Source: a virus
Strand: one strand, 5' to 3'
Length of the DNA stretch: 64,000 nucleotides
IMG/VR virus record: IMGVR_UViG_3300003773_000042
Part shown: positions 1 to 64,000 of the stretch, piece after piece
Layout: the number at the start of each line of letters is the position of its first letter
Numbering within the stretch: position 1 is the first letter of the stretch
Translations under genes and position numbers: made by a program
The notes under the pieces: generated by a model
What the model saw: the letters and a program-made list of their open reading frames with translations, nothing else
The model's database searches: none
Told to the model about the DNA's origin: nothing

Positions 1-201
1 TGTTCGTGTTCATCTGGGTTACCTGTTTTTCAGTCTTGCTGTGCTCGACACCATTATCGAGTTGTTGGTGTTACTTTATCACGAATAGCATGTTTCGTCA
101 AGGCAAGTTTGCTAAAAGTGTCTGTTTTTAGTGAGAAAAAACCCACAACGAGGAGTGTGATAAGGAGGTGCGCAGGGGAGGATAGCGTTATCGATGGAAA
201 G

Positions 202-239
202 CGGCCCCGCTTCGCGATTTCCTCGCGTGGCGGCGACCT
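202..239 (+). repeat. Conserved hairpin element, copy 1 (copy 2 at 4082-4118)
   Basis: CGGCCCCGCTTCGCGATTTCCTCGCGTGGCGGCGACCT; CCGC/GCGG and CGCGA/TCGCG stems; weaker similarity to copy 2 extends about 35 bp upstream. Confidence 0.75.
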
Positions 240-278
240 CAATTTGCCCTCCCTGCGTCACGCTCCGGCCGGAGCGAA

Positions 279-307
279 TTGACAAAATGCGTATTGTGCG
301 GTATATT
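279..307 (+). promoter_or_regulatory. Sigma70-type promoter of the rep operon
   Basis: TTGACA (279-284), 17 bp, TATATT (302-307); palindrome CGCTCCGGCCGGAGCG just upstream (261-276). Confidence 0.7.
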
Positions 308-338
308 ACGAGGACATTTCCTGACACATCCTCGAACA

Positions 339-1283
339 ATGTCTTCCCTCAAGCTGCCCGACAGCGTACACCTCAAGCCCCTGATGGGCAAGCAGCCCGA
401 GCCTTTGGACTTCGTGCTGCCGGGTTTCGTGCGCGGTACGGTCGGCGGGCTGGTGAGCCCGGGCGGTACCGGCAAGTCGTTCTGGTCCCTTAACGCAGCG
501 GTGGCCATTGGTGCTGGCGCTGGTGTGAAGGGTGACCTGCTCGGTATGCGTCCGAAGGAGGGCCGCGTGCTGATGCTGTCGAAAGAAGACCCGCTCGAAG
601 TGTTCCATCAGCGGCTGCACGCGATGGGAAAGCTGCTGCCGAAATCCACCTCCTTCGCCAACCTCGACTACCGCAGCTGTGTGGGAGTGAACATCGATGT
701 GATGGATACCGAATGGTATGCGCAGATTCGCGATGCCGCGAAAGGTGCACGCCTGGTCATACTCGATACGCTGACCCGATTCCATAAGTTAGACGAGAAT
801 TCAGCGCAGGACATGGGACAGTTGCTTGCGCAACTGGAACGCCTGGCGGCCGACTCGAAGGCTGCCGTGCTCTTCCTGCACCACACCAGCAAGGCGGCTA
901 CCGTGAATGGCCAGGCGACACTCCAGCAAGCAGCCCGCGGTTCATCCGTACTGGTCGACAACGCCAGGTGGTGTGCATTCCTTGCCGTAATGACCGAGGC
1001 GGAAGCACGCATTTTCGGCGTCACGCCGGCAGAACGCGTGAACTATGTTCGCTGGAATATCAGCAAGCAAAACTACGGCGCCGCGATTCCCGACGTCTGG
1101 TATCGCCGAGACGAAGGTGGCGTGCTGGTGCCAATCCATTTCACGCAGAAGAAGCTTCCTGCTCCAGTAACCGCTGCCCCTTGCGAACCTGAAACCACTG
1201 TCGTGAGCGAGCCGAAAGCTAGCCCGCAGTCCGAAACACCCCCTCTGCCGAGTGCCACTGGCGCCTATGGAGGGAACTGGTAA
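339..1283 (+). CDS. repA: RepA-like replicative helicase (AAA_25 / RSF1010 RepA family)
   Basis: Walker A SPGGTGKS, Walker B LVILDTL, HHTSK and RGSSVLVDNAR motifs; start moved from the ORF-track TTG279 (this is the -35 box) to ATG339. Confidence 0.85.
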   Translation: MSSLKLPDSVHLKPLMGKQPEPLDFVLPGFVRGTVGGLVSPGGTGKSFWSLNAAVAIGAGAGVKGDLLGMRPKEGRVLMLSKEDPLEVFHQRLHAMGKLLPKSTSFANLDYRSCVGVNIDVMDTEWYAQIRDAAKGARLVILDTLTRFHKLDENSAQDMGQLLAQLERLAADSKAAVLFLHHTSKAATVNGQATLQQAARGSSVLVDNARWCAFLAVMTEAEARIFGVTPAERVNYVRWNISKQNYGAAIPDVWYRRDEGGVLVPIHFTQKKLPAPVTAAPCEPETTVVSEPKASPQSETPPLPSATGAYGGNW

Positions 1284-2077
1284 TGCAATCTATGACCTCA
1301 GCTTCTGTTATTCCATTCGGCTCCAATCCTGTTGCCGAAGTGCTCAAACACGTCCCAACCTCTACGGCGCATCAAGCTCGCCTGCAGCTGTATCAGCCAA
1401 CTCGCCGGCCGCAATGGATGGAGCGTATTATCGCCACGCCGTGGGGGACGGCGACTGTGCGTGGCAAGATTGGACAAGTGCATGCAGACATCATCGAGGC
1501 AATCTGCCGGCATGCGGAAGACCACCGCATCATCGCTCCGACTGGTCACATGCAGATTCTGGTCGACCCGTACCGGGTCAGGGTGAGCGTAGGCGGCGGC
1601 ACCGCCTACTCGAAAGACACACTCTGGCGCATGCTGACCGAGTTGCGCGAAGTGTCCATCACGCTTGAGGTCCCAAGTCAGGGCATCAAAGTCCTGGGCG
1701 GTATCCTGGACCGCGTGGAAGAATCCCCTGCGACCCGCATCAATCACCTCACGAAAAAGCCGCGCCAGCTGTGGCGCGTAACGCTGGACCCAGCCTTCGC
1801 CGCAATGCTACGCGAAGACTTGCAACTCTACTACGACCCGGCGCCGCTGGCAAAAATCGAGACTGGCGTCGCCCAGGCGATTGCCCGTCACATTCTCACA
1901 CACCGAGACCAACCCTCCGGCGGCTGGCTTATCGACACCCTCATCAAGGCTGTTGGCGCCGACGGAGACAGCGTGGCGATGCGCCATCGTCGCCGAGAAA
2001 TTCGCAATTGCGCCGAGAGCCTGAAAACCGTTGGGCTCATCGTCGAGGACGACCGCGTGTATCGCGAAGCGGCCTAA
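1283..2077 (+). CDS. Putative plasmid replication initiator (RepC/TrfA-like)
   Basis: TAATG overlap with repA; repA-repC-like order; iterons 1.7 kb downstream; family assigned mainly from context. Confidence 0.55.
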   Translation: MQSMTSASVIPFGSNPVAEVLKHVPTSTAHQARLQLYQPTRRPQWMERIIATPWGTATVRGKIGQVHADIIEAICRHAEDHRIIAPTGHMQILVDPYRVRVSVGGGTAYSKDTLWRMLTELREVSITLEVPSQGIKVLGGILDRVEESPATRINHLTKKPRQLWRVTLDPAFAAMLREDLQLYYDPAPLAKIETGVAQAIARHILTHRDQPSGGWLIDTLIKAVGADGDSVAMRHRRREIRNCAESLKTVGLIVEDDRVYREAA

Positions 2078-2127
2078 CCGTCGCACCTATACGCCAGTAG
2101 GCCTCAACCATTTCAAGGACAAAATCG

Positions 2128-2310
2128 ATGAATTGCCATAACAACACTACCGCAGCCTTTAAGCCTGCCCCACAAGATGCCGGCGTACTGGTTCGGCCGC
2201 TTAATGCGAAAGATGCGAAACGCCTGCAAGCCCACCTGAGCAAGTTGTCCCCGTCGGCACGAGCTCAATGCCTCGTGTCCTTCGTTCCGTCTTTCGTCCC
2301 CCGACGTTAA
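2128..2310 (+). CDS. Small hypothetical protein
   Basis: CTATAC at 2087, AAGGA RBS, terminator-like hairpin at 2331-2352. Confidence 0.5.
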   Translation: MNCHNNTTAAFKPAPQDAGVLVRPLNAKDAKRLQAHLSKLSPSARAQCLVSFVPSFVPRR

Positions 2311-2428
2311 GCCGCAAACTCACTCCCATAAGCCGACTGATGTCGGCTTATTTCATTCCAGCGAACAAACCGTTTTTACGGCTATACCGAATACAGCCAT
2401 TCGGTTGCATACCTTTTGAGGAAACACT

Positions 2429-2803
2429 ATGAGCAAATCCTTTAGTTTCAAACTGAACTGTGGGCAGTATGTGCTCCACGCGGACAACACGCCGGTTTCC
2501 CGGGTGTTGGATGAAGTGGCCATCTGCCTGGACAAAGCAAGCGGCACGCGCCACAAATTCGGAGACCCTGAGGTTGTGCGCGCCTGGCACGCAAAGACTC
2601 AGGCATCCTTCCGGGAAGTCAATCAACACGAAATGGCAGACGACCTTGTCGTCATTCAGGGCCGCTTCACGTTGGAAGACCTGAACAAGGTCATCGATAT
2701 CTCGGACTACGCCTACCGCTTGTACGAAAAGGTTATGGCAGGCACGGCAGCGATGCTGGACCTGGACGGAAACATCGTTCGCCCTGCGCTGCCTGCAGCG
2801 TAA
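2429..2803 (+). CDS. Hypothetical protein
   Basis: CTATACCG at 2382, GAGGA RBS, downstream hairpin with T-run; ends in PAA. Confidence 0.75.
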   Translation: MSKSFSFKLNCGQYVLHADNTPVSRVLDEVAICLDKASGTRHKFGDPEVVRAWHAKTQASFREVNQHEMADDLVVIQGRFTLEDLNKVIDISDYAYRLYEKVMAGTAAMLDLDGNIVRPALPAA

Positions 2804-3292
2804 CGTCTCCCTCACCGGCCACCTGGCCGGTTTTTTCATCTACGCGAGATACCTGGCCGGCGGCCGTCACCGCTCGAGTCAAGTTCGCTGGATGCTCACA
2901 AGTCGAATATCGTCGAAGTGGGTCACACCATCTTGGTCGACGATGCGACCCACTTCGATTTCATCCCGCACGCCGAAGGCAATGGCTTGACCGGGACGCC
3001 GAGCCCCGAGCTGGTCAGCCTACTCGCATGTCGAGCTGCGCTGGCGCTGGACGTGCGGTATAGCCGGCTCGATGGCGGCCTGCAGCGACATTTCATGCAC
3101 CCGAGCACGGCGTAGTCCTGGCTGGCGTTGCGCGTTGATGTTCCGGTTAGGCCGGCACCTCTCTGGCTCAGGGGTCGCTTTATGAGTTGCTCCCTAGGGA
3201 GTACACAGGTCAAGCCTCCTCCGGCCTTCCTGCGCGCAGGGTGGTGCAGGTGCTATACATGCGAGTAGGCCTATAATTCAACTCAAGGAAAT

Positions 3293-3733
3293 ATGTCCAT
3301 GACCAAAGCTGCCATTTACTTCACCAAGCCGTGCTTGCAGTGGAGTGTTCACATCGAAACCCAACTCTGCCATCCTGTAAAGTTTTACGATGGTGACGAG
3401 CCTGTCGAGCTTCACCCCACCCTTGAAACAGTTCCACTGTTGAACAAGTTTGTGGCGGGCCTCGCCGACAACACTTGCTGGGTAACCCGGGAATGGCAAG
3501 TTGATGAACCCCTGAAAAGCGGTTTTCAACCGGATGGCATCACCCAGGTCACGCTCTATCACGCAAAGCACGCCCGCCGCACGCCGGCGGAGTGGTTCCG
3601 CGTTGTCTTCGACGAAAGTCAGGACCTGTGCCTGGAAGTCGCTGTGCTCGACGAAGGGCTCGCCATCGAGCTCTTTGAAGCGTTCTGCAGTGGCCACCTC
3701 AAGATGAAGTACGCCGACCCTGTATCGGCATAA
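3293..3733 (+). CDS. Hypothetical protein
   Basis: CTATAC at 3253, AAGGA RBS, terminator at 3745-3770. Confidence 0.75.
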   Translation: MSMTKAAIYFTKPCLQWSVHIETQLCHPVKFYDGDEPVELHPTLETVPLLNKFVAGLADNTCWVTREWQVDEPLKSGFQPDGITQVTLYHAKHARRTPAEWFRVVFDESQDLCLEVAVLDEGLAIELFEAFCSGHLKMKYADPVSA

Positions 3734-3794
3734 CCACCCCCCTCAAGCCGACATCGATGTCGGCTTTTTCCATGCGTGCAGGCAAATGACGGCC

Positions 3795-3938
3795 GTGCAG
3801 CAAAAGCCAGAGTAAAAGCTGGGTGTGCAGCAAAAGCCAGAGAAGCCCGGTATCGAGGCGTGCAGCATAAGCCAGACCCCGTGCAGTAAAAGCCAGAGGG
3901 CGTGCAGCAAAAGCCAGGTCTCGTGCAGCATAAGCCAG
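3795..3938 (+). repeat. Iteron array (oriV candidate)
   Basis: Six copies of GTGCAG(C/T)A(A/T)AAGCCAG at 3795, 3825, 3860, 3881, 3902, 3923; the last four have an exact 21-bp period. Confidence 0.85.
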
Positions 3939-3950
3939 ACCCCTTTAGTA

Positions 3951-3978
3951 TTCTTAGGACTCTCAGAGTCCTTAAGAA
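3951..3978. repeat. AT-richer near-perfect palindrome next to the iterons
   Basis: TTCTTAGGACTCT-C-AGAGTCCTTAAGAA, one-base bulge. Confidence 0.65.
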
Positions 3979-4081
3979 TCCTCTATCTCGCTCGCCTGGT
4001 CTTGGCCCGGTCGGAGTCGAGTACGGACGGGGGAGTGGGATAGGGCAGGTGCATAGGGTAGTGTTGTCTTTCGATTAAAAC

Positions 4082-4118
4082 CGGCCCGCTTCGCGAATCC
4101 CCCGCGTGGCGGCGACCT
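4082..4118 (+). repeat. Conserved hairpin element, copy 2
   Basis: CGGCCCGCTTCGCGAATCCCCCGCGTGGCGGCGACCT; stems conserved with 202-239, loop differs. Confidence 0.75.
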
Positions 4119-5128
4119 GGAGTGGGATGGCAACCGGACTAATCCGGATGTTCGGCGTACACGGCCCCGCGACAACCGTCGCCGGCCTGCTTGCTCAGAA
4201 ACGTCCCGGATTACTCCCCACCCGCCAGCCAGCCCTCCCACAAAGCGGCACGCCCGCCAACAACCGCTGCGCCATCTGCAGCCCCACGCACCACGGCTTC
4301 GGCCTATGCATACCCGTCCGCCAGCCAAGCGCCCGGCCCTTCGCCTGTGGTCGGCACCCTGGTTGCGATTCGCCTCACCTCAAGGCATCCGACAAGCACA
4401 CTACCATCACGCTCATATCCTCGAACGCGCATCCATTCTTTTTGATGATTGGATGCATGTTCGCAAGTCACCTTTGGGATGCCTTGTCTGAGCTGCGGCA
4501 GTCACATTGGGGATATGCTTGCTTACGTACTCATAAGGGTGGCTGCTGAATGGGCTGTATGGGGCTAGACAGGCAGGGGAATACGCTGACGCTATGGGTC
4601 AAATACAGGATTGCTTGATGTCGCTTCGCTTGCGAGCCTTAAAGTGGGATTAGTTTGAAGTCCTGGACGTATGGTGGGAGTGGGAGAAGCATTGTTATCT
4701 GAAAGGGAGCTCTTCGCTCTCTTGGGATTTAGACTGGGTCAGGTCACCGGCTGAGCAGAAGCACAGCCGCGGGCTCCGGTAGGCAAGTTTTTTATCAAAG
4801 AGGGAAGGGCGGAGGTGTATCAAGCTCCGATGTTGAAATTCCGCTGACGCGGGAGTGGGACAGGGTGGGTCTGCGACCGTGCAGACGCACGGCCTGGTGC
4901 GGCTCCCTAGAGTAGATGCGAATATTGAAATCGTTCTGCAAGCAGGCGTCTTTGAGTGGGATATTGAGTCATCCCAGTAAGGCGTATGGAATGGCTTGTA
5001 TGAGCTATGTGCGGAAGGGAAGGGATAAGGTTTGAGTCTTTTGAGGTGGACGGATAGGGGCTGAGGGCCGAATCACGGGTGCCGAGGCTATCGCCATCAG
5101 GGGCTTGGAGCGCCTGCGTAGGTGAATA

Positions 5129-5175
5129 CTGTATATGCGTACAGTTGTGCGTAGACATACTGTATGCCCATACAG
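5129..5175. promoter_or_regulatory. Two tandem LexA (SOS)-type boxes
   Basis: CTGTATATGCGTACAG (5129-5144) and CTGTATGCCCATACAG (5160-5175), both perfect CTGT-N8-ACAG with TA on the 5' flank. Confidence 0.7.
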
Positions 5176-5560
5176 TAGTGTGCGTGATTTCCGCTACCAG
5201 GCGGCTGGCCGGAATGTGCGCGCGGGAGGATATCGCCGCTTCCAAGCGACAGGGAGGCGCTGCTCTTCGAGGTTGGTGCGCATCTCCTGGTCGGGAGCAC
5301 CAGGCGCGGGCTTGCCGGGAAAGGTCGAGCCGGTTTGGCGTGCGGGTTGGAAGGGTGGGGGTGGTGACTCAGGTGCCGCAGGCACCGCACGCCGGTGGAT
5401 GACTCGGCGGTCTGGGATGACTTCAGTATCCGACTGGAGCCGGTGACTGATGCCTCATAGGCAATCATGCGGTGGCTTGAGGCCACCGTCATGCCCGCTG
5501 GGATGACGCGTTCGGGGACATTAAGCTGGGATATTATGGGTTTTTGGCTGACGGCGATGT

Positions 5561-5736
5561 CGTGTCCGAGTCGGACACGCGCCCTGAGGTTGCTGGTCGC
5601 CAGCTGGAGTTTGGCCACGCGCTGGCCGACACCGCCGGGAGGCACTGTACCGTGTCCGAGTCGGACACGCTCTTCTTGGCTCCCGCGCGCCAGGTGCCCA
5701 ATGGTTGGCGGCCTGGCCGTGTCCGACTCGGACACG
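5561..5736. repeat. Three 19-bp palindromes, parS-like centromere candidate
   Basis: CGTGTCCGA(G/C)TCGGACACG at 5561-5579, 5651-5669, 5718-5736, within 1.8 kb of the iterons. Confidence 0.7.
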
Positions 5737-5799
5737 CAATGCGAGCAGGCAAAAAAATGGCCGCTCATCTGAGCGGCCGGCGAAGATGTCGACCTGGTC

Positions 5800-6108
5800 T
5801 TAGGCCAGGCCCAGGTCCGCCCGGGTGAAATCGCCTTCGCGCACTTCCAGGTCGAACAGCCCGAATAGGTGTTTCGCGGCCGCGTCGATGACGGCTTTGT
5901 CTTTCGTCCAGAATTCGACCATCACCCAGTTGTTGCTATTCCCCTGCAGATAAGGCCTCGCTGTTTTGACTGCAGCGTCGGAGAAGGCGCAGCGGATGCG
6001 CCAAACATCGTCTTGGGTTACGTCGTGGGCTTGGAACGACCAGTTCTTGTCCAGGTGCGGCGGTACCAGGCGAGCAATCACGGGGTGCTTTCTCGAGTCT
6101 TTCATCAT
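5800..6108 (-). CDS. Hypothetical protein
   Basis: 102-aa ORF with AGGA RBS and typical codon usage. Confidence 0.7.
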   Translation of the reverse strand: MMKDSRKHPVIARLVPPHLDKNWSFQAHDVTQDDVWRIRCAFSDAAVKTARPYLQGNSNNWVMVEFWTKDKAVIDAAAKHLFGLFDLEVREGDFTRADLGLA

Positions 6109-6263
6109 TTTCCTTGTTCTCCAGGTGTTGAACGGTGTCGACCAGGTGCGGCAATATGGTCACGGCACGAACATGTCGGCCGAATGTGTGCACAAATTGC
6201 GGTTTCTTGAACACGTTTGCCGGACGCCGAGTACAACATGTAAGTCAAATTGGTATAACATCC

Positions 6264-6292
6264 TTGCCATATACACGCATTGGGTGTATAAT
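6264..6292 (+). promoter_or_regulatory. Sigma70 promoter with an overlapping palindromic operator
   Basis: TTGCCA, 17 bp, TATAAT; TATACAC-N7-GTGTATA inverted repeat at 6270-6290. Confidence 0.7.
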
Positions 6293-6347
6293 AGCATCTA
6301 ATGTGAAATATGCCAAGAAACTTTCAGCGCAAAATAAGGAGCAGCTC

Positions 6348-7286
6348 GTGGCGAATGAACAAGGTATCGTAGGTGCGCAGCATGCTGCAGCTGGCGCTGC
6401 TAAGCAAGTCATCCCAGGTGTAGTGCTGGCGCCGGCAGTAGCGCATAGCTACACTCACGCGACCCTGCACGCGACCGAGCTGACCTACCAGGACCACATG
6501 CTCCAGCTCATCACCAACCACTTTGCCATGGCGGGCCTGAGCCAGGCTGCTTCGACGCACGCCGCCGTCGGCCTGTACGAGCACTTGTCCTCGTTCCATG
6601 CTGAACTGGAGCCTGTGCCCGTCACGGACGAGAAGGCGACGGCCAAGGCGACCTACGAAAAAATTTACACCGGTGGCGGTGCCGGCTTCCCAGGTTTCTT
6701 CCGCGGCTGGGCTGCGCGCGCTGAAGTCGCCGTGGTCGAGGCCGCGAAGCGCATCGCTGAACTCATCAAGGCCCGCGCAGTAAACGCAACCATGATGCTG
6801 GCTCTGAAAGCCGTCAAAGACGAGGGTCACAAGAAAGCAGGGGGCGGTTTCTGGATTATCCCGAACGAGACTCTGTCGAAAGTGGAAGCTGCTATCGCCG
6901 CCGACCAGGCTGTCGAGGTGCCGACCGAAGTTCAGGCGGCGTCCGTCGATATTTCGGCCAGCTTTAAGGCGTTCGAGCAGTGGGCCAGCGCAAAGTATCC
7001 GTCTCGCGCGGAAGTCATGCATGTGCTGAATAGCTACGCCTGGGATGTGTGGCAGGACCTGACCGCGCGCATGGGCGCTGGCAAGGTGGACACCGAGCTG
7101 CTGGACTGGCTGGACAATAACCTGTTCCATCGCCAAATGGATGAATTCGACGGCCAGCTCTACGGCAAGGACTTCAGCATGTGGGTGTTTTTTGCCCCGA
7201 AGCGCACCGGTGGCGGTACCGCGCGCGAACGCATCGGAGAGGCAAAAACGGCCGCTGAGGTTGATGCCAACCGGTCGAAAATCTGA
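6348..7286 (+). CDS. Hypothetical protein (312 aa)
   Basis: GTG start after TAAGGAG, downstream of the 6264 promoter; no family recognised. Confidence 0.75.
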   Translation: MANEQGIVGAQHAAAGAAKQVIPGVVLAPAVAHSYTHATLHATELTYQDHMLQLITNHFAMAGLSQAASTHAAVGLYEHLSSFHAELEPVPVTDEKATAKATYEKIYTGGGAGFPGFFRGWAARAEVAVVEAAKRIAELIKARAVNATMMLALKAVKDEGHKKAGGGFWIIPNETLSKVEAAIAADQAVEVPTEVQAASVDISASFKAFEQWASAKYPSRAEVMHVLNSYAWDVWQDLTARMGAGKVDTELLDWLDNNLFHRQMDEFDGQLYGKDFSMWVFFAPKRTGGGTARERIGEAKTAAEVDANRSKI

Positions 7287-7360
7287 TTGCAAGAAAAGTA
7301 ATTGAAGTTGCGTTAGAGATATAATCTGAATATCGGCCTGACGGGCCTTAGGAGTTAGTT

Positions 7361-7744
7361 ATGAAAGAGGCAATTAATCCAAACAACGTGCGCAAGCTTC
7401 AGCATGAGGCTGAGGATTTCGTCAATCTGAACATCCACAGGCTGTGCACTGAGATGGTGGCTTTCGACACTTCGGGTCTGTTCGGGACAGGTGCGTTACA
7501 TAAACTGCGCATGATGTGCAGCTTTGCTGGAGCGTCTGCGCAATCGCTTGCCATTGGCATGGTCGAGACTGCGGCGATGCGTGCTGTGGCGGCGCCCGTG
7601 ACCGAAGAAGAACTTGTCGAGGCGATGGAGAAATGGGAGGGCACGCCGATTCAGGTCGATGACCAGCTTATTGCCTTCATGAACCACTTTCTGCGCGGCC
7701 GCGTTGTTTCCGTGCCGCCGGCTAAAAAACCTGTATCCAACTGA
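7361..7744 (+). CDS. Hypothetical protein
   Basis: AGGAG RBS, operon position. Confidence 0.7.
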   Translation: MKEAINPNNVRKLQHEAEDFVNLNIHRLCTEMVAFDTSGLFGTGALHKLRMMCSFAGASAQSLAIGMVETAAMRAVAAPVTEEELVEAMEKWEGTPIQVDDQLIAFMNHFLRGRVVSVPPAKKPVSN

Positions 7745-7757
7745 ATCTGGAGGAAAT

Positions 7758-8627
7758 ATGAAACGTTCGATGTTTGGCCTGGTGCTGAGCCTGGCAATGT
7801 GTGGCGCGATGGCGCAAGAAGTCGCAGTAGAAACTCCGAAAACCGACCTGGTGCCCGCTGGCCAGATGCAGCTGCCCGACGGTGTGACCACCGAGCAGAA
7901 TCCACTGAAGCAGGCCTTCCTGGTGAAATCCGCCGCGAAGCCGGCGCAGTTCCGCGCAAGCGAGAACATGCCTGAAGTCGTCAACGAGGACCTGCTGCGC
8001 GGCATGTCCGAAAGTGGCAAGACCCCGGGCAAGGTGTCGACCTTCATCGGCTACATGCCGAAACTGAAAGTGCTGCCGTGTGCCAAGGGCTGCGAAGGTA
8101 AAGACTACGAGCGTGCGGTTGCCGAGTTCATCAAGGGCTACCGCGGCGACGGCAAGTATTTCAAAGAACGTGGCGAGATGGTTGTCCAGGTTCGCTGGTA
8201 CAACACCCGTTCGTTCCTGATGCGCCAGGTGCCGTACAGCGCCGACCTGTTCGGCGTGTCGTTCATGCTGGAAGGGAAGCTGGTCTCCCTGGGCAAGAAA
8301 TCGGGTGTGGGCATCTCCGTCAGTTCGTATGAGCTGGCGAGCGACATCGGTGCGCGCCTGGCCATGGAACTGGCGTACACCCTGGGCATGGGCGCCAAGC
8401 CTACATTCCTGACCCCGATGGATGACAATGCCGCCGCAGGTATGGGTTCGGCCGTTATGGCTGCCGGCGCCAAGGTAGATGGTGTGCTGGGCGTGGAAGA
8501 CATTCGCTCCCGTATCGAGCCTGCTACCGAGGCCAATGCGAACCTTCTGCCGGCCATCGACGGCATCAAGCCTGGCGAAATCGCGCCAATCGACAAGATG
8601 CGCTACCTGAACTCGCTGATTTTCTAA
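7758..8627 (+). CDS. Exported hypothetical protein
   Basis: GGAGG RBS; signal peptide MKRSMFGLVLSLAMCGAMA. Confidence 0.75.
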   Translation: MKRSMFGLVLSLAMCGAMAQEVAVETPKTDLVPAGQMQLPDGVTTEQNPLKQAFLVKSAAKPAQFRASENMPEVVNEDLLRGMSESGKTPGKVSTFIGYMPKLKVLPCAKGCEGKDYERAVAEFIKGYRGDGKYFKERGEMVVQVRWYNTRSFLMRQVPYSADLFGVSFMLEGKLVSLGKKSGVGISVSSYELASDIGARLAMELAYTLGMGAKPTFLTPMDDNAAAGMGSAVMAAGAKVDGVLGVEDIRSRIEPATEANANLLPAIDGIKPGEIAPIDKMRYLNSLIF

Positions 8628-8639
8628 GGCGAGGGGTTG

Positions 8640-9089
8640 ATGCCTGAGTTCATCAATTATTCGACAGCAGCGCGCGTGGTGCTGCCGGCCGGCCAGGTGC
8701 CCGCGTATGCGTACAGTCTGCCCGAGCTTCAGAAGGATGCCGAAGAGCTGCACGGTATATCCCCAGAATGCACACTGGCCGCTGCGTGCGCCTTGTATGA
8801 CCGCGGTTTGCTCAGCTATCCGCGTGTGATGGGCCGCTACCTGGACATCAAGGATTTCGATGAGGCTTCGCGCATTGTGCGCGATTACCAGATGGCCACC
8901 CGTAGTCGTAGATACGACCCAACCTACCAGGGGCCGTGCTGGCAGGAGATTGAATCCATCGCGGAGAAGGGCATCGGTTTGACCTCGGTGGCAGCTGGCG
9001 CCATGTTCGGCGTCGGTATGACCAATGAAGAAGCTGTCATTTACCGCCTGGTGCATGCCCGCTTTTTGCGCTTGTTCAGGCGAGATTGA
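8640..9089 (+). CDS. Standalone type IA topoisomerase-like fragment (catalytic-Tyr region)
   Basis: YSLPELQKDAEELHGISPECTLAAACALYDRGLLSYPR resembles the Topo I/III motif L..LQ..A....G.S...T...AQ.LYE...ITYPR; only about 150 aa. Confidence 0.55.
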   Translation: MPEFINYSTAARVVLPAGQVPAYAYSLPELQKDAEELHGISPECTLAAACALYDRGLLSYPRVMGRYLDIKDFDEASRIVRDYQMATRSRRYDPTYQGPCWQEIESIAEKGIGLTSVAAGAMFGVGMTNEEAVIYRLVHARFLRLFRRD

Positions 9090-9106
9090 GGTGCCGTGAG
9101 CTATAC

Positions 9107-9210
9107 CTAATCGGTAGTCGCTGCAGGTGACAACGCGCGAAGGTTAATAGCGACCCCGCGAGGGCTGCAGTGCAATGAATCGAAAAGCCACCCAGTTGGG
9201 TGGCTTTTTT
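9107..9210 (+). ncRNA. Candidate small structured RNA
   Basis: CTATAC at 9101, no ORF, GTCGCT/AGCGAC helix, CCC-GCGA-GGG tetraloop hairpin, intrinsic terminator at 9183-9210. Confidence 0.35.
9183..9210 (+). terminator. Intrinsic terminator (probably bidirectional)
   Basis: AAAAGCCACCC-AGTT-GGGTGGCTTTTTT. Confidence 0.8.
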
Positions 9211-9266
9211 ATTGGGCGCGCCGACGGCTATACCGTTCAGGATAAACACTCAACTGGAGGCAAGAC

Positions 9267-9545
9267 ATGAATGGGAAGTACATCGTGGTGTTGTTGGATG
9301 GCGACGAAGAGATTTTTACCTTCCCTGAATCGGTTCGACATGACCGTTTTTGGGAGAGCGTCCAGTACATCCGGATGGGCAGTGACGGCAACTGGAAGCG
9401 CGAGTATCGCGATGCTCAAGTCATCGCAGCCGGCTTCGTGCAGGACGGTCGCTGCAGTGGAAAAAGTGACACGTTGAACCTGGAATCCCGCGGAAACATC
9501 GATACCGCGTTGCTGCACGGGCTGCATGCCTTGCGTGCCGCATAA
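9267..9545 (+). CDS. Hypothetical protein
   Basis: CTATACCG at 9228, GGAGG RBS; ends in RAA. Confidence 0.75.
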   Translation: MNGKYIVVLLDGDEEIFTFPESVRHDRFWESVQYIRMGSDGNWKREYRDAQVIAAGFVQDGRCSGKSDTLNLESRGNIDTALLHGLHALRAA

Positions 9546-9604
9546 ACCTCAGCGAGCCCTTGTGGCTCGCTTCCTTTACGAATTTACCTGGCGCCGGAGC
9601 CTGA

Positions 9605-10084
9605 ATGACCAAGAACATCGACCTAGAAGCGCGCTGCCAATATGCGCTCTACAAAATCCTCGGCCTCGAGCGAGCGGCTGAAGCCGATAACGCCAAGCGC
9701 CTGGCGAAAGAATGCGGCCGGCAAAGCCACCCTAACCGAGAGGCTTCTTTGTTGCTGGTCGACGAGCCTGAGCTACTGGAAGCCTTCTTGGCCGGCTTTG
9801 CCGAACGTGAAGAAGCCTTGCGGCCGCGCACGGATGAGGAGCTGGCCGCCGCGATTAAGGAGTTGGAGGAAGCGGCATTCCGCGGTTGTGGCCAGTTTTA
9901 TGAGCTGTTTGAGCAGAACCTGACCAGGTCGGTGAACCGGTGGTTGAGCACCTTGCCAGAACAAAATCGGGAGAAGGCCCTGGAACTTTTGCAGGCCACC
10001 TGCTACAACCCCGACGAAAAGGGTGTTTGGGTGTACGACCAGGAAGAAAACGACATCACATACTACGGTGGTGACGAGGAGTAA
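9605..10084 (+). CDS. Hypothetical acidic protein
   Basis: GGAG RBS, 159-aa ORF. Confidence 0.7.
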   Translation: MTKNIDLEARCQYALYKILGLERAAEADNAKRLAKECGRQSHPNREASLLLVDEPELLEAFLAGFAEREEALRPRTDEELAAAIKELEEAAFRGCGQFYELFEQNLTRSVNRWLSTLPEQNREKALELLQATCYNPDEKGVWVYDQEENDITYYGGDEE

Positions 10085-10105
10085 CCGGTGCGCCGGCCGC
10101 CAGGC

Positions 10106-10474
10106 TTAGATACCGTTCGCAGCCAGGACAGTCCGTGCGTCTTTCTGGCGAAGGAGTAGCTGCTTGACGGCGTACAGCTCGGTATCGAGCGCGCCGGCAA
10201 TGGTGAGTGTCTTGATGGCCACCGTCAGCTCATTGAGTTTGTCGGCCAATTCGTATGCATTGCGCAGTTCACCCTTGAAGCCCAGCAGGGCTGCGGTCGG
10301 AGTGAACGACCCAGATGCCTTCCCTTCGACGATAAACCCAAGCTGGAGCAGCCGCTGCGCAATTGCGTGAGCAGGGAATGCCTGGCGCCCTGTTTCATGA
10401 GCTTCACAAATGCTCAGCGCGGCTTCACAAATGCTCAGCGCGGCTTCGCGCTCATCCTGGGTCAATGCGTACAT
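10106..10474 (-). CDS. Hypothetical protein with an in-frame 21-bp tandem duplication
   Basis: Minus-strand CTATAC at 10512-10517, AAGGA RBS; AALSICE is repeated. Confidence 0.65.
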   Translation of the reverse strand: MYALTQDEREAALSICEAALSICEAHETGRQAFPAHAIAQRLLQLGFIVEGKASGSFTPTAALLGFKGELRNAYELADKLNELTVAIKTLTIAGALDTELYAVKQLLLRQKDARTVLAANGI

Positions 10475-10592
10475 GGTCGGTTCCTTATTGGGCTGATTGT
10501 CTTGAAGCGAAGTATAGGAGTCTGCGTGCCGGCCACCCTATACCGAAAAGGACATTCAACCGCTCGAGAGAGCCAACTATAGAGGAAAAATC

Positions 10593-11279
10593 ATGTCGAT
10601 GACATTTGAACAATGGAAACGCCGTCCGGTGTACGTGGCGCAGTGCCACACCTGGGCATTGGCCGCAAAGCTGGATGTATGCTGCGTTCGCTTCCGCTGC
10701 CTGCCGGCATATCGTGACGCAGAAGCCCGCGTGGCGCGCCGCATTGTTGCGGAAGCAGTACGCGCTGAACGTGCGGAACGTCGTGGCCAGGCAAAACCTA
10801 CATCTGCAGGTTCTGGTTTGACCTGGTTCTGGTCCTTTGCTGGACCACGTGTAACGTACGGTGGTGCGGTTGTGCGGCATGACTTGCGTAGGGCTGCGCT
10901 TTCAGTTCTGACTGCCGGAAACTACGGGGAAATATTTGCTGAGATGAATAACATCCCACCAGTATTCCTCGCAGATATCCCGAGCGCACCTGAGCCGAAG
11001 TTCGAGCTGAAGGGGGATTGGGGCAGACTCACAATCTGCACGGCGCCTTCCGGTCAGGCTAAGCCAGGGGACGAGATGTATGCGGCCAAGACCCGCGGCA
11101 TGTATGTGCTGCGGCAAGAGCGATTCCGTCAGCAGCTGCATGATACCGGTGTCGAGCATCCGCACGATGTTTGTGCGGTAGCCCGGTCGGTTCAGGAGCT
11201 CTATGACATGGTCAATCCCCACTGGCAAAACGTGGACTTCTCCGCGGTCGCAGCTGACCTGAAGGAACTTCCACAGTAA
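10593..11279 (+). CDS. Hypothetical protein
   Basis: CTATACCGAAAAGGAC at 10538, GAGGA RBS, terminator after the stop. Confidence 0.75.
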   Translation: MSMTFEQWKRRPVYVAQCHTWALAAKLDVCCVRFRCLPAYRDAEARVARRIVAEAVRAERAERRGQAKPTSAGSGLTWFWSFAGPRVTYGGAVVRHDLRRAALSVLTAGNYGEIFAEMNNIPPVFLADIPSAPEPKFELKGDWGRLTICTAPSGQAKPGDEMYAAKTRGMYVLRQERFRQQLHDTGVEHPHDVCAVARSVQELYDMVNPHWQNVDFSAVAADLKELPQ

Positions 11280-11454
11280 CGACTCCCGGCCCCGCTCAGC
11301 ATCGCTGACGGGGCTTTTTCACGTAGCTATCTGTCTTTTTTCCATACAACTGTTGTCTCCTTTTCAGACAGGTGAGGTGGAGCTAAATAGCTATTCTACG
11401 ATATACTATGTGTAGGACACTATTTTGCATATTTATCAATTTTAGGAGGTAATA

Positions 11455-12027
11455 ATGAGCAATGCGCATCTGGGCTTCATGGGCGACGGTACTTACGCGC
11501 CAGAAAACACGGATAAAGCCCGCCTGGACTTCATGTACCTGAATCCCGGAAAAGTGAAGAACCTGAAGGGAGGAGTGGCTGCCGCCGATGTCGACGGCTA
11601 CTGGCAACCGAACCTTCGTGCCGCCATCGATGCGGCGATTGAGGCGGGGCGCCGGGCGCGGGGCATTAAACCGGTTGAGGTGGTCCGGATTCCAACCAGT
11701 GAAGTGCCCGAGCTTCGCCTGCGCTGCTTCTACATGAGCGTTCATCGTGTTGCTGGCAAATCTCACTTCGATTTGGTCGACCCTGACGGTAGTGTGTCGG
11801 GCCGGCTCCAAGGTTGGCTGAGCGAGCGCGATGACCAGGGAAATCCAACGCTGCGTCACCTGGTCATTGAGGACCGCGCCGGCGAGCATCGTTTTGTCGC
11901 ACAAAGCCGTGGGCAAATTGCCAGCTTCATGGGCACCAACATCACCTTTGAAACGGTGGACAGTTTTGACCGCGTCAAACCAAACCCCGGTGTGGTAGAG
12001 ATGATGGCCGAGATGGTCCCCGAGTAA
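11455..12027 (+). CDS. Hypothetical protein
   Basis: AGGAGG RBS after an AT-rich promoter region. Confidence 0.75.
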   Translation: MSNAHLGFMGDGTYAPENTDKARLDFMYLNPGKVKNLKGGVAAADVDGYWQPNLRAAIDAAIEAGRRARGIKPVEVVRIPTSEVPELRLRCFYMSVHRVAGKSHFDLVDPDGSVSGRLQGWLSERDDQGNPTLRHLVIEDRAGEHRFVAQSRGQIASFMGTNITFETVDSFDRVKPNPGVVEMMAEMVPE

Positions 12028-12117
12028 ATCTCACAGCCGCAGCTCTTCGAGTTGCGGTTTTCTTTTGCCGGCGCCGCGGCTATACCGAGAAGGACAACTT
12101 ACTTTTCGGAGGAAATT

Positions 12118-12555
12118 ATGAGCAACAAGACCTACACCATTTCGGCAATCTACACCGACAACAAGCAGCGCTACGCGCCCAACGGTGTCGGTGAAACGGT
12201 CACGGAAGCCGTTATCGATGCCATTCGCCAGGCACGTGCAGACAACAAGTGCAGCACGCAAATGCTGGATGTGTTTGCTGTCTTTGAAGGGGAGCACGAA
12301 TGCCGGGATATCACGGTAACGTATTCGACTGAACGGCCGAAACGTGTGCGCTGCCGGGCGAAACATGAGCGTCCGTTTACGGTCGCCCATGAGACTGGCG
12401 CATTTCACGTCGAAGCGCTTAATGCCATAGAAGCCGAGCTCATGTACGATGAAGGTAAGGTTTCGGGCGTTTTCCGCGGCCACCTGACAAACCTGGCGCA
12501 CGAAATCAACTGGTGCGCTGTGCACTGGGCGGTGAACATGAATGCAGCAGCGTAA
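12118..12555 (+). CDS. Hypothetical protein
   Basis: CTATACCGAGAAGGAC at 12080, GGAGG RBS before ATG12118; ends in AAA. Confidence 0.75.
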   Translation: MSNKTYTISAIYTDNKQRYAPNGVGETVTEAVIDAIRQARADNKCSTQMLDVFAVFEGEHECRDITVTYSTERPKRVRCRAKHERPFTVAHETGAFHVEALNAIEAELMYDEGKVSGVFRGHLTNLAHEINWCAVHWAVNMNAAA

Positions 12556-12641
12556 TACAACTCAAAAGCGAGCCGCAGGGCTCGCTTTCATTTGCTCAAC
12601 CAAACGAAAAGAAAACCCCCGGCAAAGCGAGGGTTTGAGGG

Positions 12642-13163
12642 TTAAGCAGCAGCTGGATACCAGACCTTGTCGGCTGGCCAGGATTTCATATCTTCTTCAG
12701 TCGGCCAGGTGTCGTGCACATAGCGATGGAACATCGGCAGCTCAAAAAAGCTCGAGACACCGGTGTCGCACTCAGCATCGAAATGCAGCCATGAGTCGCC
12801 TGGACCTACCTTAGCAACTACCCAGATGTGGGCGCCGAAGCTGATGGCGTTCAGTTTCTTCCAGGTTGTGCCGGACGGAGGTTTGATATTCCAGTGCTCG
12901 CGGAGCAGCTTGGAATCCCAGTCTTCATTGGTTTCATAGTCTTTATAGAAACCAGCGGTCTCGACCGCATACAGGTTGTCGCTTTCAGCGATACCCCAAC
13001 CCCGCAGCTTTGCTAGTACATCCTCGGCGAAGTCTTCGCACAGGCCGTTGTTGATTTCGAACAGCGACATGCGTACGCCCGGCCGGACTTCCTGCTTTAC
13101 CAGGTAGACGGTTCGGACTTCTTGAATTGCCTGCAGAATGGTTTGTTGCGAAAGCTCACGCAT
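12642..13163 (-). CDS. Hypothetical protein
   Basis: Minus-strand CTATACCGAGTAGGAC at 13184-13199, AAGGAG RBS; ends in AAA. Confidence 0.75.
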   Translation of the reverse strand: MRELSQQTILQAIQEVRTVYLVKQEVRPGVRMSLFEINNGLCEDFAEDVLAKLRGWGIAESDNLYAVETAGFYKDYETNEDWDSKLLREHWNIKPPSGTTWKKLNAISFGAHIWVVAKVGPGDSWLHFDAECDTGVSSFFELPMFHRYVHDTWPTEEDMKSWPADKVWYPAAA

Positions 13164-13231
13164 AGTGGAACTCCTTTGAATTTGTCCTACTCGGTATAGG
13201 AGTTCTAAAGGAGCTGCGCGCGCGCCAGGCG

Positions 13232-13630
13232 CTATTGCTGGCGTTGGGCGCGGACCGCGTCACCAAACCGTGTAGTGGTGTGCCGGCCGAACCCTTGCGA
13301 CCGTACCAGCCCGGCATCAACCAGGCGCGCCATCATCTCCTTCGAGACATCGTGCCCGCCGGCGCAGCTGTCTTCGCAGCAGTCACAGAAGCGGTGGAAG
13401 GCTTCTAGTTCAGTCTCGCTGATGTTGACCATGGGAGTGGCCGGCAATGGCTGGCCCTGGCTTTCCAGAACAGAGCGCGCGACCCAGGCGCTGTCTACTG
13501 CACGGAGGCGGTCGTAGTGGGAGATTTCCAGGTGGCCGTTTAGCATGCCCAGGAAGAATTCCCGGATGCCCGAGGCAAACCGTGGGAGATTGACGGTATT
13601 TTCAGCTGTGCTGGCTTCCAGGGAATCCAT
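13232..13630 (-). CDS. Hypothetical protein
   Basis: Start MDSLEAS after AAAGG; C-terminal wHTH-like LVDAGLVRSQGFGRHTTTRFG. Confidence 0.6.
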   Translation of the reverse strand: MDSLEASTAENTVNLPRFASGIREFFLGMLNGHLEISHYDRLRAVDSAWVARSVLESQGQPLPATPMVNISETELEAFHRFCDCCEDSCAGGHDVSKEMMARLVDAGLVRSQGFGRHTTTRFGDAVRAQRQQ

Positions 13631-13661
13631 GGTGGCGCCTTTGATTGAAAGGTAGTATGGG

Positions 13662-13901
13662 TTAGTAGTGAGTTTTGAGCGCATTGCGCTCCAGGAGGTC
13701 ATGGCGATATTGGTCGAAGTCCACGAATTGGCCGTCGGCATCGCGGAGCACCCATTTGTCCGTAAACGGATTGCCGTTCGGTGAATTTCCGGACTCCCGG
13801 CGCATAGTGAAGCCGCTTCCGCTTGCGAAACCCTCTTCGACACCAGCCTGCGGAATCATGACGTTCGGCGCCGGCGTGCGATTGGAAGTTACCTGGTTCA
13901 T
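13662..13901 (-). CDS. Small hypothetical protein
   Basis: AGGA RBS, co-oriented with the 13232 ORF. Confidence 0.55.
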   Translation of the reverse strand: MNQVTSNRTPAPNVMIPQAGVEEGFASGSGFTMRRESGNSPNGNPFTDKWVLRDADGQFVDFDQYRHDLLERNALKTHY

Positions 13902-14613
13902 TTACTGCATCCTTTGGCGTTGATTATGCTCGGTCCACAGCTCGCGCCTGGCCTGGTTCTCAATGGAGACACACTGACAGGCGTGCATACCTGCGCAGCC
14001 GCAGATGGCCACCATGCGCGTGGTCACGTCAGCGCCAGAAATGGGGCCGCAGTCCGGGCGCCGCGCTATGCAGCGCGCCTGGTTGACACCAGAGTTGTCG
14101 AATTTCGAAAGCATCTTGCGGTTCTGGTTCAGTAGCGCAGAGCTGGTTTTTCGGGAATGACCGGGATGGCCATCGTGCGAGTACGGTACGGGTCGTTCAC
14201 GTGCTTGACCGCGCCAGAAAAGCTGAAGAGTCGTCCGGCCGGAGGATTTCGCGAAGCGGGCGCGGCCGACATCGAAGGATGGCTATTTTTTACGGGAGAC
14301 TGACCAATCCCGCTATGTGCGTTCGAATTCGAGCTCATGGCGTGCGCGTCCTATTCCTAGAGGGTGCCTGGGGTATCAAGAAGGCTGCTTAAAATTACGG
14401 TGATTTCCATCATTATATCACAAAATGACGCGAAGCTTGCGATTTGCTCGATTAATGATATACTGTGAAATGTGTAATTCGTCAAGTTGGCGATACCCTA
14501 CGGTCTCCGCAGTCTTGCGGAGTTTGTTTTCACAGATAGCTTCCAAGGAGTACGGAGCCCCGCGCGCATCGTGAGCGAGCTATCCGCTTGTCGCCACAGG
14601 CTTCATTGAACCT

Positions 14614-15165
14614 ATGTCCCAAAAAGGCCCAATCAACCAGAAGGCAGTGATTGCCTACTGCCACAAAGACAAGTCTTACCAGAAGGCGATTGAACTGGCT
14701 AAAAAGCTGTACGCAAAGCGTAAGCGCAAATACTCCGGCGTCGCTTACTGGAGCCATCCGTTGACCGTCGCTTCTCTGTTGCTGGAAGTCGGTGTGGCGA
14801 GCGAAGCCATGGTCGCATCGGCGCTGCAGGACACCCTGACCCACTCCACCCTGAAAGAAGCAACCATCCGCGCAGAATTTGGCGATGTGGTCGCAGACAT
14901 GGTGCTGGTGCTGACCCCTCTGTCGGGCGAGCTTGAAGCTCTGGCGTTTGCCGCCTATAAAGCCAAGCTGGCTGGCGCCAGCCCAGAAGTCCAGACCATC
15001 AAGCTGGCCTCCATCCTGGACGACCTGTGTGCCATTCCGACTTCGAAGGTGTCCGCCGAATCCGAATTCATCGACAACTGCGCTGAGCTGGCCGGCGTGC
15101 TGACCCTGGGCAATGCCGAACTCGCGCGCCGCGTGCAGTCGGTTATCCGTCTCGCGCGCTCCTGA
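14614..15165 (+). CDS. RelA/SpoT-hydrolase-like (Mesh1/SAH-like) HD-domain protein with a degenerate active site
   Basis: RKYSGVAYWSHPLTVA...ASALQDTLTHS...AEFGDVVADMVLVLT...IKLASILDD follows the (p)ppGpp hydrolase HD fold, but HD reads QD. Confidence 0.7.
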   Translation: MSQKGPINQKAVIAYCHKDKSYQKAIELAKKLYAKRKRKYSGVAYWSHPLTVASLLLEVGVASEAMVASALQDTLTHSTLKEATIRAEFGDVVADMVLVLTPLSGELEALAFAAYKAKLAGASPEVQTIKLASILDDLCAIPTSKVSAESEFIDNCAELAGVLTLGNAELARRVQSVIRLARS

Positions 15166-15245
15166 CCAGGCGAACAAAAAGGAGGGCTCAGGCCCTCCTG
15201 CTCGTTTAAGCCAACTGGCCGAGAAGGCCGTAATTCAGGAGTTTT

Positions 15246-17789
15246 ATGATGTTGAAGTGTTTTACCAATTGGAAGAAAGAGCGAAAGCTCAAGGGATACC
15301 GTGCCCTTTTGGAGCAAGTAAATGCGCTCGAATGGCACCGTCGGGTAGGGTCACCGGTAACGGTCGACGAGCTCCGGCTGAAGTTTGAGGACATTAAGGC
15401 CAAGGTCGACGCAGGTGCGTTGGTCGAGTCCATGCTTCCCGAGGTGTTTGCTGCAGTGCGCGAGGGCGCCAAGCTGGTTCTTAAGTTGCGCCCGTACGAC
15501 GTGCAGGTGTTGGGCGGCTTGGTGCTGTGCAACGGCGCCATTGCAGAGATGGCCACCGGTGAAGGTAAAACCTTGACCGCAGTATTCGCTGCCTACGTCC
15601 AGTACCTGAAAGGCCGCCAGGTGCACGTCTGCACCGCAAACGAATACCTGGCGCAGCGCGATGCAAACGCCATGTTCCAGCTGTACCAGCTGATGGGGGT
15701 GAGTGTTGCTGTTACCCGCCAGGCACAAGAGACGGCAGAAAAGCAGCTGGTGTACAGCTGCGACGTCGTTTATGGCACCCATTCGACGTTTGCCATGGAC
15801 TACCTGGCCGACCACCTCGCTCGCCATCCGAACGAAGTCGTTCAGACCCGCGGCCTGGGCTTTGCACTGGTTGATGAGGCCGACTCCGTGCTCATCGACG
15901 AAGCTCGCGTTCCTGTAGTGCTGACTGCGAGCAGCCCGGTTAGCGCCGAGCTCTACCAGATGATTTCCAGGTGGGCCACACAGTTGACGCGCGCTCCGGA
16001 TGCAGACGGGGAAGGGCACTTCTGGATTGACGGTAAAGACCGTCAGGCCGTGCTGACCGACGCCGGCTACGATGCCGTGAATGAATTGCTGATTGGCGCC
16101 GGATTGCTGTCCTCCAATGAAGAGGAACACTACACGGCGGACCACCAGCGCCTGCTGCATAAAGTATCGGCCGCGCTTGCCGCACGCCACATCCTGCACC
16201 GCGACCAGCATTACGTCGTCCAGGACGGCGCCATCGTGCTGGTTGATGAACTGACCGGGCGCCTGGTGCCGGGCCGCAGCTGGAGCGCAGGCCTGCAGCA
16301 AGCACTCGAAGCCAAGGAAGGTGTCGAACTGTCGCCCGAAAGCACGGTTCTGGGTCGCATCACGCTGCAAGCCTACTTCAAGCTGTATGAAGCAATGTCT
16401 GGCATGACCGGCACGGCATCGACCGAAGCAGAAGAACTGGCAGCAGTGTACGGTCTGGACGTCATCCAGATTCCCTCCAACAAGCCCCGTGTCCGCGTGG
16501 ACGAGCCGGACCGGTTCTACCGCACACAAACGGCGAAGATGGACGCTGTCGTCGCCGACGTGGTCGCCCGCCATGCCAAGGGGCAGCCGGTACTGATTGG
16601 CACTGCTTCCATTGAGCAGTCGGAGCAGCTATCGGCCATCCTTTCGGCCAAGGGCTTGAAGCACGAAGTCTTGAATGCCCGTGAGCACGAACGCGAAGCT
16701 GACATCATCTCCCAGGCCGGCGCGCCAGGTGCCATCACCGTATCGACGAACATGTCCGGCCGCGGCGTGGACATCATCTTGGGTGGCAACCCGGATGGCG
16801 AGCTTCGCCGCCAATGGAATGAGATGGGCGAGGAAGCCTGGAACGCGTTGAGCGCCGATGAACAGAAGGCCTTGGTCTTCTCGATTCGCGCGGTGCAGAC
16901 GGTGGCTGCGGAAAAGGTTCGCCAAGTCGGCGGGTTGCATATCATCGGCATGGAACGCTACGAGTCCCGCCGGATGGACCAGCAGCTGCGCGGCCGCGCG
17001 GGCCGCCAGGGTGACCCGGGCAGCTCCTGCTTCTACATCTCGTTCGAAGACCCGCTGGTAGAGAACTTCGCTGGCGAACGCCTGCGCGGCTTGCTTGCTC
17101 AGCTGGACATCAAGCCCGGCGACGAGCTGGAGTCCGTCCTGGTCAAGAAAGCGGTCGATTCGGCGCAGCGCCAGACTGAAGGCCGTGCCGCCGATGCTCG
17201 CAAGCAGCTCATCAAGTTCGATGAAGTGCTGGATAAGCAGCGCAAGGTGATTTATGCCCAGCGCGACGGCATTCTGCGCTCCGACGGCCTGCACGACTGG
17301 ATTGTCCAGCTGCGGGACGAGCAAGCTGAACTGCTCTGTGAGCGGTTCGCACCGGAGAACGAAGTGCCAGAAGCTTGGGACTTGAAGGGCCTAAGCAAAG
17401 CGCTGGCTACGTTTGGCGTGACGCTGGCGCCGGACGAAGCGTTGCGCGACATGGAACCTAAAGACCTGCTGGCCAAGGTGAAATCCCTCATGGCCGACCA
17501 GCATGCCCAGGTAGCTTCGCAAGTTCCTGCCGAGAACCTGGAAAACGCCGAACGCTTCGTTGTGCTTTCCATGATGGACCGCAGCTGGTTTGCTCACTTG
17601 GAAGACCTGGCCGAGCTGCGCCAAGGCATCAACCTGCGAGTACACGCCAAAGAGGACCCGCAGCAGGCCTACAAGAAAGACGCCTTCCATATGTTCGAGC
17701 GCATGTTGGGCGACATCAAGGTGGGATTGGTCAGCCAGGCCCTGACCTGGCGCCTCAGCGCTGGGCCGGCCGACACCCCGGCAGCGTAA
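15246..17789 (+). CDS. secA: Plasmid-borne SecA-family translocase ATPase (847 aa, no C-terminal Zn tail)
   Basis: MATGEGKT, VDEADSVLIDEAR, LQQALEAKE, GMTGTA, TNMSGRGVDI, QLRGRAGRQGDPG. Confidence 0.95.
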   Translation: MMLKCFTNWKKERKLKGYRALLEQVNALEWHRRVGSPVTVDELRLKFEDIKAKVDAGALVESMLPEVFAAVREGAKLVLKLRPYDVQVLGGLVLCNGAIAEMATGEGKTLTAVFAAYVQYLKGRQVHVCTANEYLAQRDANAMFQLYQLMGVSVAVTRQAQETAEKQLVYSCDVVYGTHSTFAMDYLADHLARHPNEVVQTRGLGFALVDEADSVLIDEARVPVVLTASSPVSAELYQMISRWATQLTRAPDADGEGHFWIDGKDRQAVLTDAGYDAVNELLIGAGLLSSNEEEHYTADHQRLLHKVSAALAARHILHRDQHYVVQDGAIVLVDELTGRLVPGRSWSAGLQQALEAKEGVELSPESTVLGRITLQAYFKLYEAMSGMTGTASTEAEELAAVYGLDVIQIPSNKPRVRVDEPDRFYRTQTAKMDAVVADVVARHAKGQPVLIGTASIEQSEQLSAILSAKGLKHEVLNAREHEREADIISQAGAPGAITVSTNMSGRGVDIILGGNPDGELRRQWNEMGEEAWNALSADEQKALVFSIRAVQTVAAEKVRQVGGLHIIGMERYESRRMDQQLRGRAGRQGDPGSSCFYISFEDPLVENFAGERLRGLLAQLDIKPGDELESVLVKKAVDSAQRQTEGRAADARKQLIKFDEVLDKQRKVIYAQRDGILRSDGLHDWIVQLRDEQAELLCERFAPENEVPEAWDLKGLSKALATFGVTLAPDEALRDMEPKDLLAKVKSLMADQHAQVASQVPAENLENAERFVVLSMMDRSWFAHLEDLAELRQGINLRVHAKEDPQQAYKKDAFHMFERMLGDIKVGLVSQALTWRLSAGPADTPAA

Positions 17790-17822
17790 CCGCAAGGAGG
17801 CACGAAGTAGGTAGAAATGCAT

Positions 17823-17839
17823 TTCTTCCTATACTAAAA
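17823..17839 (+). promoter_or_regulatory. 17-bp promoter-like element TTCTTCCTATACTAAAA
   Basis: Exact repeat at 22771-22787; each copy lies at the head of a block of pilus genes. Confidence 0.65.
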
Positions 17840-17960
17840 ATCGTGCCTCCGAGCAGTTGCTTTGCTCGGCTTAATTTTTATGCAATCGGATACACAAGTG
17901 ACGACACCTTCCACTCATAACACGGGTGCCTTGCGCCCTGCAGTAGGCATCCGTAAAGGG

Positions 17961-18701
17961 ATGAAGTGCCTGGTTTTGGCCTCTATTTTTATGGCAGCAA
18001 CGACCGGCGCACGCGCTGACGTTTTCGGCGGCGGCGCCGCCTCCGCCCCAAAAGCTGAAGCCGCAGCGCTGCTCGAACGCATCGCAGCCATGGAGCGCGA
18101 AATCAAGGAGCTGAAGGAAAAGGGTCCTGTGGCTAATCCGAATTCTGGCGGCCAGCCGGGCGTCAAGCAGCCTGGCGGCAAGACTGCTGGGCATAAGGCC
18201 GGCCTGAAACTGCCGCCGCCACCTCCGGGTCTCGACGGTCTGCCATCGGGTGGCTCCGACGAGCGCGAGCGCATGCTGGTGCAGAAAGAGCTGACCCACG
18301 AGGTGATTGGCACCGTCAACGGCAAGCTCATGGTCCGTGACGGCGACGCACGATTCATTCTGAGCCAGGAAGAATTCACTGCATTCGAGAAGAAGAAGCG
18401 CGAAAAGGTGGTTGCTCGAATGAAGCTCGAAGCCATGACCGAGGGCGATGGCGGCCGGGTGAATTTCCCGCAACTTAGCCAGCTGCCACCCCCTCCTCCA
18501 GATATTTCAGGCGCCGCGGCTGACACCGTCAATACGGGAGCCGCGGCTGTAGGCCGGGCCGCTCAAGTTGTGGAGCAGAGCCGGGCGATTGAAGCCAATG
18601 GTGGTCGCTTGCCCTCGCCGCCTCCTGGCGCGACCCCAGCAAAGAATACGGGAGCTGCATCCGCAGCACAGCCTAAACCGGCCCCTACTGTGAAGAAGTA
18701 A
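17961..18701 (+). CDS. Exported Pro-rich pilus accessory protein (PilP-like position)
   Basis: Signal peptide MKCLVLASIFMAATTGARA, coiled coil, poly-Pro; sits before the secretin; alternative start at 17880. Confidence 0.6.
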   Translation: MKCLVLASIFMAATTGARADVFGGGAASAPKAEAAALLERIAAMEREIKELKEKGPVANPNSGGQPGVKQPGGKTAGHKAGLKLPPPPPGLDGLPSGGSDERERMLVQKELTHEVIGTVNGKLMVRDGDARFILSQEEFTAFEKKKREKVVARMKLEAMTEGDGGRVNFPQLSQLPPPPPDISGAAADTVNTGAAAVGRAAQVVEQSRAIEANGGRLPSPPPGATPAKNTGAASAAQPKPAPTVKK

Positions 18702-18723
18702 ATAAGGTACCTCTAGGATTAAC

Positions 18724-20355
18724 ATGAAAAAACTGATTCTCTCCGCCCTGATTGCAAGCGCACTGGCGGGATGCGCGTCGTTCCCTGATAACTATCAGAA
18801 GCCGCTGGGCAATGAAGATATCACGGCGCAAAAGCGCGACGAGTGGGGCGATATCCCGGATGTCACGTTCGTGCAGTCCAAGGGTGGTATCGCTGTTCGC
18901 AAGTACAACGAAATTCCGGCGGCGGTCCGTGAAAAGGTCGTGAACCTGTCGTTCGACGCCGGCACCAAGCCCACCGTCAGCGACGTGGTGTTTGCGCTGA
19001 GCGCACAAGGCTTCCGCCTGATTTCGCGCCTGGACGACGACACCATGAAGAAGGAATTCACCACTCGCTCGTTCCAGGGTAATGCAGGTGAGCTGCTGAA
19101 CGAAATCAGCGACACCTACAACGTGGCCTACGAATACCGCAATGGCGCCGTGTACCTGGTTGAGAGCAACAAGTTCTCAGCCTCGCTGCCGCAGCACAAG
19201 GATTTCATGGCGAACGTGGAGAAAGCTCTGAAAGAACTGGGCGCCACCGAAACCCGCTCGGACGTTTTGTCCGGCCAGGTGTACTACCGCGCTAAGCCTG
19301 ATGTGGCAGAGTACGTGGCCGAGTACCTGGACACCATTGCAAAGAACGCCGCCATGGTGAAACTGCAAGTCGCCGTGCTGACCGTCAGCATGAACCGCGA
19401 CGTTAACCTGGGCTTTGATTGGGCCAAACTGGCTGTTCAGCGTGGTTCGGGCGGCATGACCTCGGAACTGGGCAATATCTTCAACAACGGCACAAACACG
19501 GGTGCCGGAACCGGCACCAACACCGGTACTGGTTCGGCTGGCTCCAACGGTTCCACCGGCAGCAATACTGCCAATAACGGAACCACTGGCAACACCGGCA
19601 GTACAGGCACTGGCTCCGTGGTCACGGATACAGCCAAGAAGCTGGTGACCGGTTCGCTGGCCAGCTTCATCGGTAGCGATGGCTTTGGCTACAAGTTTGC
19701 CAACGACGCGTTCAGCCTGACCGCAGCGCTCAAGGCATTGTCGACCTACGGCAACGCGCGCACCGAGCAGAATGTGGTGCTAAGCACGCTGTCCGGCCTG
19801 CAGGTGAAAATCAGCTCGGGCGACGACATCCCGTACGTGAAGTCGATTGGTTCGGCTACCGCGGCCGGCGGCGCAACCACTGGTTCGTCGCAGACCGACG
19901 TCATCAAGTCGGGCCTGAAACTGGATGTCACGCCGCAATTCGATTCGTCGGACGGCAGTCTGGTGACCCAGGTGAAGGTCGACATGTCCACGCTGGTAGG
20001 CTTCCGCGAACTGTCCGCCGGCCAGAATCTGGGCACCATGTCCCAGCCGCAGATGAAGAACCTGGGCTTCGAGAACTTCGGCCGCTTGATGGCCGGCGAA
20101 ACCATCATTGTTGGCGGTATCACTTACGACCAGCTGTCGAACAACTACACCAACTTCCCAGGCATGGAGAAGATGGCTATGGGCAGCAAGGCCGAGAAGG
20201 TGACCCGCAACGCCATCTACATCGTGATTCGCCCAACGGTGCTGATTTTCACGCCTAAGGCCAACGAATACAACGCCAAGCTGCTTGAATTGCGGGCGCA
20301 GCGCGAAGCTGAGAAGGCCGCTGGCGAGACTGCTAAGAAAAGCGAGGTGCGCTAA
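18724..20355 (+). CDS. Lipoprotein secretin (PilN/BfpB/GspD-like)
   Basis: Lipobox ALAGC; Gly/Thr/Ser-rich linker; secretin-type C-terminus (SGLKLDVTP, GETIIVGGI, IYIVIRP). Confidence 0.85.
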   Translation: MKKLILSALIASALAGCASFPDNYQKPLGNEDITAQKRDEWGDIPDVTFVQSKGGIAVRKYNEIPAAVREKVVNLSFDAGTKPTVSDVVFALSAQGFRLISRLDDDTMKKEFTTRSFQGNAGELLNEISDTYNVAYEYRNGAVYLVESNKFSASLPQHKDFMANVEKALKELGATETRSDVLSGQVYYRAKPDVAEYVAEYLDTIAKNAAMVKLQVAVLTVSMNRDVNLGFDWAKLAVQRGSGGMTSELGNIFNNGTNTGAGTGTNTGTGSAGSNGSTGSNTANNGTTGNTGSTGTGSVVTDTAKKLVTGSLASFIGSDGFGYKFANDAFSLTAALKALSTYGNARTEQNVVLSTLSGLQVKISSGDDIPYVKSIGSATAAGGATTGSSQTDVIKSGLKLDVTPQFDSSDGSLVTQVKVDMSTLVGFRELSAGQNLGTMSQPQMKNLGFENFGRLMAGETIIVGGITYDQLSNNYTNFPGMEKMAMGSKAEKVTRNAIYIVIRPTVLIFTPKANEYNAKLLELRAQREAEKAAGETAKKSEVR

Positions 20356-21155
20356 TGAAGGCGTTCTTTGACCGCCTGGACGCAAAGGCTGCTGCCTTCT
20401 TCAAAAGCAAGTTCAAGAAGGCTCCGAAGACTGCGACTCCCATTGCACCTGAAGACCTGGGCGCGCCCATCGTCATCATGATGGGTTCGCTCTCTGGCTG
20501 CACCATGAAGGATGCAGTGGCGTACGTGCGTGGTCTGGCCGAAACCTACATCACGGCCCATGAAGTAGGGCGCATGCGGGTCTTTGAAGACAAGCCGCGC
20601 GGCCGCTTCATCTACGAGCTGCACGAAGGTGGGCCAGGTCGGTCAATCGCCGACAAGGTGCTCGAGCAGCTGGTCGAAGAAAAGAAGGTGCGCATCGAGC
20701 TCATCAACGGTGCACACGTGGTCATCGAAGAAACGCACGGCGAGATTTTCTCGCTGGTGTACCCAGCCGCCGATGAGGAGCTGCCCCAGCACCTCTCGGG
20801 GCTGGAAGCTGTCGAAGATGAGAGCGTTCTCTGGAACATTGAAGACCTGTGCAGCACGGAGCCGCTGAAAGAGTTGTACCCGCAGAATAAGAAGCTGGTG
20901 CACATCGGCGCGGTGTTCTTGGGTATCTCGATTGCTGCATTCATCCTGACAGGCGGTATCTATACTGTCCTGAAATCCGGGATGCTCGACAGCGACGCAG
21001 TGCTCAGCCAAGCAAAGGCTGGTCACGTCGGCGACGCCGTCGACAACCCGGTTTGGCAACTCGACAAAGCCCGTATGGCAGCAGACGCACAAGGCAAGAC
21101 CGTGCGCACCTTGAAAAAGGGCGCAACTGGTTGGAGCTGGGAGATTGAAAAGTGA
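20355..21155 (+). CDS. Pilus accessory inner-membrane protein (PilO-like)
   Basis: Translationally coupled to the secretin; single TM near the C-terminus. Confidence 0.55.
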   Translation: MKAFFDRLDAKAAAFFKSKFKKAPKTATPIAPEDLGAPIVIMMGSLSGCTMKDAVAYVRGLAETYITAHEVGRMRVFEDKPRGRFIYELHEGGPGRSIADKVLEQLVEEKKVRIELINGAHVVIEETHGEIFSLVYPAADEELPQHLSGLEAVEDESVLWNIEDLCSTEPLKELYPQNKKLVHIGAVFLGISIAAFILTGGIYTVLKSGMLDSDAVLSQAKAGHVGDAVDNPVWQLDKARMAADAQGKTVRTLKKGATGWSWEIEK

Positions 21156-21517
21156 ACGCTTCGGTTATCGCTCAAAAAAATAACGGTCGGTTCTTCTTCA
21201 CGTCCCTGGCTTTTGCTGTCGTGCTGATTGCCGTATCTGGTTTCTTCGTGAACGGCATGTTCTCGAACGACACCAGCGGCATTGACGCCTCGACGAAGGT
21301 CTGTTTGTCCGCCATGCGCACCAATGGCTTCAATCCGACTGTTAAGGACGATGAGTTGACCGTCAAGTTGGCAACGACGACAAATGTTGAAAGCACGGTA
21401 TACAAATCGGGCGTAATCATCGCTAGTTGTCCTGCCTATACTTTGAACGACTACTGCGCTGGCGCAGGATGTCAAACCCCTGGTGTGAATTTTACCCTCA
21501 AGAAAAAGGATTTCTAA
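21152..21517 (+). CDS. Membrane-anchored pilus accessory protein
   Basis: N-terminal TM and four Cys; GTGA overlap with the upstream gene. Confidence 0.65.
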   Translation: MNASVIAQKNNGRFFFTSLAFAVVLIAVSGFFVNGMFSNDTSGIDASTKVCLSAMRTNGFNPTVKDDELTVKLATTTNVESTVYKSGVIIASCPAYTLNDYCAGAGCQTPGVNFTLKKKDF

Positions 21518-21520
21518 AAG

Positions 21521-21976
21521 ATGTTTTCCCTGATTATCGCAATCGTATCTATCGCTCTGGTTGTTGCTCTGGTTGCAGCCACCATGTACCACGGTGGTGA
21601 CACCCTGACCCAAGGCCGTACCACTGCTGATGCTGCTGCTTTCGTGTCCGGCGCCCAGCAAATCGCCGGCGCACAAGTGATGCACCTGTCCCTGGACGGC
21701 GTTGCTGCTTCGTCCGTCTCCGGCGGCACCGCCGGCACCGACCTGGTGCTGGACAAGTACCTGGCCTCGTCCCCAGTGGTTAAGGGCGCTGCATGGGGCC
21801 TGGACACCACCAACAAGCTGGTGACCAACACCGTGACCGCCGACGCCGTGTGCACCCAAATCAACAAGTCCGCTGGCGTGGCCGCTGCTAAGCAGAGCGC
21901 CGCCGCTGTCGCCGACTTCGCCGGCCTGCCATACGGCTGCGAATCCGCAACCAAGACCTTCCAGTTCAAGTACTAA
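21521..21976 (+). CDS. Type IV pilin-like protein, leaderless (copy 1)
   Basis: MFSLIIAIVSIALVVALVAATMY hydrophobic helix, C-terminal Cys pair; in-frame TAA at 21515. Confidence 0.85.
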   Translation: MFSLIIAIVSIALVVALVAATMYHGGDTLTQGRTTADAAAFVSGAQQIAGAQVMHLSLDGVAASSVSGGTAGTDLVLDKYLASSPVVKGAAWGLDTTNKLVTNTVTADAVCTQINKSAGVAAAKQSAAAVADFAGLPYGCESATKTFQFKY

Positions 21977-22038
21977 TTGAACTGCGCCGGAGTGGTGACA
22001 CTCCGGCATTCGTAGCCCCTCTTCATTAGGTAGACCCC

Positions 22039-22239
22039 ATGGATTTCATCAAGTTGGCACGACGTGCTGATGCCGTCATCGGACTGGTTTTTTTGGCTCT
22101 TGCTGCTTACTGGATTACCCATGGCACTTATCTCTGGGGCGGGGCTTCTCTGATTTCTGCGGTTGCGAGTTTCGCGTCCGCCAAGTACGTGCCCGCACGG
22201 TGGCTGGTAAAGCGGCTGATGCTGGCGCGGTTGAAATGA
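22039..22239 (+). CDS. Small two-TM membrane protein
   Basis: TAGG RBS, two hydrophobic segments, inside the pilus cluster. Confidence 0.65.
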   Translation: MDFIKLARRADAVIGLVFLALAAYWITHGTYLWGGASLISAVASFASAKYVPARWLVKRLMLARLK

Positions 22240-22256
22240 ACTGAACGGATAACACC

Positions 22257-22691
22257 ATGTTTTCACTCATTATCGCCATCGTCGCGGTTGCTCTTATCGT
22301 GTTGCTCGTAGTCGCAACGATGTACCACGGCGGCACCGATTCGCTTACTAAAGGTAAGCAGGAGGCCGAAGTGGCTCGTTCGCTGAACGAAGTCTCGCAA
22401 ATCAAAGCTGCGCTGACCCAGTACCATGCGGACACCGACACCCACGCTACGACTCTGCAGGACCTGGTGCCGAAATACCTATCGTCGGTACCAACCGGCT
22501 GGGGCGTTGAAGTCCCAAGCCAAGTTGCATTCGAATCGAGCCGTCTGCTCGTGGGCAGTGAAGCCCAAAAGCTGGACTCCTGCAAGGAAATCAACGGCCG
22601 CCTGGGCAAGACCGGCGAACCGCCTTCCTGTGCGGACATCGAATCGGACTTCACGGGTTGCTGTGTGGTGCCAGAAGGCGCCAGCAACTAA
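22257..22691 (+). CDS. Minor pilin-like protein, leaderless
   Basis: MFSLIIAIVAVALIVLLVVATMYHGG N-terminus paralogous to 21521; LVPKYLSSVP motif; in-frame TGA at 22242. Confidence 0.8.
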   Translation: MFSLIIAIVAVALIVLLVVATMYHGGTDSLTKGKQEAEVARSLNEVSQIKAALTQYHADTDTHATTLQDLVPKYLSSVPTGWGVEVPSQVAFESSRLLVGSEAQKLDSCKEINGRLGKTGEPPSCADIESDFTGCCVVPEGASN

Positions 22692-22770
22692 ACCACGAAA
22701 CCGTGGAGCAAACAGGCCCCTCCTTGCGAGGGGCTTGTCATATCTGGGCTACTAAATATATGCCTATTCT

Positions 22771-22787
22771 TTCTTCCTATACTAAAA
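22771..22787 (+). promoter_or_regulatory. 17-bp promoter-like element TTCTTCCTATACTAAAA (copy 2)
   Basis: Identical to 17823-17839; 30 bp upstream of the ATPase start. Confidence 0.65.
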
Positions 22788-22817
22788 GCTCAAACTTGCG
22801 GTATTTAGGAGAAATAG

Positions 22818-24287
22818 TTGGATAAGATTTTGGGAGAGCTGCTGCTCAAACGCGGCCTAATCACGAGCGCGATGCTTGGTGCGGCCATCATGGAGCAGTC
22901 CGTGACCAAGGAACGCCTCGGAAAAGTCCTTGTACGCAATGGCTTTTTGCGCCAGGATGAATTGCTGCTGTTGATGCGGGAAATCAACCCCAACTCGATG
23001 CACGATGAAGGGGTTTTTGAAACGACCATCCCCGCCAGCATTCTCATCAACAGCCGCACGATGATTGTGGCGCTGGTTGAAGGCACCATCTACCTCAGCA
23101 CATTGTCCTCGCCGCATGTGGTGCGGCGCCTCATCGAGCCATTCACGGCCGGCCAGCGGATTGAGTTCACCGCGGCCAATCCGGTCCGTATGCAGGAATA
23201 TTTCCTGCAGCTGAACGAGAGCACCGACACCAGCAACATGTTGTCCTGGGAGCGCATCTTCTATGAAGCGATGCAGCTTGGTTCTTCGGACATCCACATC
23301 ATTCCGCGGTACGCCAGCTACACGGTCATGCTCCGCCGGGACGGCATTTTGACCATCACCCATGAGGGCACTCGAGACGAGTACACCGCGCTCGTCAGCC
23401 GCGTCAAAGACTTGTCCAAGATGGACATGGCCGAGCGCCGGCGCCCGCAGGATGGTAGTTTTTCGATGGACTATTCGGGACGCGTCGTTAACTTCCGCGT
23501 GTCGACTAATCCAACCGTCGATGGCGAATCGATGGTTGTTCGTATTCTGGACCCAGATGCGGTCAACAAGAAAATGGATAGCCTGGGTATCACCCACCTG
23601 GAACTGTGGCGCAAGGCTGTTTCTTATCCTAACGGACTGTGCCTGATTTGCGGACCTACTGGTTCAGGCAAGACGACTACGCTGGCGGCTACTGCGCGCG
23701 AGATGAACTTCCTTGAGCGGGCCATCTGTACGGTTGAAGACCCAGTCGAGAACCGCATTCCCTACGCTCGCCAGGTGAACGTCAACCCCTCGGTTGGACT
23801 CGACTTTGCAACTGCTATTCGCGCCTTCATGCGTCAGGACCCGGACGTCATCATTACTGGTGAAATCCGTGACATCGAGACGGCTCGCAATGCGCTGAAG
23901 GCCAGTGAGACTGGTCACTTGTCCCTGGGCACGCTGCACACCAACTCGATTCGCTCAACGATGACCCGTCTTCGCGACATCGGCGTCCAGCCATTCGAGT
24001 TGCTGCACTTGCTACGCGGAGTCATGGTCCAAAAGCTTATGCGCGTTTACTGTACGAGCTGCCAGGGTAAGGGTTGCAAGGCCTGCGGCCGGACGGGCTA
24101 TCGCGGGCGTGAAGTAATTTCGGAAGTGGCTGCCTTTGACAGCGAAGAGGAAGTTCAAGCATGCATCGACGGCAAGATTAGCTGGATGACGCTCGAGCAG
24201 GATGCCAAAGCAAAGGTGCTTGCTGGTCGCACCTCAGAAGCTGAATTTGAGCGCGTACTGGGTAAAAAACTTTCTGACATCAAATGA
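22818..24287 (+). CDS. PilB/GspE-family assembly ATPase
   Basis: GPTGSGKTTT, TVEDPVE, RQDPDVIITGEIRD, TLHTN, CxxC-CxxC. Confidence 0.95.
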   Translation: MDKILGELLLKRGLITSAMLGAAIMEQSVTKERLGKVLVRNGFLRQDELLLLMREINPNSMHDEGVFETTIPASILINSRTMIVALVEGTIYLSTLSSPHVVRRLIEPFTAGQRIEFTAANPVRMQEYFLQLNESTDTSNMLSWERIFYEAMQLGSSDIHIIPRYASYTVMLRRDGILTITHEGTRDEYTALVSRVKDLSKMDMAERRRPQDGSFSMDYSGRVVNFRVSTNPTVDGESMVVRILDPDAVNKKMDSLGITHLELWRKAVSYPNGLCLICGPTGSGKTTTLAATAREMNFLERAICTVEDPVENRIPYARQVNVNPSVGLDFATAIRAFMRQDPDVIITGEIRDIETARNALKASETGHLSLGTLHTNSIRSTMTRLRDIGVQPFELLHLLRGVMVQKLMRVYCTSCQGKGCKACGRTGYRGREVISEVAAFDSEEEVQACIDGKISWMTLEQDAKAKVLAGRTSEAEFERVLGKKLSDIK

Positions 24288-25462
24288 AGAACTTCAAAGT
24301 AAAAATCGCGGCTGGCCGTAAAGTCGCTGAGCTGACCATTCCTGCACAAAACGCGGCTGACGCGCGGAAGCAAGCTTCGAAGCGAGGCCAGGTACTATCC
24401 GTCACTTCGGCCGGCGGAGGCTCGAACAGCCGGTTGTCCCTGGCGGACCGCCTGATGTTCTTCCAGCGCCTGGCCTCGATGCTCAGTTCTAAGGTTGGCG
24501 CATCTGAAGCACTAGAAATCATCTACCAGTCGTTCACGGGCTCCATCCGCGAGGCTGCGCGAATGCTGCGGGACTCCATCGTAGGTGGCGCGACCCTCCA
24601 CGAAGCAATGGAACAGGCCGGGCCTAAGTTCTTCCCTGAAACGGTCGTTGCCATTGTGAAGACCGGTTCGCGCGGCGGTGACCTTTCGTTCGCCATCCGT
24701 GAAGCCGCTCGCTTCGAAAGCGAGCTGGCGCAGGTGCGAAAGGACTCCAGCCGCGGCATTGGCAGTGCGCTGGCCGGCTTCTTTGCAGGCGTTGTTACCA
24801 TCCTGGCGTCGACTTACTATGTGGCGCCGATGATTCTCAATTCCAGCCTGGTTGAAGCGACGGGCGGCTCAGACGTTGGCTGGATTATGACCATGGCGAA
24901 CGTCATCTCCCTCATTGCTTTGATTGTGTCGGTCATCATGGGCGGTGTGTTTTTCTACGGAGTGGTTGTTCGACCATTTGCGCCGGCCGCTGTCGACCGC
25001 GGCATTCTCCGGATTCCATTCTATCGGGATATGGCGCTGGCCAAGACCAACTACATGGTGTTCTTCGGCCTGGCGGTTCTGCTGAAGGCAGGCTTGCGTG
25101 TTGAGGAGGCCCTGGAGCTCACGATTGATGCGGCGCCAAAGGGTGAGCTGCGCAATGACCTGGAGCGCGCGTTGAAGGCAATCGTAAAGGGTAGTCCGAA
25201 GCCATGGCCTTATTACATGACGATGCTGCACCCTACGGACAAGGCGGCACTGGCCACCGCACAGGACCGCACCCAGACCGCACGAACGATTGAAGAACTG
25301 GCGGTGACCTATCAGAGCCTGTATCGCACCCGCCTGGAGCTGTTCGTGCCTGTCGTACAGATTTTTTCGGCAATTTTCCTGGCACTGGCCGGCTTCGTGC
25401 TGTTCGGCGTGTCCGTAGTTCCGCTGATGCAGACCACTTCTTCGATTATGAAAATGCTCTAA
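24284..25462 (+). CDS. PilC/GspF-family platform protein
   Basis: Three TM segments, GspF-like repeats (FFQRLASML, FFGLAVLLKAGL); ATGA overlap with the ATPase. Confidence 0.85.
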   Translation: MKNFKVKIAAGRKVAELTIPAQNAADARKQASKRGQVLSVTSAGGGSNSRLSLADRLMFFQRLASMLSSKVGASEALEIIYQSFTGSIREAARMLRDSIVGGATLHEAMEQAGPKFFPETVVAIVKTGSRGGDLSFAIREAARFESELAQVRKDSSRGIGSALAGFFAGVVTILASTYYVAPMILNSSLVEATGGSDVGWIMTMANVISLIALIVSVIMGGVFFYGVVVRPFAPAAVDRGILRIPFYRDMALAKTNYMVFFGLAVLLKAGLRVEEALELTIDAAPKGELRNDLERALKAIVKGSPKPWPYYMTMLHPTDKAALATAQDRTQTARTIEELAVTYQSLYRTRLELFVPVVQIFSAIFLALAGFVLFGVSVVPLMQTTSSIMKML

Positions 25463-25465
25463 GCC

Positions 25466-25963
25466 ATGATTAACCTCATCATCATCATCATCAGCATCGG
25501 CTTGCTGGCCGCCGTAACGGCAGCAACGCTTAACTACGTGCCTTTCGATGCGCACTTGCGCCAGCTGATGCAAACGGAAGCTGGCCAGGGTGTGAAAAGT
25601 CTCGAGCAAGCAGTTTCCCGTTACCTTGTGACCCATCGTGACGTGGACGGCAACATCGAGTACCCAGGCGACGGCGTGAACATGGTTGCTGCCGTGACGC
25701 CAACCTACGGCTTCCTGCCAGCGAACGTACGCAAGGAAATGACGTGGGACATCGCCACGGGCACCGTCAACGGACTGCCGGCCGTGGGCATCTGCTTGCG
25801 CCCGATTCTCACGTCGACTCCGATGCAGCGCGACATCATCAAGAGCCTGCAGGCCCAGATGCCAATCGGCTCGACCTTCGTGAGCACAAGCTGCTACGCC
25901 TCGAGCGACACCGCTGGCGGCAGCTATTTGACCCGCTGGGTGCCACTCGCTCACCTAAATTGA
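25466..25963 (+). CDS. Minor pilin-like protein, leaderless
   Basis: MINLIIIIISIGLLAAVTAATLNY hydrophobic N-terminus; in-frame TAA at 25460. Confidence 0.7.
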   Translation: MINLIIIIISIGLLAAVTAATLNYVPFDAHLRQLMQTEAGQGVKSLEQAVSRYLVTHRDVDGNIEYPGDGVNMVAAVTPTYGFLPANVRKEMTWDIATGTVNGLPAVGICLRPILTSTPMQRDIIKSLQAQMPIGSTFVSTSCYASSDTAGGSYLTRWVPLAHLN

Positions 25964-26130
25964 AAATTTTTGATTTCAAAAAGTCTCACTTTTTAAATGG
26001 AATTTGCTTGACAAAAGTGAGATTGTGTGAGTTTTCGTGAAAACATGCACATATTGCTCACTATACTAGTCATCGCCGGTGAGTTAACTGGCGAATTAAA
26101 TTCCTCAACACTTACAAAGGCTAACAACCC

Positions 26131-26586
26131 ATGTTTTCCCTGATTATCGCAATCGTTTCCATCGCTCTGGTCGTAGCACTCGTAGCAGCAACCATGTACC
26201 ACGGCGGCGACACCCTGACCCAGGGCCGCACCACCGCTGACGCCGCTGCGTTCGTTTCGGGCGCCCAGCAAATCGCCGGCGCACAAGTGATGCACCTGTC
26301 GCTGGAAGGCGTTGCCGCTTCGACCGTGGCCGGCGGCACTGCTGGCACCGACCTGGTGCTGGACAAGTACCTGGCTTCGTCCCCAGTGGTTAAGGGCGGC
26401 GCCTGGGCCCTGGACACCGCTGCGAAGCTGGTGACCAACTCCGTGACCACCGACGCGGTTTGCACCCAAATCAACAAGTCCGCTGGCGTGGCCGCTGCTA
26501 AGCAGAGCGCCGCCGCTGTTGCCGACTTCGCCGGCCTGCCATACGGCTGCGAATCCGCAACCAAGACCTTCCAGTTCAAGTACTAA
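26131..26586 (+). CDS. Type IV pilin-like protein, leaderless (copy 2)
   Basis: 142/151 aa identical to 21521-21976; own AT-rich promoter region with CTATACT at 26061; in-frame TAA at 26122. Confidence 0.85.
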   Translation: MFSLIIAIVSIALVVALVAATMYHGGDTLTQGRTTADAAAFVSGAQQIAGAQVMHLSLEGVAASTVAGGTAGTDLVLDKYLASSPVVKGGAWALDTAAKLVTNSVTTDAVCTQINKSAGVAAAKQSAAAVADFAGLPYGCESATKTFQFKY

Positions 26587-26635
26587 GAACTGGGACCTGG
26601 CCAGGCAACCTGGCCAAGGCCAAACAGTACAGGGG

Positions 26636-26667
26636 AAGCCCTCGGATTCGTCCGGGGGCTTTTCTTT
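26636..26667 (+). terminator. Intrinsic terminator after pilin copy 2
   Basis: AAGCCCTCGGA-TTCG-TCCGGGGCTTTTCTTTT. Confidence 0.7.
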
Positions 26668-26838
26668 TGTGGGAATCGATAGTGAGGTCCTGAGGCGCGA
26701 GCGAGAAGAGCGCTTACGTGATTCGGCGCCTCAGCCTGGCTGCGAGTGTTGTGTTCATACAAAACTACACTTTTTTGGTACGACCATGCACCTATACGGA
26801 GTTGCAGCAATTTTGCTGAACTACATAGGACATACTCA

Positions 26839-27153
26839 ATGACTACAACTGAAGCAGCCCTGCGCCGCGCATTATTCGCTTGTCACGCTCTCTTGGCCGA
26901 ACAGAAAGGCCAACTGCAGTGTACGTCGATAGATGAGGCACTCAGCCAAGCTGAGAGGGCGCTTGCACTTGAAGTTACGCCGATGCCGGTATTCATCGTC
27001 AGCGGCAAATTCGTGCGCGGGCCATCGCGCCCAGAAGGTTCTGGTATCAAGGAGATGGTATTCCAGCTCCCTTGCACCAAGACCGCACGCATGACCGCGA
27101 ATAACTTGAATTCGTTATTCGCTCGATTTTTCCCCCAGCAGGCCAATACTTGA
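26839..27153 (+). CDS. Hypothetical protein
   Basis: CTATACGG at 26792, AGGA RBS. Confidence 0.65.
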   Translation: MTTTEAALRRALFACHALLAEQKGQLQCTSIDEALSQAERALALEVTPMPVFIVSGKFVRGPSRPEGSGIKEMVFQLPCTKTARMTANNLNSLFARFFPQQANT

Positions 27154-27217
27154 CCTCACTCTAAGCGCCGCCATCTCTGGTGGCGCTTCTTTGTGACGAT
27201 TACGCTATCCAGCGCGG

Positions 27218-27454
27218 TTATGGATTGTTTGGCAGCCAGTAAGGTAGGAAGCCATCTGAGTTCTTGCGGCACTGGGCTTTTTCCGCCTCGGACCAATTGT
27301 CATAATAGGGCTGCGACCACTGGCGGCCATTCCACCAGCGCCGAACTCGAGGGCTCGCCTCACCAGGCACCAGAGCGGCTCGATACTCCCCGGATTCAGC
27401 TGGCTGGACGTGTGGGGGCTGCCATGCGAGTTCCTTTGAGTCGTGTTTTGTCAT
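27218..27454 (-). CDS. Small phage-like hypothetical protein (Trp-rich)
   Basis: WQPP..QP..SGEY..RRWWNGRQWS; co-oriented with the MTase. Confidence 0.6.
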   Translation of the reverse strand: MTKHDSKELAWQPPHVQPAESGEYRAALVPGEASPRVRRWWNGRQWSQPYYDNWSEAEKAQCRKNSDGFLPYWLPNNP

Positions 27455-27459
27455 ATTGG

Positions 27460-28737
27460 TTACGCGGCCTGGCGAAGGATGTCGAAGCGTGAAGGTTGCA
27501 CCACCGGTGTGAAGTCGACCAGGTTGTTACGATAGCCTGGCGCCTCGGTAAAGCGAGTCCCTGCGCCGAGCACGTATTCAACCATGCATTCGGTGGCGAG
27601 CCAGCGGCGGCCCAGGCGCTCGGAGGCGTCGGCCGTGGTGAAGGAACCGCCGAACGGGTCCACTACCAGCTCACCAGGCTCCGTGAGGAATTCGATGAGG
27701 AAGCTGGCCAGCTTCAACGGCATTGGGGCGCCATGAACCGGCAGGCCCATTTCGCGGGCCGCCTTCTTGTAGGCCGTCTGCTGCTTGCAGCGGTGGCCGA
27801 ACGACAGGATGTTGCGCGGAATGCGGCCTGCGGTCTCGTTGCTGTAGCTACCCAGCTTGACGCCGTAGGCGCCATCTGAGAACGAGGCGTCGCGATGCTC
27901 GCCGCCATTCTTGATGAAGTCTAGGTGGCGTTGGGTGTGCTCCTGCAGCACGCGGCGGTTGTTTGAGCGCACACAGGTCGGGTCATTGGTGAACCAGTAC
28001 ACTGGCTCATAAACCACATTGAGCTGCGTACGCTCAATGCTGGCGTAGCGAACCGGGCCTGGTGGTTTGCTCTTGTTCTCCCAAATCAGGGTGTCCATCT
28101 TGAACAAGCCCAGCTTGTCATGGAGTGCAACAACCAGGCGTTCACAATAAATGGACCGCGCAGGACTCCCCGGCAGGAAGATGTCGTTGGATAAATTCAA
28201 GCAAATTGAGCCACCACGGACCAGGTTCTTTACGATTGGTTCCAGCATGCGAATTATCCAGTCCACATACTGGGCTTCGGTCGGATTGCCGTACGCACGC
28301 GGTTTAGCCAAAGGGTAGGGTGGCGACGTCAACATGAGCGTGATAGGCGAGTCGATTGCCGAGAATACCGAGTCGCACGAGCCGAGAATCGCAATGCCCA
28401 GGTCGGTCGAGAAGCCCACCACAGATACAGTCGGCGAAATCTGGTTCAGGTCCTTGCTGGCCGGCTTGGTCAGCTGCCACACACCGCGCTCACCTGGCAC
28501 GTGCTCCAGGATGCCCGCGCCGCGCAGCGATTGTTGGTGCCACCTCACCTTCCGTTCAAACAAATTGTGCAGCTGCTGGCTCTTGCCAACTGGCGTCTTC
28601 TTCGCCACCTGGTCTGGGTCCAGGCCCATGTTGGCTGCCACCTTGCCATACAGGGTAGTGTTGTCAAGAACTCCGGCGGTCTCTGCCGAATAGGCGTGCA
28701 GGACGGTCGAGAACAGGTCGAGTTGCGGATTGGTCAT
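27460..28737 (-). CDS. Site-specific DNA methyltransferase (N4-C/N6-A, beta class) with N-terminal wHTH
   Basis: Catalytic TSPPY precedes SAM-binding VVDPFGGSFTT; start set at MTNPQLDLF. Confidence 0.9.
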   Translation of the reverse strand: MTNPQLDLFSTVLHAYSAETAGVLDNTTLYGKVAANMGLDPDQVAKKTPVGKSQQLHNLFERKVRWHQQSLRGAGILEHVPGERGVWQLTKPASKDLNQISPTVSVVGFSTDLGIAILGSCDSVFSAIDSPITLMLTSPPYPLAKPRAYGNPTEAQYVDWIIRMLEPIVKNLVRGGSICLNLSNDIFLPGSPARSIYCERLVVALHDKLGLFKMDTLIWENKSKPPGPVRYASIERTQLNVVYEPVYWFTNDPTCVRSNNRRVLQEHTQRHLDFIKNGGEHRDASFSDGAYGVKLGSYSNETAGRIPRNILSFGHRCKQQTAYKKAAREMGLPVHGAPMPLKLASFLIEFLTEPGELVVDPFGGSFTTADASERLGRRWLATECMVEYVLGAGTRFTEAPGYRNNLVDFTPVVQPSRFDILRQAA

Positions 28738-28760
28738 GGTGGCAAGTCCGGATAGGGCCG

Positions 28761-28973
28761 TTACGCCTGTGCGGCGACGGTAGCGACAATGCGCAGGAAC
28801 GCTTGCGACACGTTGTTGTACTGGCCGCTGGACGCCATCATCTGGCGAATCGTGCCCACGCGGCCGTGCAGGTTGTCGGCGAAGGTGTAGTGGCAGTGTG
28901 GACAGCCCTTGTTGCGCTTCGGGATGGCGACGGCACATGCCGGGCATACTGCGGTGTCCATGGTGATTTTCAT
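28761..28973 (-). CDS. Small zinc-ribbon protein
   Basis: CPAC...CPHC; directly upstream of the MTase. Confidence 0.55.
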   Translation of the reverse strand: MKITMDTAVCPACAVAIPKRNKGCPHCHYTFADNLHGRVGTIRQMMASSGQYNNVSQAFLRIVATVAAQA

Positions 28974-29147
28974 TGGTGTCCTTGCTGATGCACTGGTACA
29001 AAACTCAAGTACAAACTGAACTTGCAGTATACCATAATAAGCCTTATATTGCTCGACATTTTCATATTGAATACCTTCTCGCTCACACTGCACTTGGTGC
29101 TTTGGGCCTATACGGTGTAGGTCATTAACTAATTGAAAGGCACTATC

Positions 29148-29660
29148 ATGAAAGACTCCGTTCGAGTACTGTTTGACATCGAGTTTGAGCGCATTAAACA
29201 GCTTCTGCTGGTAGTTGGACTGCAACACGACCCTGAGCGATTCGGTCCGTTTGGGTTTTCAGGCAGCGTGCATGGGGTACCTCAGGTGGTCGTGTGGTGT
29301 TACCCGCCGGTTTCCGATGAGTTTCCTGAGGCGCCAGCTTTGTGGGGCCGGAATCCGCGTGCACAAAGCATTCAAACCAGGTACATCCACAAGCGAGGCT
29401 GGAATCCGCATGACACCAGTACGGATATCGAAGTCCATGCTGTAGCAGCCATTGGTTCCAATCAAAGGGCACGTGACATTTACTACTTCACGCCGGGCGA
29501 CCAGCGAGGTTTTGAGCTGGTGAGAGATAGCATTATTTGCTTTCTTGGGTCATACGCAGCGGGTTGGCCATCCCGGGAGACGGGTTTGTCGCTAGGTGAA
29601 ATTCCTAGCTTAGTCCAACCATTGATGACTCGAAGCGCTGTCGAGCCTTTGACCAACTAA
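29148..29660 (+). CDS. Hypothetical protein
   Basis: CTATACGGTGTAGGTC at 29108, AAAGG RBS. Confidence 0.7.
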   Translation: MKDSVRVLFDIEFERIKQLLLVVGLQHDPERFGPFGFSGSVHGVPQVVVWCYPPVSDEFPEAPALWGRNPRAQSIQTRYIHKRGWNPHDTSTDIEVHAVAAIGSNQRARDIYYFTPGDQRGFELVRDSIICFLGSYAAGWPSRETGLSLGEIPSLVQPLMTRSAVEPLTN

Positions 29661-29672
29661 GGGGGCGCTGCC

Positions 29673-30221
29673 ATGTCACATGAACTGGGCTACAAGGCAA
29701 GTCTGCAGGAGCCTGAACGGCTAATCCAGGACCGACTGCTGTATCACGGCCGACTGGGCGGCGCACTCGCGTCGTTTGATGACACTCCGATGTTTTTTTA
29801 TGCTGAAGGGGCGTTGTCTAGCGTGTTCGCCGAGCACCGCTTCATCAACGATGACGAAGCACAAGACGTCTGTGGATTGTCCAACGACGATTACGTGGAA
29901 GCCTACCTTTCACGCACGCCAGTCGTAATGCCGCTACGTGTCAATATCAGCCGGCCGGTTGTTTTCGATACGGTGACGTTGATGGCGATTGCGGCGACCT
30001 TGGGGTTGCAGGATGAGCCTCAAGTGAAATTCGTCGAAGACTTTGAAGACTCCGTCGAAGGTGTTCGCAACCAAGTATTTGAGTGGGCGCGCGCGAACGG
30101 ATATAACGGCGCCATCATCGTGAACGACCTGACTCCAGAGTTTCCAGGTGGAGACTGGTTCTACCGTACTTCGTATGTAGCCTTCGAGCCAAGTACGCAA
30201 GTTCAGTTTGCTTTTTACTAG
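29673..30221 (+). CDS. ADP-ribosyltransferase-like protein (ART-PolyVal-like)
   Basis: LLYHG...FFY...SSVFA...VMPLRVNISRP...GYNGAII...YVAFEPSTQV pattern. Confidence 0.5.
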   Translation: MSHELGYKASLQEPERLIQDRLLYHGRLGGALASFDDTPMFFYAEGALSSVFAEHRFINDDEAQDVCGLSNDDYVEAYLSRTPVVMPLRVNISRPVVFDTVTLMAIAATLGLQDEPQVKFVEDFEDSVEGVRNQVFEWARANGYNGAIIVNDLTPEFPGGDWFYRTSYVAFEPSTQVQFAFY

Positions 30222-30235
30222 CGCAACATCACCTC

Positions 30236-30259
30236 ACGCCACCTTCGGGTGGCGTTTTT
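30236..30259 (+). terminator. Intrinsic terminator
   Basis: ACGCCACC-TTCG-GGTGGCGT-TTTT. Confidence 0.8.
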
Positions 30260-30338
30260 CAGGGCCATGGGCGCCAATACGCCGCTATACGGTCTTGAAA
30301 GGATTCCATCTCGGAATTCAGATAACTGAGGAAAAATC

Positions 30339-30788
30339 ATGGATATACGTTCTGGCTGTGGCTACCCCGCGTCGGCATTGTCTAATTTCTCACCTCACCC
30401 ATTCGTTCTGGACGGCGTTGCGTGCGCGTCGATGGAGGGCCTGCTGCAGGCGCTCAAGTTCGACAAAGCACACATCCAGGTGGAAGTCTGCAAGCTGGTA
30501 GGTAAGGCGGCGAAGTTCCGCGGCGCCGACCGCAGCAAGGCCTGGCAACGCGTGCAGACACTGTGGTGGCAGGGTGAGGCTATGCCGCGCGGGAGCGATG
30601 CGTACCAGGCATTCTTGGACCGCGCTTACCAGGCGATGTTTGACCAGAGCGAGTCTTTCCGTAAAGCGCTCAAAGCCACCGGTTCCGCCGTCATCACCCA
30701 CTCCATCGGGAAAAGCAAACAGGCAGACACTGTTCTCACCGAGCGTGAACTGTGTTCCCGCCTGATGAAACTTCGCAACCAGGTGTAA
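30339..30788 (+). CDS. NADAR-family protein, phage T4 gp30.3-like
   Basis: IRSG..YPASALSNF..HPFVLDG...SMEGLLQALK...TLWWQG...AY.AMF.QS..FRKAL......HSIG...TVLTERE. Confidence 0.8.
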   Translation: MDIRSGCGYPASALSNFSPHPFVLDGVACASMEGLLQALKFDKAHIQVEVCKLVGKAAKFRGADRSKAWQRVQTLWWQGEAMPRGSDAYQAFLDRAYQAMFDQSESFRKALKATGSAVITHSIGKSKQADTVLTERELCSRLMKLRNQV

Positions 30789-30856
30789 GTCTCAGGAGCC
30801 TCCGCGTGGGGCTCCTTCTTTTGCATTAAAAGGCAGCGGGCGTGAGCAATGCCAAC

Positions 30857-32203
30857 CTACACGGCAGGCATGCGTTCCAAAGCCTGTGCTGCCGCCAGCA
30901 AGCCGCCAAGAATCTGGTCAGCGACCTTTGCCGAGAACCCCGCCGGCAGGTCAGCGCGAACCTTCTCGACGACAGCGGGCGTGCGCGCGATGATGTCTTG
31001 AATGAGCGGCTCAGCGGTGTCACCGTAGCCGACCTTCTTCGCCGTGCTGTTGAAGTGGCGCCGCAGGATGTTGTGTGCCTGGTAGTGTCTGTTTTTGCCA
31101 AGAAGCGCCATGGCCATCTTGATGTCCTGCTCCGCCCACAGATTGGGCCCATTGCCCATGACAGGGTAGGCCGACATCACATCGTAGATGGGCGTCAGCT
31201 TAAATCGGCCCAGGCCGGCTTGCAGCTGGATGCTGAAGTTCTTTGCATGGCCGTCCGGCGCGCGCAGCATCCAGAACAGCAGCTGTGTCGCCATGAGCGT
31301 GCGCATGTCCGCCGCGGCCTGTTGGGACTGCTGTAGCAGGGTGAATATCTGCTGCAGGCCCGGGCCGCCTTCGTTCTCGTATTTCACCAGCGGGGAGGTG
31401 CCCGTCGCTTGGCAGAAATCCTCCTGGACCAGCCGAAAGAGCTTCTTCCCGTCAGCGGACAGCGCGCGGTCGAAGCGCTCGACGATGAGCACTCGCTGCG
31501 CACCGAACGTTGCAATCTGGGCGTTCGCCGTCGGTAGGCCGTATTCTTTGAAGATGCGCAGGCACAGCCACTCATTGTCGACCGAGGTGGAGAAGTCAGC
31601 CTTGCGGCCGCCCACCAGGCCGATGGGCAGTTTGAAGATGTGCGTGGTCGGCGTGGCGCCGCGAGGCTTCATCCACTTGCCATCCCACCATAGGAATGCA
31701 TCTTTTTCCTGCGCGCCGGCCAGCGAGATGCGGAAGTCATCATCGGGGGCCGGCATGGCGCCGTAGTGCCCGGCGTCGACGACGTCCAGCAGGTGGCGCT
31801 CGATTGCTTCCGCATCCACTGCAATGCCCTCGACCTGGCCGGCGCCTTCCGGCTGCGCGCCTTCGGGCAGCAGCTGTAGCGCACCGACGCAGTCACGGCC
31901 TACGGCCGCGAGCAAGTCGAATGCCTCGATGGAGCCTGTCTTGAAGCGAGCCGCCATGCGCCGGCGGATGGTGTCGCTGTCCGGAAGCAGTCCTTCGAAG
32001 TAATGAGCGACGCGCGGCCCCTTCAGCGGTTTGTGGTGCAAGTCGAACGGCAGGGACAGCGAGATGGGGCGCCCGCGCGCGGATGCGCACCAGGCCGGGT
32101 CATATTGCAGCTCCGACTCCCCATTCCCCTTGACCGTCCAGTGGCCGACGTAATCCCCGTTGGCCCATAGGTGCAGTGTTTGGCTGTGCGAGCGGCGGCC
32201 CAT
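30857..32203 (-). CDS. hipA: HipA-family Ser/Thr kinase toxin
   Basis: ISLAGAQEK, THIFKLP, ERFDR, DGHAKNFS, LTPIYDVMS. Confidence 0.95.
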   Translation of the reverse strand: MGRRSHSQTLHLWANGDYVGHWTVKGNGESELQYDPAWCASARGRPISLSLPFDLHHKPLKGPRVAHYFEGLLPDSDTIRRRMAARFKTGSIEAFDLLAAVGRDCVGALQLLPEGAQPEGAGQVEGIAVDAEAIERHLLDVVDAGHYGAMPAPDDDFRISLAGAQEKDAFLWWDGKWMKPRGATPTTHIFKLPIGLVGGRKADFSTSVDNEWLCLRIFKEYGLPTANAQIATFGAQRVLIVERFDRALSADGKKLFRLVQEDFCQATGTSPLVKYENEGGPGLQQIFTLLQQSQQAAADMRTLMATQLLFWMLRAPDGHAKNFSIQLQAGLGRFKLTPIYDVMSAYPVMGNGPNLWAEQDIKMAMALLGKNRHYQAHNILRRHFNSTAKKVGYGDTAEPLIQDIIARTPAVVEKVRADLPAGFSAKVADQILGGLLAAAQALERMPAV

Positions 32204-32205
32204 GA

Positions 32206-32466
32206 TTACCACTCCCCCGAGCTTGCGGCCGACGTATCCCGCACGCCGACCTTTACTTCGAGCTCGAGTGCAGCAAGCCAGCTAAACAGCTGCTTGACGC
32301 TGATTTCTTCTGGGTGAGACTCCAGATGCGAGATGCGGTTCTGGCTCAATCCGACGCGGCTTGCTATTGCAGCCTGGGTGAGCTTGTGCCTTTTCCGGGC
32401 GGAGACTAGCAGCTGTCCGAGCTGCGGCGCGGTGACGATGAGATGGGAAGTCGGAGCGAAGGACAT
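32206..32466 (-). CDS. hipB: HipB-like XRE HTH antitoxin
   Basis: QLGQLLVSARKRHKLTQAAIASRVGLSQNRISHLE; abuts hipA. Confidence 0.9.
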   Translation of the reverse strand: MSFAPTSHLIVTAPQLGQLLVSARKRHKLTQAAIASRVGLSQNRISHLESHPEEISVKQLFSWLAALELEVKVGVRDTSAASSGEW

Positions 32467-32472
32467 GGCAAA

Positions 32473-32542
32473 TATCCGTAAGTCAGATAAAGCCATTTTA
32501 CCCTAAATACAGATAAAGTCAATTTATCCGAATTGCAGATAA
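32473..32542. promoter_or_regulatory. Three HipB-like operators
   Basis: TA(T/C)CC-N7-AGATAA at 32473, 32499, 32525, exact 26-bp period. Confidence 0.65.
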
Positions 32543-32598
32543 CAATTCATAGGTACGGACGCCATCACCTGCGGCATGCTTCAGCGCGCCGTGCGGAG

Positions 32599-33078
32599 TC
32601 AATGCATGTATGTGCTGGGCGCCGGTGGTGTGCCGACAACGGGCTGGGATGCATTGAATCGCTGGTCAAATCCATCCTGCCAGGGGAACAGCCCGGCGGC
32701 ATCCGGCCAGACGGCCTGGAAGAACTTGGCTTTGCCACCACTCCTGTCATAGGCCGCGCGGGCGTAGTCATCTGCGGCCTCGGCGGCGAGGTCGACCAGG
32801 GCTGTCGGCAGCGGGAACCCTTCGAGATTGACGATGCCTGGGCTTACCGTGCGGCCGGCAGCGCGTTCAGTTTTCATGTGATGCGCAATAGAGTACAAGA
32901 CCTCAGCGGCAATTTCAGGCGGTAGCCCGAAAACGAGGACTTCTGGCAGGCCCTGTGCGTGGAGGCCGATGCTGTAGGCAAACGGAGGAGTATTTTCGTC
33001 GCCGAACACTGGCTGAACCGCCATGCCGAGCCTGGAGATAACCTCTTCGAGGTGCAACCGCATTTTTTCGTAAGACAT
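32599..33078 (-). CDS. DUF4262-like protein
   Basis: PPFAYSIGL...LPEVLVFGLP...QAVWPDAAGLFPWQ. Confidence 0.7.
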   Translation of the reverse strand: MSYEKMRLHLEEVISRLGMAVQPVFGDENTPPFAYSIGLHAQGLPEVLVFGLPPEIAAEVLYSIAHHMKTERAAGRTVSPGIVNLEGFPLPTALVDLAAEAADDYARAAYDRSGGKAKFFQAVWPDAAGLFPWQDGFDQRFNASQPVVGTPPAPSTYMH

Positions 33079-33193
33079 TTATGCTTTCTTTCCTCGGTTT
33101 ATTCGGTCAAAGGAGGCCGAGGGTTAGTGGATGCCAAATAAATGCGGCAATTTTACCGTGATTCCAGTCTAAGGACAGTGGTTACCAACCACG

Positions 33194-33685
33194 TTAATAG
33201 TCTGGATGCGGCTCCTTCGGCAGCGCGAGAACGTCATCCAGGTTTCGGATGAGGACGGTCATCGACCGCAGCACGAAGGCGCCACTGTTCGTACCACTGG
33301 TTGCCATGTTCCAGACGACCGAAGACGGGAAAGTGTCCTTAATGAGCTTTTGCAGAGCCTGATTGCCCGTATCACAGTCGAGCACACCCACGTCGCGACC
33401 AGGCTCCGCAAGCATGACGAAGCCGCGCTCTTCGAACTCCTTGACCACCATCGCACGGCGCGTAGCTTCCGACAACGATTTGTCCAGGTTGTACATCCTC
33501 TCTTGGATGGACGAATATGGCGAGCAGCTGAATTCGACCTTCATGAGTCCGTTTTCAGTAAAGCTCACTTCGGACACGTGGCCCAGTCCGTCGCGCCGCC
33601 ACCAGGCACATACTCGGTTGTACATGTCCTGCATTAGGGCACGCAGTTGTACGGTCGCTGCGCTTGGCGTGGTTTCGGTAGTCAT
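33194..33685 (-). CDS. Hypothetical protein, paralog of the C-terminal half of 33712-34473
   Basis: Shared AWWRRDGLGHVSE(V/I)SF...MKV..SC. Confidence 0.75.
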   Translation of the reverse strand: MTTETTPSAATVQLRALMQDMYNRVCAWWRRDGLGHVSEVSFTENGLMKVEFSCSPYSSIQERMYNLDKSLSEATRRAMVVKEFEERGFVMLAEPGRDVGVLDCDTGNQALQKLIKDTFPSSVVWNMATSGTNSGAFVLRSMTVLIRNLDDVLALPKEPHPDY

Positions 33686-33711
33686 GTTGGATTGTCCTGG
33701 TTCGGTGTGCA

Positions 33712-34473
33712 TTATTCTTCTACGCTCACTTGCAGCGCTTCCACTTCTTCGAGTTTGTCGAGGGTAAAGGTGGCGTCCGTCATCAAATTCACGCCGTCGC
33801 GGCCAGACCTGGCGGCGATTTCGCGGAACTTGGCGGAGGGCAGGGCGCTTGTGACGAATTGCACCAGGGCGGCCCGGCCGGCATCATTTGCAACGAGCTG
33901 GTCACTGCTGTGACCTTTGCCCACCACAAAACCCCGCGCGACGAGCGAGTCCAGCCATGCTTGATGGTTGGCTCGGTCGGTCACCGGCGTGCCGGAGTTA
34001 AAGGACGAGCGGTTTCCATGCAGGTAGCACGACAGCGTCACCTTCATGTTTCCCCAGTCGTCGAAAGAGATTTCGCTGACATGGCCCAAGCCGTCGCGGC
34101 GCCACCAGGCGCGCACTTTGCGGCTCAGCTGCGCGATAGACTGCCGCGTATGAGCCGCCGTGACGGCGCCGCCCAGCTGCTGCTCCAGCGCGCGGATACG
34201 CTCGTTTGCCTCGCGAACCATCTTGTAGCGGGATTCCATGTCCTCTTTGGAGTTGGTTTCCACGCCGGTCAGCTTGCCTAGTTCAGCCAGGCGCGATTCC
34301 GACAGCGACAGCACGTTGTAGATGAGGTTGCGCTCGACGGGCAGGCCGGCGACGGCCCCTTGGGCGATGTGCTTCAGTCCAAAAACAATATCAGAAACTT
34401 CGCGTTGAAATACCGCGCGCTGGTCTTCATTGAGGATAGCAGGCTCGGCCGATTCGTAAGGGCGCTCAAACAT
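33712..34473 (-). CDS. Hypothetical protein with a coiled coil
   Basis: 253-aa ORF, paralog of the downstream gene. Confidence 0.8.
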   Translation of the reverse strand: MFERPYESAEPAILNEDQRAVFQREVSDIVFGLKHIAQGAVAGLPVERNLIYNVLSLSESRLAELGKLTGVETNSKEDMESRYKMVREANERIRALEQQLGGAVTAAHTRQSIAQLSRKVRAWWRRDGLGHVSEISFDDWGNMKVTLSCYLHGNRSSFNSGTPVTDRANHQAWLDSLVARGFVVGKGHSSDQLVANDAGRAALVQFVTSALPSAKFREIAARSGRDGVNLMTDATFTLDKLEEVEALQVSVEE

Positions 34474-34588
34474 GGCAGCTTTCGAGGATTTAGTATGGTG
34501 TACAGTGTACCTTAAAATGGCAAATATGGCTAGTGAAAAGCGGCGTTTCTATGTATAATGTAAATCATCGAAATCGTCGAGCCTAACC

Positions 34589-35572
34589 ATGAACCACTAT
34601 TTTGCAAGTCAAGCAGCTACGCTGGACACCGCGGCGCGCGCTGCATTCGAAGAGCACTACCAACGTACCCGTCGCCTGAGTGGCGTTCCTGAGCGAGATG
34701 GGGCCGGCTACCGGGATGACGCAGTGCAAGCTGCGTGGAACGATTGGCAAGGCGGGGTGAGCCTCGTTTCGGGCATGTCAAGCCAAGTGCTTGCTGATGC
34801 TAACCGTTATCAGGCAATCAAAAAGTACGCGCTCAGCCGAATCATGGCGGGTTATGATGGCCCGGTATTGCAATGGACGTTGAGAATTCCGGCTTCGGAC
34901 CTGGACCAAGGCAGTCTTGACTCCGCTGTTTCCGAAATGTCGAAAGTCAATGGCGACCAGCCACACTACAGCTCGACCGGCGTCTATCACACCATGGTGA
35001 TGGGCGTTACTCGCAAAGGCAAGGATGTATTCTCCTTCGGCCGCGAAAGCTATATGGCGCAACTCCGAAAGGAGCAAGCGGGCCTGTGTGATAAGTCCCT
35101 GGCCGACGGCGCCCAGCAGTCGAACGCGGAGCCTGCTGAACACAAAGCGCAAGGTGCTTCAGTATTCATCGCCGATTGCCACAACATGTTGGCCCTGGGG
35201 CCATGGGGCGCGTTCGCCAAGTTGCCAGGCGGCCTCGCGTACCAGGAAGCCATTCTGAGGAATCCCGCGGTCAACGTCTTTTTCACCCTGAAGGCACCAG
35301 CCTGTCAGGGGAACGCAGATGCACCGGCTTCGGTGCCGGTCCCTGGTGGCAGGTTCGAAGAGGTAGGAAAGGTCTGGCTCGAACGGGTCAACCAGGATTT
35401 CAATGCCATCTTGGATGAGGACCGAGTTCGCGATGGCGAGAAGCTGTTCCGCTTCGTGCCGGCCAGCTGTGCTGAGTGTAAGAGCACTGGTTTCAAGCAG
35501 TCCTCAACCGGCGTAGGCTGTACCTTCTGCGACGGTACCGAGGGCGGCGCCGGCCCCGATACGCCCCAATAA
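34589..35572 (+). CDS. Hypothetical modular (phage-like) protein with a C-terminal Zn finger
   Basis: CAECKSTG...CTFCDG at the C-terminus; TATAAT at about 34555. Confidence 0.7.
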   Translation: MNHYFASQAATLDTAARAAFEEHYQRTRRLSGVPERDGAGYRDDAVQAAWNDWQGGVSLVSGMSSQVLADANRYQAIKKYALSRIMAGYDGPVLQWTLRIPASDLDQGSLDSAVSEMSKVNGDQPHYSSTGVYHTMVMGVTRKGKDVFSFGRESYMAQLRKEQAGLCDKSLADGAQQSNAEPAEHKAQGASVFIADCHNMLALGPWGAFAKLPGGLAYQEAILRNPAVNVFFTLKAPACQGNADAPASVPVPGGRFEEVGKVWLERVNQDFNAILDEDRVRDGEKLFRFVPASCAECKSTGFKQSSTGVGCTFCDGTEGGAGPDTPQ

Positions 35573-35594
35573 GCAGCTGCGCGCGACCATCCTG

Positions 35595-35623
35595 AAAGCG
35601 CCACCCTTCGCGGTGGCGTTTTT
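35595..35623 (+). terminator. Intrinsic terminator
   Basis: GCGCCACC-CTTCGC-GGTGGCGT-TTTT. Confidence 0.7.
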
Positions 35624-35669
35624 CATTTCAGGCCTATACGGGTACAGGACAACTATTTACGGGAAAATC

Positions 35670-36134
35670 ATGTACCACACCGAACCATTTGTACCGCGCT
35701 TCGAGAAGTACTACACCGGCGCCTGGCCTCATGAGCAGTGGGAAGGGGTGGGCCTGATATTCTCGGGCGCGCCAACCGACCTGCATGCATTCATCGACAT
35801 CATGCAGGGGCATGGCTGCCCGCCCACCGCAACCAGGAGAATCATGGAGGACCTGATTGCCGGCCGCACGCGATATACCACCGTGCGTTCGCATTTCGAC
35901 TTCAATGACCTCGGGGACCGGTTTGCTGAGGTAGGCGTGACGATGCAAATCACGGCACCCATCCCTGAGCCGGCGAACACGCACTACGATAGTGTTGCGT
36001 TTCGCATGTTGCAGGGTGATAACGGCGGGCTGGAAGGGCTGTCAGAGGCTGAAGTGGCGCATGTTCGGTCGCTACACGCTGTCGCCGCGGCGAGCATCGA
36101 GCGCCTTCCGCATCATTTCGGCTCTTTCGCGTAA
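35670..36134 (+). CDS. Hypothetical protein
   Basis: CTATACGGGTACAGGAC at 35634 upstream of ATG35670. Confidence 0.7.
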   Translation: MYHTEPFVPRFEKYYTGAWPHEQWEGVGLIFSGAPTDLHAFIDIMQGHGCPPTATRRIMEDLIAGRTRYTTVRSHFDFNDLGDRFAEVGVTMQITAPIPEPANTHYDSVAFRMLQGDNGGLEGLSEAEVAHVRSLHAVAAASIERLPHHFGSFA

Positions 36135-36209
36135 CCAGGTCAAAACCACCTCATAGCGCCACCACGTGGCGCTTTATTTGCGGCATGTAACTAGCCACAA
36201 CGGCTAGGC

Positions 36210-37196
36210 TTACCGGCTAGTTTTATGCGTTCCGCGTCGGCTGGTGGGCCGGCTGAGAATCTTGACACAGTCTTTCGCATTGGACTGGAAGGCTCCCGGT
36301 TGCTTGAGGAATACTTCATAGAAGTCGTCCCTGGGGAATACCTGGAAAAACTCAGCAATGTTCGCCATCATCTCTTTGCTTAGCGCCAGCTCAATTTGCA
36401 AGAGCGTCTCCTCGGAGGGTGAGTCAGTCGCGCACAACTGCAAGAACGCCTCGGACCCTCGCGCCAACAGGTCCGCGTAGCGCTCACCGACCAGATATGC
36501 GATGCCCATGGCAAACCCCCAGCTTATGGTATCGGCATAGTAGAAACACAGCACACCCCAATACTGCCCGAAGCGCAGGAGTGAACTCTCCTTGTTCGGG
36601 TTCAGCTCATAGGCCGCCAGGCTCTCCCCTACCTCGACCTGGTGAGGGATGTTGCGCTTCCACCAGCGGCCGAGAACCGCTGGCAGTTCTTGCAGCCACT
36701 CGGCGGAGACTGAGCCGAGCACGTTCTGGTAAGACGGCGCCGGCGGCAAACTGGCCTCTGTGGGAGCAAGCTCTTGGATGATGGTCTGGGCATGCAGCAC
36801 GGCCCAGCGGCAGGAGGCCATCTCTAGTCGGTCCTGGTTGTGCGGGCTCATGGCCCCCATGAGGGACGCTAGACCTTCCAATGTGCGGACATCAGGCTTG
36901 TCCGGCGGCGGGTAGTTGCCGAATGCGTCAACGTTGTTCATCTCCTGGCATACCAGGCTTACTTGGGCGCGATACCGGGCTGCCACCGTGTCGTCGTCGG
37001 TATCTTCGTCGAAGGGGGCGGAGGGGAGCTTAGTCTTGATGGCCTTCTCGAGAGCATGCCAGTCATGGTGAAAAAGCAGATGGGCAGTTAGAGCTTGACA
37101 CTCGGCTAGTGTACGCCGGGGGTAGGCAACATGCAGTGCTTTGGCGAGGCGTTTTGCGCGGTCAATGGAGACAGGTACAACGGGAGCTAAATTCAT
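36210..37196 (-). CDS. Hypothetical protein with an N-terminal small helical domain (Glyoxalase_8-like)
   Basis: RAKRLAKAL...LAECQALTAHLLFHHDWHAL; similar N-terminus in the 44079 ORF. Confidence 0.65.
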   Translation of the reverse strand: MNLAPVVPVSIDRAKRLAKALHVAYPRRTLAECQALTAHLLFHHDWHALEKAIKTKLPSAPFDEDTDDDTVAARYRAQVSLVCQEMNNVDAFGNYPPPDKPDVRTLEGLASLMGAMSPHNQDRLEMASCRWAVLHAQTIIQELAPTEASLPPAPSYQNVLGSVSAEWLQELPAVLGRWWKRNIPHQVEVGESLAAYELNPNKESSLLRFGQYWGVLCFYYADTISWGFAMGIAYLVGERYADLLARGSEAFLQLCATDSPSEETLLQIELALSKEMMANIAEFFQVFPRDDFYEVFLKQPGAFQSNAKDCVKILSRPTSRRGTHKTSR

Positions 37197-37567
37197 GGCT
37201 TTTCCTGAGTTGTGGCGCAACTGGCCCGCTTAGCTGCACCGTCAAGAAAAGTATTCGTTGTCCGGTAAGTAGTTTGGTCGATGCTGTTAGGCTTCGCCAT
37301 GCGGGCGGCGCGGGCTCGAAGACCGCAGGCGGAGAATACTGAAATTGACAGCCAATTTCAAGTTTTTTACTCCACCTTGATAAACCTTTTCATTAACAGG
37401 CAAAATGTTGCCTGTTAATGCTGTTCGTCGACCAGGAACGGTGGCCAGACAGTGCTGCAGCTGCTGTGTGCCGCGCGACTTAAGGTAAACAAAGGTCCGT
37501 AGCGGTAACGAGTGCAAAAGAAAAGCGCCACAATTGTGGCGCTTTTTCTATTCAGAAGGCTAATATT

Positions 37568-38137
37568 CTAGGCATTCTGCTTGGCCAGTTCTTCGGCCAG
37601 AAGCGCGCGCACGCGGTCCAGCTCCTCCGGAGCATGTGGCGTTCCGCCAGCGTTCAGGTCCAGGTAATACTGCAGCAGTTCGACCCGGGTCTGGAACGAG
37701 TGCATCGCAATGCGGATGTTGTAGCGCCGCGCGTCGAATGGTGTTTTCTCAAGCTCAGCCGCGTACCGGCCGAATGCCTTGATTTCTCCAGCAACGTAGC
37801 GGCGAAGGGCAGTTAGGCGCTGCAAGCCGTCGACACACTGCATAGTGCGAGGCAGGTCACCAACTTTGGTCGATTGCTCCAGGGACGGGCAGTTGAACTG
37901 GATGAGCAAGCCGGCGGTTGTGATGGCGCCGCGGATAACGGACTCCACAAAGTGCTCTTGCTGTTCCTGCGTCCACTTGTGCCCGCGCTGGAAGTCCGGC
38001 ACCAATTCCAGGCCGTACTCCTGTTCGTAGATACCCAGCTCAGTTTCGATGTACGTGAGGAAGCAGTCGACTTCGTGCTTCGCGCGCGGCATAGGGCGAA
38101 TCTGTTTGGTCAGCTCTTCAAGTTCGGCGGGGGACAT
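37568..38137 (-). CDS. Standalone DUF262 (ParB/GmrSD N-terminal-like) protein
   Basis: VPDFQRGHKW...FVESVIRG...VDGLQRLTAL. Confidence 0.8.
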   Translation of the reverse strand: MSPAELEELTKQIRPMPRAKHEVDCFLTYIETELGIYEQEYGLELVPDFQRGHKWTQEQQEHFVESVIRGAITTAGLLIQFNCPSLEQSTKVGDLPRTMQCVDGLQRLTALRRYVAGEIKAFGRYAAELEKTPFDARRYNIRIAMHSFQTRVELLQYYLDLNAGGTPHAPEELDRVRALLAEELAKQNA

Positions 38138-38420
38138 GCTTTGCTCTTTCAGACGAGTAGTATGCGAATAACTGCAAGTTTGCCAACGCATTATAGCATT
38201 TCAGGCTACTTTCTGCCACTTTTTGCGCCCACTTGCAAAAATTTCTTGCTGCAAAATCACTAACCAATCTAAGGTTGTTTTTGCGATGGCGCGCATAACT
38301 CACTGAAATTCCAGCCCTTTTTCCTAAATTAACACTTGCTGAATGCGCATTGTACGGTATACTATGCACCAATCGAGCGGAGTTCTCTGTTCGAGCCCGT
38401 CCAAAACCATTGAGGTACTC

Positions 38421-39788
38421 ATGAAGAAAACTGAAGCCACTCGCTTCATTACTGAGCTCGCAAGCCATCCGAACCAGCGTCGCGCGGCTGCGGCCATGGG
38501 CCTGGCCCAGAGCACTGTTTCCGGTCGCTACAACAAGGCGCGTGAAGTTCTCGGCGACGCCGAAACCGACAAGCTGATGCATAAAGGCGCCATCGCCCGT
38601 GGCGACGCTGCGCCAGGCTCCATGCCAACCACCCCTGCAGCCGCTGGCGTACGCCGCGCTCCAGTCGCTGAAGCTGTCATCGATGCCATCGAAAACGGCA
38701 ACACCGCCGGAATGGCCAAGCAGATGCTGGAAGAGCAGGTGCGCCGCCTGAAGGCACAGAACAAAACCCTGGCGGAACAGGTGATGACCGATGAGCATGT
38801 GCGCCAACACATCTTCGCCATCGCACACAGCAAGCCGGCTATCCCGGAATGGCTGTCGGTTCCAGCGCGCGGCTCCCACGACTCGATGCCCGGGGTGCCA
38901 ATTCTGTTCGGCTCCGACTGGCACTGGGGTGAGGTCGTTAAGCCATCCGAAATCGGTGGCGTCAACGAGTACAACCTGACCATCGCACGCGAACGCCTGA
39001 CCCGCCTCATCAACACCACCGTGGACCTGCTGACCAACCACATGGTCAATCCGCATTATCCAGGCATCGTGTTCGCCCTCGGCGGCGACATGGTGAGCGG
39101 TGACATTCACGACGAGCTGTCCGAGACCAACGAAATGCCAATCATGCCGATTGTGCTGGACCTGGTCGACCACCTGTACGTTGCCATCAAGCGCCTGAAG
39201 GAAGTCTTCGGCCGCGTCTTCCTGCCTTGCGTCGCCGGCAACCATGGCCGCAATACCCACAAGGTGCGCTCGAAGGAATTCAACTACAACAGCTTCGACT
39301 GGCTGATTTACCAGCAGCTGGACAAGCTGTTCGCCGACGATGCGGATGTCGTGTTCTTCATCCCTGACGGCACCGACGCGCTGGTTTCCATCGCGGGCCA
39401 CAAGTACCTGTTTAGCCACGGGAATCAGTTCCGCGGGGGCGATGGCATGGTGGGCGCGCTGGGCCCAATCATGAGAGGCGACCACAAAAAGCGCGGCCGC
39501 AATGCCCAGGTCGGCCAGGAATACGACACGCTGGTTATCGGCCACTGGCACCAGCTGGTGCAGATGAAGCGCGTCATCGTCAACGGCTCGCTTATTGGCT
39601 ACAACGAGTACGCCTATACCAGCAACTTTGGCTACGAGCCGCCGCAGCAGGCGCTCTGGGTGAGCCACCCTTCGCATGGAATTACGTTCAGCATGCCAGT
39701 GAATGTGGGCGAGGACTTCGGCAAGAAGAACCGTGCCGGCACCGACCAGCCGTGGGTCGCCTTCCACGAAGTGAAGAAAGCCGCATAA
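38421..39788 (+). CDS. HTH plus calcineurin-like metallophosphoesterase
   Basis: SDWHWG, GDMVSGDIH, GNHGR, SHG, GHWH motifs; N-terminal HTH and coiled coil. Confidence 0.9.
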   Translation: MKKTEATRFITELASHPNQRRAAAAMGLAQSTVSGRYNKAREVLGDAETDKLMHKGAIARGDAAPGSMPTTPAAAGVRRAPVAEAVIDAIENGNTAGMAKQMLEEQVRRLKAQNKTLAEQVMTDEHVRQHIFAIAHSKPAIPEWLSVPARGSHDSMPGVPILFGSDWHWGEVVKPSEIGGVNEYNLTIARERLTRLINTTVDLLTNHMVNPHYPGIVFALGGDMVSGDIHDELSETNEMPIMPIVLDLVDHLYVAIKRLKEVFGRVFLPCVAGNHGRNTHKVRSKEFNYNSFDWLIYQQLDKLFADDADVVFFIPDGTDALVSIAGHKYLFSHGNQFRGGDGMVGALGPIMRGDHKKRGRNAQVGQEYDTLVIGHWHQLVQMKRVIVNGSLIGYNEYAYTSNFGYEPPQQALWVSHPSHGITFSMPVNVGEDFGKKNRAGTDQPWVAFHEVKKAA

Positions 39789-39857
39789 AGGGTTCTATTC
39801 AGCCCGCTAAAGGGACGGCAGTGCCGTCCCTTTTCTATTCACCCATACGTAGAAAAC

Positions 39858-40163
39858 ATGACACTGACAAATCAGGCAATCTCGGCAGCAATGCGCGCGT
39901 CACCGACCACGCCGCGTGAGGAAGTAGTCAAGATTCTCACCGCGGCGAAGAGCATGCCCGCCGACCTTCCGGCGTTACCTTGGCACATTAACGAGTCATT
40001 CTCCAGGGGACGCAACCCTGTGGCGCTCGTGTCTCTTGAAGGCTCGAACGGTGAACAGGTCTGCCTCTGGATTGGCCGCGAGAACGAAAATGGTGCCGCG
40101 CTCCGGGAGCGTGCGCAGTTCTTCATGCGGGCAGCTGATGCGTATCTCACGAATAACAGCTGA
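39858..40163 (+). CDS. Hypothetical protein lying between 57-bp direct repeats
   Basis: 101-aa ORF between the phosphoesterase 3' end and its duplicate. Confidence 0.65.
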   Translation: MTLTNQAISAAMRASPTTPREEVVKILTAAKSMPADLPALPWHINESFSRGRNPVALVSLEGSNGEQVCLWIGRENENGAALRERAQFFMRAADAYLTNNS

Positions 40164-40179
40164 AGCCTCCGCGGGGCAG

Positions 40180-40236
40180 CGCGCCGGTGCCGACCATCCG
40201 TGGGTCGCTTTCCACGAAGTGAAGAAGTCCGCTTAA
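40180..40236 (+). repeat. Diverged duplicate of the phosphoesterase 3' end (39732-39788)
   Basis: 49/57 nt identical; encodes RAGADHPWVAFHEVKKSA* versus RAGTDQPWVAFHEVKKAA*. Confidence 0.9.
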
Positions 40237-40351
40237 CAGCACGGTATGGCCATAAAGACGGTGTCTCGAAAGGGCGCCGCCTTTTGTTCTGCTCGACGGA
40301 ACTGACGAAAAGTGCTATAGTATCACCTCAATTTCGATTTCCACGACCTGC

Positions 40352-41392
40352 ATGACCCTAGACGAAGCGCACCAGCTGCTGACATTGATTGCCCGTGTAG
40401 GCAATCAGCGCGCGGCTGCCGTTGAACTGGGATGTTCGCAGTGGTCCGTGTCGAACCGGATGGCTAAAGCACGCTCCCTGCTCGGGGATGAGCAGGTACT
40501 GTCGTTGCTCAATGCGTACGCCCCACAGGGCGATGCTGCCAAACAGCGGGTGAGGCTGGATAACAAGAAGTCGCCGAACTGCCATATTTGCGGCACCGAG
40601 AAAGTTCTGTCCGCTGCGACCGGAAAGCTGGTATGCCGTCCGTGCGCCAACCGTAACAATCAGGCCTACAAGGACCGGGTTCCGGAGCAAATAAAGGCGT
40701 CCGATGCGGCCTATTACGCCGCCAACCGAGAAGCTATCCGACCGAAGCAGCGCGTGTACTATACCGCGAACCGGGAAGCGATTCTCGCAGCACATGCGGC
40801 GCGCCGAGCAGCGAATCCCGACTATGACCGGGCCTACTACCGCGCAAACGCCGAGCACATCAAGGCCGGCGCCCGGGCCTACCGCGCGGCTAACGCGGGC
40901 AAGCTCGCCACCTACTTCCGCATCCTCGACCAGACCCCCGAGCGCCGTGAGCAGAACCGTGCCCGCCTGCGTGCCTGGAAGAGGCTCCACCCCGACCGCG
41001 TCAACGCCGACACCGCCCGCCGGCAGCTCCGCCTGCGCCAGGCCTATCCAACCTGGGCGAGCGACGAGCTCATCGCAGAGGCCTACGCTCTCGCCAAACT
41101 GCGCTCCGCCGTGACCGGCATTCCCTGGGAGGTCGACCACATCGTGCCGCTGAACAGCGACCAGGTCTGCGGCCTGCACTGGGAGGGCAACCTGCAGGTC
41201 ATCCCTGCTATCGCAAACCTCTCCAAGAACAACAACTGGTGGCCGGATATGCCGGGCTCGAGCACGAAATGCGTGCCGTTCGCCGAGCGTCCCTCTGGTT
41301 ACCTAATCCCGCCTGTGGGGCCTCTCCGCGCGTTGGTGCGGCGCCCGCCGGCCAACCAGGACGCCACGCAGCCCGACCTGGCGGCAGCCTAA
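40352..41392 (+). CDS. HNH endonuclease (phage homing-type) with N-terminal HTH
   Basis: WEVDHIVPL..DQVCGLHWEGNLQVI...NLSKNN; CxxC-CxxC; AYY.ANRE-type repeats. Confidence 0.9.
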   Translation: MTLDEAHQLLTLIARVGNQRAAAVELGCSQWSVSNRMAKARSLLGDEQVLSLLNAYAPQGDAAKQRVRLDNKKSPNCHICGTEKVLSAATGKLVCRPCANRNNQAYKDRVPEQIKASDAAYYAANREAIRPKQRVYYTANREAILAAHAARRAANPDYDRAYYRANAEHIKAGARAYRAANAGKLATYFRILDQTPERREQNRARLRAWKRLHPDRVNADTARRQLRLRQAYPTWASDELIAEAYALAKLRSAVTGIPWEVDHIVPLNSDQVCGLHWEGNLQVIPAIANLSKNNNWWPDMPGSSTKCVPFAERPSGYLIPPVGPLRALVRRPPANQDATQPDLAAA

Positions 41393-41414
41393 CAACTCAA
41401 TCCGGAGCCCAAAC

Positions 41415-41756
41415 ATGCGCACCATCGCACTAGTCCTCAACGATAACGATTACGGCAACACGTTCCGTCCGCTGCTCGAATCCATCGCGCGCGCCATTGC
41501 GCACAACGGCGAGATGTCGCCTGATGGCGTTCGCGCGGCGGTTGCCGCAGGCATCGAATTTCACTACGTTGCCTTCCAGTGCGCCGGCCGCAATGATGAG
41601 CCTGGCCAGGTTCCGATGGATGCCGTGCTGCACCATCTGCGCGACGTTCGCGTTCTCTTCGACGAAGAAGCAGAAGCGGACATCTGCGCGCCAGGCGGTC
41701 ATGACGGCGGTGCCTGGTACCTCGAGCTCGGAAGCGGGAATATCACCGCGTACTAA
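41415..41756 (+). CDS. Hypothetical protein
   Basis: GGAG RBS, 113-aa ORF. Confidence 0.7.
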   Translation: MRTIALVLNDNDYGNTFRPLLESIARAIAHNGEMSPDGVRAAVAAGIEFHYVAFQCAGRNDEPGQVPMDAVLHHLRDVRVLFDEEAEADICAPGGHDGGAWYLELGSGNITAY

Positions 41757-41849
41757 GTGATGACGCCCGACCAGCTGGTTGGCCAAGCTGACCGTGAAGA
41801 AAAAGCAGCCCGTAGGCTGCTTTGAGTTTGAAGTCCATTACTTATGGTT

Positions 41850-42224
41850 TTAGCCCTTGTTCGTCAACCGACGAACAATCTCTTCGTGTGACAGGCCGTC
41901 CATGAGTTCCTCGATTTCGGTTTCTTCGCGTTCACGGCGAGCCATAGCTTCGAGCTCGCGTTTGTCGCGTTCTTTTCGCCAGGCCACTATAGCCTTTGCG
42001 CCTTTCTCCGTTTTGCTGGCGTCAACGGACAGGTACAGCGTAACTTCGCGCCCTTCTCGGTCAACAAAAACGGCGGTCCCGCTGTCCTTCACGAGGACTT
42101 CAAAATGAGAGTTTACGAGGCGATTGACGGTATCTTGGTCAATCGTTCCGCCGAAGGACCCTCCAACAACCTTGTGGGTGTTGTCGCTATAGAGTCGGGT
42201 GTGATAGCCAATGTTTTTTGACAT
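41850..42224 (-). CDS. Hypothetical protein
   Basis: Minus-strand CTATACG at 42258-42263, GAGGA RBS. Confidence 0.7.
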   Translation of the reverse strand: MSKNIGYHTRLYSDNTHKVVGGSFGGTIDQDTVNRLVNSHFEVLVKDSGTAVFVDREGREVTLYLSVDASKTEKGAKAIVAWRKERDKRELEAMARREREETEIEELMDGLSHEEIVRRLTNKG

Positions 42225-42465
42225 GATTTTTCCTCAAAGGTAGTTTATTCCAGTTACGTATAGACTACCTGAGCTTCAAGATGAAGGCCGACACCTGGGC
42301 TTGGCTTGGTCAAGTGCACCACCTGGCGGTCGCACATGCCATGCGCGCCAGCGCACCTGGTTGCGGTTTCCCAGGGACTGGCGATATATTTGAAACCATC
42401 ACGCTGGAGTAGCATCTGAGCGCTAAGCCAGCAAACCATCAACGCGCTAAGAGTGCCATAAATCT

Positions 42466-42897
42466 ATGAATATCATCGCAAATTCCGAAAAACCGATTGC
42501 TGGCTGCATGCTCCTGGACTGTTCGCCCAACGGCACTGGCCTAGCTCACGCTAAAGCCAGAACGTACTTGCGCGGGGGCGACCAAGAAATCTACAAGGTG
42601 GACTTCACCGCGACAACAGACTCCAAGTCGCTCAGTATGCTCAGCGGCGCGGCCTCTCTGTTCGCCGAAGGCGAGGCTGCTGCCGGCCAGGATTCGCCGG
42701 TACCGGCTATCAGCATGGATGACATCGTTCGGAATGGCGACATTCTCTACGTAAGGCTGCCGGCGGATTCCCAGCTCGCGAGCGAAATTGCGCAAGTTCT
42801 TTCGTCAGAACTGGATAATTTGCTGGCGCGATTACGCGGGACACCTGGCGGTGAAGATTTGGCCCGAAACTTCGAGGTCCTCGAGTGGTTAAACTGA
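42466..42897 (+). CDS. Hypothetical protein
   Basis: 143-aa ORF; family not recognised. Confidence 0.6.
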   Translation: MNIIANSEKPIAGCMLLDCSPNGTGLAHAKARTYLRGGDQEIYKVDFTATTDSKSLSMLSGAASLFAEGEAAAGQDSPVPAISMDDIVRNGDILYVRLPADSQLASEIAQVLSSELDNLLARLRGTPGGEDLARNFEVLEWLN

Positions 42898-43059
42898 GTT
42901 GGTAAGCTGGCGGTGGTCTGACATCACGCCAGTTTTACTCTGTTAGCGCCGAACACCTTGAAAATTGCTAGTAAAGCTTTGATTTCGCTCGTTTGGCGCC
43001 GGCTGCGACATGGAAAAACGCCCCCACAGCGGATACTGCAGGGGCGTAAAGTGTGAGGC

Positions 43060-43479
43060 TCAGAAAATCATCTCATGTGCCGCGCCACGTCGCTGCGCGC
43101 TAGCACGGCTTTCTGCGAGTAGTTCATCGCTCCAGTTAACCATTCCCGTGACTTTGCACAGCTTAATAGGTGCGCTGGCGCCGCAGATGCCGGTCAACGA
43201 GAGATGAGTTGCTTCTTCGCGCAAGCAAAACTGCATGCGCTTCTTCTTACCATCGCTCGCATCGCGCACTTCCTGACAGGCTTCGTACAGGATTTCTCCC
43301 AGGAAGTCATCGGGGTCCAGCTGCGGCGGAGGTGCTGCGCGTAGCCAGGAGGAGACGCGATAGAGGCCAGGCCCCGTATTGAAGCCGTTCCGTCCATATT
43401 CGACCAGGGCACCAACGTCAGGTGCTAGCGGGGTGACTGCTGCAGCGGGCTGCGGGTTAGGAGTTGGAGATTCAGGCAT
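43060..43479 (-). CDS. Hypothetical protein
   Basis: Minus-strand CTATATCGAGCATAGGTC variant at about 43504-43521, AAGGA RBS. Confidence 0.7.
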   Translation of the reverse strand: MPESPTPNPQPAAAVTPLAPDVGALVEYGRNGFNTGPGLYRVSSWLRAAPPPQLDPDDFLGEILYEACQEVRDASDGKKKRMQFCLREEATHLSLTGICGASAPIKLCKVTGMVNWSDELLAESRASAQRRGAAHEMIF

Positions 43480-43556
43480 TGTGTGTCCTTTCGTAGAAAT
43501 AATGACCTATGCTCGATATAGGTGCCTGGCGCCGGCGCCAGCTGACCGGTCAGCCA

Positions 43557-43817
43557 TCACTCTGTCGGGCATGCCCGGCGTGCCAGCGCTACCGCTTCCC
43601 CGCGCCCATGTCCCTTCGTCAGGTAGCTCTCGATGCGCACGCGTTCGAACGCCAGCCGGGTATCCCGTAGTGCTTGGAACACCTTGCATGCTCGCTTATG
43701 GCTGCTCCACCCTCCATTTCCGCGGCATCGCGTCCCGCAATCGCAGGTGATGACCCGGCCCGAATGCTTCTGCGCGGCCGCGCGCAGACTATCGCTCACT
43801 ATGTTTGGCTTTCCCAT
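43557..43817 (-). CDS. Small Cys/His Zn-finger-like protein
   Basis: CDCG...H..AC; AAGGAGG RBS. Confidence 0.55.
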   Translation of the reverse strand: MGKPNIVSDSLRAAAQKHSGRVITCDCGTRCRGNGGWSSHKRACKVFQALRDTRLAFERVRIESYLTKGHGRGEAVALARRACPTE

Positions 43818-44078
43818 TCTCACCCTCCTTGCCCTATAGTCTGGGGCTGGGACAGTACTTGGTGCGGGTTACGAACGCCACGCCTTCGGGCATGCGTGAG
43901 TGACACTTTTAGGACTGATGGTGCACGAGACGTTGAGGGAAGCAATTTTTGCGGTTAGAATGCTCGCAGCGGGGTTGTCGACCTCGTGCAGAGGAGTTTT
44001 CCCCTTTGCGTCGTTCTCCGAACTCGACACCAAAGTCCTGGTTTTTAACCAGTTGGATAGTTACATTCGGAGAATAGT

Positions 44079-45488
44079 ATGAAGCTCTGTTTTAATTCCA
44101 TGGTCCGTCCAAAGAGAGGCGCGAAGGCGCTCGTGGCCATCGTCCCCCATTTGCAGTTGGCAAAGGCTCAGGAAGCGATTGCTTATCTTTGCGGTTACGA
44201 CTCCTGGATTGCGTTGAAAGAAGCGTGTGAGGACCCTGGAGCTGTTCCCTGCTTGGATGATGCTGACCTTTCTAGTGAGCAACTGGCATCACGGCAGAGT
44301 GACCTTATCAAGCGGGTCAAAGACGTTTTCGGAGGTTCGAGAGCACAAGCCCTGCGAATTCTGGATGCAGCATCGTTGACGAAGCCTTCAAGTGGTCGGC
44401 CAGCATTTGAGTCAAGTAATCCCATCGTCGGCACGAATATCTACATGCCGCCCTACGGTTTGATTTTTGGGCCAGACTATCCCTTCCTGTTTCTCTTACT
44501 TCACGACGTTCGAAGCCTTGAGATAGACTTCATACAGCCTGGTGACGAACCATTGCTTACGCAACTGGCGTCACACATGCGCGTGACCTTCAAGACTGGT
44601 AAGTCGATTGGGATTGAAGGTGAGTTTCTGTGGAAATTTCTTGATTTGATTCCACCTGCATTTAGGGACTCGGAAGGCGAGTTGAGAACGGATAACCCGT
44701 TCACGGGCAAGGAGTCCGTCGAAGGCCTCTTAGCTCGATTGCGCCGGGCTTATGAGTTGCTGTGGAAGCGAGCTAAGGATGGCGAGTATCTGGAAATCTT
44801 AGAGCCTCCCTTGAGCATTTCCATTAATTTCGAAAACGGGTACGTTTCAACAAGTGCGGCGCCAGGGCTGCAGGCGACAACTCGCACGGCCTTGGTTGAA
44901 TATCTCAAACCTCGAATTGCTGAACTTGTTGAGGCAGTACAACCTACACTTGATGCTTTTATGCGGACTTACTTGAGCATTGGCTACATGGAGTTGAGCT
45001 ATCGCAAGGTCAATAGCACCTCTGTTAGTCCTGAATACACGCCGGCATCTTGGGAAGGGAAAGAAGGGCTGTCTTTTGATGAGTTCCTATCAATGTTCAG
45101 CGTCACGCCATTTAGTGAAAGTGGGTGTGGGGGAAATCTAAGGTATCGAGAAAAGCTTGCGCGCGACCTGGACCCATCTATCTCCCCGGACGTAATACTG
45201 GCCACCGGAATAGCACAGCTAAAAAAGGAAAAACCTGACCTATTCGCTGTCATCTGCGAAGAACTTGGATTCAACAAGCGAACTGCGGGTAAGACCGTTG
45301 TTGAAGGTTTGTTGTCAACAAAAGAAGCTATTGAACTTCGCAGCGCAATCTTGCGCAAAGTGTTCAAGGCCCAAAAAGGTAAAGCACTATCGACCTGGGG
45401 CGTTGAGTTATCGTCCCGTAAGCCACGGCCGGTAGTTCGGTCATCGCGCTATGACGTGCCAAAGTCGGAGGGAAAGCAAAATGTCTAA
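44079..45488 (+). CDS. Hypothetical protein (469 aa), AT-richer than the flanks
   Basis: Long ORF; N-terminal RPKRGAKAL...LAKAQEAIAYLCGYDSWIAL domain; codon usage visibly different. Confidence 0.75.
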   Translation: MKLCFNSMVRPKRGAKALVAIVPHLQLAKAQEAIAYLCGYDSWIALKEACEDPGAVPCLDDADLSSEQLASRQSDLIKRVKDVFGGSRAQALRILDAASLTKPSSGRPAFESSNPIVGTNIYMPPYGLIFGPDYPFLFLLLHDVRSLEIDFIQPGDEPLLTQLASHMRVTFKTGKSIGIEGEFLWKFLDLIPPAFRDSEGELRTDNPFTGKESVEGLLARLRRAYELLWKRAKDGEYLEILEPPLSISINFENGYVSTSAAPGLQATTRTALVEYLKPRIAELVEAVQPTLDAFMRTYLSIGYMELSYRKVNSTSVSPEYTPASWEGKEGLSFDEFLSMFSVTPFSESGCGGNLRYREKLARDLDPSISPDVILATGIAQLKKEKPDLFAVICEELGFNKRTAGKTVVEGLLSTKEAIELRSAILRKVFKAQKGKALSTWGVELSSRKPRPVVRSSRYDVPKSEGKQNV

Positions 45489-46599
45489 GCTCGCACCGAA
45501 GCAGACTAGGTTGAGCCTAGCACTGACCGACCCGCGGGAGTATGGGCTTGAAGTGGCGGATGGTGGCTTAGCGAAGCTGCTTTATGACGCGTATGCCAGG
45601 GGGCGCGGATATCCCATGCACTTTGGGGACCAGATGGCTCTTGACGAAGCCATACGGTATAGCCTTGCGACACGTGAGGATGCTCCTCTATACCGGGCGC
45701 TTTCTGCAGCACATGACGATGACGCGTATGCGACAACGATAGCAGCAATCACTCATTCAAGTTGTCGTCGTGTTTTGGGTAATGCCGTCCACGTCATGTT
45801 CGCCGTGCCGATTACGCTCCATTGTGTGACCTGGCCTGTAGCTGCTGAGCGCGCCTCCGAAGATTGGCTGGATTTCCCTCGGATTTCGGAAGCGATTGGC
45901 TTACCAAGCATCACTGGTGGCATAAAGGACCTTGCTGTGTTACCCCACCTGTTCACCCTTGAGGCACTGAATAAGCTTCCCTGGTCGACTTGGTATTCGC
46001 TTACAGAGCATATGCCAAGCGCGCCGGCAAAAGTGTTGACAGGATTACCTACTCCGTCCCCATTTGAACCCCCAACGGCTGACAATCGTGCACAGAGTCG
46101 CATTATTATTGGTGGATTCTCTTGCAGTGGCCAGGTGGCTGAACGTTTCCAGCGAAACACTGTTTTGAATCAAGCTGAAAATGCGCACGTGCTCACCACC
46201 GTTCTACAAGGCCAGCTTGGGACTTCGCAAGGGCTAAGAGTTATAGCTGGGACGCCGTCCATTGCACTGGCTGCAATTTCAGAAGCCCAGCACATGCTTA
46301 ACTGCGCTAGACTGCGTTGCTTTCTTGATGAGGTTGGCTGCTCTCTTGAAGAGCTCGTAACCTTGGAGGCTGAGACCGTCAAACGTGCGGATGGCGAGGG
46401 CAGTGTTCGTTTCAAGACAAGCATCCGTTCATGCGAATGGGTATTACAGAAAGCCGAGCCTTGGTATAGCCAGAGGCGGCATTGGAAACTGTTTACTTCC
46501 GACTTGGCGGCACCGTATCTCAAAGTTCAGCTTGGACTGACCGAAAATCACTTTGACCCGCGTGAATTGCTCGACGACCTTGACGAAATGTTAGGTTGA
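45481..46599 (+). CDS. Hypothetical protein (372 aa), coupled to the upstream gene
   Basis: 8-bp overlap with the upstream ORF; terminator-like hairpin at about 46645-46680. Confidence 0.75.
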   Translation: MSKLAPKQTRLSLALTDPREYGLEVADGGLAKLLYDAYARGRGYPMHFGDQMALDEAIRYSLATREDAPLYRALSAAHDDDAYATTIAAITHSSCRRVLGNAVHVMFAVPITLHCVTWPVAAERASEDWLDFPRISEAIGLPSITGGIKDLAVLPHLFTLEALNKLPWSTWYSLTEHMPSAPAKVLTGLPTPSPFEPPTADNRAQSRIIIGGFSCSGQVAERFQRNTVLNQAENAHVLTTVLQGQLGTSQGLRVIAGTPSIALAAISEAQHMLNCARLRCFLDEVGCSLEELVTLEAETVKRADGEGSVRFKTSIRSCEWVLQKAEPWYSQRRHWKLFTSDLAAPYLKVQLGLTENHFDPRELLDDLDEMLG

Positions 46600-46790
46600 C
46601 CTCCATCCTCTCGGACTAGTGTCAAGCTATCCTCTCATCTTAACGGAACCTCCCCAGCGGCTGCTCGGGAGGTTTTTTCTTCCCAGCAGACTGGTAGCAG
46701 AATCGGTTTGGTAACCTCATTACTGAGGGGTGCTATGCTGTTCCCTGTGAATGGGCAAGCCACAAACGTTTAACCCACTGGAGCAATAAC

Positions 46791-47534
46791 TTGAGCACAC
46801 CAAAAGGCCGTGTACGGCCAGCAAACGACAGCGACATTCCAATTATCGAAGCTTGGCTCCCTACGGACGTCAGTGGCGATACCCTTGCGATTAACTGGGA
46901 CCTTACAAAGAAGGTCTACGCAAGAGATGGAATGCTGGTATGGGAAGATGCCATTACCCAAGAACCCGTGGCCTATTTCTGGGGCTCGCTGAATAGCACA
47001 GACAGCATTCTCGAAGTTCACCCCTCCCGCCGTGGAGAAGGTATCGGCCGCGCTGTGGTTGAGTATTTGCTTGAAAAGGCTCGCACAGCCAGGGAACTGC
47101 TGCTGGAAATTGAAGCCGCGCCGGCTTCTTCCGAAGCTTTCTGGACTTCGATGGGATTTGAGTTCCCTCAAGACCAGGTAGGCCAGCGGATTGGCCGACA
47201 AATATTGCGCATGCCGCAGCAGCTTCCAGAAGGTCCTCACGTCCAGGTCAAGGTCTCTTTCTTCCATGAGAGTGTGTTGTATGGCAAAGAACAGCCGCAT
47301 ACCCCTCTGGCCGAATACCTGCTCATTGGAGCTCACGACGGCGATGGCTCTATCGTGCTGAACGAAACGGTGGCGTGTTTCTCCCTTGGAAACGGGCGAG
47401 ACCTGGTTGTTTGGCTCGAGGTAGATGGGCGGACTATTTACTTTGAAAAAGCCAAGTACTCTGAGGGGGAAAAACTGGGCATCACCCGATGCGACAACGG
47501 CTTCTCGATTTCCGAGGTGGCCCTGCCCAACTGA
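46791..47534 (+). CDS. GNAT-family acetyltransferase with C-terminal extension
   Basis: LEVHPSRRGEGIGRAVVEYL...SEAFWTSMGF. Confidence 0.85.
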   Translation: MSTPKGRVRPANDSDIPIIEAWLPTDVSGDTLAINWDLTKKVYARDGMLVWEDAITQEPVAYFWGSLNSTDSILEVHPSRRGEGIGRAVVEYLLEKARTARELLLEIEAAPASSEAFWTSMGFEFPQDQVGQRIGRQILRMPQQLPEGPHVQVKVSFFHESVLYGKEQPHTPLAEYLLIGAHDGDGSIVLNETVACFSLGNGRDLVVWLEVDGRTIYFEKAKYSEGEKLGITRCDNGFSISEVALPN

Positions 47535-47654
47535 TATTGATTAGTGGCGTGTGTACACGCTACAGGCGGTTGACAGGAATCGTCACAGGAGTATTTGCGT
47601 GGTATACTATTAAATATCACTTACGTCATGCGGCTTATTGCCGCTTCCCTAGTC

Positions 47655-48569
47655 ATGACCCCACGCGAATACTTGCTGTCTCAAATCGAAGGACTGCTCG
47701 ACCCTACCCGGGTGACCATCAACCAGGCGGCTATCGAGGCAATCCAGCCTGATTTCTCGACTTTCTCGGTCGCCAGCGCGCGCCTGCCGTTCGCGCCGGC
47801 GAACCCGCGCGACGCCATCGTCTACATCCTGGCGCAGACGGCCCTGCAGTATCGCTTCTGGGACGGCTACGGCCCTTCCTACACCCGTTACACACTCGAC
47901 GGTAAGGTTGGTTCCGCTGCCATGGTGGCTGGCTTCGATGTTGCCTGGGGAGCCGACTCTCGCCCGGGGCCGGCGATTATCGAGTGCGCGCGCATCGTGC
48001 ACGCCTTGAACAAGAAAAAGGCTGCGGCCGCGATGGCGCCGGTGTTCGGCGACATTCCAGACCCGGTTTCGCGTGTGCTCATCCTGGGCAGTGTGCTGTT
48101 CTCGCCAGAGCTGGACCGAGTGGTCGACGCTCTGGACCGCTCCTTCCGCGCAGGGCATGCCGGCGTCGATGAGGCGATTCTGCTGTCCAAGGCGTTCCCG
48201 CGCGCGTACGGTGACATCCTCATCAAGAAAGCGATGCTCGCTGTCGGCCTGATGGTTGCGGAATACCGCCGCGCCGGCGTGGAGGTGAAGGAGGACCTGA
48301 TGGCCTACGCCGATTACCAAGTGCCCGCGGTTATGCGCCACATGGACATTCTCGAATACTCGCCGAAGTTGGCCGCGAAGGTCGACGGGCAAAAACACAT
48401 CAAGGCCGGCAGCGAAGATGAACTGGCCATTCGCGTGGCCACCATCATTGGCTGCGAACGGTTCGCGCGCCATCACAACGTGACGGCCGCCGAAACCGAC
48501 TGGTTCTTCTGGCTCAAGCGCAAGGAGCCTCAGAAACCATTCCACCTGACCGATACCACCGCTTACTGA
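47655..48569 (+). CDS. Queuosine-salvage N-glycosylase-like protein (DUF2419/QNG1)
   Basis: ALQYRFW, IKKAML, YADYQVPAVMRHMDILEYS, GSEDELAIRVATI, DWFFW. Confidence 0.8.
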   Translation: MTPREYLLSQIEGLLDPTRVTINQAAIEAIQPDFSTFSVASARLPFAPANPRDAIVYILAQTALQYRFWDGYGPSYTRYTLDGKVGSAAMVAGFDVAWGADSRPGPAIIECARIVHALNKKKAAAAMAPVFGDIPDPVSRVLILGSVLFSPELDRVVDALDRSFRAGHAGVDEAILLSKAFPRAYGDILIKKAMLAVGLMVAEYRRAGVEVKEDLMAYADYQVPAVMRHMDILEYSPKLAAKVDGQKHIKAGSEDELAIRVATIIGCERFARHHNVTAAETDWFFWLKRKEPQKPFHLTDTTAY

Positions 48570-48661
48570 GTTCCGCCAACCTGCCGAGCGGCTGGCGGAC
48601 AGCTTCCCCAGTACGCTGCCGCTCCTATACTCAGCAGGTCAACTCACTGAATGAAAAGCAC

Positions 48662-49090
48662 ATGAAAACCATTGCTGATATCGTTGTACTGCTGAAAAAC
48701 GGCGCCAAGCCTGTTGTCGAATTCGGTTCGGCCATCGGAGATAAAGAGCATTACGCGGAAACCGGTATGCGCGCGCGAGCAATTCGAGTTCAAAATGAAG
48801 GCGACTCCGTGGTAGGTATCGTCTTCCAGTTCGGCGAATTCGACGCACACAACCTCCCGCTGGAGCAAACGAACTACTATGACAAGTCGGGGAATCCTAC
48901 GCTCACCGCGCGTGAAGCGGGGTACTATCGACCGGAGGATAACGTGTACTTCGACCTCGACGAACCGCTGGAAAAACTGTTCTCCATCGTTGCGGCTGAA
49001 CGGCTCGCACTGTATGAACAATACCTGGCATCGGCGGCCGGCGAAAGCTACATCAGCTGGCTGGAAACGAAATTCCTGGCGGCAAATTAA
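48662..49090 (+). CDS. Hypothetical protein
   Basis: CTATACTCAGCAGGTC at 48625. Confidence 0.75.
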   Translation: MKTIADIVVLLKNGAKPVVEFGSAIGDKEHYAETGMRARAIRVQNEGDSVVGIVFQFGEFDAHNLPLEQTNYYDKSGNPTLTAREAGYYRPEDNVYFDLDEPLEKLFSIVAAERLALYEQYLASAAGESYISWLETKFLAAN

Positions 49091-49141
49091 CTCTCGAACC
49101 TGGCCTACTTGGTCAGGTTTTTTTCTTTTGACGGAATAACC

Positions 49142-49438
49142 ATGGCACTACGAATTCGAAATGACTACACGGCGGCCACCGAGGTCGACGGCGGACTCTT
49201 CGCGGTCCAACTGAGCGATGGCGGATGGGGCGTTGCTGATGGCCCAGGAACGGTTCTCAGCGCGCCGGATGAGTTGGAGCTGGCCGGCTGGCACGTTCCG
49301 GTGCGGTTCGAGACGGAAGCGGCCGCCGCGGCGGCCATTCGCAGTGGTCCGGACGCGATGTTCGACATTGCGCTCGAGTCGGCCTGGGTGCATCATTGCC
49401 TGGCTGCCGGCGGTGTTGTGTGGGACGCCTACAAGTGA
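49142..49438 (+). CDS. Hypothetical protein
   Basis: 98-aa ORF after a terminator-like hairpin. Confidence 0.65.
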   Translation: MALRIRNDYTAATEVDGGLFAVQLSDGGWGVADGPGTVLSAPDELELAGWHVPVRFETEAAAAAAIRSGPDAMFDIALESAWVHHCLAAGGVVWDAYK

Positions 49439-49479
49439 GCCTATACGGGGATAGGTCAACTATTCCCAAGGAGCTTCAA

Positions 49480-49770
49480 ATGGTAGGTCAAATTCATCCA
49501 TCGCACGTCTTGCCTGAAAAACTGTTCATGCGGCTGCGGTCCCTGAAGGCTCACAACCTCCACGGCGACTGCTACAAGATGGCGGCTAAGGCACTGGGCC
49601 TGACGCTGCTCGAACAGATGTTCACGCAGTACAATGAAATCCAAATGCGTGAAGGCGAACTGCGCCATGAGATTTACCAGGCGCGGCATCGTGCATACGA
49701 GCAGCTGCTGAAAGAAGCGAAATCTCGGCTGTCGAAAGAACAGTACGACAAGCTCTATATGTGCTTCTAG
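49480..49770 (+). CDS. Hypothetical protein
   Basis: CTATACGGGGATAGGTC at 49441, AAGGAG RBS. Confidence 0.75.
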   Translation: MVGQIHPSHVLPEKLFMRLRSLKAHNLHGDCYKMAAKALGLTLLEQMFTQYNEIQMREGELRHEIYQARHRAYEQLLKEAKSRLSKEQYDKLYMCF

Positions 49771-49867
49771 CATCAACTCTACGGCGTCCATCGGGCGCCG
49801 TTTTCTTTTGCCCGGCGCCCTTGGCCGAAAAGAAAACCCGCCGGGGAGGGCGGGTTAGAGGGGAGAA

Positions 49868-50374
49868 TTACTTGGTCAGGTTGAACCAGGCAGGCATCCG
49901 GAGACACAGCCAGCGATGCTCAGCACCGTTCTCGATGACCATGGAATCGGTCGTGTCAACTTCGGTCTTGAACACATCCGTGTCGGTGACGTCGAAACCG
50001 TAGTACGACACTTCGGCCTGGAGCGCTACCTTGTGCACAAGGTAGGGAGGCATTGCCGTACCGGTGGCATACTCGACGTGAACTTCAGAGCAGATACCGA
50101 ACTGCTTCAGCACGCTCAGCTCATCTTCGGTCAGCCAGCGGCCACCGCGGTCGCCAGGTTTGTTGACCAGGCGCAGGCGAGTATGGTTCTTGATGGTGAC
50201 GTCTGGCTCATGCAACCACACTTCATTGGGCACCTGGCCCAAGTCCTTGTAGTTGATGGACAGCTCGCCTTTTTCCAGCACTTCAACTTCGCCAATACGG
50301 GCATCTCGCAATGCTTCGATGACGTCTACTGCGGAAGCGTCGGATACGACAACGGTAACAAATGCCTTTTTCAT
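49868..50374 (-). CDS. Hypothetical protein
   Basis: Minus-strand CTATACCGAGTACGGAC at 50410-50426, GAGGA RBS. Confidence 0.75.
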   Translation of the reverse strand: MKKAFVTVVVSDASAVDVIEALRDARIGEVEVLEKGELSINYKDLGQVPNEVWLHEPDVTIKNHTRLRLVNKPGDRGGRWLTEDELSVLKQFGICSEVHVEYATGTAMPPYLVHKVALQAEVSYYGFDVTDTDVFKTEVDTTDSMVIENGAEHRWLCLRMPAWFNLTK

Positions 50375-50520
50375 GTTTATTTCCTCGGTATATCGGGTTC
50401 CGGGAATCGGTCCGTACTCGGTATAGCGCCGACCAGGCGCTGCACGCGGTAGACATACCTTGCGATTATGCAATTTCGCCTGTAGCCTAACGGAATATTC
50501 GCCAATACAGGAGTTAACCA

Positions 50521-51162
50521 ATGCATGAAATCGCTGCTATCCGGTCGCTAATCCACGAGGGCAAGTCCGATGCCGAAATTTCGGCAATCGTCAGTGAGTC
50601 AGCATTGAACCGAGGTGGTGGTGAGGTTGGTGCGCCGGGCAAGATGTTCCGCGCGCTGTCGAACACGGTGCACCGCGCGGTGGACCTGGCTTGCCCGGTA
50701 TCCGCACATGAACTGGTTGCCATCCTGTCGCTATTCCGCTCGGTTTGGGAAGAGGTGGTAGCCAACGGGGATAAGATGAAGGTTGAAAACGCATGCGAGT
50801 CCGTGTTTTGCGGAATTGCGCCTGGCATCCCAGTCGCCAAAGTCTACGAGCAGCTGGTCGACGATATGGAAGTGCTCATGACGCCCCCGGGCAGCATGAC
50901 CCCGGCTGAGCGTGCGCAGCGCGCGGAAGTTGAAAAACGGTACCTGATGACCGTTGGGTCCAAGCCCGTAGTGTGCCTGGCGAAGACCAGCGCCGCGGTT
51001 GTTGACGCTATTTCGGCGATACTGACCATCCTTGGCGCCGACGACCGCTACCAGGAACTGAGTTCGGACGACGCAATCGCGGCATCGGGGTGCACGCTCA
51101 TCCTGGTAATGCCACGGCAATCCTGGGCAGCGCTCATCCGCGAAGCGGCTGCAGAAAACTGA
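50521..51162 (+). CDS. Hypothetical protein
   Basis: AGGAG RBS, 213 aa. Confidence 0.7.
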   Translation: MHEIAAIRSLIHEGKSDAEISAIVSESALNRGGGEVGAPGKMFRALSNTVHRAVDLACPVSAHELVAILSLFRSVWEEVVANGDKMKVENACESVFCGIAPGIPVAKVYEQLVDDMEVLMTPPGSMTPAERAQRAEVEKRYLMTVGSKPVVCLAKTSAAVVDAISAILTILGADDRYQELSSDDAIAASGCTLILVMPRQSWAALIREAAAEN

Positions 51163-51254
51163 GCCGGCGCTTCCGGCCCGTTACGACCTTCGGACTGCTA
51201 CTATACCCAGATGCACAGCTTCCACCTGGAAGCTCACTATAGGACGGAGGACAA

Positions 51255-51533
51255 ATGAAACAATTACCGAGCGAAGTACTCGAGCAGCGCCTGAAAGCGG
51301 AGTATCCGCCGGACGCGACAAGCTGGAGCGATGCAACCGAAGAAGTGCGCGACATGTACCGTGAAGCGCGTAAACTGGCTGGCGTATCTGATGAAACCAC
51401 TCTCAATTTTCGGCTAATAAACGACCCGGCTCAGTGGAATACCCAGGGCATCGCCGGCATCATGAAGTTCTACGGCATGTTGGATGTGAAAAAGCAGCAG
51501 GAATTCTGCTCGCGGTTCAAGGCATTCTACTGA
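51255..51533 (+). CDS. Hypothetical protein
   Basis: CTATAC at 51201, GGAGG RBS. Confidence 0.7.
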   Translation: MKQLPSEVLEQRLKAEYPPDATSWSDATEEVRDMYREARKLAGVSDETTLNFRLINDPAQWNTQGIAGIMKFYGMLDVKKQQEFCSRFKAFY

Positions 51534-51672
51534 ACCTGGCCCGCGCCACCTCAAACCCAAGTTTTGGCTTGGGTTTTCTTTGGTCTCTGCTCGGTTAGTT
51601 GACTTGCGAAATTGCGTAAATAATGGCATACTAAGCGCACTATTTACTGAAAAATGCCATTGAGGGTTGAGC

Positions 51673-51918
51673 ATGTCAAAGAAACGCAAACCGAAGAAAC
51701 TGCCTTTCGAGGCAATTTCGATTGGGGACCACTGCCGAGCACGAGATGAGCGACGTGCGCGGTTGGAAAATAAGGCTGCACGCAATAATACTTCGGCTGT
51801 TACCGTCTATAAGCCAGATTCGGAAGGCAACCTCGTTGCTACGGAGGAGATTGCCGCTCCCAAGCCTGAGAGGATGAGCCGAAATCGAAATGCAAAACGA
51901 ATCTGGTCTACTCTTTGA
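51673..51918 (+). CDS. Small basic hypothetical protein
   Basis: GAGGG RBS, Lys/Arg-rich. Confidence 0.55.
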   Translation: MSKKRKPKKLPFEAISIGDHCRARDERRARLENKAARNNTSAVTVYKPDSEGNLVATEEIAAPKPERMSRNRNAKRIWSTL

Positions 51919-51959
51919 CCAGTCTCGGACCAAGCCTAATCAATCCGTGAGTTTTAATC

Positions 51960-52568
51960 GTGGCCGACGCTCCCCAGACAAAGACCTGCTGCTTCTGTAA
52001 AGAGGACCTCCCGCTGGAGTCGTTTGCTCTGAAAGTCCCTGCAAAGGGAGCCAGGCAGAGTCGCTGCCGGGCTTGCGCTAAAGTAGCCAGCCGGGCCAGC
52101 TACGAAAAGCACCGTGAAAGCGTTATCAAGAAAGCCGCGGTCAGCAAGAAAACCCAGCAAACGAATTTGCGGCAAGTCGTAGCCAGCTTGCTGGTCGGGG
52201 CAAGTTGTTGCAAGTGTGGGGCGGCAGAACATCTCGGCTTCAAGCTCAATGATGACTCGGCATGCCCTCGGGTGTCTGCGGCAATAAACCAAGGCTTGGC
52301 CCTTGAAACTGTGCTGGCGTCGGTCGCCGAAAGCTCGATTTTGTGCAAGGTCTGTGAGTACAAGGAATTTGGGGAGACACTGGTCAACTACATGGCCATC
52401 AAGACATCCGGCCTAGACTTTGTTGGCTCGCCGCTTACCAAGGCCCAGCAAAAGGAGCGCCGCACCCGGGCCAGTAAGGACCATCGCAGAGACCGTTTTG
52501 CCGAAGGTCGAATTCCAAGCTCGCGCGTGGTTCTCGAAGACCGTGCGCCGTTGCTGAGTACTTCCTGA
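51960..52568 (+). CDS. Zn-finger protein, degenerate HNH-like
   Basis: CCFC...CRAC, CCKCG...LGFK, ILCKVC; His/Asn of the HNH motif not evident. Confidence 0.55.
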   Translation: MADAPQTKTCCFCKEDLPLESFALKVPAKGARQSRCRACAKVASRASYEKHRESVIKKAAVSKKTQQTNLRQVVASLLVGASCCKCGAAEHLGFKLNDDSACPRVSAAINQGLALETVLASVAESSILCKVCEYKEFGETLVNYMAIKTSGLDFVGSPLTKAQQKERRTRASKDHRRDRFAEGRIPSSRVVLEDRAPLLSTS

Positions 52569-52620
52569 AGCCCAAAAAGAAAACCGCGAAGACTAGCTTC
52601 GCGGTTTAGAGGGTGCCATT

Positions 52621-53763
52621 TTAGGCAATGGCTGTCAGGCGAGACTTCAACCTGCTGACCATGGTTTTGGTCTGGCCTATCACTTTGCGGCCGCGCGAAC
52701 TACGTTCGGCCGCCAGCTCTTCTTCCGTTGGGTCGGTGGTGTAGAGCGGTTCCATATGGGCGCCGGCGGCGTTTTGGATGGCGGTGTGCTCTTCACTTAC
52801 CTCCGCTGCAGTCAGCTCATGGTCAGCCTGGTTATGGGCTGCCTTGACGCGACGCTGTTCGTACCAAACCAGGCCGAAGCATGCCGGCAGTGTCAGTGCG
52901 ATACCTGCGAGCGCAGTGGTGGAAACGTGCTCGTTCAGGATTACCGCAGCAAACAGAACCGTCAATGGCAAGGTCAGGAACGACAAAGCGTTAACCGTCA
53001 GTGCTTTACCGTGCTGGTAGGCCAGCGAGGTGCACAGTTGGCCACCGCAGGTCAGAATCGCCAGAACGAAGGTTACCAGCAGGTCGCGTGCCGTAACCTG
53101 CCATTGGCCGGTCACGAGGCAGTAGATGATGGCAACACCACCGGTCAGGGCATGCATCCAGAAAACACCACGCAGCGCAGGCTCGCCTGTGATAGCGAGT
53201 TTACGCATGTAGATTTGGAGCAGGGAACCCGACAAACCACCCAGCAGGCCAACGCCGATGAAGCCGAGGCTCACGTCGTCGAGGTAGGGCAGTGCGTTGA
53301 CGCCAACACCGAGGAATCCAACGCAGGTCAGCAGGATGGCGACGAAGGTTACCGACTCGCCCAGGAACAACGGCGCCAGAAGCGCAGTGAACAGGGGAGT
53401 GGAATAACCCAGCGTGCTGGCCAGGCTGGCTGGCATGTGACGAACGGTGAAGTACAGCACAAGGACCACCATGGCGCCGAAGAACGCACGCAGCACATAC
53501 ATCGTGCTGTATTTCTGGTCGAACTTCAGGCTGACCTTTTTCTTGCGAGCCATGAATCCCAGAATCGGCACCAGGAAGATGCTTTGCAGCGCCATGATGA
53601 CACCGAGCGACAGGTGGGCTGGAGTGGCCTTAGTAACGATTGCGCGCGAGGCGTACATTAATGCCGCGGACAGGGCCAGGACTACGAAGGCCGGAATAGC
53701 GGTTACTCGAACGACTTTGCTAACAGATTGCCAGAAAGTACCCTTATTTGTAGCGTATTGCAT
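52621..53763 (-). CDS. EamA/DMT-family transporter
   Basis: About 10 TM segments; ASTLGYSTPLFTALLAPLFLGE. Confidence 0.9.
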   Translation of the reverse strand: MQYATNKGTFWQSVSKVVRVTAIPAFVVLALSAALMYASRAIVTKATPAHLSLGVIMALQSIFLVPILGFMARKKKVSLKFDQKYSTMYVLRAFFGAMVVLVLYFTVRHMPASLASTLGYSTPLFTALLAPLFLGESVTFVAILLTCVGFLGVGVNALPYLDDVSLGFIGVGLLGGLSGSLLQIYMRKLAITGEPALRGVFWMHALTGGVAIIYCLVTGQWQVTARDLLVTFVLAILTCGGQLCTSLAYQHGKALTVNALSFLTLPLTVLFAAVILNEHVSTTALAGIALTLPACFGLVWYEQRRVKAAHNQADHELTAAEVSEEHTAIQNAAGAHMEPLYTTDPTEEELAAERSSRGRKVIGQTKTMVSRLKSRLTAIA

Positions 53764-54016
53764 GAATCACTATCCTTTGTTTGAAAGCTTGAAAAAATGT
53801 TTCCACTTTTTCGTATAGTGATAGATGGTTGCATCGCAGCAATTTTGTGTTATACAAGCCCGCGCCAGGTTACGTTAGCTGATTGGGCCTGATTAGCTGC
53901 GCAGCTAACATAGGGGAACTTCATACCTCGAGCGCAGCATCCTGGTCGCGAAGGGCGGCGTGCCGGCGCCTGGCCTATACGGAGATTCAAGGACAAATCT
54001 CTAGAAAGGACCTCAG

Positions 54017-54523
54017 ATGGAAATTCAAGTATTCACCTATGACGGCATGGACAAGCGACTGGAAGTCGTCAAGAACCTGCTGGTCACACTGCAATCCGCT
54101 GGCTTTACCGTACAGCTGGTTCACTGCTCAATCGCCACCGCGCGCCTGATGGGCTCGCAGCTCGGCGAGTCGGTGATGTCGGCGTATGACCTTCAGTTCA
54201 CGAACGTCGAAGCGGACTGCTTTTTGGTCGTGGATGCGGATATCGTGGCGCCAAAGACTGTTCGCCGCATAGAAAGCTTTGGCAAGCGTGTGTACGCTGT
54301 TGTGCCAAAGGAAGCGCTTTCATCGGTGAGGGACAATAAAACCACCCTGAACTTCAAGGACAAGCACGACCGTGTTGAGATTATTCCCAGGCTGATGGAT
54401 GACGACAATATGCCGCGTACTGCAGCCTGTCACCACTTTGCAGATACCTGCATGAGTTGTGAGGGCCTGGTCCTCAATTGGATGGCTGACCGGCGTGACC
54501 GCGCGGCCGGCGAAGGAAGTTAA
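54017..54523 (+). CDS. Hypothetical protein
   Basis: CTATACGG at 53975, AAGGA RBS. Confidence 0.7.
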   Translation: MEIQVFTYDGMDKRLEVVKNLLVTLQSAGFTVQLVHCSIATARLMGSQLGESVMSAYDLQFTNVEADCFLVVDADIVAPKTVRRIESFGKRVYAVVPKEALSSVRDNKTTLNFKDKHDRVEIIPRLMDDDNMPRTAACHHFADTCMSCEGLVLNWMADRRDRAAGEGS

Positions 54524-54633
54524 CTAGTCGAATTCCCACCCTCGAGCCCCGCAATTCCTATGGAACTGTGGGGTTATTTCATTTCTGACTTTGCATACAT
54601 TGCTATACCGAGACTTACCTCAAAGGATTGAAA

Positions 54634-55092
54634 ATGCAAGTACGAAATTTGGTCGTAGGCATTGCAGTAGCAGCTGTAATGGTAGGGTGTGCTACTCCTC
54701 GCCAAATGATTTTTGACACCGAAGTTGACCGGTTGTGTGTTACGGAGGGTGGTGTGCGAGTGTATGAGACTGTACCGACATCGCGAGCTCAACTTAGGTC
54801 GGATGGCTATCCAGCAGCGTGGGATTTTTCTAAAGGCGAATATGCCCTAGGGCCAGACTATAAAGTAATTTTTGAAACTCAGGTTTTGAAAGGCGCAACT
54901 AGTGCTGATGAGGGGGCACAGATTGTCAAATATGTTTTTGAAGTATATAGGCGGGCAGATAACCGGCTACTAGGGGTCGACTACTCGTTTGCACGTAAAG
55001 GAGGAGATGCTATTCAACTGCACCCTTCATCGCATTCGTGTCCGCCCGTTACCCAAGATGTCGTTAAGTCAATCTTCAAAGTGAAGGATTAA
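54634..55092 (+). CDS. Lipoprotein
   Basis: Lipobox VMVGC; AT-richer sequence; CTATACCG at 54603. Confidence 0.7.
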   Translation: MQVRNLVVGIAVAAVMVGCATPRQMIFDTEVDRLCVTEGGVRVYETVPTSRAQLRSDGYPAAWDFSKGEYALGPDYKVIFETQVLKGATSADEGAQIVKYVFEVYRRADNRLLGVDYSFARKGGDAIQLHPSSHSCPPVTQDVVKSIFKVKD

Positions 55093-55183
55093 ATAAAGAC
55101 TTGCCGAAAAATGAGGAAGACTGGCGCGCTTGTCCCAAATTGCATTAAACGCTATAATGTAATTCCGAATCGGAGGCGCCAAA

Positions 55184-55402
55184 ATGGAACAAACAGAAAT
55201 TAAGGTTGGGACCAGCTACCAAGGCAAGCGCTGGAAGGGCACACGCAAAGTCGTCGCAATCGAGCGACGGCTTAAACAGCCGGCCCTGGTACACTTCCTG
55301 GACGAGCGTACTCAGCGTACTGGCAATGCCGAGTTGCCTCAATTCGCGGCCAGTGCTGACAGTATTTCCTTTGCAGCGCTTTACCAGGCTCCCGCCGGCT
55401 AA
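55184..55402 (+). CDS. Small hypothetical protein
   Basis: TATAAT at 55154, GGAGG RBS. Confidence 0.6.
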   Translation: MEQTEIKVGTSYQGKRWKGTRKVVAIERRLKQPALVHFLDERTQRTGNAELPQFAASADSISFAALYQAPAG

Positions 55403-55473
55403 GCGTAGACCCTATTAAAGCAAGAGACTTCGCTATCGGCGAAGAGCGGCACTCGTGTGCCTATACTCCCGTC

Positions 55474-55869
55474 ATGAAGAATCCACGTTTTATCGAACTC
55501 AGCGCCGAAGTGCGCTACTGGGAAGACGCCACCGTAAATGGCCAGGCCGACGTCAAGGGTGAAATCCCGCTGCGCAAGGGCGAGTTATGGGTTCCCGTTA
55601 TTGACCTGGTCACGGGGCAAATCCAGAACTGGCCCTCCGGCGTCGAAGCCTCTATCCACTACAAAGTGTGCGATGCGGGGGAGTATTGGCTGCTGGACGA
55701 ATACAGCATGCGCATTGCTAAATGGAAGGGCTACTACGTGCCGGATGAAATCCTATGCGTGGGCGGTAGTGGCCACGGCGACTACATCATCTTCAATGTC
55801 GATGCGCAAGGTGCTATCCTCAAGTGGCGTCGACCCTCCATCGATACAGAGCAGTGGCAACTAGTGTGA
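55474..55869 (+). CDS. Phage-like conserved hypothetical protein
   Basis: VRYWEDA...IHYKVCDAGEY...GDYII; ATG only 6 nt after CTATACT. Confidence 0.7.
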   Translation: MKNPRFIELSAEVRYWEDATVNGQADVKGEIPLRKGELWVPVIDLVTGQIQNWPSGVEASIHYKVCDAGEYWLLDEYSMRIAKWKGYYVPDEILCVGGSGHGDYIIFNVDAQGAILKWRRPSIDTEQWQLV

Positions 55870-55970
55870 GGTTCCTTGCCGGCGTGAGTCCGCTCCAAGA
55901 CCGGCGTACTTTCACTCAAGCAGAACTTTTCAGCAGTTGCTGAAATCGCGCCGTACGGTGAAACCGCGGC

Positions 55971-56288
55971 TCACCTGTTGATGTATTCTTTCGCCGCGTC
56001 ACCACCTGGTCGCCGCCGGCCGGTAGATGCATGCCGGTGCCAGCCCGCCGGCTCTTTCTCGACTGCAGGGTCAAACGCCATCATGCTCGCCTCAGCCAGC
56101 TCCAGGCTCTCGTAGCAGTAGAAATCAGCATACCCACCCTGGTGTACATCCCAGAACAGCCGTCCATTCGAGATGCTCATCGGCCCGACGGCAATCACCA
56201 GTCCGTTATCCAGGCAGCGCCAGGCGGTGAATCCCCAAATTTGCATGTCTCGGTCGGTGAACGGCATTTCCATCAAAAACGACTCCAA
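55971..56288 (-). CDS. Hypothetical protein
   Basis: Operon with the TrfB-like gene; start uncertain (alternative ATG at 56273). Confidence 0.6.
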   Translation of the reverse strand: MESFLMEMPFTDRDMQIWGFTAWRCLDNGLVIAVGPMSISNGRLFWDVHQGGYADFYCYESLELAEASMMAFDPAVEKEPAGWHRHASTGRRRPGGDAAKEYINR

Positions 56289-56296
56289 TCGTTGAG

Positions 56297-56548
56297 CTAA
56301 GTCGCTATGGTATCAAACTGCTGCTCGGCGCCGTCTGGAAGTGGCTGGGACGGGTAGGCGGCCAAGATGGTCGCGTCGGCTTTGCGGAACCGATTCACAG
56401 CGTTCCAAACCGATTGAGGTGACATGTCCAGCGCGCGCGCAGTATCCGTGGGCCTGGCGCCATGCAAAATTACCTGCCGGGCGGCCTCGCACGGTTTCCC
56501 TTTGGCGCCAGTCAGCTTCGCGACCGCGTCAAACTGCTTCAAATTCAT
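56297..56548 (-). CDS. TrfB/KorA-like HTH transcriptional repressor
   Basis: QFDAVAKLT...EAARQVILHG...TARALDMSPQSVWNAVNR. Confidence 0.75.
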   Translation of the reverse strand: MNLKQFDAVAKLTGAKGKPCEAARQVILHGARPTDTARALDMSPQSVWNAVNRFRKADATILAAYPSQPLPDGAEQQFDTIAT

Positions 56549-56560
56549 CGCTCGACTCCG

Positions 56561-56953
56561 TTAAATGCAGCATTTCACCTGGCGCTTGATTTTGCCGCTT
56601 TCCATAAAAAAGACAGACACGTCGCCATAGGCTCCTTCTCGTGCCATACGGGTCACTATAGGCGCACGAGACACCCATCCTTTGCGTTCGACACGCATTG
56701 GACCATCCGGGCCATCGCCCAGGAATACGGTGATTCGGACCAGGCTTGCTTTGTAGCGCGCGGCCGCGTCGTGCCCGACTCGCCAGTCTGCGTAGCGCTG
56801 GCCGGTCAGGTGCTCAGGCGGGTAGCGGTCGAACAGGATACCGTTGACCCGGCGCTTGCCCTTCAGCCCTTCCTCCCAGCCAGAGATGATATCCGTGTTG
56901 CAGACGCCCAGCCTGTCTTTGATGAGGTCGATGAGTTCTTGTTTTACCTTCAT
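56561..56953 (-). CDS. Hypothetical protein
   Basis: GGAG RBS; upstream of the TrfB-like gene. Confidence 0.65.
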   Translation of the reverse strand: MKVKQELIDLIKDRLGVCNTDIISGWEEGLKGKRRVNGILFDRYPPEHLTGQRYADWRVGHDAAARYKASLVRITVFLGDGPDGPMRVERKGWVSRAPIVTRMAREGAYGDVSVFFMESGKIKRQVKCCI

Positions 56954-57282
56954 TGCTGCGGGTCTCCAGGTAATTGTTGAGGGGCGCGCTCAGGAGCTGG
57001 CGGAGCGGCGCGCGGCGCACACAAACCCTTGAAGGACTCACAAAAGCTGCACACTGGGCGAGCGGCGATTGTTTGCTCACCGCATTCGGTACAGGGAATA
57101 ATTTCGTAGGCCCTCAATTTGCGCTCCGGTTAATAATTTAGTTAAGTTGATACAAATAATACACGTTTAAACGTTTAAATGCAAGCGCGATTGACAATAA
57201 CATGGTATACTGTAAGCACATTTCGTAATTCATCTCAGTCGTCGACCAGTCTGGAGCGGCGCGGTTTCAGTTAACTAGGGAT

Positions 57283-60200
57283 ATGCAGGCCATGAGTGAC
57301 AACAACATCATCATCTTCGACAATCAGGATGAGCTGGGCGACAACATCTCACGCGAACAAAGCCTCAATGCCATCGAGCCTGGCCACCACTGGTTCTGCC
57401 GTCAAGATGTCAGCAGCATCAACGCAGGCGATGAGCGCTACGGGTTCAAATTCCATGAAGGCCAGGTCTACCTGCTGACCCGGCTGGTCTATTTTGATGG
57501 CCAATTGCACTCTGTGGAGCTGCTGGACGACCCCCTGCTGGGTAAGGAATCTGGCACGCTGACCCTGCCGCTGCTGCTGGAGAACTTCGAGCAGCTGAGC
57601 GACGATGCGGCCAAGGCCTTCCGTCAGGAGCAAATGCTGGCCATCCAGGGTGACGCGGCCGAGGTTCAGAAAGAAATGGCTGAAGCTCAGATGAATCCGC
57701 GATTGCTCGATGAGGTCGTGGCCGAGGGCCTGGAGAAGTGGGAGCGAGAACTGGCGCATGCCAACCGACGTGATGACGACGAGGATGAGGCGCCCAAGCC
57801 AGCGCAAGTTCCGGCACTGTCGACCAACGGCCAATTCAACCTGACTGGCGCCATCAAGCACCGCATTTCGTCTACCGACATCGCTGTATTCCGCCACATG
57901 GCGCAGCGCGAAGGCAAAATTGCTGAAATCCGCGGCAAATGGCTCACTTCGAAGGTTGAGCAAATGGCCGGCATCCTCAAGAAACTGGCGCCGTTCTACT
58001 CCGAGCAGTCGGCAATCGGCCTGGCACGCGCACATGAAGCCATGACCCTGGCAAAGGACGTGGAAAAGGGTCTTGTATCCCTGCGTCTGTACACAGGGGA
58101 GGGCGTCAGCTTCGAAACCATCGCCAGCGGCAAGTCGGCGCCGGCGGACGAAAAGCTGACCATCTACCAGCGCAAACTCTTCATGGATGAGGAGTTCGCC
58201 GTGTGGACCGACGTCGACAAGCTGTTCGACTACACCCATACCGAGGAGTTCTTCAAGGCGCTGCGCGAGAATGATTCCCTGCGTCAGCAGCTTATTCCGG
58301 CTCAACGCGGGGTGGTCGCCATGGCCGTGCGCCATAGCGACGTGAACTATGAGCCAAAGAACCTGGCTGAACTGCTCGACGCCATGGCAAAGAATCGCAC
58401 CAATAAGGCACTGTTCCTGCTGGTGCGCGACGGCGAAAACTGGTATCAGGTCTGGTCGGACGAGCCGAGTCATGAGCTGTCGCCGCGCCTGTTCCCGACT
58501 CGAAATGAGATGGATAAGATTTTCGACGGCTTCGATGGCGAGAAAATCGGGTTCGAGGACCTGCGTTTCACCCATCGCACTGACAAATTCGACAAGCTTT
58601 CTCTGGCATACAAACGCTTCCTGATTCTGGCCTGCGGCCTGGACCATTCCAAAAAGCTGTTCGGTTATTTCTACCCTGAGAATGAAGCTTTGAGCTTCAT
58701 TTCGATGGACTTTCAGCGCAAGTACATGCGTTTCGTTAGCGATGACGACGGCGACGTGATGTTGGGCTCTCACCTGGTGGATGTGCAGGACGTCGTCAAA
58801 CAGAACCACAGTCAGCTCGCGGCCGGCTCGCGTGTTTTGGTGTTTAGCCGTGACGCGTTGGCTATTCGAGAGGCAGCACCTGGTGCGTACAATAACGGTC
58901 GCTATGAGCATGGTCGGGGCACGGTCTATGACCGTATGGTTAAGCCTCAGTTCAAGGCCATTATGCTGACCGTCCGCCGTGACAAAGATGACCTGGTCGT
59001 GTCCTTGCCGGTGGTTCGCAAAAACGACTATGTGCGCAAAGGCTGGAGCGGCTTCGAGCCGGCCATACGTACGCACCATTCCGTAAAGGTCGCACTCAAT
59101 AAACTCGGCTCCAATGGTCTGGGCTATCTGATTACGGATACCCTTAATCCAGACGAACTGCGCCCTTACATCTACAGCCGTGCCCAACGTTCGCACCACC
59201 TCGACTATCTGTATGGCTTCAAGCTCGCCATCCAGTATCTGAACGATGAACGTGCTGCAAATGCACCTGTGATGGCGCACATGGTCGATGAGGCTAGCGT
59301 TAAATTCGGACTGGCCCCTGATGCAGCAGCTATTGCGGCAACTTCTGCGGCACAGGGCTGGCGCCTGAAAAACCCCGATGCCGACAAACTGCCGGCCGTC
59401 GACTCGCCAACCTACGCCGAGCTGGACTTCCAGCTGGCAGAAGCGGCATACGCGTTTACCCACGCCATACCGAAGGTGGAAGCACAAATTACTCGCTTGG
59501 GCGGCAAGCTGGTGCGCGTCATGCGCGGTAAAAAGGGCTCCCTCATCGCCTACTACGAGCAGCCAGAAGTCGAGAAGGATTTCCGCATCAAGAACTGGCG
59601 CTGGGTTGGCCGTCGAGTGTTCAGTGCCGCCGGGGTGCCGTCCAAAGAGGCCCCATCAACGGTATGGATGCAGGCTGGTCGCATCGTCGGCGAAACGGAG
59701 CTGTATCAGGCCCCTACTAACATGGCACACCCATTCGCAGATAAAGACAACGCGACTTTCGTCTCCCTGCAGCAGAAGCTGAATATGGTCGACGAGATGG
59801 CCGACGTCTTGGCAAACGCCTTCAAAGGCGAACGCCAGGGTGTGAGCGACCAAGCGTGGGTCATGTTCACTGCGGAGAATGAAGCCGAAAAACACCGTAC
59901 CCGGCATCACCACAAAGAGCCAGGCTTGAAGCGCGATAAAAAAATCGTGCTACCTGTCGCAGTGGAAACGAACAAGAACGCCATGCTGGCAATCGAGGTA
60001 AGCCTGTATGACCTCCTGTACTTCTATGGGTCGGATGCGCAGCGCGCCGCCTTAACCGAGCAAGGTTATACCATCCCGAAACCGCAGAAATTGTACGACG
60101 GGACGAAAAAGCCTTTCGAAGGCGCCAAAATCGCATTGGTTCAGGTGAACTATTTCTATTTGTCGCAGTTCACTGGGCCAGTCGGAACCGACGTGCATAC

Positions 60201-60420
60201 TTCCGGTTCTCATGATTTCGATTTCGGCCCATACGGTTACGAGGGGTCAAATCGCCTTGATTTCTCCCTAAATCATGTGCTGTCCCCTCAAGGATTCAAG
60301 GCTGAGCGGCGCGCACATTCGAAACGTGAAGCACCGACGTTGTGGATTCCCAAAATCTACCTGGCTGAAGATGGTACTGCAGCGCTGTCGCGTATGTTCC
60401 CTGAGCTTAAGACGGCCTAA
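57283..60420 (+). CDS. Large hypothetical protein (1045 aa)
   Basis: Uninterrupted ORF with typical codon usage, AGGG RBS, N-terminal coiled coil; no family recognised. Confidence 0.85.
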   Translation: MQAMSDNNIIIFDNQDELGDNISREQSLNAIEPGHHWFCRQDVSSINAGDERYGFKFHEGQVYLLTRLVYFDGQLHSVELLDDPLLGKESGTLTLPLLLENFEQLSDDAAKAFRQEQMLAIQGDAAEVQKEMAEAQMNPRLLDEVVAEGLEKWERELAHANRRDDDEDEAPKPAQVPALSTNGQFNLTGAIKHRISSTDIAVFRHMAQREGKIAEIRGKWLTSKVEQMAGILKKLAPFYSEQSAIGLARAHEAMTLAKDVEKGLVSLRLYTGEGVSFETIASGKSAPADEKLTIYQRKLFMDEEFAVWTDVDKLFDYTHTEEFFKALRENDSLRQQLIPAQRGVVAMAVRHSDVNYEPKNLAELLDAMAKNRTNKALFLLVRDGENWYQVWSDEPSHELSPRLFPTRNEMDKIFDGFDGEKIGFEDLRFTHRTDKFDKLSLAYKRFLILACGLDHSKKLFGYFYPENEALSFISMDFQRKYMRFVSDDDGDVMLGSHLVDVQDVVKQNHSQLAAGSRVLVFSRDALAIREAAPGAYNNGRYEHGRGTVYDRMVKPQFKAIMLTVRRDKDDLVVSLPVVRKNDYVRKGWSGFEPAIRTHHSVKVALNKLGSNGLGYLITDTLNPDELRPYIYSRAQRSHHLDYLYGFKLAIQYLNDERAANAPVMAHMVDEASVKFGLAPDAAAIAATSAAQGWRLKNPDADKLPAVDSPTYAELDFQLAEAAYAFTHAIPKVEAQITRLGGKLVRVMRGKKGSLIAYYEQPEVEKDFRIKNWRWVGRRVFSAAGVPSKEAPSTVWMQAGRIVGETELYQAPTNMAHPFADKDNATFVSLQQKLNMVDEMADVLANAFKGERQGVSDQAWVMFTAENEAEKHRTRHHHKEPGLKRDKKIVLPVAVETNKNAMLAIEVSLYDLLYFYGSDAQRAALTEQGYTIPKPQKLYDGTKKPFEGAKIALVQVNYFYLSQFTGPVGTDVHTSGSHDFDFGPYGYEGSNRLDFSLNHVLSPQGFKAERRAHSKREAPTLWIPKIYLAEDGTAALSRMFPELKTA

Positions 60421-60462
60421 GGTTCAGCACTATACTAAAAAATCCTTTCATACTAAGCCCTT

Positions 60463-61188
60463 ATGTTTAAAACAACCCTTCTTGCAATGATGCTGGCCAT
60501 CGCTGGTTTGCCTGCTTACGCCAGCGACTATTTTATCGTGGTGCCAGTAAAGGGTAAGACCTTTAACGAAAGCGCTATCTCGGTCACACTAGCACCGAGT
60601 TCGCTGCCTGTTGCACTGGCAGGCCAGGCCTACAGCTACGACTTCAAGCACAACTTGACTGTCACTGGGGATTCGGCATTCATTGGCGCCGGTGTCGGAT
60701 GGACCGTTACACAGGGCTCCGTACCCGCAGGTTTGGCTGTCGATACTCATGGCGTGTTGGCCGGTACACCCTCTGCAGCAGGGACATATTTGTTCACCCT
60801 CAAGGCATCCTATCGTACCAAAGCAGGACAACAACTCTACCAGGTCGAAGTCACCAATCCTTTCCCGATGGCGACCAATGCGGGTTTGACGTTTGTTGTT
60901 CCAAGCATGGCGCTACAGTCGCTGACGGCAACCCGTGCGGCGTGCGGTGCCGTCATCAACGGTGTATCAGGCTGGCGTGTGCCAACTTCGGACGAGCTGG
61001 GTGCGATGTTTGGAGCTAAGGGTGCGCCTGCGCTGTCTGCTGCAGGCTGGCCAACGGATACTGGAGACTGGTACTGGACTGACACCGCGTATGGCGGTGG
61101 TAAATGGATTGTGCAAAAACCGTACAACAACTCCGCCAGCGTCTGCTACGACGGCGATGTTTGTGCACGCTCCGTTTGCGTTCGATAA
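60463..61188 (+). CDS. Secreted adhesin-like protein: Ig-like (He_PIG) plus DUF1566-like domain
   Basis: Signal peptide, DYFIVVPVKGK, VPAGLAVD..GVLAGTP, GWRVPTSDEL...GWP....YWT; CTATACTAAAA at 60430. Confidence 0.75.
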   Translation: MFKTTLLAMMLAIAGLPAYASDYFIVVPVKGKTFNESAISVTLAPSSLPVALAGQAYSYDFKHNLTVTGDSAFIGAGVGWTVTQGSVPAGLAVDTHGVLAGTPSAAGTYLFTLKASYRTKAGQQLYQVEVTNPFPMATNAGLTFVVPSMALQSLTATRAACGAVINGVSGWRVPTSDELGAMFGAKGAPALSAAGWPTDTGDWYWTDTAYGGGKWIVQKPYNNSASVCYDGDVCARSVCVR

Positions 61189-61213
61189 GGGACGGTAATG
61201 AATCAGAAATCTT

Positions 61214-61717
61214 TTGTTGGTTGATGAAGGCTCAATTGTGATTTCACTCCAAGAGGTTTTCAGTGGCAATCCGTTTGCGGACCATCCTCAGCTTCGCACC
61301 ATCTGGCCGGCTGAGTTTGCGGTAATCGCTGAAGAAGCTGCCGTGGAGTCGCTCGAGGAGGCGAAGCATGGCGACATCGGCGGCCTGTTCCTGGTTGCGA
61401 AAGACGACCAGATTATTGGCATAACAGGCTATTTTTACTGCGAAGACATCGACGAGCCCTTCCTTCGATGGCACGGAATTATCCCTGCTGAACGAGGCAA
61501 TGGTTACTCCGGCATCGCGCTTCGCCAGGTGGTCGACCGCATCAAAGACAAGCTTCCCGCCGCGCGCGGCTTGACTGAGCTTGTCCCGCAGAACGGCGCA
61601 GGCCCGGAAATCGAAAAGCACTTTGTTTCCCTGGGCTTTACGCGGAACGGCGTTCAGGAGAAATACGACTGGTCCCCTTACGCATGGCAGCCAATTCGGC
61701 TCGACCTGACAACTTAA
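61214..61717 (+). CDS. GNAT-like acetyltransferase
   Basis: IIGITGY...RWHGIIPAERGNGYSGIAL...FVSLGF. Confidence 0.6.
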   Translation: MLVDEGSIVISLQEVFSGNPFADHPQLRTIWPAEFAVIAEEAAVESLEEAKHGDIGGLFLVAKDDQIIGITGYFYCEDIDEPFLRWHGIIPAERGNGYSGIALRQVVDRIKDKLPAARGLTELVPQNGAGPEIEKHFVSLGFTRNGVQEKYDWSPYAWQPIRLDLTT

Positions 61718-61728
61718 CTGAGGCAACT

Positions 61729-62223
61729 ATGAGCATTGCAGAAGCATACAAACCAGACGCAAAACGTGAAGCGCTGAAAACCCGTCCGGGGGACTTCGAA
61801 AACCGCCTGTTCTTCGCCGCGCGCAACCTGGCCATCGAGGCCTTGATGCTGCGCATCGAGACGGGCATGCTTCGTAAAGGCTTCGATGTTGACGTGGAAT
61901 GGCGTGAGTCATCCTACGGCGGGCCGACCCTTGCGATGAAGCTCAAGAATCCCAAGCTGACTCCTACGTCCGCTTGGACCTACGCTGAAGCGACGGTGAG
62001 CATCAGTCGCGACCGCATCAACGTTCTCGAGCGTCACAAGCTCTCGGACTGCTTCTATAGCGTCACTGCCGTACACCCGACGGAGCATTGGCCATTCAAG
62101 GTCTCCAAGTATGTTCAGGGCTTCCGCGACCTGGTGAAGCAGCTGGGCGATGAAGGCTACTTTGCGGCCGAAGTGAACAAGGTCAACTACCCCTTCGAAT
62201 ACAACTCGAGTAGCAGCTATTAA
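61729..62223 (+). CDS. Hypothetical protein
   Basis: GAGG RBS before MSIAEAY. Confidence 0.7.
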   Translation: MSIAEAYKPDAKREALKTRPGDFENRLFFAARNLAIEALMLRIETGMLRKGFDVDVEWRESSYGGPTLAMKLKNPKLTPTSAWTYAEATVSISRDRINVLERHKLSDCFYSVTAVHPTEHWPFKVSKYVQGFRDLVKQLGDEGYFAAEVNKVNYPFEYNSSSSY

Positions 62224-62400
62224 GGCATCGAGCCGGGCAGCCACGCGGATTACGCCAATTTCCACGTGGCAACTATTTCGAAAGCATATGTCTGATATTT
62301 CTTGCGAATCAAGGAGATACTTGACCTAAGGTCAGAAAATGGCAGCTCGTTAGTAAAGTATTGAACACTATACTACTAACATATCCAGCTAACGACTACC

Positions 62401-63699
62401 ATGAAAAAGACCATCCTCGCAGCGCTGTTGGCGCTCGCTGGCCATTCCGCAATGGCCAAAGATTACTTCCTTGTCATCCCCGTTTTGGGTAAGACGGACA
62501 ACATCAGCGCGATTCAAGTTGCGCTGAATCCGGCCGTGCTGCCTGCCGCTCAGGTAGGGGATGACTACGCCTTCAATTTCGCACCGAACCTGGTCATTAT
62601 CGGCGACCCGAAATATAACGGCACTGGTATCGACTGGGCTGTAAGCCAGGGGAACCTGCCCGCCGGCTTGGTGCTGGACGTGAAGTCTGGCGCCGTGAGT
62701 GGTGTGCCTACTTCCGATGGAACCTTCGGGTTCAACCTGGCTGCCAGCTACAAAACTAAGTTGGGCGAGCAAGCCTATCAAATTACGGTGGCCGCAGCGA
62801 AGCCGAACTTCGTCGTGACCGGCAATCCCCCATTGAACCAGGCGCTGGTGGGCGCAACAATGGGCGTGGCGTCGCTGCCGAGCGTCATCAACATGAAGAA
62901 CACTGGCAAGGCGGCGGGCAACTTCACTTTGCCACCCTTGGCCGGCGCCGATGCCGCACAGTTCAATGCGTCGACGACCTGCAACAACGTTCCCGTCAAT
63001 GGAAACTGTGCCGTGTCGGTAGCTTGGACGCCATCTGCCAACGCAGCTGCGGCGACCATGACCCTTGCGGGCACTACCTATAGCTTTGCGGGCAACATGA
63101 CGAAGTACGCAAACTGGGACCAGGCTAACACTGGGGTAGGGTACACACTGTCTAACAACAGCCTGACCGTCACGGGTGTCGGCGCCAATACGGGGGGCAC
63201 ACGCGGCAATATCGGCAAGTCCTCTGGCAAGTGGTACTGGGAGGTTTCGGTTGACCCGGGTCGTGACCGAACGTCCGTTATCGGCATTGCGAAGTCGACC
63301 TTCTCAATGACGGCGGCGAACGGCTGCTTCGGCTGCAACCCAAGCAATACGGCTCCTTGGCGTGGGCTGGCGCCGGCGAGCACTACTCAAGTTGTTGGCT
63401 GGCCAGGTACGACGGCTACCTCCACCAATCTGGCTGGAACCACGCTTTCTACGAAGGGTGCTAACTTTGGCGACACCTACGGCCTGGCGCTGGACATCGA
63501 TGCGCAAACGCTGACCATCTACTACACGCCGGCTGGCGGCAGCTGCCTCAACCATTCCATCCTGCAGTTTGCAGCAATCGGCGCGGGTACTTGGTATCCA
63601 GCAGTTTCTACTGCCGGCCGGGATTGGATTGTCACAGCAAACTTCGGCATTCAGGCATTTAAGTGCCCAGCACCAACCGGTTACCAACTCCTCAAATAA
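62401..63699 (+). CDS. Secreted adhesin-like protein: Ig-like domains plus SPRY/B30.2-like domain
   Basis: Signal peptide, DYFLVIPVLGK, LPAGLVLD..SGAVSGVP, SSGKWYWEV...GLALDID...WYPAV; CTATACT at 62368. Confidence 0.8.
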   Translation: MKKTILAALLALAGHSAMAKDYFLVIPVLGKTDNISAIQVALNPAVLPAAQVGDDYAFNFAPNLVIIGDPKYNGTGIDWAVSQGNLPAGLVLDVKSGAVSGVPTSDGTFGFNLAASYKTKLGEQAYQITVAAAKPNFVVTGNPPLNQALVGATMGVASLPSVINMKNTGKAAGNFTLPPLAGADAAQFNASTTCNNVPVNGNCAVSVAWTPSANAAAATMTLAGTTYSFAGNMTKYANWDQANTGVGYTLSNNSLTVTGVGANTGGTRGNIGKSSGKWYWEVSVDPGRDRTSVIGIAKSTFSMTAANGCFGCNPSNTAPWRGLAPASTTQVVGWPGTTATSTNLAGTTLSTKGANFGDTYGLALDIDAQTLTIYYTPAGGSCLNHSILQFAAIGAGTWYPAVSTAGRDWIVTANFGIQAFKCPAPTGYQLLK

Positions 63700-63711
63700 G
63701 CAGATTCGACC

Positions 63712-64000
63712 ATGAAAAAGACAATAATTGCCGCGCTTCTGGCGCTGGCTGGCCACTCGGCAATGGCCAAAGACTACTTCCTCGTCATCCCCGTGTTGGG
63801 TAAAACGGAGAACCTCAGCGCGATTCAGGTTGCGCTGAATCCCGGCACGCTGCCGGGCGCGCAGGTAGGCGACGATTACGCCTTCAATTTTGCGCCAAAT
63901 CTTGTTGTCACCGGCGACCCAAAATATGCTGGCACTGGCGTTGACTGGACGGTAAGCCAGGGCAGTCTGCCGGCGGGCCTGACCTTGGACGGGAAGACCG
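63712..64000 (+). CDS. Third adhesin paralog, truncated by the window end
   Basis: MKKTIIAALLALAGHSAMAKDYFLVIPVLGK..., near-identical to the first about 96 aa of the 62401 protein; absent from the ORF track. Confidence 0.85.
   Translation, partial: MKKTIIAALLALAGHSAMAKDYFLVIPVLGKTENLSAIQVALNPGTLPGAQVGDDYAFNFAPNLVVTGDPKYAGTGVDWTVSQGSLPAGLTLDGKT

Follow-up and report, generated by a model that had tools for sequence, protein, structure and literature searches.

The late promoters of phage T4 consist of TATAAATA and are read by gp55 which, together with gp33 and the gp45 clamp, acts on the host core polymerase. The promoters of T7-like single-subunit RNA polymerases conserve about 17–23 bp (−17 to +6), with CTATA just 5′ of the start, and are private to one element; the AcaCD/SetCD boxes of IncC plasmids and SXT elements are longer activator sites located upstream of a normal promoter. 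Natural RpoS regulons have −10 elements that are far less exact than the hexamer described here. In E. coli and P. aeruginosa the −10 consensus of RpoS reads CTATACT and is not accompanied by a distinctive −35 (PMC3923258, PMC9793710), and factors of the sigma-70 type bind a flipped-out T at −7, the exchange of this T for A costing 200–700-fold in affinity (PMC3753650).

We have analysed a 64,000-nt stretch of DNA (the window), which belongs to a plasmid-like rhizosphere contig of ~572 kb and carries no phage structural genes, and in which the hexamer CTATAC lies about 35 bases 5′ of roughly 25 genes. This hexamer almost certainly defines a lineage-specific promoter class. Its letters are those of the RpoS −10 consensus, one for one, an identity that the first-pass annotation does not mention and that makes the host sigma-S a serious rival as the reader of these sites.

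Placement and enrichment of the hexamer

The window holds 35 copies of CTATAC where about 9 are expected (dinucleotide-preserving shuffles: mean 8.7, maximum 17), and its one-letter neighbours are scarce by comparison (CTATAT 4, CTATAA 8, TTATAC 5, ATATAC 10). According to the called ORFs 25 of the copies are intergenic, a number that rises to 27 once the miscalled ORFs over 42258 (−) and 54603 (+) are discounted, and every intergenic copy aims at the next gene on the same strand. In the replicon family as a whole, the motif ends 30–39 nt before the start codon in 23 of the 37 scored sites. Defining a configured site as a hexamer with a Shine-Dalgarno sequence and a start codon 22–55 nt downstream, opening an ORF of at least 50 aa, CTATAC scores 18, against a mean of 1.2 among 90 hexamer permutations of the same composition; the runners-up are shifted versions of CTATAC itself and nothing else. 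The observation made in the first-pass annotation is confirmed, and its 20 listed positions are all exact matches on the strand given. That list is nevertheless incomplete, as it omits five CTATACT sites at pilus and adhesin genes (17829, 22777, 26061, 60430 and 62368; Table 1).

Table 1. CTATAC sites of the window and, for contrast, two sigma-70-like promoter regions (window coordinates).
Feature	Position	Strand	Context
CTATAC(G) promoter-like site	2087..2092	+	37 nt 5′ of small ORF 2130-2312 (60 aa in relative L101)
CTATAC(C) site	2382..2387	+	41 nt 5′ of gene 2429-2803
CTATAC(A) site	3253..3258	+	34 nt 5′ of gene 3293-3733; sole A after the hexamer in the window
CTATAC(C) site	9228..9233	+	terminator hairpin 20 nt upstream; 33 nt to gene 9267-9545
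CTATAC(T) site	10512..10517	−	gene 10106-10474 (−); half of back-to-back divergent pair
CTATAC(C)-N5-AGGAC	10538..10559	+	gene 10593-11279; second half of divergent pair
CTATAC(C)-N5-AGGAC	12080..12101	+	terminator 20 nt upstream; 32 nt to gene 12118-12555
CTATAC(C)-N5-AGGAC	13178..13199	−	gene 12642-13163 (−)
CTATACT site	17829..17835	+	directly 3′ of secA-like gene; followed by hairpin 17849-17869, then secretin/pilus operon
CTATACT site	22777..22783	+	35 nt 5′ of T2SSE-type ATPase gene 22818-24287; kept in relatives L010, L011
CTATACT site	26061..26067	+	5′ of second pilin-like gene 26131-26586; kept in L010, L011
CTATAC(G) site	26792..26797	+	41 nt 5′ of gene 26839-27153
CTATAC(G)-N5-AGGTC	29108..29129	+	5′ of gene 29148-29660
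CTATAC(G) site	30285..30290	+	post-terminator; 48 nt 5′ of NADAR (gp30.3-like) gene 30339-30788; kept in L010, flanks diverged
CTATAC(G)-N6-AGGAC	35634..35656	+	terminator 12 nt upstream; 30 nt to gene 35670-36134
CTATAC(G) site	42258..42263	−	33 nt 5′ of gene 41850-42224 (−)
CTATAC(T)-N5-AGGTC	48625..48646	+	5′ of gene 48662-49090
CTATAC(G)-N6-AGGTC	49441..49463	+	5′ of gene 49480-49770
CTATAC(C) site	50421..50426	−	46 nt 5′ of gene 49868-50374 (−)
CTATAC(C) site	51201..51206	+	48 nt 5′ of gene 51255-51533
CTATAC(G) site	53813..53818	−	49 nt 5′ of EamA transporter gene 52621-53763 (−)
CTATAC(G)-N9-AGGAC	53975..54000	+	5′ of gene 54017-54523
CTATAC(C) site	54603..54608	+	about 19-25 nt 5′ of gene 54628-55092
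CTATACT site	60430..60436	+	27 nt 5′ of adhesin-like gene 60463-61188
CTATACT site	62368..62374	+	27 nt 5′ of adhesin-like gene 62401-63699
Sigma-70-like promoter TTGACA-17-TATATT	279..307	+	contrast; 5′ of AAA_25 helicase-like gene
Divergent sigma-70-like pair	6264..6316		contrast; TTGCCA-17-TATAAT on +, TTGGCA-17-TATTAT with TG on −

The units headed by CTATAC mostly comprise one or two genes for small proteins of no assigned function, in addition to the pilus and adhesin genes. The motif is present at 24 of the 60 window genes that have their own upstream gap (~40%), and not at all of them. A strict terminator hairpin lies within 70 nt upstream in 6 of 25 sites, and the claim that the motif usually follows the previous terminator was overstated; several sites are indeed found 12–30 nt downstream of strong terminators. 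This arrangement bears on the possibility that the hexamer acts at the RNA level, serving read-through transcripts as a signal for processing, antitermination or translation. Such a role would agree with its position in the would-be leader of each gene, and the small number of strict terminators would allow read-through from upstream genes; however, the sites that follow closely behind strong terminators argue against it, as do the pairs 10512/10538 and 53813/53975, which lie between diverging genes where no upstream transcript can supply them. Also, no Rfam family matched anywhere in the window, and we give this explanation very little credence. Clearly, as the 10512 (−) and 10538 (+) sites occupy a divergent gap of 118 bp, both transcripts must start there.

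The same geometry can be set against a second alternative, in which the hexamer is not a promoter core but the operator of an element-encoded repressor or silencer acting over weak promoters. The window encodes small HTH proteins, such as the product of the KorA-like gene 56297-56548, and contains two inverted pairs (GTATAG-N20-CTATAC at 10512/10538 and a pair with 8-bp arms at 45657/45688), both of which would suit an operator. Yet the site is only 6–7 nt long, non-palindromic and single-copy at most promoters, its orientation is always sense and its distance to the start codon fixed, and no other conserved promoter-like feature is found around it that could be repressed, which makes an operator quite improbable. 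Fixed orientation and distance, the divergent pair in its 118-bp gap and the lack of a −35 (see below) all sustain the earlier description of CTATAC as a −10-like element.

Bases around the hexamer and canonical promoters

When 27 sites are aligned, none of the columns between −50 and −1 is informative, and this lack of upstream conservation indicates that there is no −35. The TG at −15/−14 typical of sigma-70 extended −10 elements is likewise not the rule: 33 of the 37 scored sites have C or G directly before the hexamer, and the pairs seen most often there are GG, TC and GC. Of the 18 class B sites, 8 have a GC-rich palindromic 5-mer in the 30 nt before them, against a background of 21%, a weak signal that we do not claim as an element. 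On the downstream side, AGGWC follows within 16 nt in 8 of 25 sites where 0.6 are expected, seven of them at a spacing of 5–6 nt within an overall range of 5–9 nt; the AGG(A/T)C extension noted in the first-pass annotation is therefore real, albeit partial.

The base that follows the hexamer (−7) is T in 28, G in 23, C in 23 and A in 1 of 75 family sites. The scarcity of A is also what the T−7 pocket of a sigma-70-type factor would lead one to expect, an observation that speaks against a private reader. Indeed, the host RpoS, alone or with RpoD, might read CTATAC unaided on a replicon tuned to the stationary-phase/stress sigma, in which case the sites with T at −7 (pilin, adhesins) would be strong and those with C or G weak. 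Several observations are in agreement with this: the published −10 CTATACT without distinctive −35 matches the core, the C at −13 is present in every site by definition (variants there being rare) and so is the C at −8, A almost never follows the hexamer, and the five class A sites read CTATACTAAAA, which is a textbook sigma-S −10 with an AT-rich discriminator. However, an RpoS-type TATACT is completed in just the 28 sites with T at −7, whereas C or G stands there in 46 of the 75, which in the absence of a −35 or a TG extension should be very poor for group 1/2 sigma factors. Furthermore, the hexamer at 17829 is kept in five relatives, its seventh letter being T here and G in L094, and such a T/G exchange at an orthologous site looks neutral. 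The exactness of the hexamer is also far above that of natural RpoS regulons, and overall we find it unlikely, in spite of the shared consensus, that the host RpoS unaided accounts for these sites.

A distinct scenario is observed at genes devoid of the motif. These carry textbook TTGACA-17-TATAAT or TGnTATACT promoters with T at −7 without exception, which indicates that two distinct promoter classes coexist in the window. Promoters of this ordinary sigma-70 type precede the helicase-like gene, the divergent pair at 6.3 kb, the HD_4/secA-like operon and the gene of a 1045-aa hallmark protein. They also favour TATACT, and from the standpoint of the RpoS explanation both kinds of promoter might grade into each other. 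No motif is found in the regions resembling imported cargo, namely HipBA, the methylase, GmrSD/HNH and the low-GC3 genes at 44–47 kb.

Lineage specificity and the search for a reader

The relatives of the window are replicons of 0.5–0.7 Mb in Burkholderia ubonensis, B. multivorans and Paraburkholderia, and the family also takes in uncultured relatives from soil. At matching intergenic sites the hexamer persists as a conserved island in diverged flanking DNA, examples being LPAX01000060.1 of B. ubonensis and a JGI contig of 699 kb (both 61.6% GC; window 57%). A Paraburkholderia contig of 629 kb retains it as well, and so do relatives whose secA-like protein is just 50–55% identical. Family DNA contains 0.18 configured sites per kb versus 0.011 in a chromosomal control of 351 kb with similar GC, which reuses 80 metagenome housekeeping secA loci; for bare CTATAC copies the values are 0.46 and 0.10 per kb, respectively. 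Neither a more distantly related giant element nor two ordinary megaplasmids of similar GC show the motif; bare copies there amount to 0.04 per kb (the giant element, of identical GC), 0.07 per kb (Variovorax) and 0.12 per kb (P. aeruginosa), which supports the proposed specificity at the level of the replicon lineage. A related element of the same GC without the motif also weighs against reading by RpoS. The 1045-aa hallmark protein matched two IMG/VR contigs, both lacking the motif. In PLSDB and a phage collection no near match to the window was obtained, the secA-like protein being at most 44% identical to anything in PLSDB, and IMG/VR scans with this protein, its family alignment or the T2SSE ATPase gave no match. 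Peptide-pattern scans of genome and metagenome contigs used patterns that were too generic, returning housekeeping secA loci only and missing the family, and a literature search on the replicon family found none.

We have also looked for the protein that reads CTATAC. Queries with E. coli RpoD, RpoS and RpoE and with T4 gp55 recovered no sigma-like ORF in 322 kb of redundant family DNA (~200 kb non-identical, perhaps a quarter of one ~570–640-kb replicon), and the same search did pick out the RpoD of a control locus. When nearly all window proteins were compared with Pfam and PHROGs, HTH proteins came up but neither a sigma factor nor a polymerase; a weak Sigma70_r4 match (E 4.6e-4) probably belongs to one of these HTH proteins. 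In the family DNA sampled, the sigma, RNA polymerase or activator genes that the first-pass annotation had suggested seeking were thus not encountered, and this counts in favour of RpoS. Two candidates were discarded. The 1045-aa protein (57283-60420), the one large uncharacterised protein to carry a loop of the DxDGD kind, had been suggested as a two-barrel polymerase by this DDDGD loop, of which the first D alone is near-invariant; the loop is disordered in an otherwise confident model of pLDDT 78.5, which has no PDB match and resembles no polymerase. A 1180-aa protein to the left of the window is of low complexity.

We regard the CTATAC sites as a second class of promoter, particular to the lineage and made of a −10 only, with in our judgement about an even chance that a specificity factor encoded by the element reads them. 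The hexamer plus any base other than A would form a −10-type core with no need for a −35, and transcription would start some 6–9 nt downstream, often inside the conserved AGGWC, giving 5′ leaders of roughly 20–35 nt, Shine-Dalgarno included. The reader may be the host core RNA polymerase with an element-encoded specificity factor, either a sigma-like protein comparable to T4 gp55 or a factor that appropriates a host sigma; a minimal sigma or sigma appropriator of this kind is possibly too divergent for profile searches. In a two-tier logic, the factor itself would be made from one host-type promoter. More tentatively, and at somewhat less than even odds, the replicons may be a so far undescribed family, living in cultured B. 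ubonensis, B. multivorans and Paraburkholderia, that runs a transcription programme of its own, in which the host polymerase starts at a strict 7-nt promoter, with no −35 and no universal T−7, via a non-canonical factor of the element.

Were CTATAC read by a private factor, these replicons of half a megabase would offer a rare plasmid-like case of a phage-style transcription hierarchy, with hundreds of mostly uncharacterised genes per replicon insulated from host sigma factors. The motif would then mark transcription units for annotation and separate native genes from imported cargo, and comparing motif-positive with motif-negative relatives could reveal the regulator. Should the host RpoS be the reader, the case would be more ordinary, yet a whole giant replicon would be wired to the host stress sigma. 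The carriers include culturable Burkholderia and Paraburkholderia, and the genes of the replicons are mostly without assigned function.

Comparison with described systems

T7-like promoters share CTATA with the sites described here, but the conservation of the latter is limited to the hexamer and a variably spaced AGGWC. The AcaCD/SetCD boxes, invoked as an analogy in the first-pass annotation, share the idea that one element-encoded factor turns on many scattered genes of the element; the analogy is otherwise a poor fit, since those are activator boxes whereas the CTATAC signal has 6–7 nt and sits at the −10 itself, with no other promoter element nearby.

RpoS promoters have identical core letters, including the C at −13 and at −8, equally lack a conserved −35, and share with a subset of the CTATAC sites the AT-rich stretch after the hexamer. 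Contrary to RpoS promoters, two thirds of the CTATAC sites have C or G, and then a G, in place of the near-invariant T at −7, the hexamer is exact and not degenerate, and in one replicon lineage it marks ~40% of the transcription units while related elements and control DNA lack it. In respect to the T4 late promoters, the sequence differs from CTATAC(B), no gp55-like ORF was recovered in the family DNA sampled and the replicon is plasmid-like, with no phage structural genes in the window. The architecture is nonetheless shared: in both cases many of the mobile element's own genes are served by a strict and short −10 that has no −35, alongside promoters of the host type.

The CTATAC signal and its placement

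An exact search of the window retrieved 35 copies of CTATAC on the two strands, against a mean of 8.7 and a maximum of 17 in dinucleotide-preserving shuffles, and all twenty positions proposed in the first-pass annotation were matched on the strand stated. According to our rough gene calls, on which the intergenic or coding status of every copy rests, 25 copies are intergenic and two further ones, 42258(-) and 54603(+), count as coding only through spurious open reading frames; all of these face a same-strand gene, whose Shine-Dalgarno sequence and start codon follow. With the window and its relatives pooled, the hexamer ends 30–39 nt before the start codon at 23 of the 37 sites scored. When only configured sites are considered (Shine-Dalgarno and start codon 22–55 nt downstream, reading frame of at least 50 aa), CTATAC scores 18, compared with a mean of 1.2 for 90 hexamers of identical composition, the runners-up being two frame-shifted versions of CTATAC itself. 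Its one-letter neighbours are scarce in the window (CTATAT 4, CTATAA 8, TTATAC 5, ATATAC 10), which indicates that both flanking cytosines are part of the signal. An alignment of 27 sites has no informative column from -50 to -1 upstream of the hexamer, and thus no -35 box. The signal heads 24 of the 60 window genes preceded by a gap of their own (about 40%), and not all of them. The AGGWC extension proposed earlier is real but concerns a minority of sites: 8 of the 25 have it no more than 16 nt downstream, where 0.6 would be expected, and in seven of these eight the spacing from the hexamer is 5–6 nt. The view that the motif usually follows the terminator of the previous gene goes too far, as a strict terminator lies within 70 nt upstream at only 6 of 25 sites.

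Taken together with its surroundings, CTATAC is best read as a promoter core, and not as an RNA signal or an operator. Indeed, of the two divergent pairs, one has its two sites back to back with 20 bp between them, in the 118 bp that separate two diverging genes, and the other is similarly arranged, so that these genes cannot be fed by any upstream transcript; also, several sites lie 12–30 nt behind strong terminators, which excludes room for another promoter. The site would be ill suited as an operator, since it is short, non-palindromic and locked in orientation, and the reading as an RNA signal finds no Rfam family match in the window. With the hexamer read as C(-13) followed by TATAC (-12 to -8), transcription would start 6–9 nt downstream, often within AGGWC, and leaders would be about 20–35 nt long. 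A perfect 8-bp inverted pair, CGGTATAG-N24-CTATACCG, mimics the back-to-back arrangement inside the coding sequence of a gene of low GC3 that looks imported; neither arm is followed by a Shine-Dalgarno sequence or a start codon, and the pair has no obvious target.

Coordinates of the features discussed, in window numbering
Position	Feature	Remark
279	Host-type promoter	TTGACA-17-TATATT
6264-6316	Host-type promoter	TTGCCA-17-TATAAT, with divergent partner
10512(-)/10538(+)	Divergent CTATAC pair	Back to back
11405-11440 (+)	ATATACT promoter	Upstream of 11455
14437-14464	Host-type promoter, sigma-70-like	TG-extended TATACT; drives HD_4/secA operon
14614-17789 (+)	HD_4 gene directly 5' of complete SecA paralogue	
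17829-17880 (+)	CTATACT (17829) and hairpin (17849-17869)	Directly 3' of secA-like gene
20960, 21436	Intragenic CTATAC	
22717-22760, 26001-26020	TTGTCA/TTGACA-like hexamers	ATPase and second-pilin genes
before 28973(-), before 57283	Host-type promoter	TGGTATACT
45657-45693	8-bp inverted pair	Within gene 45481-46599
53813(-)/53975(+)	Divergent CTATAC pair	
57283-60420 (+)	1045-aa protein	

The replicon family and lineage specificity of the signal

A protein identical to the secA-like product of the window is encoded in rhizosphere metagenomes, on contigs reaching 572 kb, and relatives at 70–76% identity are found in a 643-kb Burkholderia ubonensis contig (LPAX01000060.1) and in metagenome contigs of 508–699 kb; similarity searches did not find the replicon family in PLSDB, the phage collection or IMG/VR. 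The window carries an AAA_25 helicase-like gene, an HD_4 hydrolase, a complete SecA paralogue, a secretin/T2SSE/T2SSF pilus cluster, Ig-domain adhesin-like genes, HipBA, a methylase, GmrSD, HNH, a gp30.3-type NADAR gene and many small genes without a family. Since Pfam and PHROGs scans of its proteins gave no phage structural gene, the predicted content makes the label of giant plasmid-like replicon a fair one. The HD_4 gene (small alarmone hydrolase-like) and the SecA paralogue are kept as a pair in every relative examined.

A second hallmark of the family is a protein of 1045 aa, with homologues at 50–65% identity in contigs of 431–643 kb, B. multivorans, B. ubonensis, Paraburkholderia aspalathi and Paraburkholderia sp. 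EG287A being among the carriers. It has no match in Pfam, PDB sequences or Foldseek (model pLDDT 78.5), and the 1244 PLSDB plasmids that encode a homologue of it (about 30% identity), mainly conjugative ones from Klebsiella, Enterobacter and Escherichia, point to a very widespread plasmid backbone protein. A DDDGD loop prompted its consideration as a polymerase, which we have rejected: only the first aspartate is near-invariant, the loop is disordered in the confident model, and no solved structure is matched.

In the B. ubonensis contig and a 699-kb JGI contig, both of 61.6% GC compared with 57% for the window, the hexamer is retained at matching intergenic sites with diverged flanks, namely after the secA-like gene and before the T2SSE ATPase, second pilin and NADAR genes. 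Further loci where it occurs often and in the right position are two relatives with a secA-like protein of only 50–55% identity, the 629-kb contig JBFRCE010000009.1 of Paraburkholderia sp. EG287A, and the sequence adjoining the window at either end. Motif-positive loci of the family have 0.31–0.55 copies per kb, against 0.13 in a Vibrio element, 0.07 in a Variovorax 566-kb megaplasmid, 0.12 in a P. aeruginosa 398-kb megaplasmid (57.9% GC) and 0.10 in 351 kb of chromosomal secA neighbourhoods (54–66% GC); for configured sites the values are 0.18 in the family and 0.011 in the chromosomal control. These densities place the signal in one replicon lineage, and base composition does not account for it. 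A related 500-kb element (L107, ERZ12293588 scaffold_27_c1), likewise packed with small genes, of 57.1% GC and with a hallmark protein 42% identical, has 0.04 copies per kb (one in 23 kb), as does its 75-kb IMG/VR twin, L110; over the two, the identity of the hallmark protein is 42–44%. Having the same GC (57%) and virtually no CTATAC, they constitute a natural negative control, and this element presumably uses a different promoter signal. The two intragenic copies are also conserved, and since they encode Tyr-Thr in conserved protein motifs, a promoter explanation is unnecessary for both.

Two promoter classes and the pilus genes

The genes without CTATAC carry textbook host promoters, all with T at -7, so that two distinct promoter classes coexist in the replicon. 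Upstream of 11455, a promoter in which A replaces C at -13 is followed 6 nt later by the same AGGAC as is seen after CTATAC sites, so that AGGAC may be a start-region component shared by the two classes.

At the pilus genes, 15 nt separate the CTATACT that follows the secA-like gene from a terminator-like hairpin, which lies ahead of the next gene. Both are retained in the two closest relatives, and together they could act as an attenuator or give rise to a short leader RNA. The TTGTCA/TTGACA-like hexamers that precede the CTATACT sites of the ATPase and second-pilin genes by 37–41 bp, conserved at the equivalent sites of the same relatives, are too distant for a -35 box and may represent an activator site specific to pilus promoters.

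Candidate readers of the CTATAC promoters

In its core, CTATAC agrees letter for letter with CTATACT, the -10 consensus published for RpoS promoters, which likewise have no distinctive -35 element (PMC3923258, PMC9793710), and five sites, each before a pilus or adhesin gene, read CTATACTAAAA or nearly so. This makes host sigma-S a serious candidate. However, the base after the hexamer in 75 family sites is T in 28, G in 23, C in 23 and A in one, while factors of the sigma-70 type bind T-7 in a flipped-out state, their affinity falling 200–700-fold when it is changed (PMC3753650); having neither a -35 box nor a TG extension, the sites that lack T would be very poor promoters for a standard sigma. 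Moreover, among orthologues of the site that follows the secA-like gene, four elements have T and one has G, as if the position were free, the coexisting host-type class never departs from T at -7, and the motif is absent from apparent cargo (HipBA, methylase, GmrSD/HNH, and low-GC3 genes at 44–47 kb). We thus consider it rather unlikely that host RpoS alone reads these promoters.

These four observations, together with the architecture of the sites, lead us to favour a specificity factor encoded by the element itself, to which we give about an even chance. No open reading frame resembling E. coli RpoD, RpoS, RpoE or T4 gp55 was found in 322 kb of (redundant) family DNA, drawn from a minor part of each replicon; the same search recovered RpoD in a control locus. 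The late promoters of T4, which are read by gp55, have the same architecture, with a strict and short -10-only element that a mobile element uses beside host-type promoters. The CTATAC signal is real and lineage-specific, and combines a sigma-S-like core with a T4-late-like architecture.

Follow-up and report, generated by a model that had tools for sequence, protein, structure and literature searches.

A tail-less SecA paralogue beside a leaderless-pilin module on a likely plasmid-like element of Burkholderiales

The SecA gene and its neighbours

The window analysed here, a 64,000-nucleotide stretch of DNA from IMG/VR record IMGVR_UViG_3300003773_000042, encodes a SecA homologue that lies between a small-alarmone-hydrolase-like gene and the genes of a pilus module (Table 1). 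Its reading frame contains no internal stops, an AGGAG ribosome-binding site lies 8-12 nt 5' of the ATG, and public gene calls begin at the second Met. The translation contains MATGEGKT, VDEADSVLIDEA, GMTGTA, TNMSGRGVDI and QLRGRAGRQGDPG and ends in ...GPADTPAA; the Walker A (GEGKT), Walker B (DExD), arginine-finger (GRGxDI) and RGRxGRQG motifs are all present. Four Pfam domains, SecA_DEAD, SecA_PP_bind, P-loop_SecA and SecA_SW (PF07517/PF01043/PF21090/PF07516), match with E values of 1e-94 to 3e-28 and near-full profile coverage, in keeping with the initial annotation of a complete SecA that carries every helicase motif. The protein also exceeds the cut-offs of the NCBIfam SecA equivalog NF009538 (897 bits versus 814) and of TIGR00963 (831 bits versus 800), and its best solved structural match is E. 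coli SecA (E 2e-203).

Table 1. Features of the SecA region, the pilus module and candidate Sec cargo in the window
Feature	Position	Strand	Remarks
Promoter-like site TTGCGA-N16-(TG)ATATACT, 5' of the HD_4-like and SecA genes	14437..14464	+	Consensus scan; putative function
Degenerate small-alarmone-hydrolase-like (HD_4) protein, 183 aa	14614..15165	+	Pfam HD_4, E 3.8e-12
Perfect hairpin, 8-bp stem, in the HD_4-SecA spacer	15180..15199		No T-run on + strand
Tail-less SecA paralogue	15246..17789	+	847 aa; 846 aa from second Met at 15249
-10-like CTATACT box after the SecA stop codon, ahead of the first gene of the pilus module	17829..17835	+	
GC-rich hairpin, then T-run	17849..17879	+	Possible terminator of SecA unit or 5'-UTR structure of pilus unit
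Secreted Pro-rich protein, 246 aa, signal peptide ...TGARA/DVFGG	17961..18701	+	
Secretin with lipoprotein signal (LAG/C), R64 PilN / BfpB type	18724..20355	+	Pfam Secretin
Bitopic membrane protein, 266 aa	20355..21155	+	35-47% identity in L152, L155, L156
Membrane protein of module, 121 aa	21152..21517	+	
Leaderless pilin-like protein starting MFSLIIAIV... (Ile at position 5), with a C-terminal Cys pair	21521..21976	+	
Two-TM protein, 66 aa	22039..22239	+	Module-conserved
Second leaderless pilin-like protein, 144 aa	22257..22691	+	
PilB/GspE-type assembly ATPase, MshE-like c-di-GMP-binding N-terminus	22818..24287	+	Pfam T2SSE, E 9e-95
PilC/GspF-type platform protein	24284..25462	+	Pfam T2SSF
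Leaderless pilin-like protein, 165 aa, MINLIIIIISIG...	25466..25963	+	
Near-copy of the 21521 pilin	26131..26586	+	Own CTATAC box ahead
Secreted He_PIG protein, canonical Sec signal peptide then SDYFIVVPVKGK	60463..61188	+	Candidate Sec cargo
Secreted He_PIG/SPRY protein, canonical Sec signal peptide then KDYFLVIPVLGK	62401..63699	+	Candidate Sec cargo

A C-terminal linker followed by a SEC-C zinc domain is typical, although not universal, for the SecA of SecB-bearing Proteobacteria. The window SecA has no SEC-C (PF02810) match in Pfam and ends, in the alignment, opposite E. coli residue ~832, so that translation and Pfam agree with the earlier description of an 847-residue protein lacking the SEC-C tail and finishing in PAA. 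It is colinear with E. coli SecA (2fsf, 2vda, 6s0k) over residues 1 to ~832, is 42-44% identical to it, and keeps NBD1, PPXD, NBD2, HSD, HWD and the two-helix finger; unlike the E. coli protein it is element-borne and has no secM upstream. It stops at almost the same point as the engineered tail-less E. coli SecA (SecA-delta-CTT / N95; PMC6620043). E. coli SecA deprived of its whole tail is functional in vivo with basal ATPase increased more than 10-fold, and just 2 of 69 SecAs from SecB-bearing species are missing the zinc domain (PMC6620043). PF02810 is likewise absent from all hits of the window's SecA family and present in cellular hits of the same listing (tail loss was scored by Pfam PF02810 plus alignment). 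Because the whole tail is lost, the family would be unable to bind SecB, and by analogy tail-mediated autoinhibition should be missing.

No SecY-type protein was found among all window ORFs of at least 300 aa and ~40 smaller ones, and neither these scanned ORFs nor the related loci contain SecY2, Asp or SecB-like partner genes. The precomputed Pfam tables of 10 related loci hold no Sec component besides SecA. The original observation that secY and secE are missing nearby therefore stands for SecY-type proteins among the scanned ORFs and is left provisional for secE, since very small genes (secE/secG) cannot be formally excluded by the ORF scan.

The best solved relative of the HD_4-like protein is Lmo0812 (4yf1). 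Its catalytic HD...ED residues are replaced by Q/E-D/E...T/V-H/R in 8/8 aligned homologues, and a gene for this degenerate (p)ppGpp-hydrolase-like protein lies upstream of SecA in 8 of 9 SecA-bearing contexts, being missing in L155. A predicted complex of SecA (residues 1-831) with this neighbour (16-183) scored 0.00 and gave no verdict. CTATAC occurs 35 times in the window (8.7 expected), and the copies at 21436, 22777 and 26061 lie 5' of pilin and ATPase genes. SecA and the pilus genes each appear to have a promoter-like box of their own, a hairpin and T-run lying in between, and are better described as neighbours than as one proven operon.

Secretin, T2SSE and T2SSF domains occur together in one cluster, as in type IVb pilus systems. 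The gene order is that of the IncI R64 thin pilus (pilN-O-P-Q-R-S) and of Bfp/Tcp: lipoprotein secretin, two small membrane proteins, PilB-like ATPase, PilC-like platform protein and pilins. A counterpart of the gene for the Pro-rich protein precedes the secretin in every related locus; the secretin itself scores below cut-off in MshL/PilQ/GspD models, and the assembly ATPase scores 45 bits with NF053729 (cut-off 38). In contrast to R64, Bfp and Tcp, the cluster is headed by SecA and the degenerate HD_4 protein, no A24 prepilin peptidase was found among the window's scanned ORFs, and the pilins start directly at M-F-S-L-I-I with Ile at position 5, having neither a cleavable leader nor Glu5. 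An M-F-S-L-I-I-(T/A)-I-V start recurs in every readable locus, and in several of them a stop codon precedes it by 0-11 codons. The family of the pilin at 21521 comprises 359 clusters, one source naming a homologue 'PilS N-terminal domain', and the two C-terminal Cys of the pilins suggest a periplasmic domain that needs translocation.

The element's predicted Sec-dependent proteins include the lipobox secretin, signal-peptide proteins, these Cys-pair pilins and He_PIG/RCC1 proteins, which recur beside the module with canonical signal peptides. The signal peptides of the candidate cargo are ordinary and host SecA should handle them, an observation that runs against a role in accessory export.

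A separate clade of SecA proteins

The window SecA belongs to a monophyletic clade of ~50 protein clusters that are 43-76% identical and that sit, on a long stem, outside the cellular beta and gamma SecA clades. SH-aLRT support for the clade was 100% in a tree of 21 rows (stem 0.77) and 99% after L155 was added, both trees being 'quick' IQ-TREE searches with SH-aLRT support only. Members occur in Burkholderia ubonensis assemblies and also in B. multivorans isolates. Among 401 sampled Burkholderiales genomes none was found (best identity 47%), and ordinary SecA was present in 396 of the 401. A scan of genome contigs was dominated by cellular SecAs, with no family member in the best 80 loci of at least 600 matches. 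SecA matches in IMG/VR were all ≤40% identical, and those in the phage collection were all cellular-type, from contaminated or mis-binned records. The supported position outside beta/gamma SecA and the occurrence in Burkholderiales bear out the proposal of an element-specific SecA paralogue in a Gram-negative host.

A recent capture of secA from a chromosome, or a pseudogene in decay, has only overall SecA homology in its favor and seems to us of negligible probability, because the window protein is ≤47% identical to any cellular SecA, the clade is deep and internally diverse, the frame is intact with invariant catalytic motifs, and the same protein occurs, identical, on 16 contigs from several samples. 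Both the tree and the 401-genome comparison contradict such an origin. Placed against cellular SecA and SecA2, the family formed a separate clade with a conserved gene context, and the recent chromosomal capture raised as a counter-hypothesis was not borne out.

Across 26 family SecAs (48-76% identical) 118 columns are invariant, including GEGKT, DEAD, GRGVDI and RGRxxRQG. Outside the tail, 283 positions show ≥90% conservation among 34 cellular SecAs. The family keeps 150 of them and carries, at 19 more, a different residue fixed across its members; the family-fixed changes include the finger tip and PPXD. This combination is the pattern of a specialised rather than a decaying SecA and, as judged from the sequence, the motor of the window SecA is intact and under selection.

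Several of these differences set the family apart from E. coli and other cellular SecAs. Walker B reads DEAD in 50/50 family members and in 0/71 cellular proteins, which have DEVD. NBD2 contains an insertion of ~13 residues that includes an MGExAW motif in 29 of the 50. The finger-tip Tyr (Tyr794 in E. coli), found in 68/68 cellular SecAs, is changed to His in 38/50 members, and the family as a whole displays His, Phe, Leu, Ala or Tyr at this position. This Tyr is reportedly replaceable by bulky hydrophobic residues only (PMC3101351). The frequent His could therefore mean altered or reduced translocation activity.

The initial annotation had also invoked accessory SecA2 proteins, and a link to the known members of that group did not survive: all SecA2 models scored below their cut-offs (TIGR03714, 602/930; TIGR04221, 557/725; TIGR04397, 741/1085; NF012136, 556/1100), and the family lies away from the Tsukamurella, Clostridium, Virgibacillus and Staphylococcus SecA2 references in the tree. 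As a working analogy, SecA2-only systems (Mycobacterium, 4uaq; Clostridioides difficile, 6sxh/6t4h; Listeria; Bacillus) share with the window a shorter SecA without the C-terminal tail, in the window's case presumably a second one in its host, and the lack of a dedicated SecY2, so that SecA would presumably use the general channel for a subset of proteins. The window SecA differs from them in its Gram-negative host, its mobile-element gene, its intact HWD and its sub-cut-off SecA2 scores. The aSec systems of streptococci and staphylococci (SecA2-SecY2-Asp1-3-Gtf) resemble it in placing a SecA paralogue inside a locus for a surface-adhesive structure; unlike them, the window has no SecY2, Asp1-3 or glycosyltransferase genes (scanned ORFs and related-locus Pfam tables), and its candidate cargo carries no long aSec-type leaders. 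Most likely, the family is a previously undescribed clade of accessory SecA carried by a mobile element.

Linkage to the pilus module and the carrier element

We compared nine distinct SecA-bearing contexts (the window, L003, L004, L005, L006, L151, L152, L153 and L155). SecA lies just upstream of the secretin-ATPase-platform module in all nine, which confirms the conserved context, and directly 5' of the signal-peptide protein and secretin in eight; in the ninth, L005, a six-gene insertion (including TelA, VWA and Fic genes) separates them. Pilin genes are readable in 7/9 contexts and the leader peptide is absent in all seven. The linkage persists down to 43% SecA identity, and upstream flanks vary between loci. 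SecA, accompanied by the degenerate HD_4-like protein, usually heads a type IVb-like leaderless-pilin module with which it is inherited. Two loci reached via their pilins, L156 and L157, encode leaderless pilins and a secretin with no SecA or HD_4 gene in the visible 20 kb, indicating that the module can exist without an adjacent SecA, though SecA could sit elsewhere on those elements. They do not support a strict pilus-specific requirement for SecA in cis. Because related elements share ancestry, part of the adjacency may also reflect inherited gene order and not functional coupling.

Co-inheritance of SecA and pilins raises the idea of a SecA2-like motor dedicated to the leaderless, Glu5-less pilins, which would enforce the N-in/C-out topology normally given by the leader. 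The pilin signal-anchor without a positively charged n-region, its uniform start, the lack of an A24 peptidase among the scanned ORFs, the C-terminal Cys pair and the family-fixed changes in finger tip and PPXD are all consistent with such a motor. Conversely, L156 and L157 share the pilin N-termini without an adjacent SecA, the SecA transcription unit is apparently apart from the pilin genes, and recognition of pilins by SecA is hypothetical; we consider this dedication unlikely. Its fuller form is slightly more doubtful: a type IV filament would be made by a route that needs no prepilin peptidase, in which SecA would replace the topogenic job of the charged leader, recognise the n-region-less signal-anchor and drive the pilin C-terminal domain across the membrane, with the HD_4 protein as cofactor or regulator.

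The element itself is likely a giant plasmid-like one of soil Burkholderiales. The 'plasmid backbone' of the initial annotation gains from an AAA_25 replicative-helicase gene in the window, from the lack of tRNA or Rfam matches there, from family members on contigs of 0.33-0.72 Mb and from one relative in which a gene for a VirD4/TraG coupling protein lies close to the module; plasmid nature is only partly shown by these features. Megablast of PLSDB with the SecA gene and with 50 kb of the window gave no match. The sequencing runs that carry the DNA are rhizosphere metagenomes, with no RNA run among the matches listed. PHROGs gave only generic replication hits in the window (primase/helicase, exonuclease) and no structural genes, so that a phage is neither proven nor excluded.

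SecA paralogues also occur on the 0.8-1.6 Mb replicons pMPPla107 (Pseudomonas), pMEGA (Enterobacteriaceae) and Variovorax PBL-H6 plasmid 2. The pMPPla107 protein (848 aa, annotated only as a DEAD/DEAH helicase) is tail-less like the window family, but it is 36% identical to the window SecA, keeps the finger-tip Tyr, and lies near an A24 prepilin peptidase with no leaderless-pilin module. In the tree it groups with the family, two IMG/VR SecAs and a Methylosinus fusion by long branches, a grouping that is unreliable. The Variovorax protein (854 aa) retains the zinc tail, unlike the family, and pMEGA, like the window, has two near-identical major pilins. We found no discussion in the literature of plasmid or megaplasmid SecA in Gram-negatives, the sole trace being a pMEGA4 supplementary-table entry; the SecA-like genes of pMPPla107 and pMEGA are not discussed in their papers (PMC6482414, PMC12633466).

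These replicons bear on whether the window SecA is a generic, housekeeping-like spare with no tie to the pilus, kept by giant plasmids that gather core genes to cut host dependence or cost, its adjacency being mere backbone order. The SecA-like genes of pMPPla107 and Variovorax PBL-H6 plasmid 2 are not beside such a module, SecA is gene 1376 of the pMEGA4 megaplasmid, far from the pilins at genes 44-45 (PMC12633466), and the pMPPla107 authors argue that megaplasmids retain housekeeping-type genes (PMC6482414); the loci without adjacent SecA, L156 and L157, agree with this. Universal tail loss, 19 substitutions fixed at near-invariant positions and replacement of the finger-tip Tyr would, however, be unexpected in a plain spare, and adjacency to the secretin module outlasts the reshuffling of flanks even where SecA identity drops to 43%. 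On balance we regard a spare as unlikely.

The element further encodes many defence or counter-defence-type proteins (HipA, GmrSD_N, NADAR/Phage_30_3 and a methyltransferase fused to Mrr_N). Combined with a tail-less, presumably de-repressed motor and the family-fixed motor and finger changes, they could fit an interfering SecA, either a rival of host SecA for SecYEG or its partner in mixed dimers, which would give the element's proteins priority, one that confers resistance to a SecA inhibitor or toxin, or a non-Sec motor for the pilus platform. The domains for SecY docking and preprotein clamping are all retained, and we regard these activities as highly improbable.

A proposed role in export

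We favor, with a probability of roughly 0.55, an accessory SecA, encoded by the element and independent of SecB, that would export envelope proteins of the element itself via host SecYEG. From the sequence we infer that it has ATPase activity, that it works on host SecYEG and which proteins make up its cargo. The tail-less SecA would dock on the host SecYEG channel, a step proposed because no channel gene was seen nearby. The paralogue would then add translocation capacity for the element's envelope proteins that is independent of the host. Its cargo may include the lipoprotein secretin, the module's signal-peptide proteins and the pilins' periplasmic domains, as well as the numerous secreted surface proteins of the He_PIG 'DYF-motif' kind.

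Accessory SecA proteins are a textbook trait of Gram-positive bacteria and mycobacteria. With a distinct and ancient SecA clade borne by elements of Burkholderiales, the accessory-SecA concept would extend to diderms and to mobile DNA; were the route through leaderless pilins true, it would represent the first substrate-dedicated SecA2-type system in Gram-negative bacteria, on a mobile element. The B. ubonensis and B. multivorans isolates that carry relatives of the element provide an experimentally tractable handle on two questions: by what means giant plasmids become less dependent on host machinery, and how leaderless pilins arrive at the membrane. The natural variation at the finger tip also constitutes a ready test set for models of SecA mechanism.

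Domain composition and ancestry of the SecA paralogue

The SecA paralogue is encoded by an uninterrupted ORF of 847 codons; public gene calls place its start one codon later, which yields a protein of 846 aa (P0002). The translation contains the motifs MATGEGKT, VDEADSVLIDEA, GMTGTA, TNMSGRGVDI and QLRGRAGRQGDPG, and ends in PADTPAA. Pfam profiles for SecA_DEAD, SecA_PP_bind, P-loop_SecA and SecA_SW are matched at near-complete coverage, and the same scan found no SEC-C domain. Two NCBIfam SecA equivalogs are passed (897 bits versus 814, and 831 versus a cut-off of 800), the score is far under the cut-off of every NCBIfam SecA2 model, and the closest solved structures are those of E. coli SecA (E 2e-203). 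ORF, Pfam and NCBIfam results agree with the initial annotation, whose description of an intact SecA of 847 aa with all motifs, no SEC-C and a PAA end was correct in all particulars. By these profile matches the protein belongs to the SecA family.

A search of 5.8 billion proteins delimited a sharply bounded family of about 50 clusters, 49-76% identical to the window SecA and 831-867 aa long, except for one protein of 915 aa and three of 964 aa that contain an insertion. None has SEC-C. The next matches, after a clear jump, are ordinary betaproteobacterial SecAs of ~910 aa with SEC-C (43-45% identity). A maximum-likelihood tree of 69 rows groups the family as a single clade (SH-aLRT 100%) whose stem measures 0.77 substitutions per site; the clade is placed outside the chromosomal beta clade (support 99) and the gamma clade, and reference SecA2 sequences of Tsukamurella, Clostridium, Virgibacillus and Staphylococcus lie apart from it. 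A second tree, from which the longest branches were left out, gave the same picture and placed the SecA of related locus L155, with an identity of only 43%, deepest in the family (support 99%). A phylogeny against host SecA and SecA2 clades had been proposed in the initial annotation; these trees set the family apart from the chromosomal beta and gamma SecAs and from the SecA2 references. Of the 401 Burkholderiales species genomes sampled, 396 contain an ordinary SecA and none has a SecA match above 47% identity; PLSDB, the phage collection and IMG/VR yielded no family members. The idea that this is a recently captured chromosomal secA, or a decaying gene, is contradicted by the deep separate clade and the genome survey, and we regard it as practically untenable.

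Family members are colinear with E. coli SecA to about residue 832 and then end, so that no member has the flexible linker or the zinc domain. E. coli SecA without its whole tail is functional in vivo, with basal ATPase activity raised more than 10-fold and a secB-like cold sensitivity, and the zinc domain is missing in only 2 of 69 SecAs of SecB-bearing species (PMC6620043). Walker B reads DEAD in all 50 family members versus DEVD in all 71 cellular matches. All 68 scorable cellular matches have Tyr at the tip of the two-helix finger; in the family this residue is His (38), Phe (3), Leu (3), Ala (2) or Tyr (1), and the prevalence of His is notable because this tyrosine is reportedly replaceable only by bulky hydrophobic residues (PMC3101351). 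The NBD2 variable region is ~13 residues longer than in E. coli SecA and includes an MGExAW motif in 29 of 50 members; in one sublineage (964 aa; L152:10001-12895) it contains a large insertion. Across 34 cellular SecAs from many phyla, 283 non-tail positions are at least 90% conserved: the family keeps 150 of these, has fixed another residue at 19 (among them V211A, T511V, H562Y, R596E/I597N, S350D and Q796K) and has relaxed 46. Together with 118 columns invariant across 26 divergent members, this is, at the level of sequence, the pattern of a selected, specialised motor.

Other plasmids encode SecA-like proteins. The 972-kb Pseudomonas megaplasmid pMPPla107 has a tail-less homologue of 848 aa (L131:10001-12547) whose sole annotation is 'DEAD/DEAH box helicase'; genes for an A24 prepilin peptidase, a T4CP and ParM lie nearby. 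Methylosinus pMSC49a has a 638-aa protein annotated 'prepilin peptidase' (L132:9797-11713), 37% identical to SecA residues 64-663, whose gene lies among RND-adaptor, TolC and PqqD-family genes and adjoins that of a giant LamG protein; it is apparently a SecA-motor-like protein within an export locus. Plasmid 2 of Variovorax PBL-H6 (839 kb, linear) encodes a very divergent 854-aa SecA that keeps its zinc tail, surrounded by hypothetical genes (L138:7782-10346). Our literature search found no discussion of a Gram-negative plasmid-borne SecA, the nearest trace being a supplementary-table entry for pMEGA4.

Linkage to the pilus module

The gene directly before SecA encodes a 183-aa HD_4 protein. 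Downstream of SecA the order is signal-peptide protein, lipoprotein secretin, two membrane proteins, pilin-like genes, ATPase, platform protein and two more pilin-like genes. The ATPase is of the PilB/GspE type with a predicted MshE-type c-di-GMP-binding N-terminus, and the platform protein is PilC/GspF. Nine distinct SecA-bearing contexts were compared (the window, L003, L004, L005, L006, L151, L152, L153 and L155), which cover 43-76% SecA identity and vary in the genes farther upstream; in every one the secretin module lies downstream of SecA. The entire array, including ATPase and platform, was seen in the seven loci with contigs long enough; the L152 contig ends within the last gene, past the ATPase, and those of L005 and L006 end at or shortly past the secretin. 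L005 has six genes, including TelA, VWA and Fic, inserted between SecA and secretin, L155 lacks the HD_4 gene, and L152 (17813-20327) has two tandem T2SSE ATPase genes, of 307 and 488 aa.

Such persistent adjacency, like the family-fixed changes, speaks against the paralogue being a spare copy unrelated to the pilus, a view that draws on the SecA-like genes of pMPPla107, Variovorax plasmid 2 and pMEGA4 and that we consider unlikely.

Wherever they are readable, the pilin-like proteins begin M-F-S-L-I-I-(T/A)-I-V, with no leader peptide and a residue other than Glu at position 5, and in several loci stop codons lie 0-11 codons 5' of their starts. Their N-terminal ~30 residues are extremely conserved (MFSLIITIVSIALVVALVAATMYHGGD) across a family of 359 clusters, and no prepilin peptidase was found among the ORFs scanned. 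Approaching from the pilin side, without presupposing SecA, gave four independent loci, two of which have SecA (L153/L154 and L155). The visible flanks of L156 and L157 contain none, though their pilins share this N-terminus. The linkage is thus strong and ancient, yet not obligatory in cis. The same two loci weaken the idea that SecA is a motor dedicated to the leaderless pilins, which we consider quite unlikely. Upstream of their signal-peptide proteins sit unrelated proteins of ~450 aa without family assignment (L156:4346-5677; L157:4464-5840).

Lmo0812 (4yf1) and RelA have (p)ppGpp-hydrolase domains to which the HD_4 protein aligns. In all eight aligned homologues the catalytic HD...ED is replaced by Q/E-D/E...T/V-H/R, and the protein is therefore probably a conserved pseudo-hydrolase. 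Promoter, hairpin and ribosome-binding-site calls are consensus matches (see table). The window contains 35 CTATAC sites versus 8.7 expected, a four-fold excess that 0 of 100 shuffles reached. These sites (e.g., 17829, 21436, 22777 and 26061) lie mostly ahead of genes, including pilin and ATPase genes; CTATAC resembles an element-specific -10-type promoter box. Given the separate promoter-like boxes and the hairpin with T-run that follows SecA, SecA is probably co-transcribed with the HD_4 gene and adjoins the pilus genes without being an established part of their operon.

Features of the window and of related loci (L numbers)
Feature	Position	Strand	Remark
TTGCGA-N16-TATACT promoter-like site			ahead of HD_4 gene; consensus match
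HD_4 gene	14614-15165	+	
Hairpin without T-run			in 80-bp HD_4-SecA spacer
AGGAG, putative ribosome-binding site			in 80-bp HD_4-SecA spacer; good match
SecA gene	15246-17789	+	
CTATACT box	17829		past SecA stop codon
Hairpin with T-run	17849-17879		between SecA stop codon and next gene
Leaderless pilin-like genes	21521-21976, 22257-22691, 25466-25963, 26131-26586		also in L003, L004, L151-L157
N6/N4 methyltransferase fused to Mrr_N	27460-29001	-	defence/counter-defence type; downstream of module
T4 gp30.3-like (NADAR) gene	30339-30788	+	defence/counter-defence type; downstream of module
HipA	30857-32212	-	defence/counter-defence type; downstream of module
GmrSD_N-domain protein	37568-38191	-	defence/counter-defence type; downstream of module
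Secreted He_PIG/RCC1/Ig proteins	60463-61188, 62401-63699; L004:21605; L005:4642, 6507; L151:21223, 21805; L156:13255, 18762		

The carrier element

SecA family members and their pilins occur on contigs of 333-720 kb; among these are contigs of 593, 640, 640 and 643 kb in several B. ubonensis assemblies and one of 631 kb from B. multivorans. Comamonas thiooxydans is the attributed source of one member. The contig of which the window is part measures 572 kb. Window DNA was found in rhizosphere metagenomes, with an identical copy of its SecA on 16 contigs from several samples. Nearly all window genes lack a family assignment, the exceptions being an AAA_25 primase/helicase-type gene, HipA, the methyltransferase-Mrr_N fusion, the T4 gp30.3-like gene, GmrSD_N, an exonuclease, GNATs, an EamA transporter and the He_PIG proteins; no tRNA or Rfam matches were found in the window. 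One plus-strand ORF (8637-9089) matches the middle of a bacterial topoisomerase (Topoisom_bac) and the plus-strand ORFs before it (7361-7744 and 7704-8627) have no match; a topoisomerase gene that is split, or has diverged strongly, may lie at 7361-9089. One relative encodes a VirD4/TraG-type coupling protein 8 kb from its pilus module (L157:18196-20112). Judged from partial sequence of the element, the most economical interpretation is a giant conjugative plasmid, with a phage-plasmid or some other extrachromosomal element as a less economical alternative.

Candidate cargo and role

Proteins with He_PIG, RCC1 or Ig-like domains recur right beside the module in L004, L005, L151 and L156, and the window encodes such proteins at 60463 and 62401. 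All have an ordinary Sec signal peptide and, directly after the cleavage site, a common mature N-terminus (x-D/N-Y/F-F/Y-V-V-x-P-V-x-G-K) that may be a sorting or attachment signal. By their signal peptides they are normal SecA-type substrates, numerous on the element, whose other candidate cargo comprises the secretin, the signal-peptide protein and the pilins. A role in interference, or one outside Sec, seems very improbable.

In its proposed way of working, the paralogue would be nearest to the 'SecA2-only' accessory systems, with no membership in any SecA2 family; it differs from aSec, whose partner genes were not found among the scanned ORFs of the window or in the Pfam tables of the related loci. 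The reading we favor, at a probability of roughly 0.55, is an element-encoded accessory SecA, probably de-repressed and functionally tied to the pilus/secretin module, that would work on the host SecYEG and, independently of SecB, export envelope and surface proteins encoded by the element itself.
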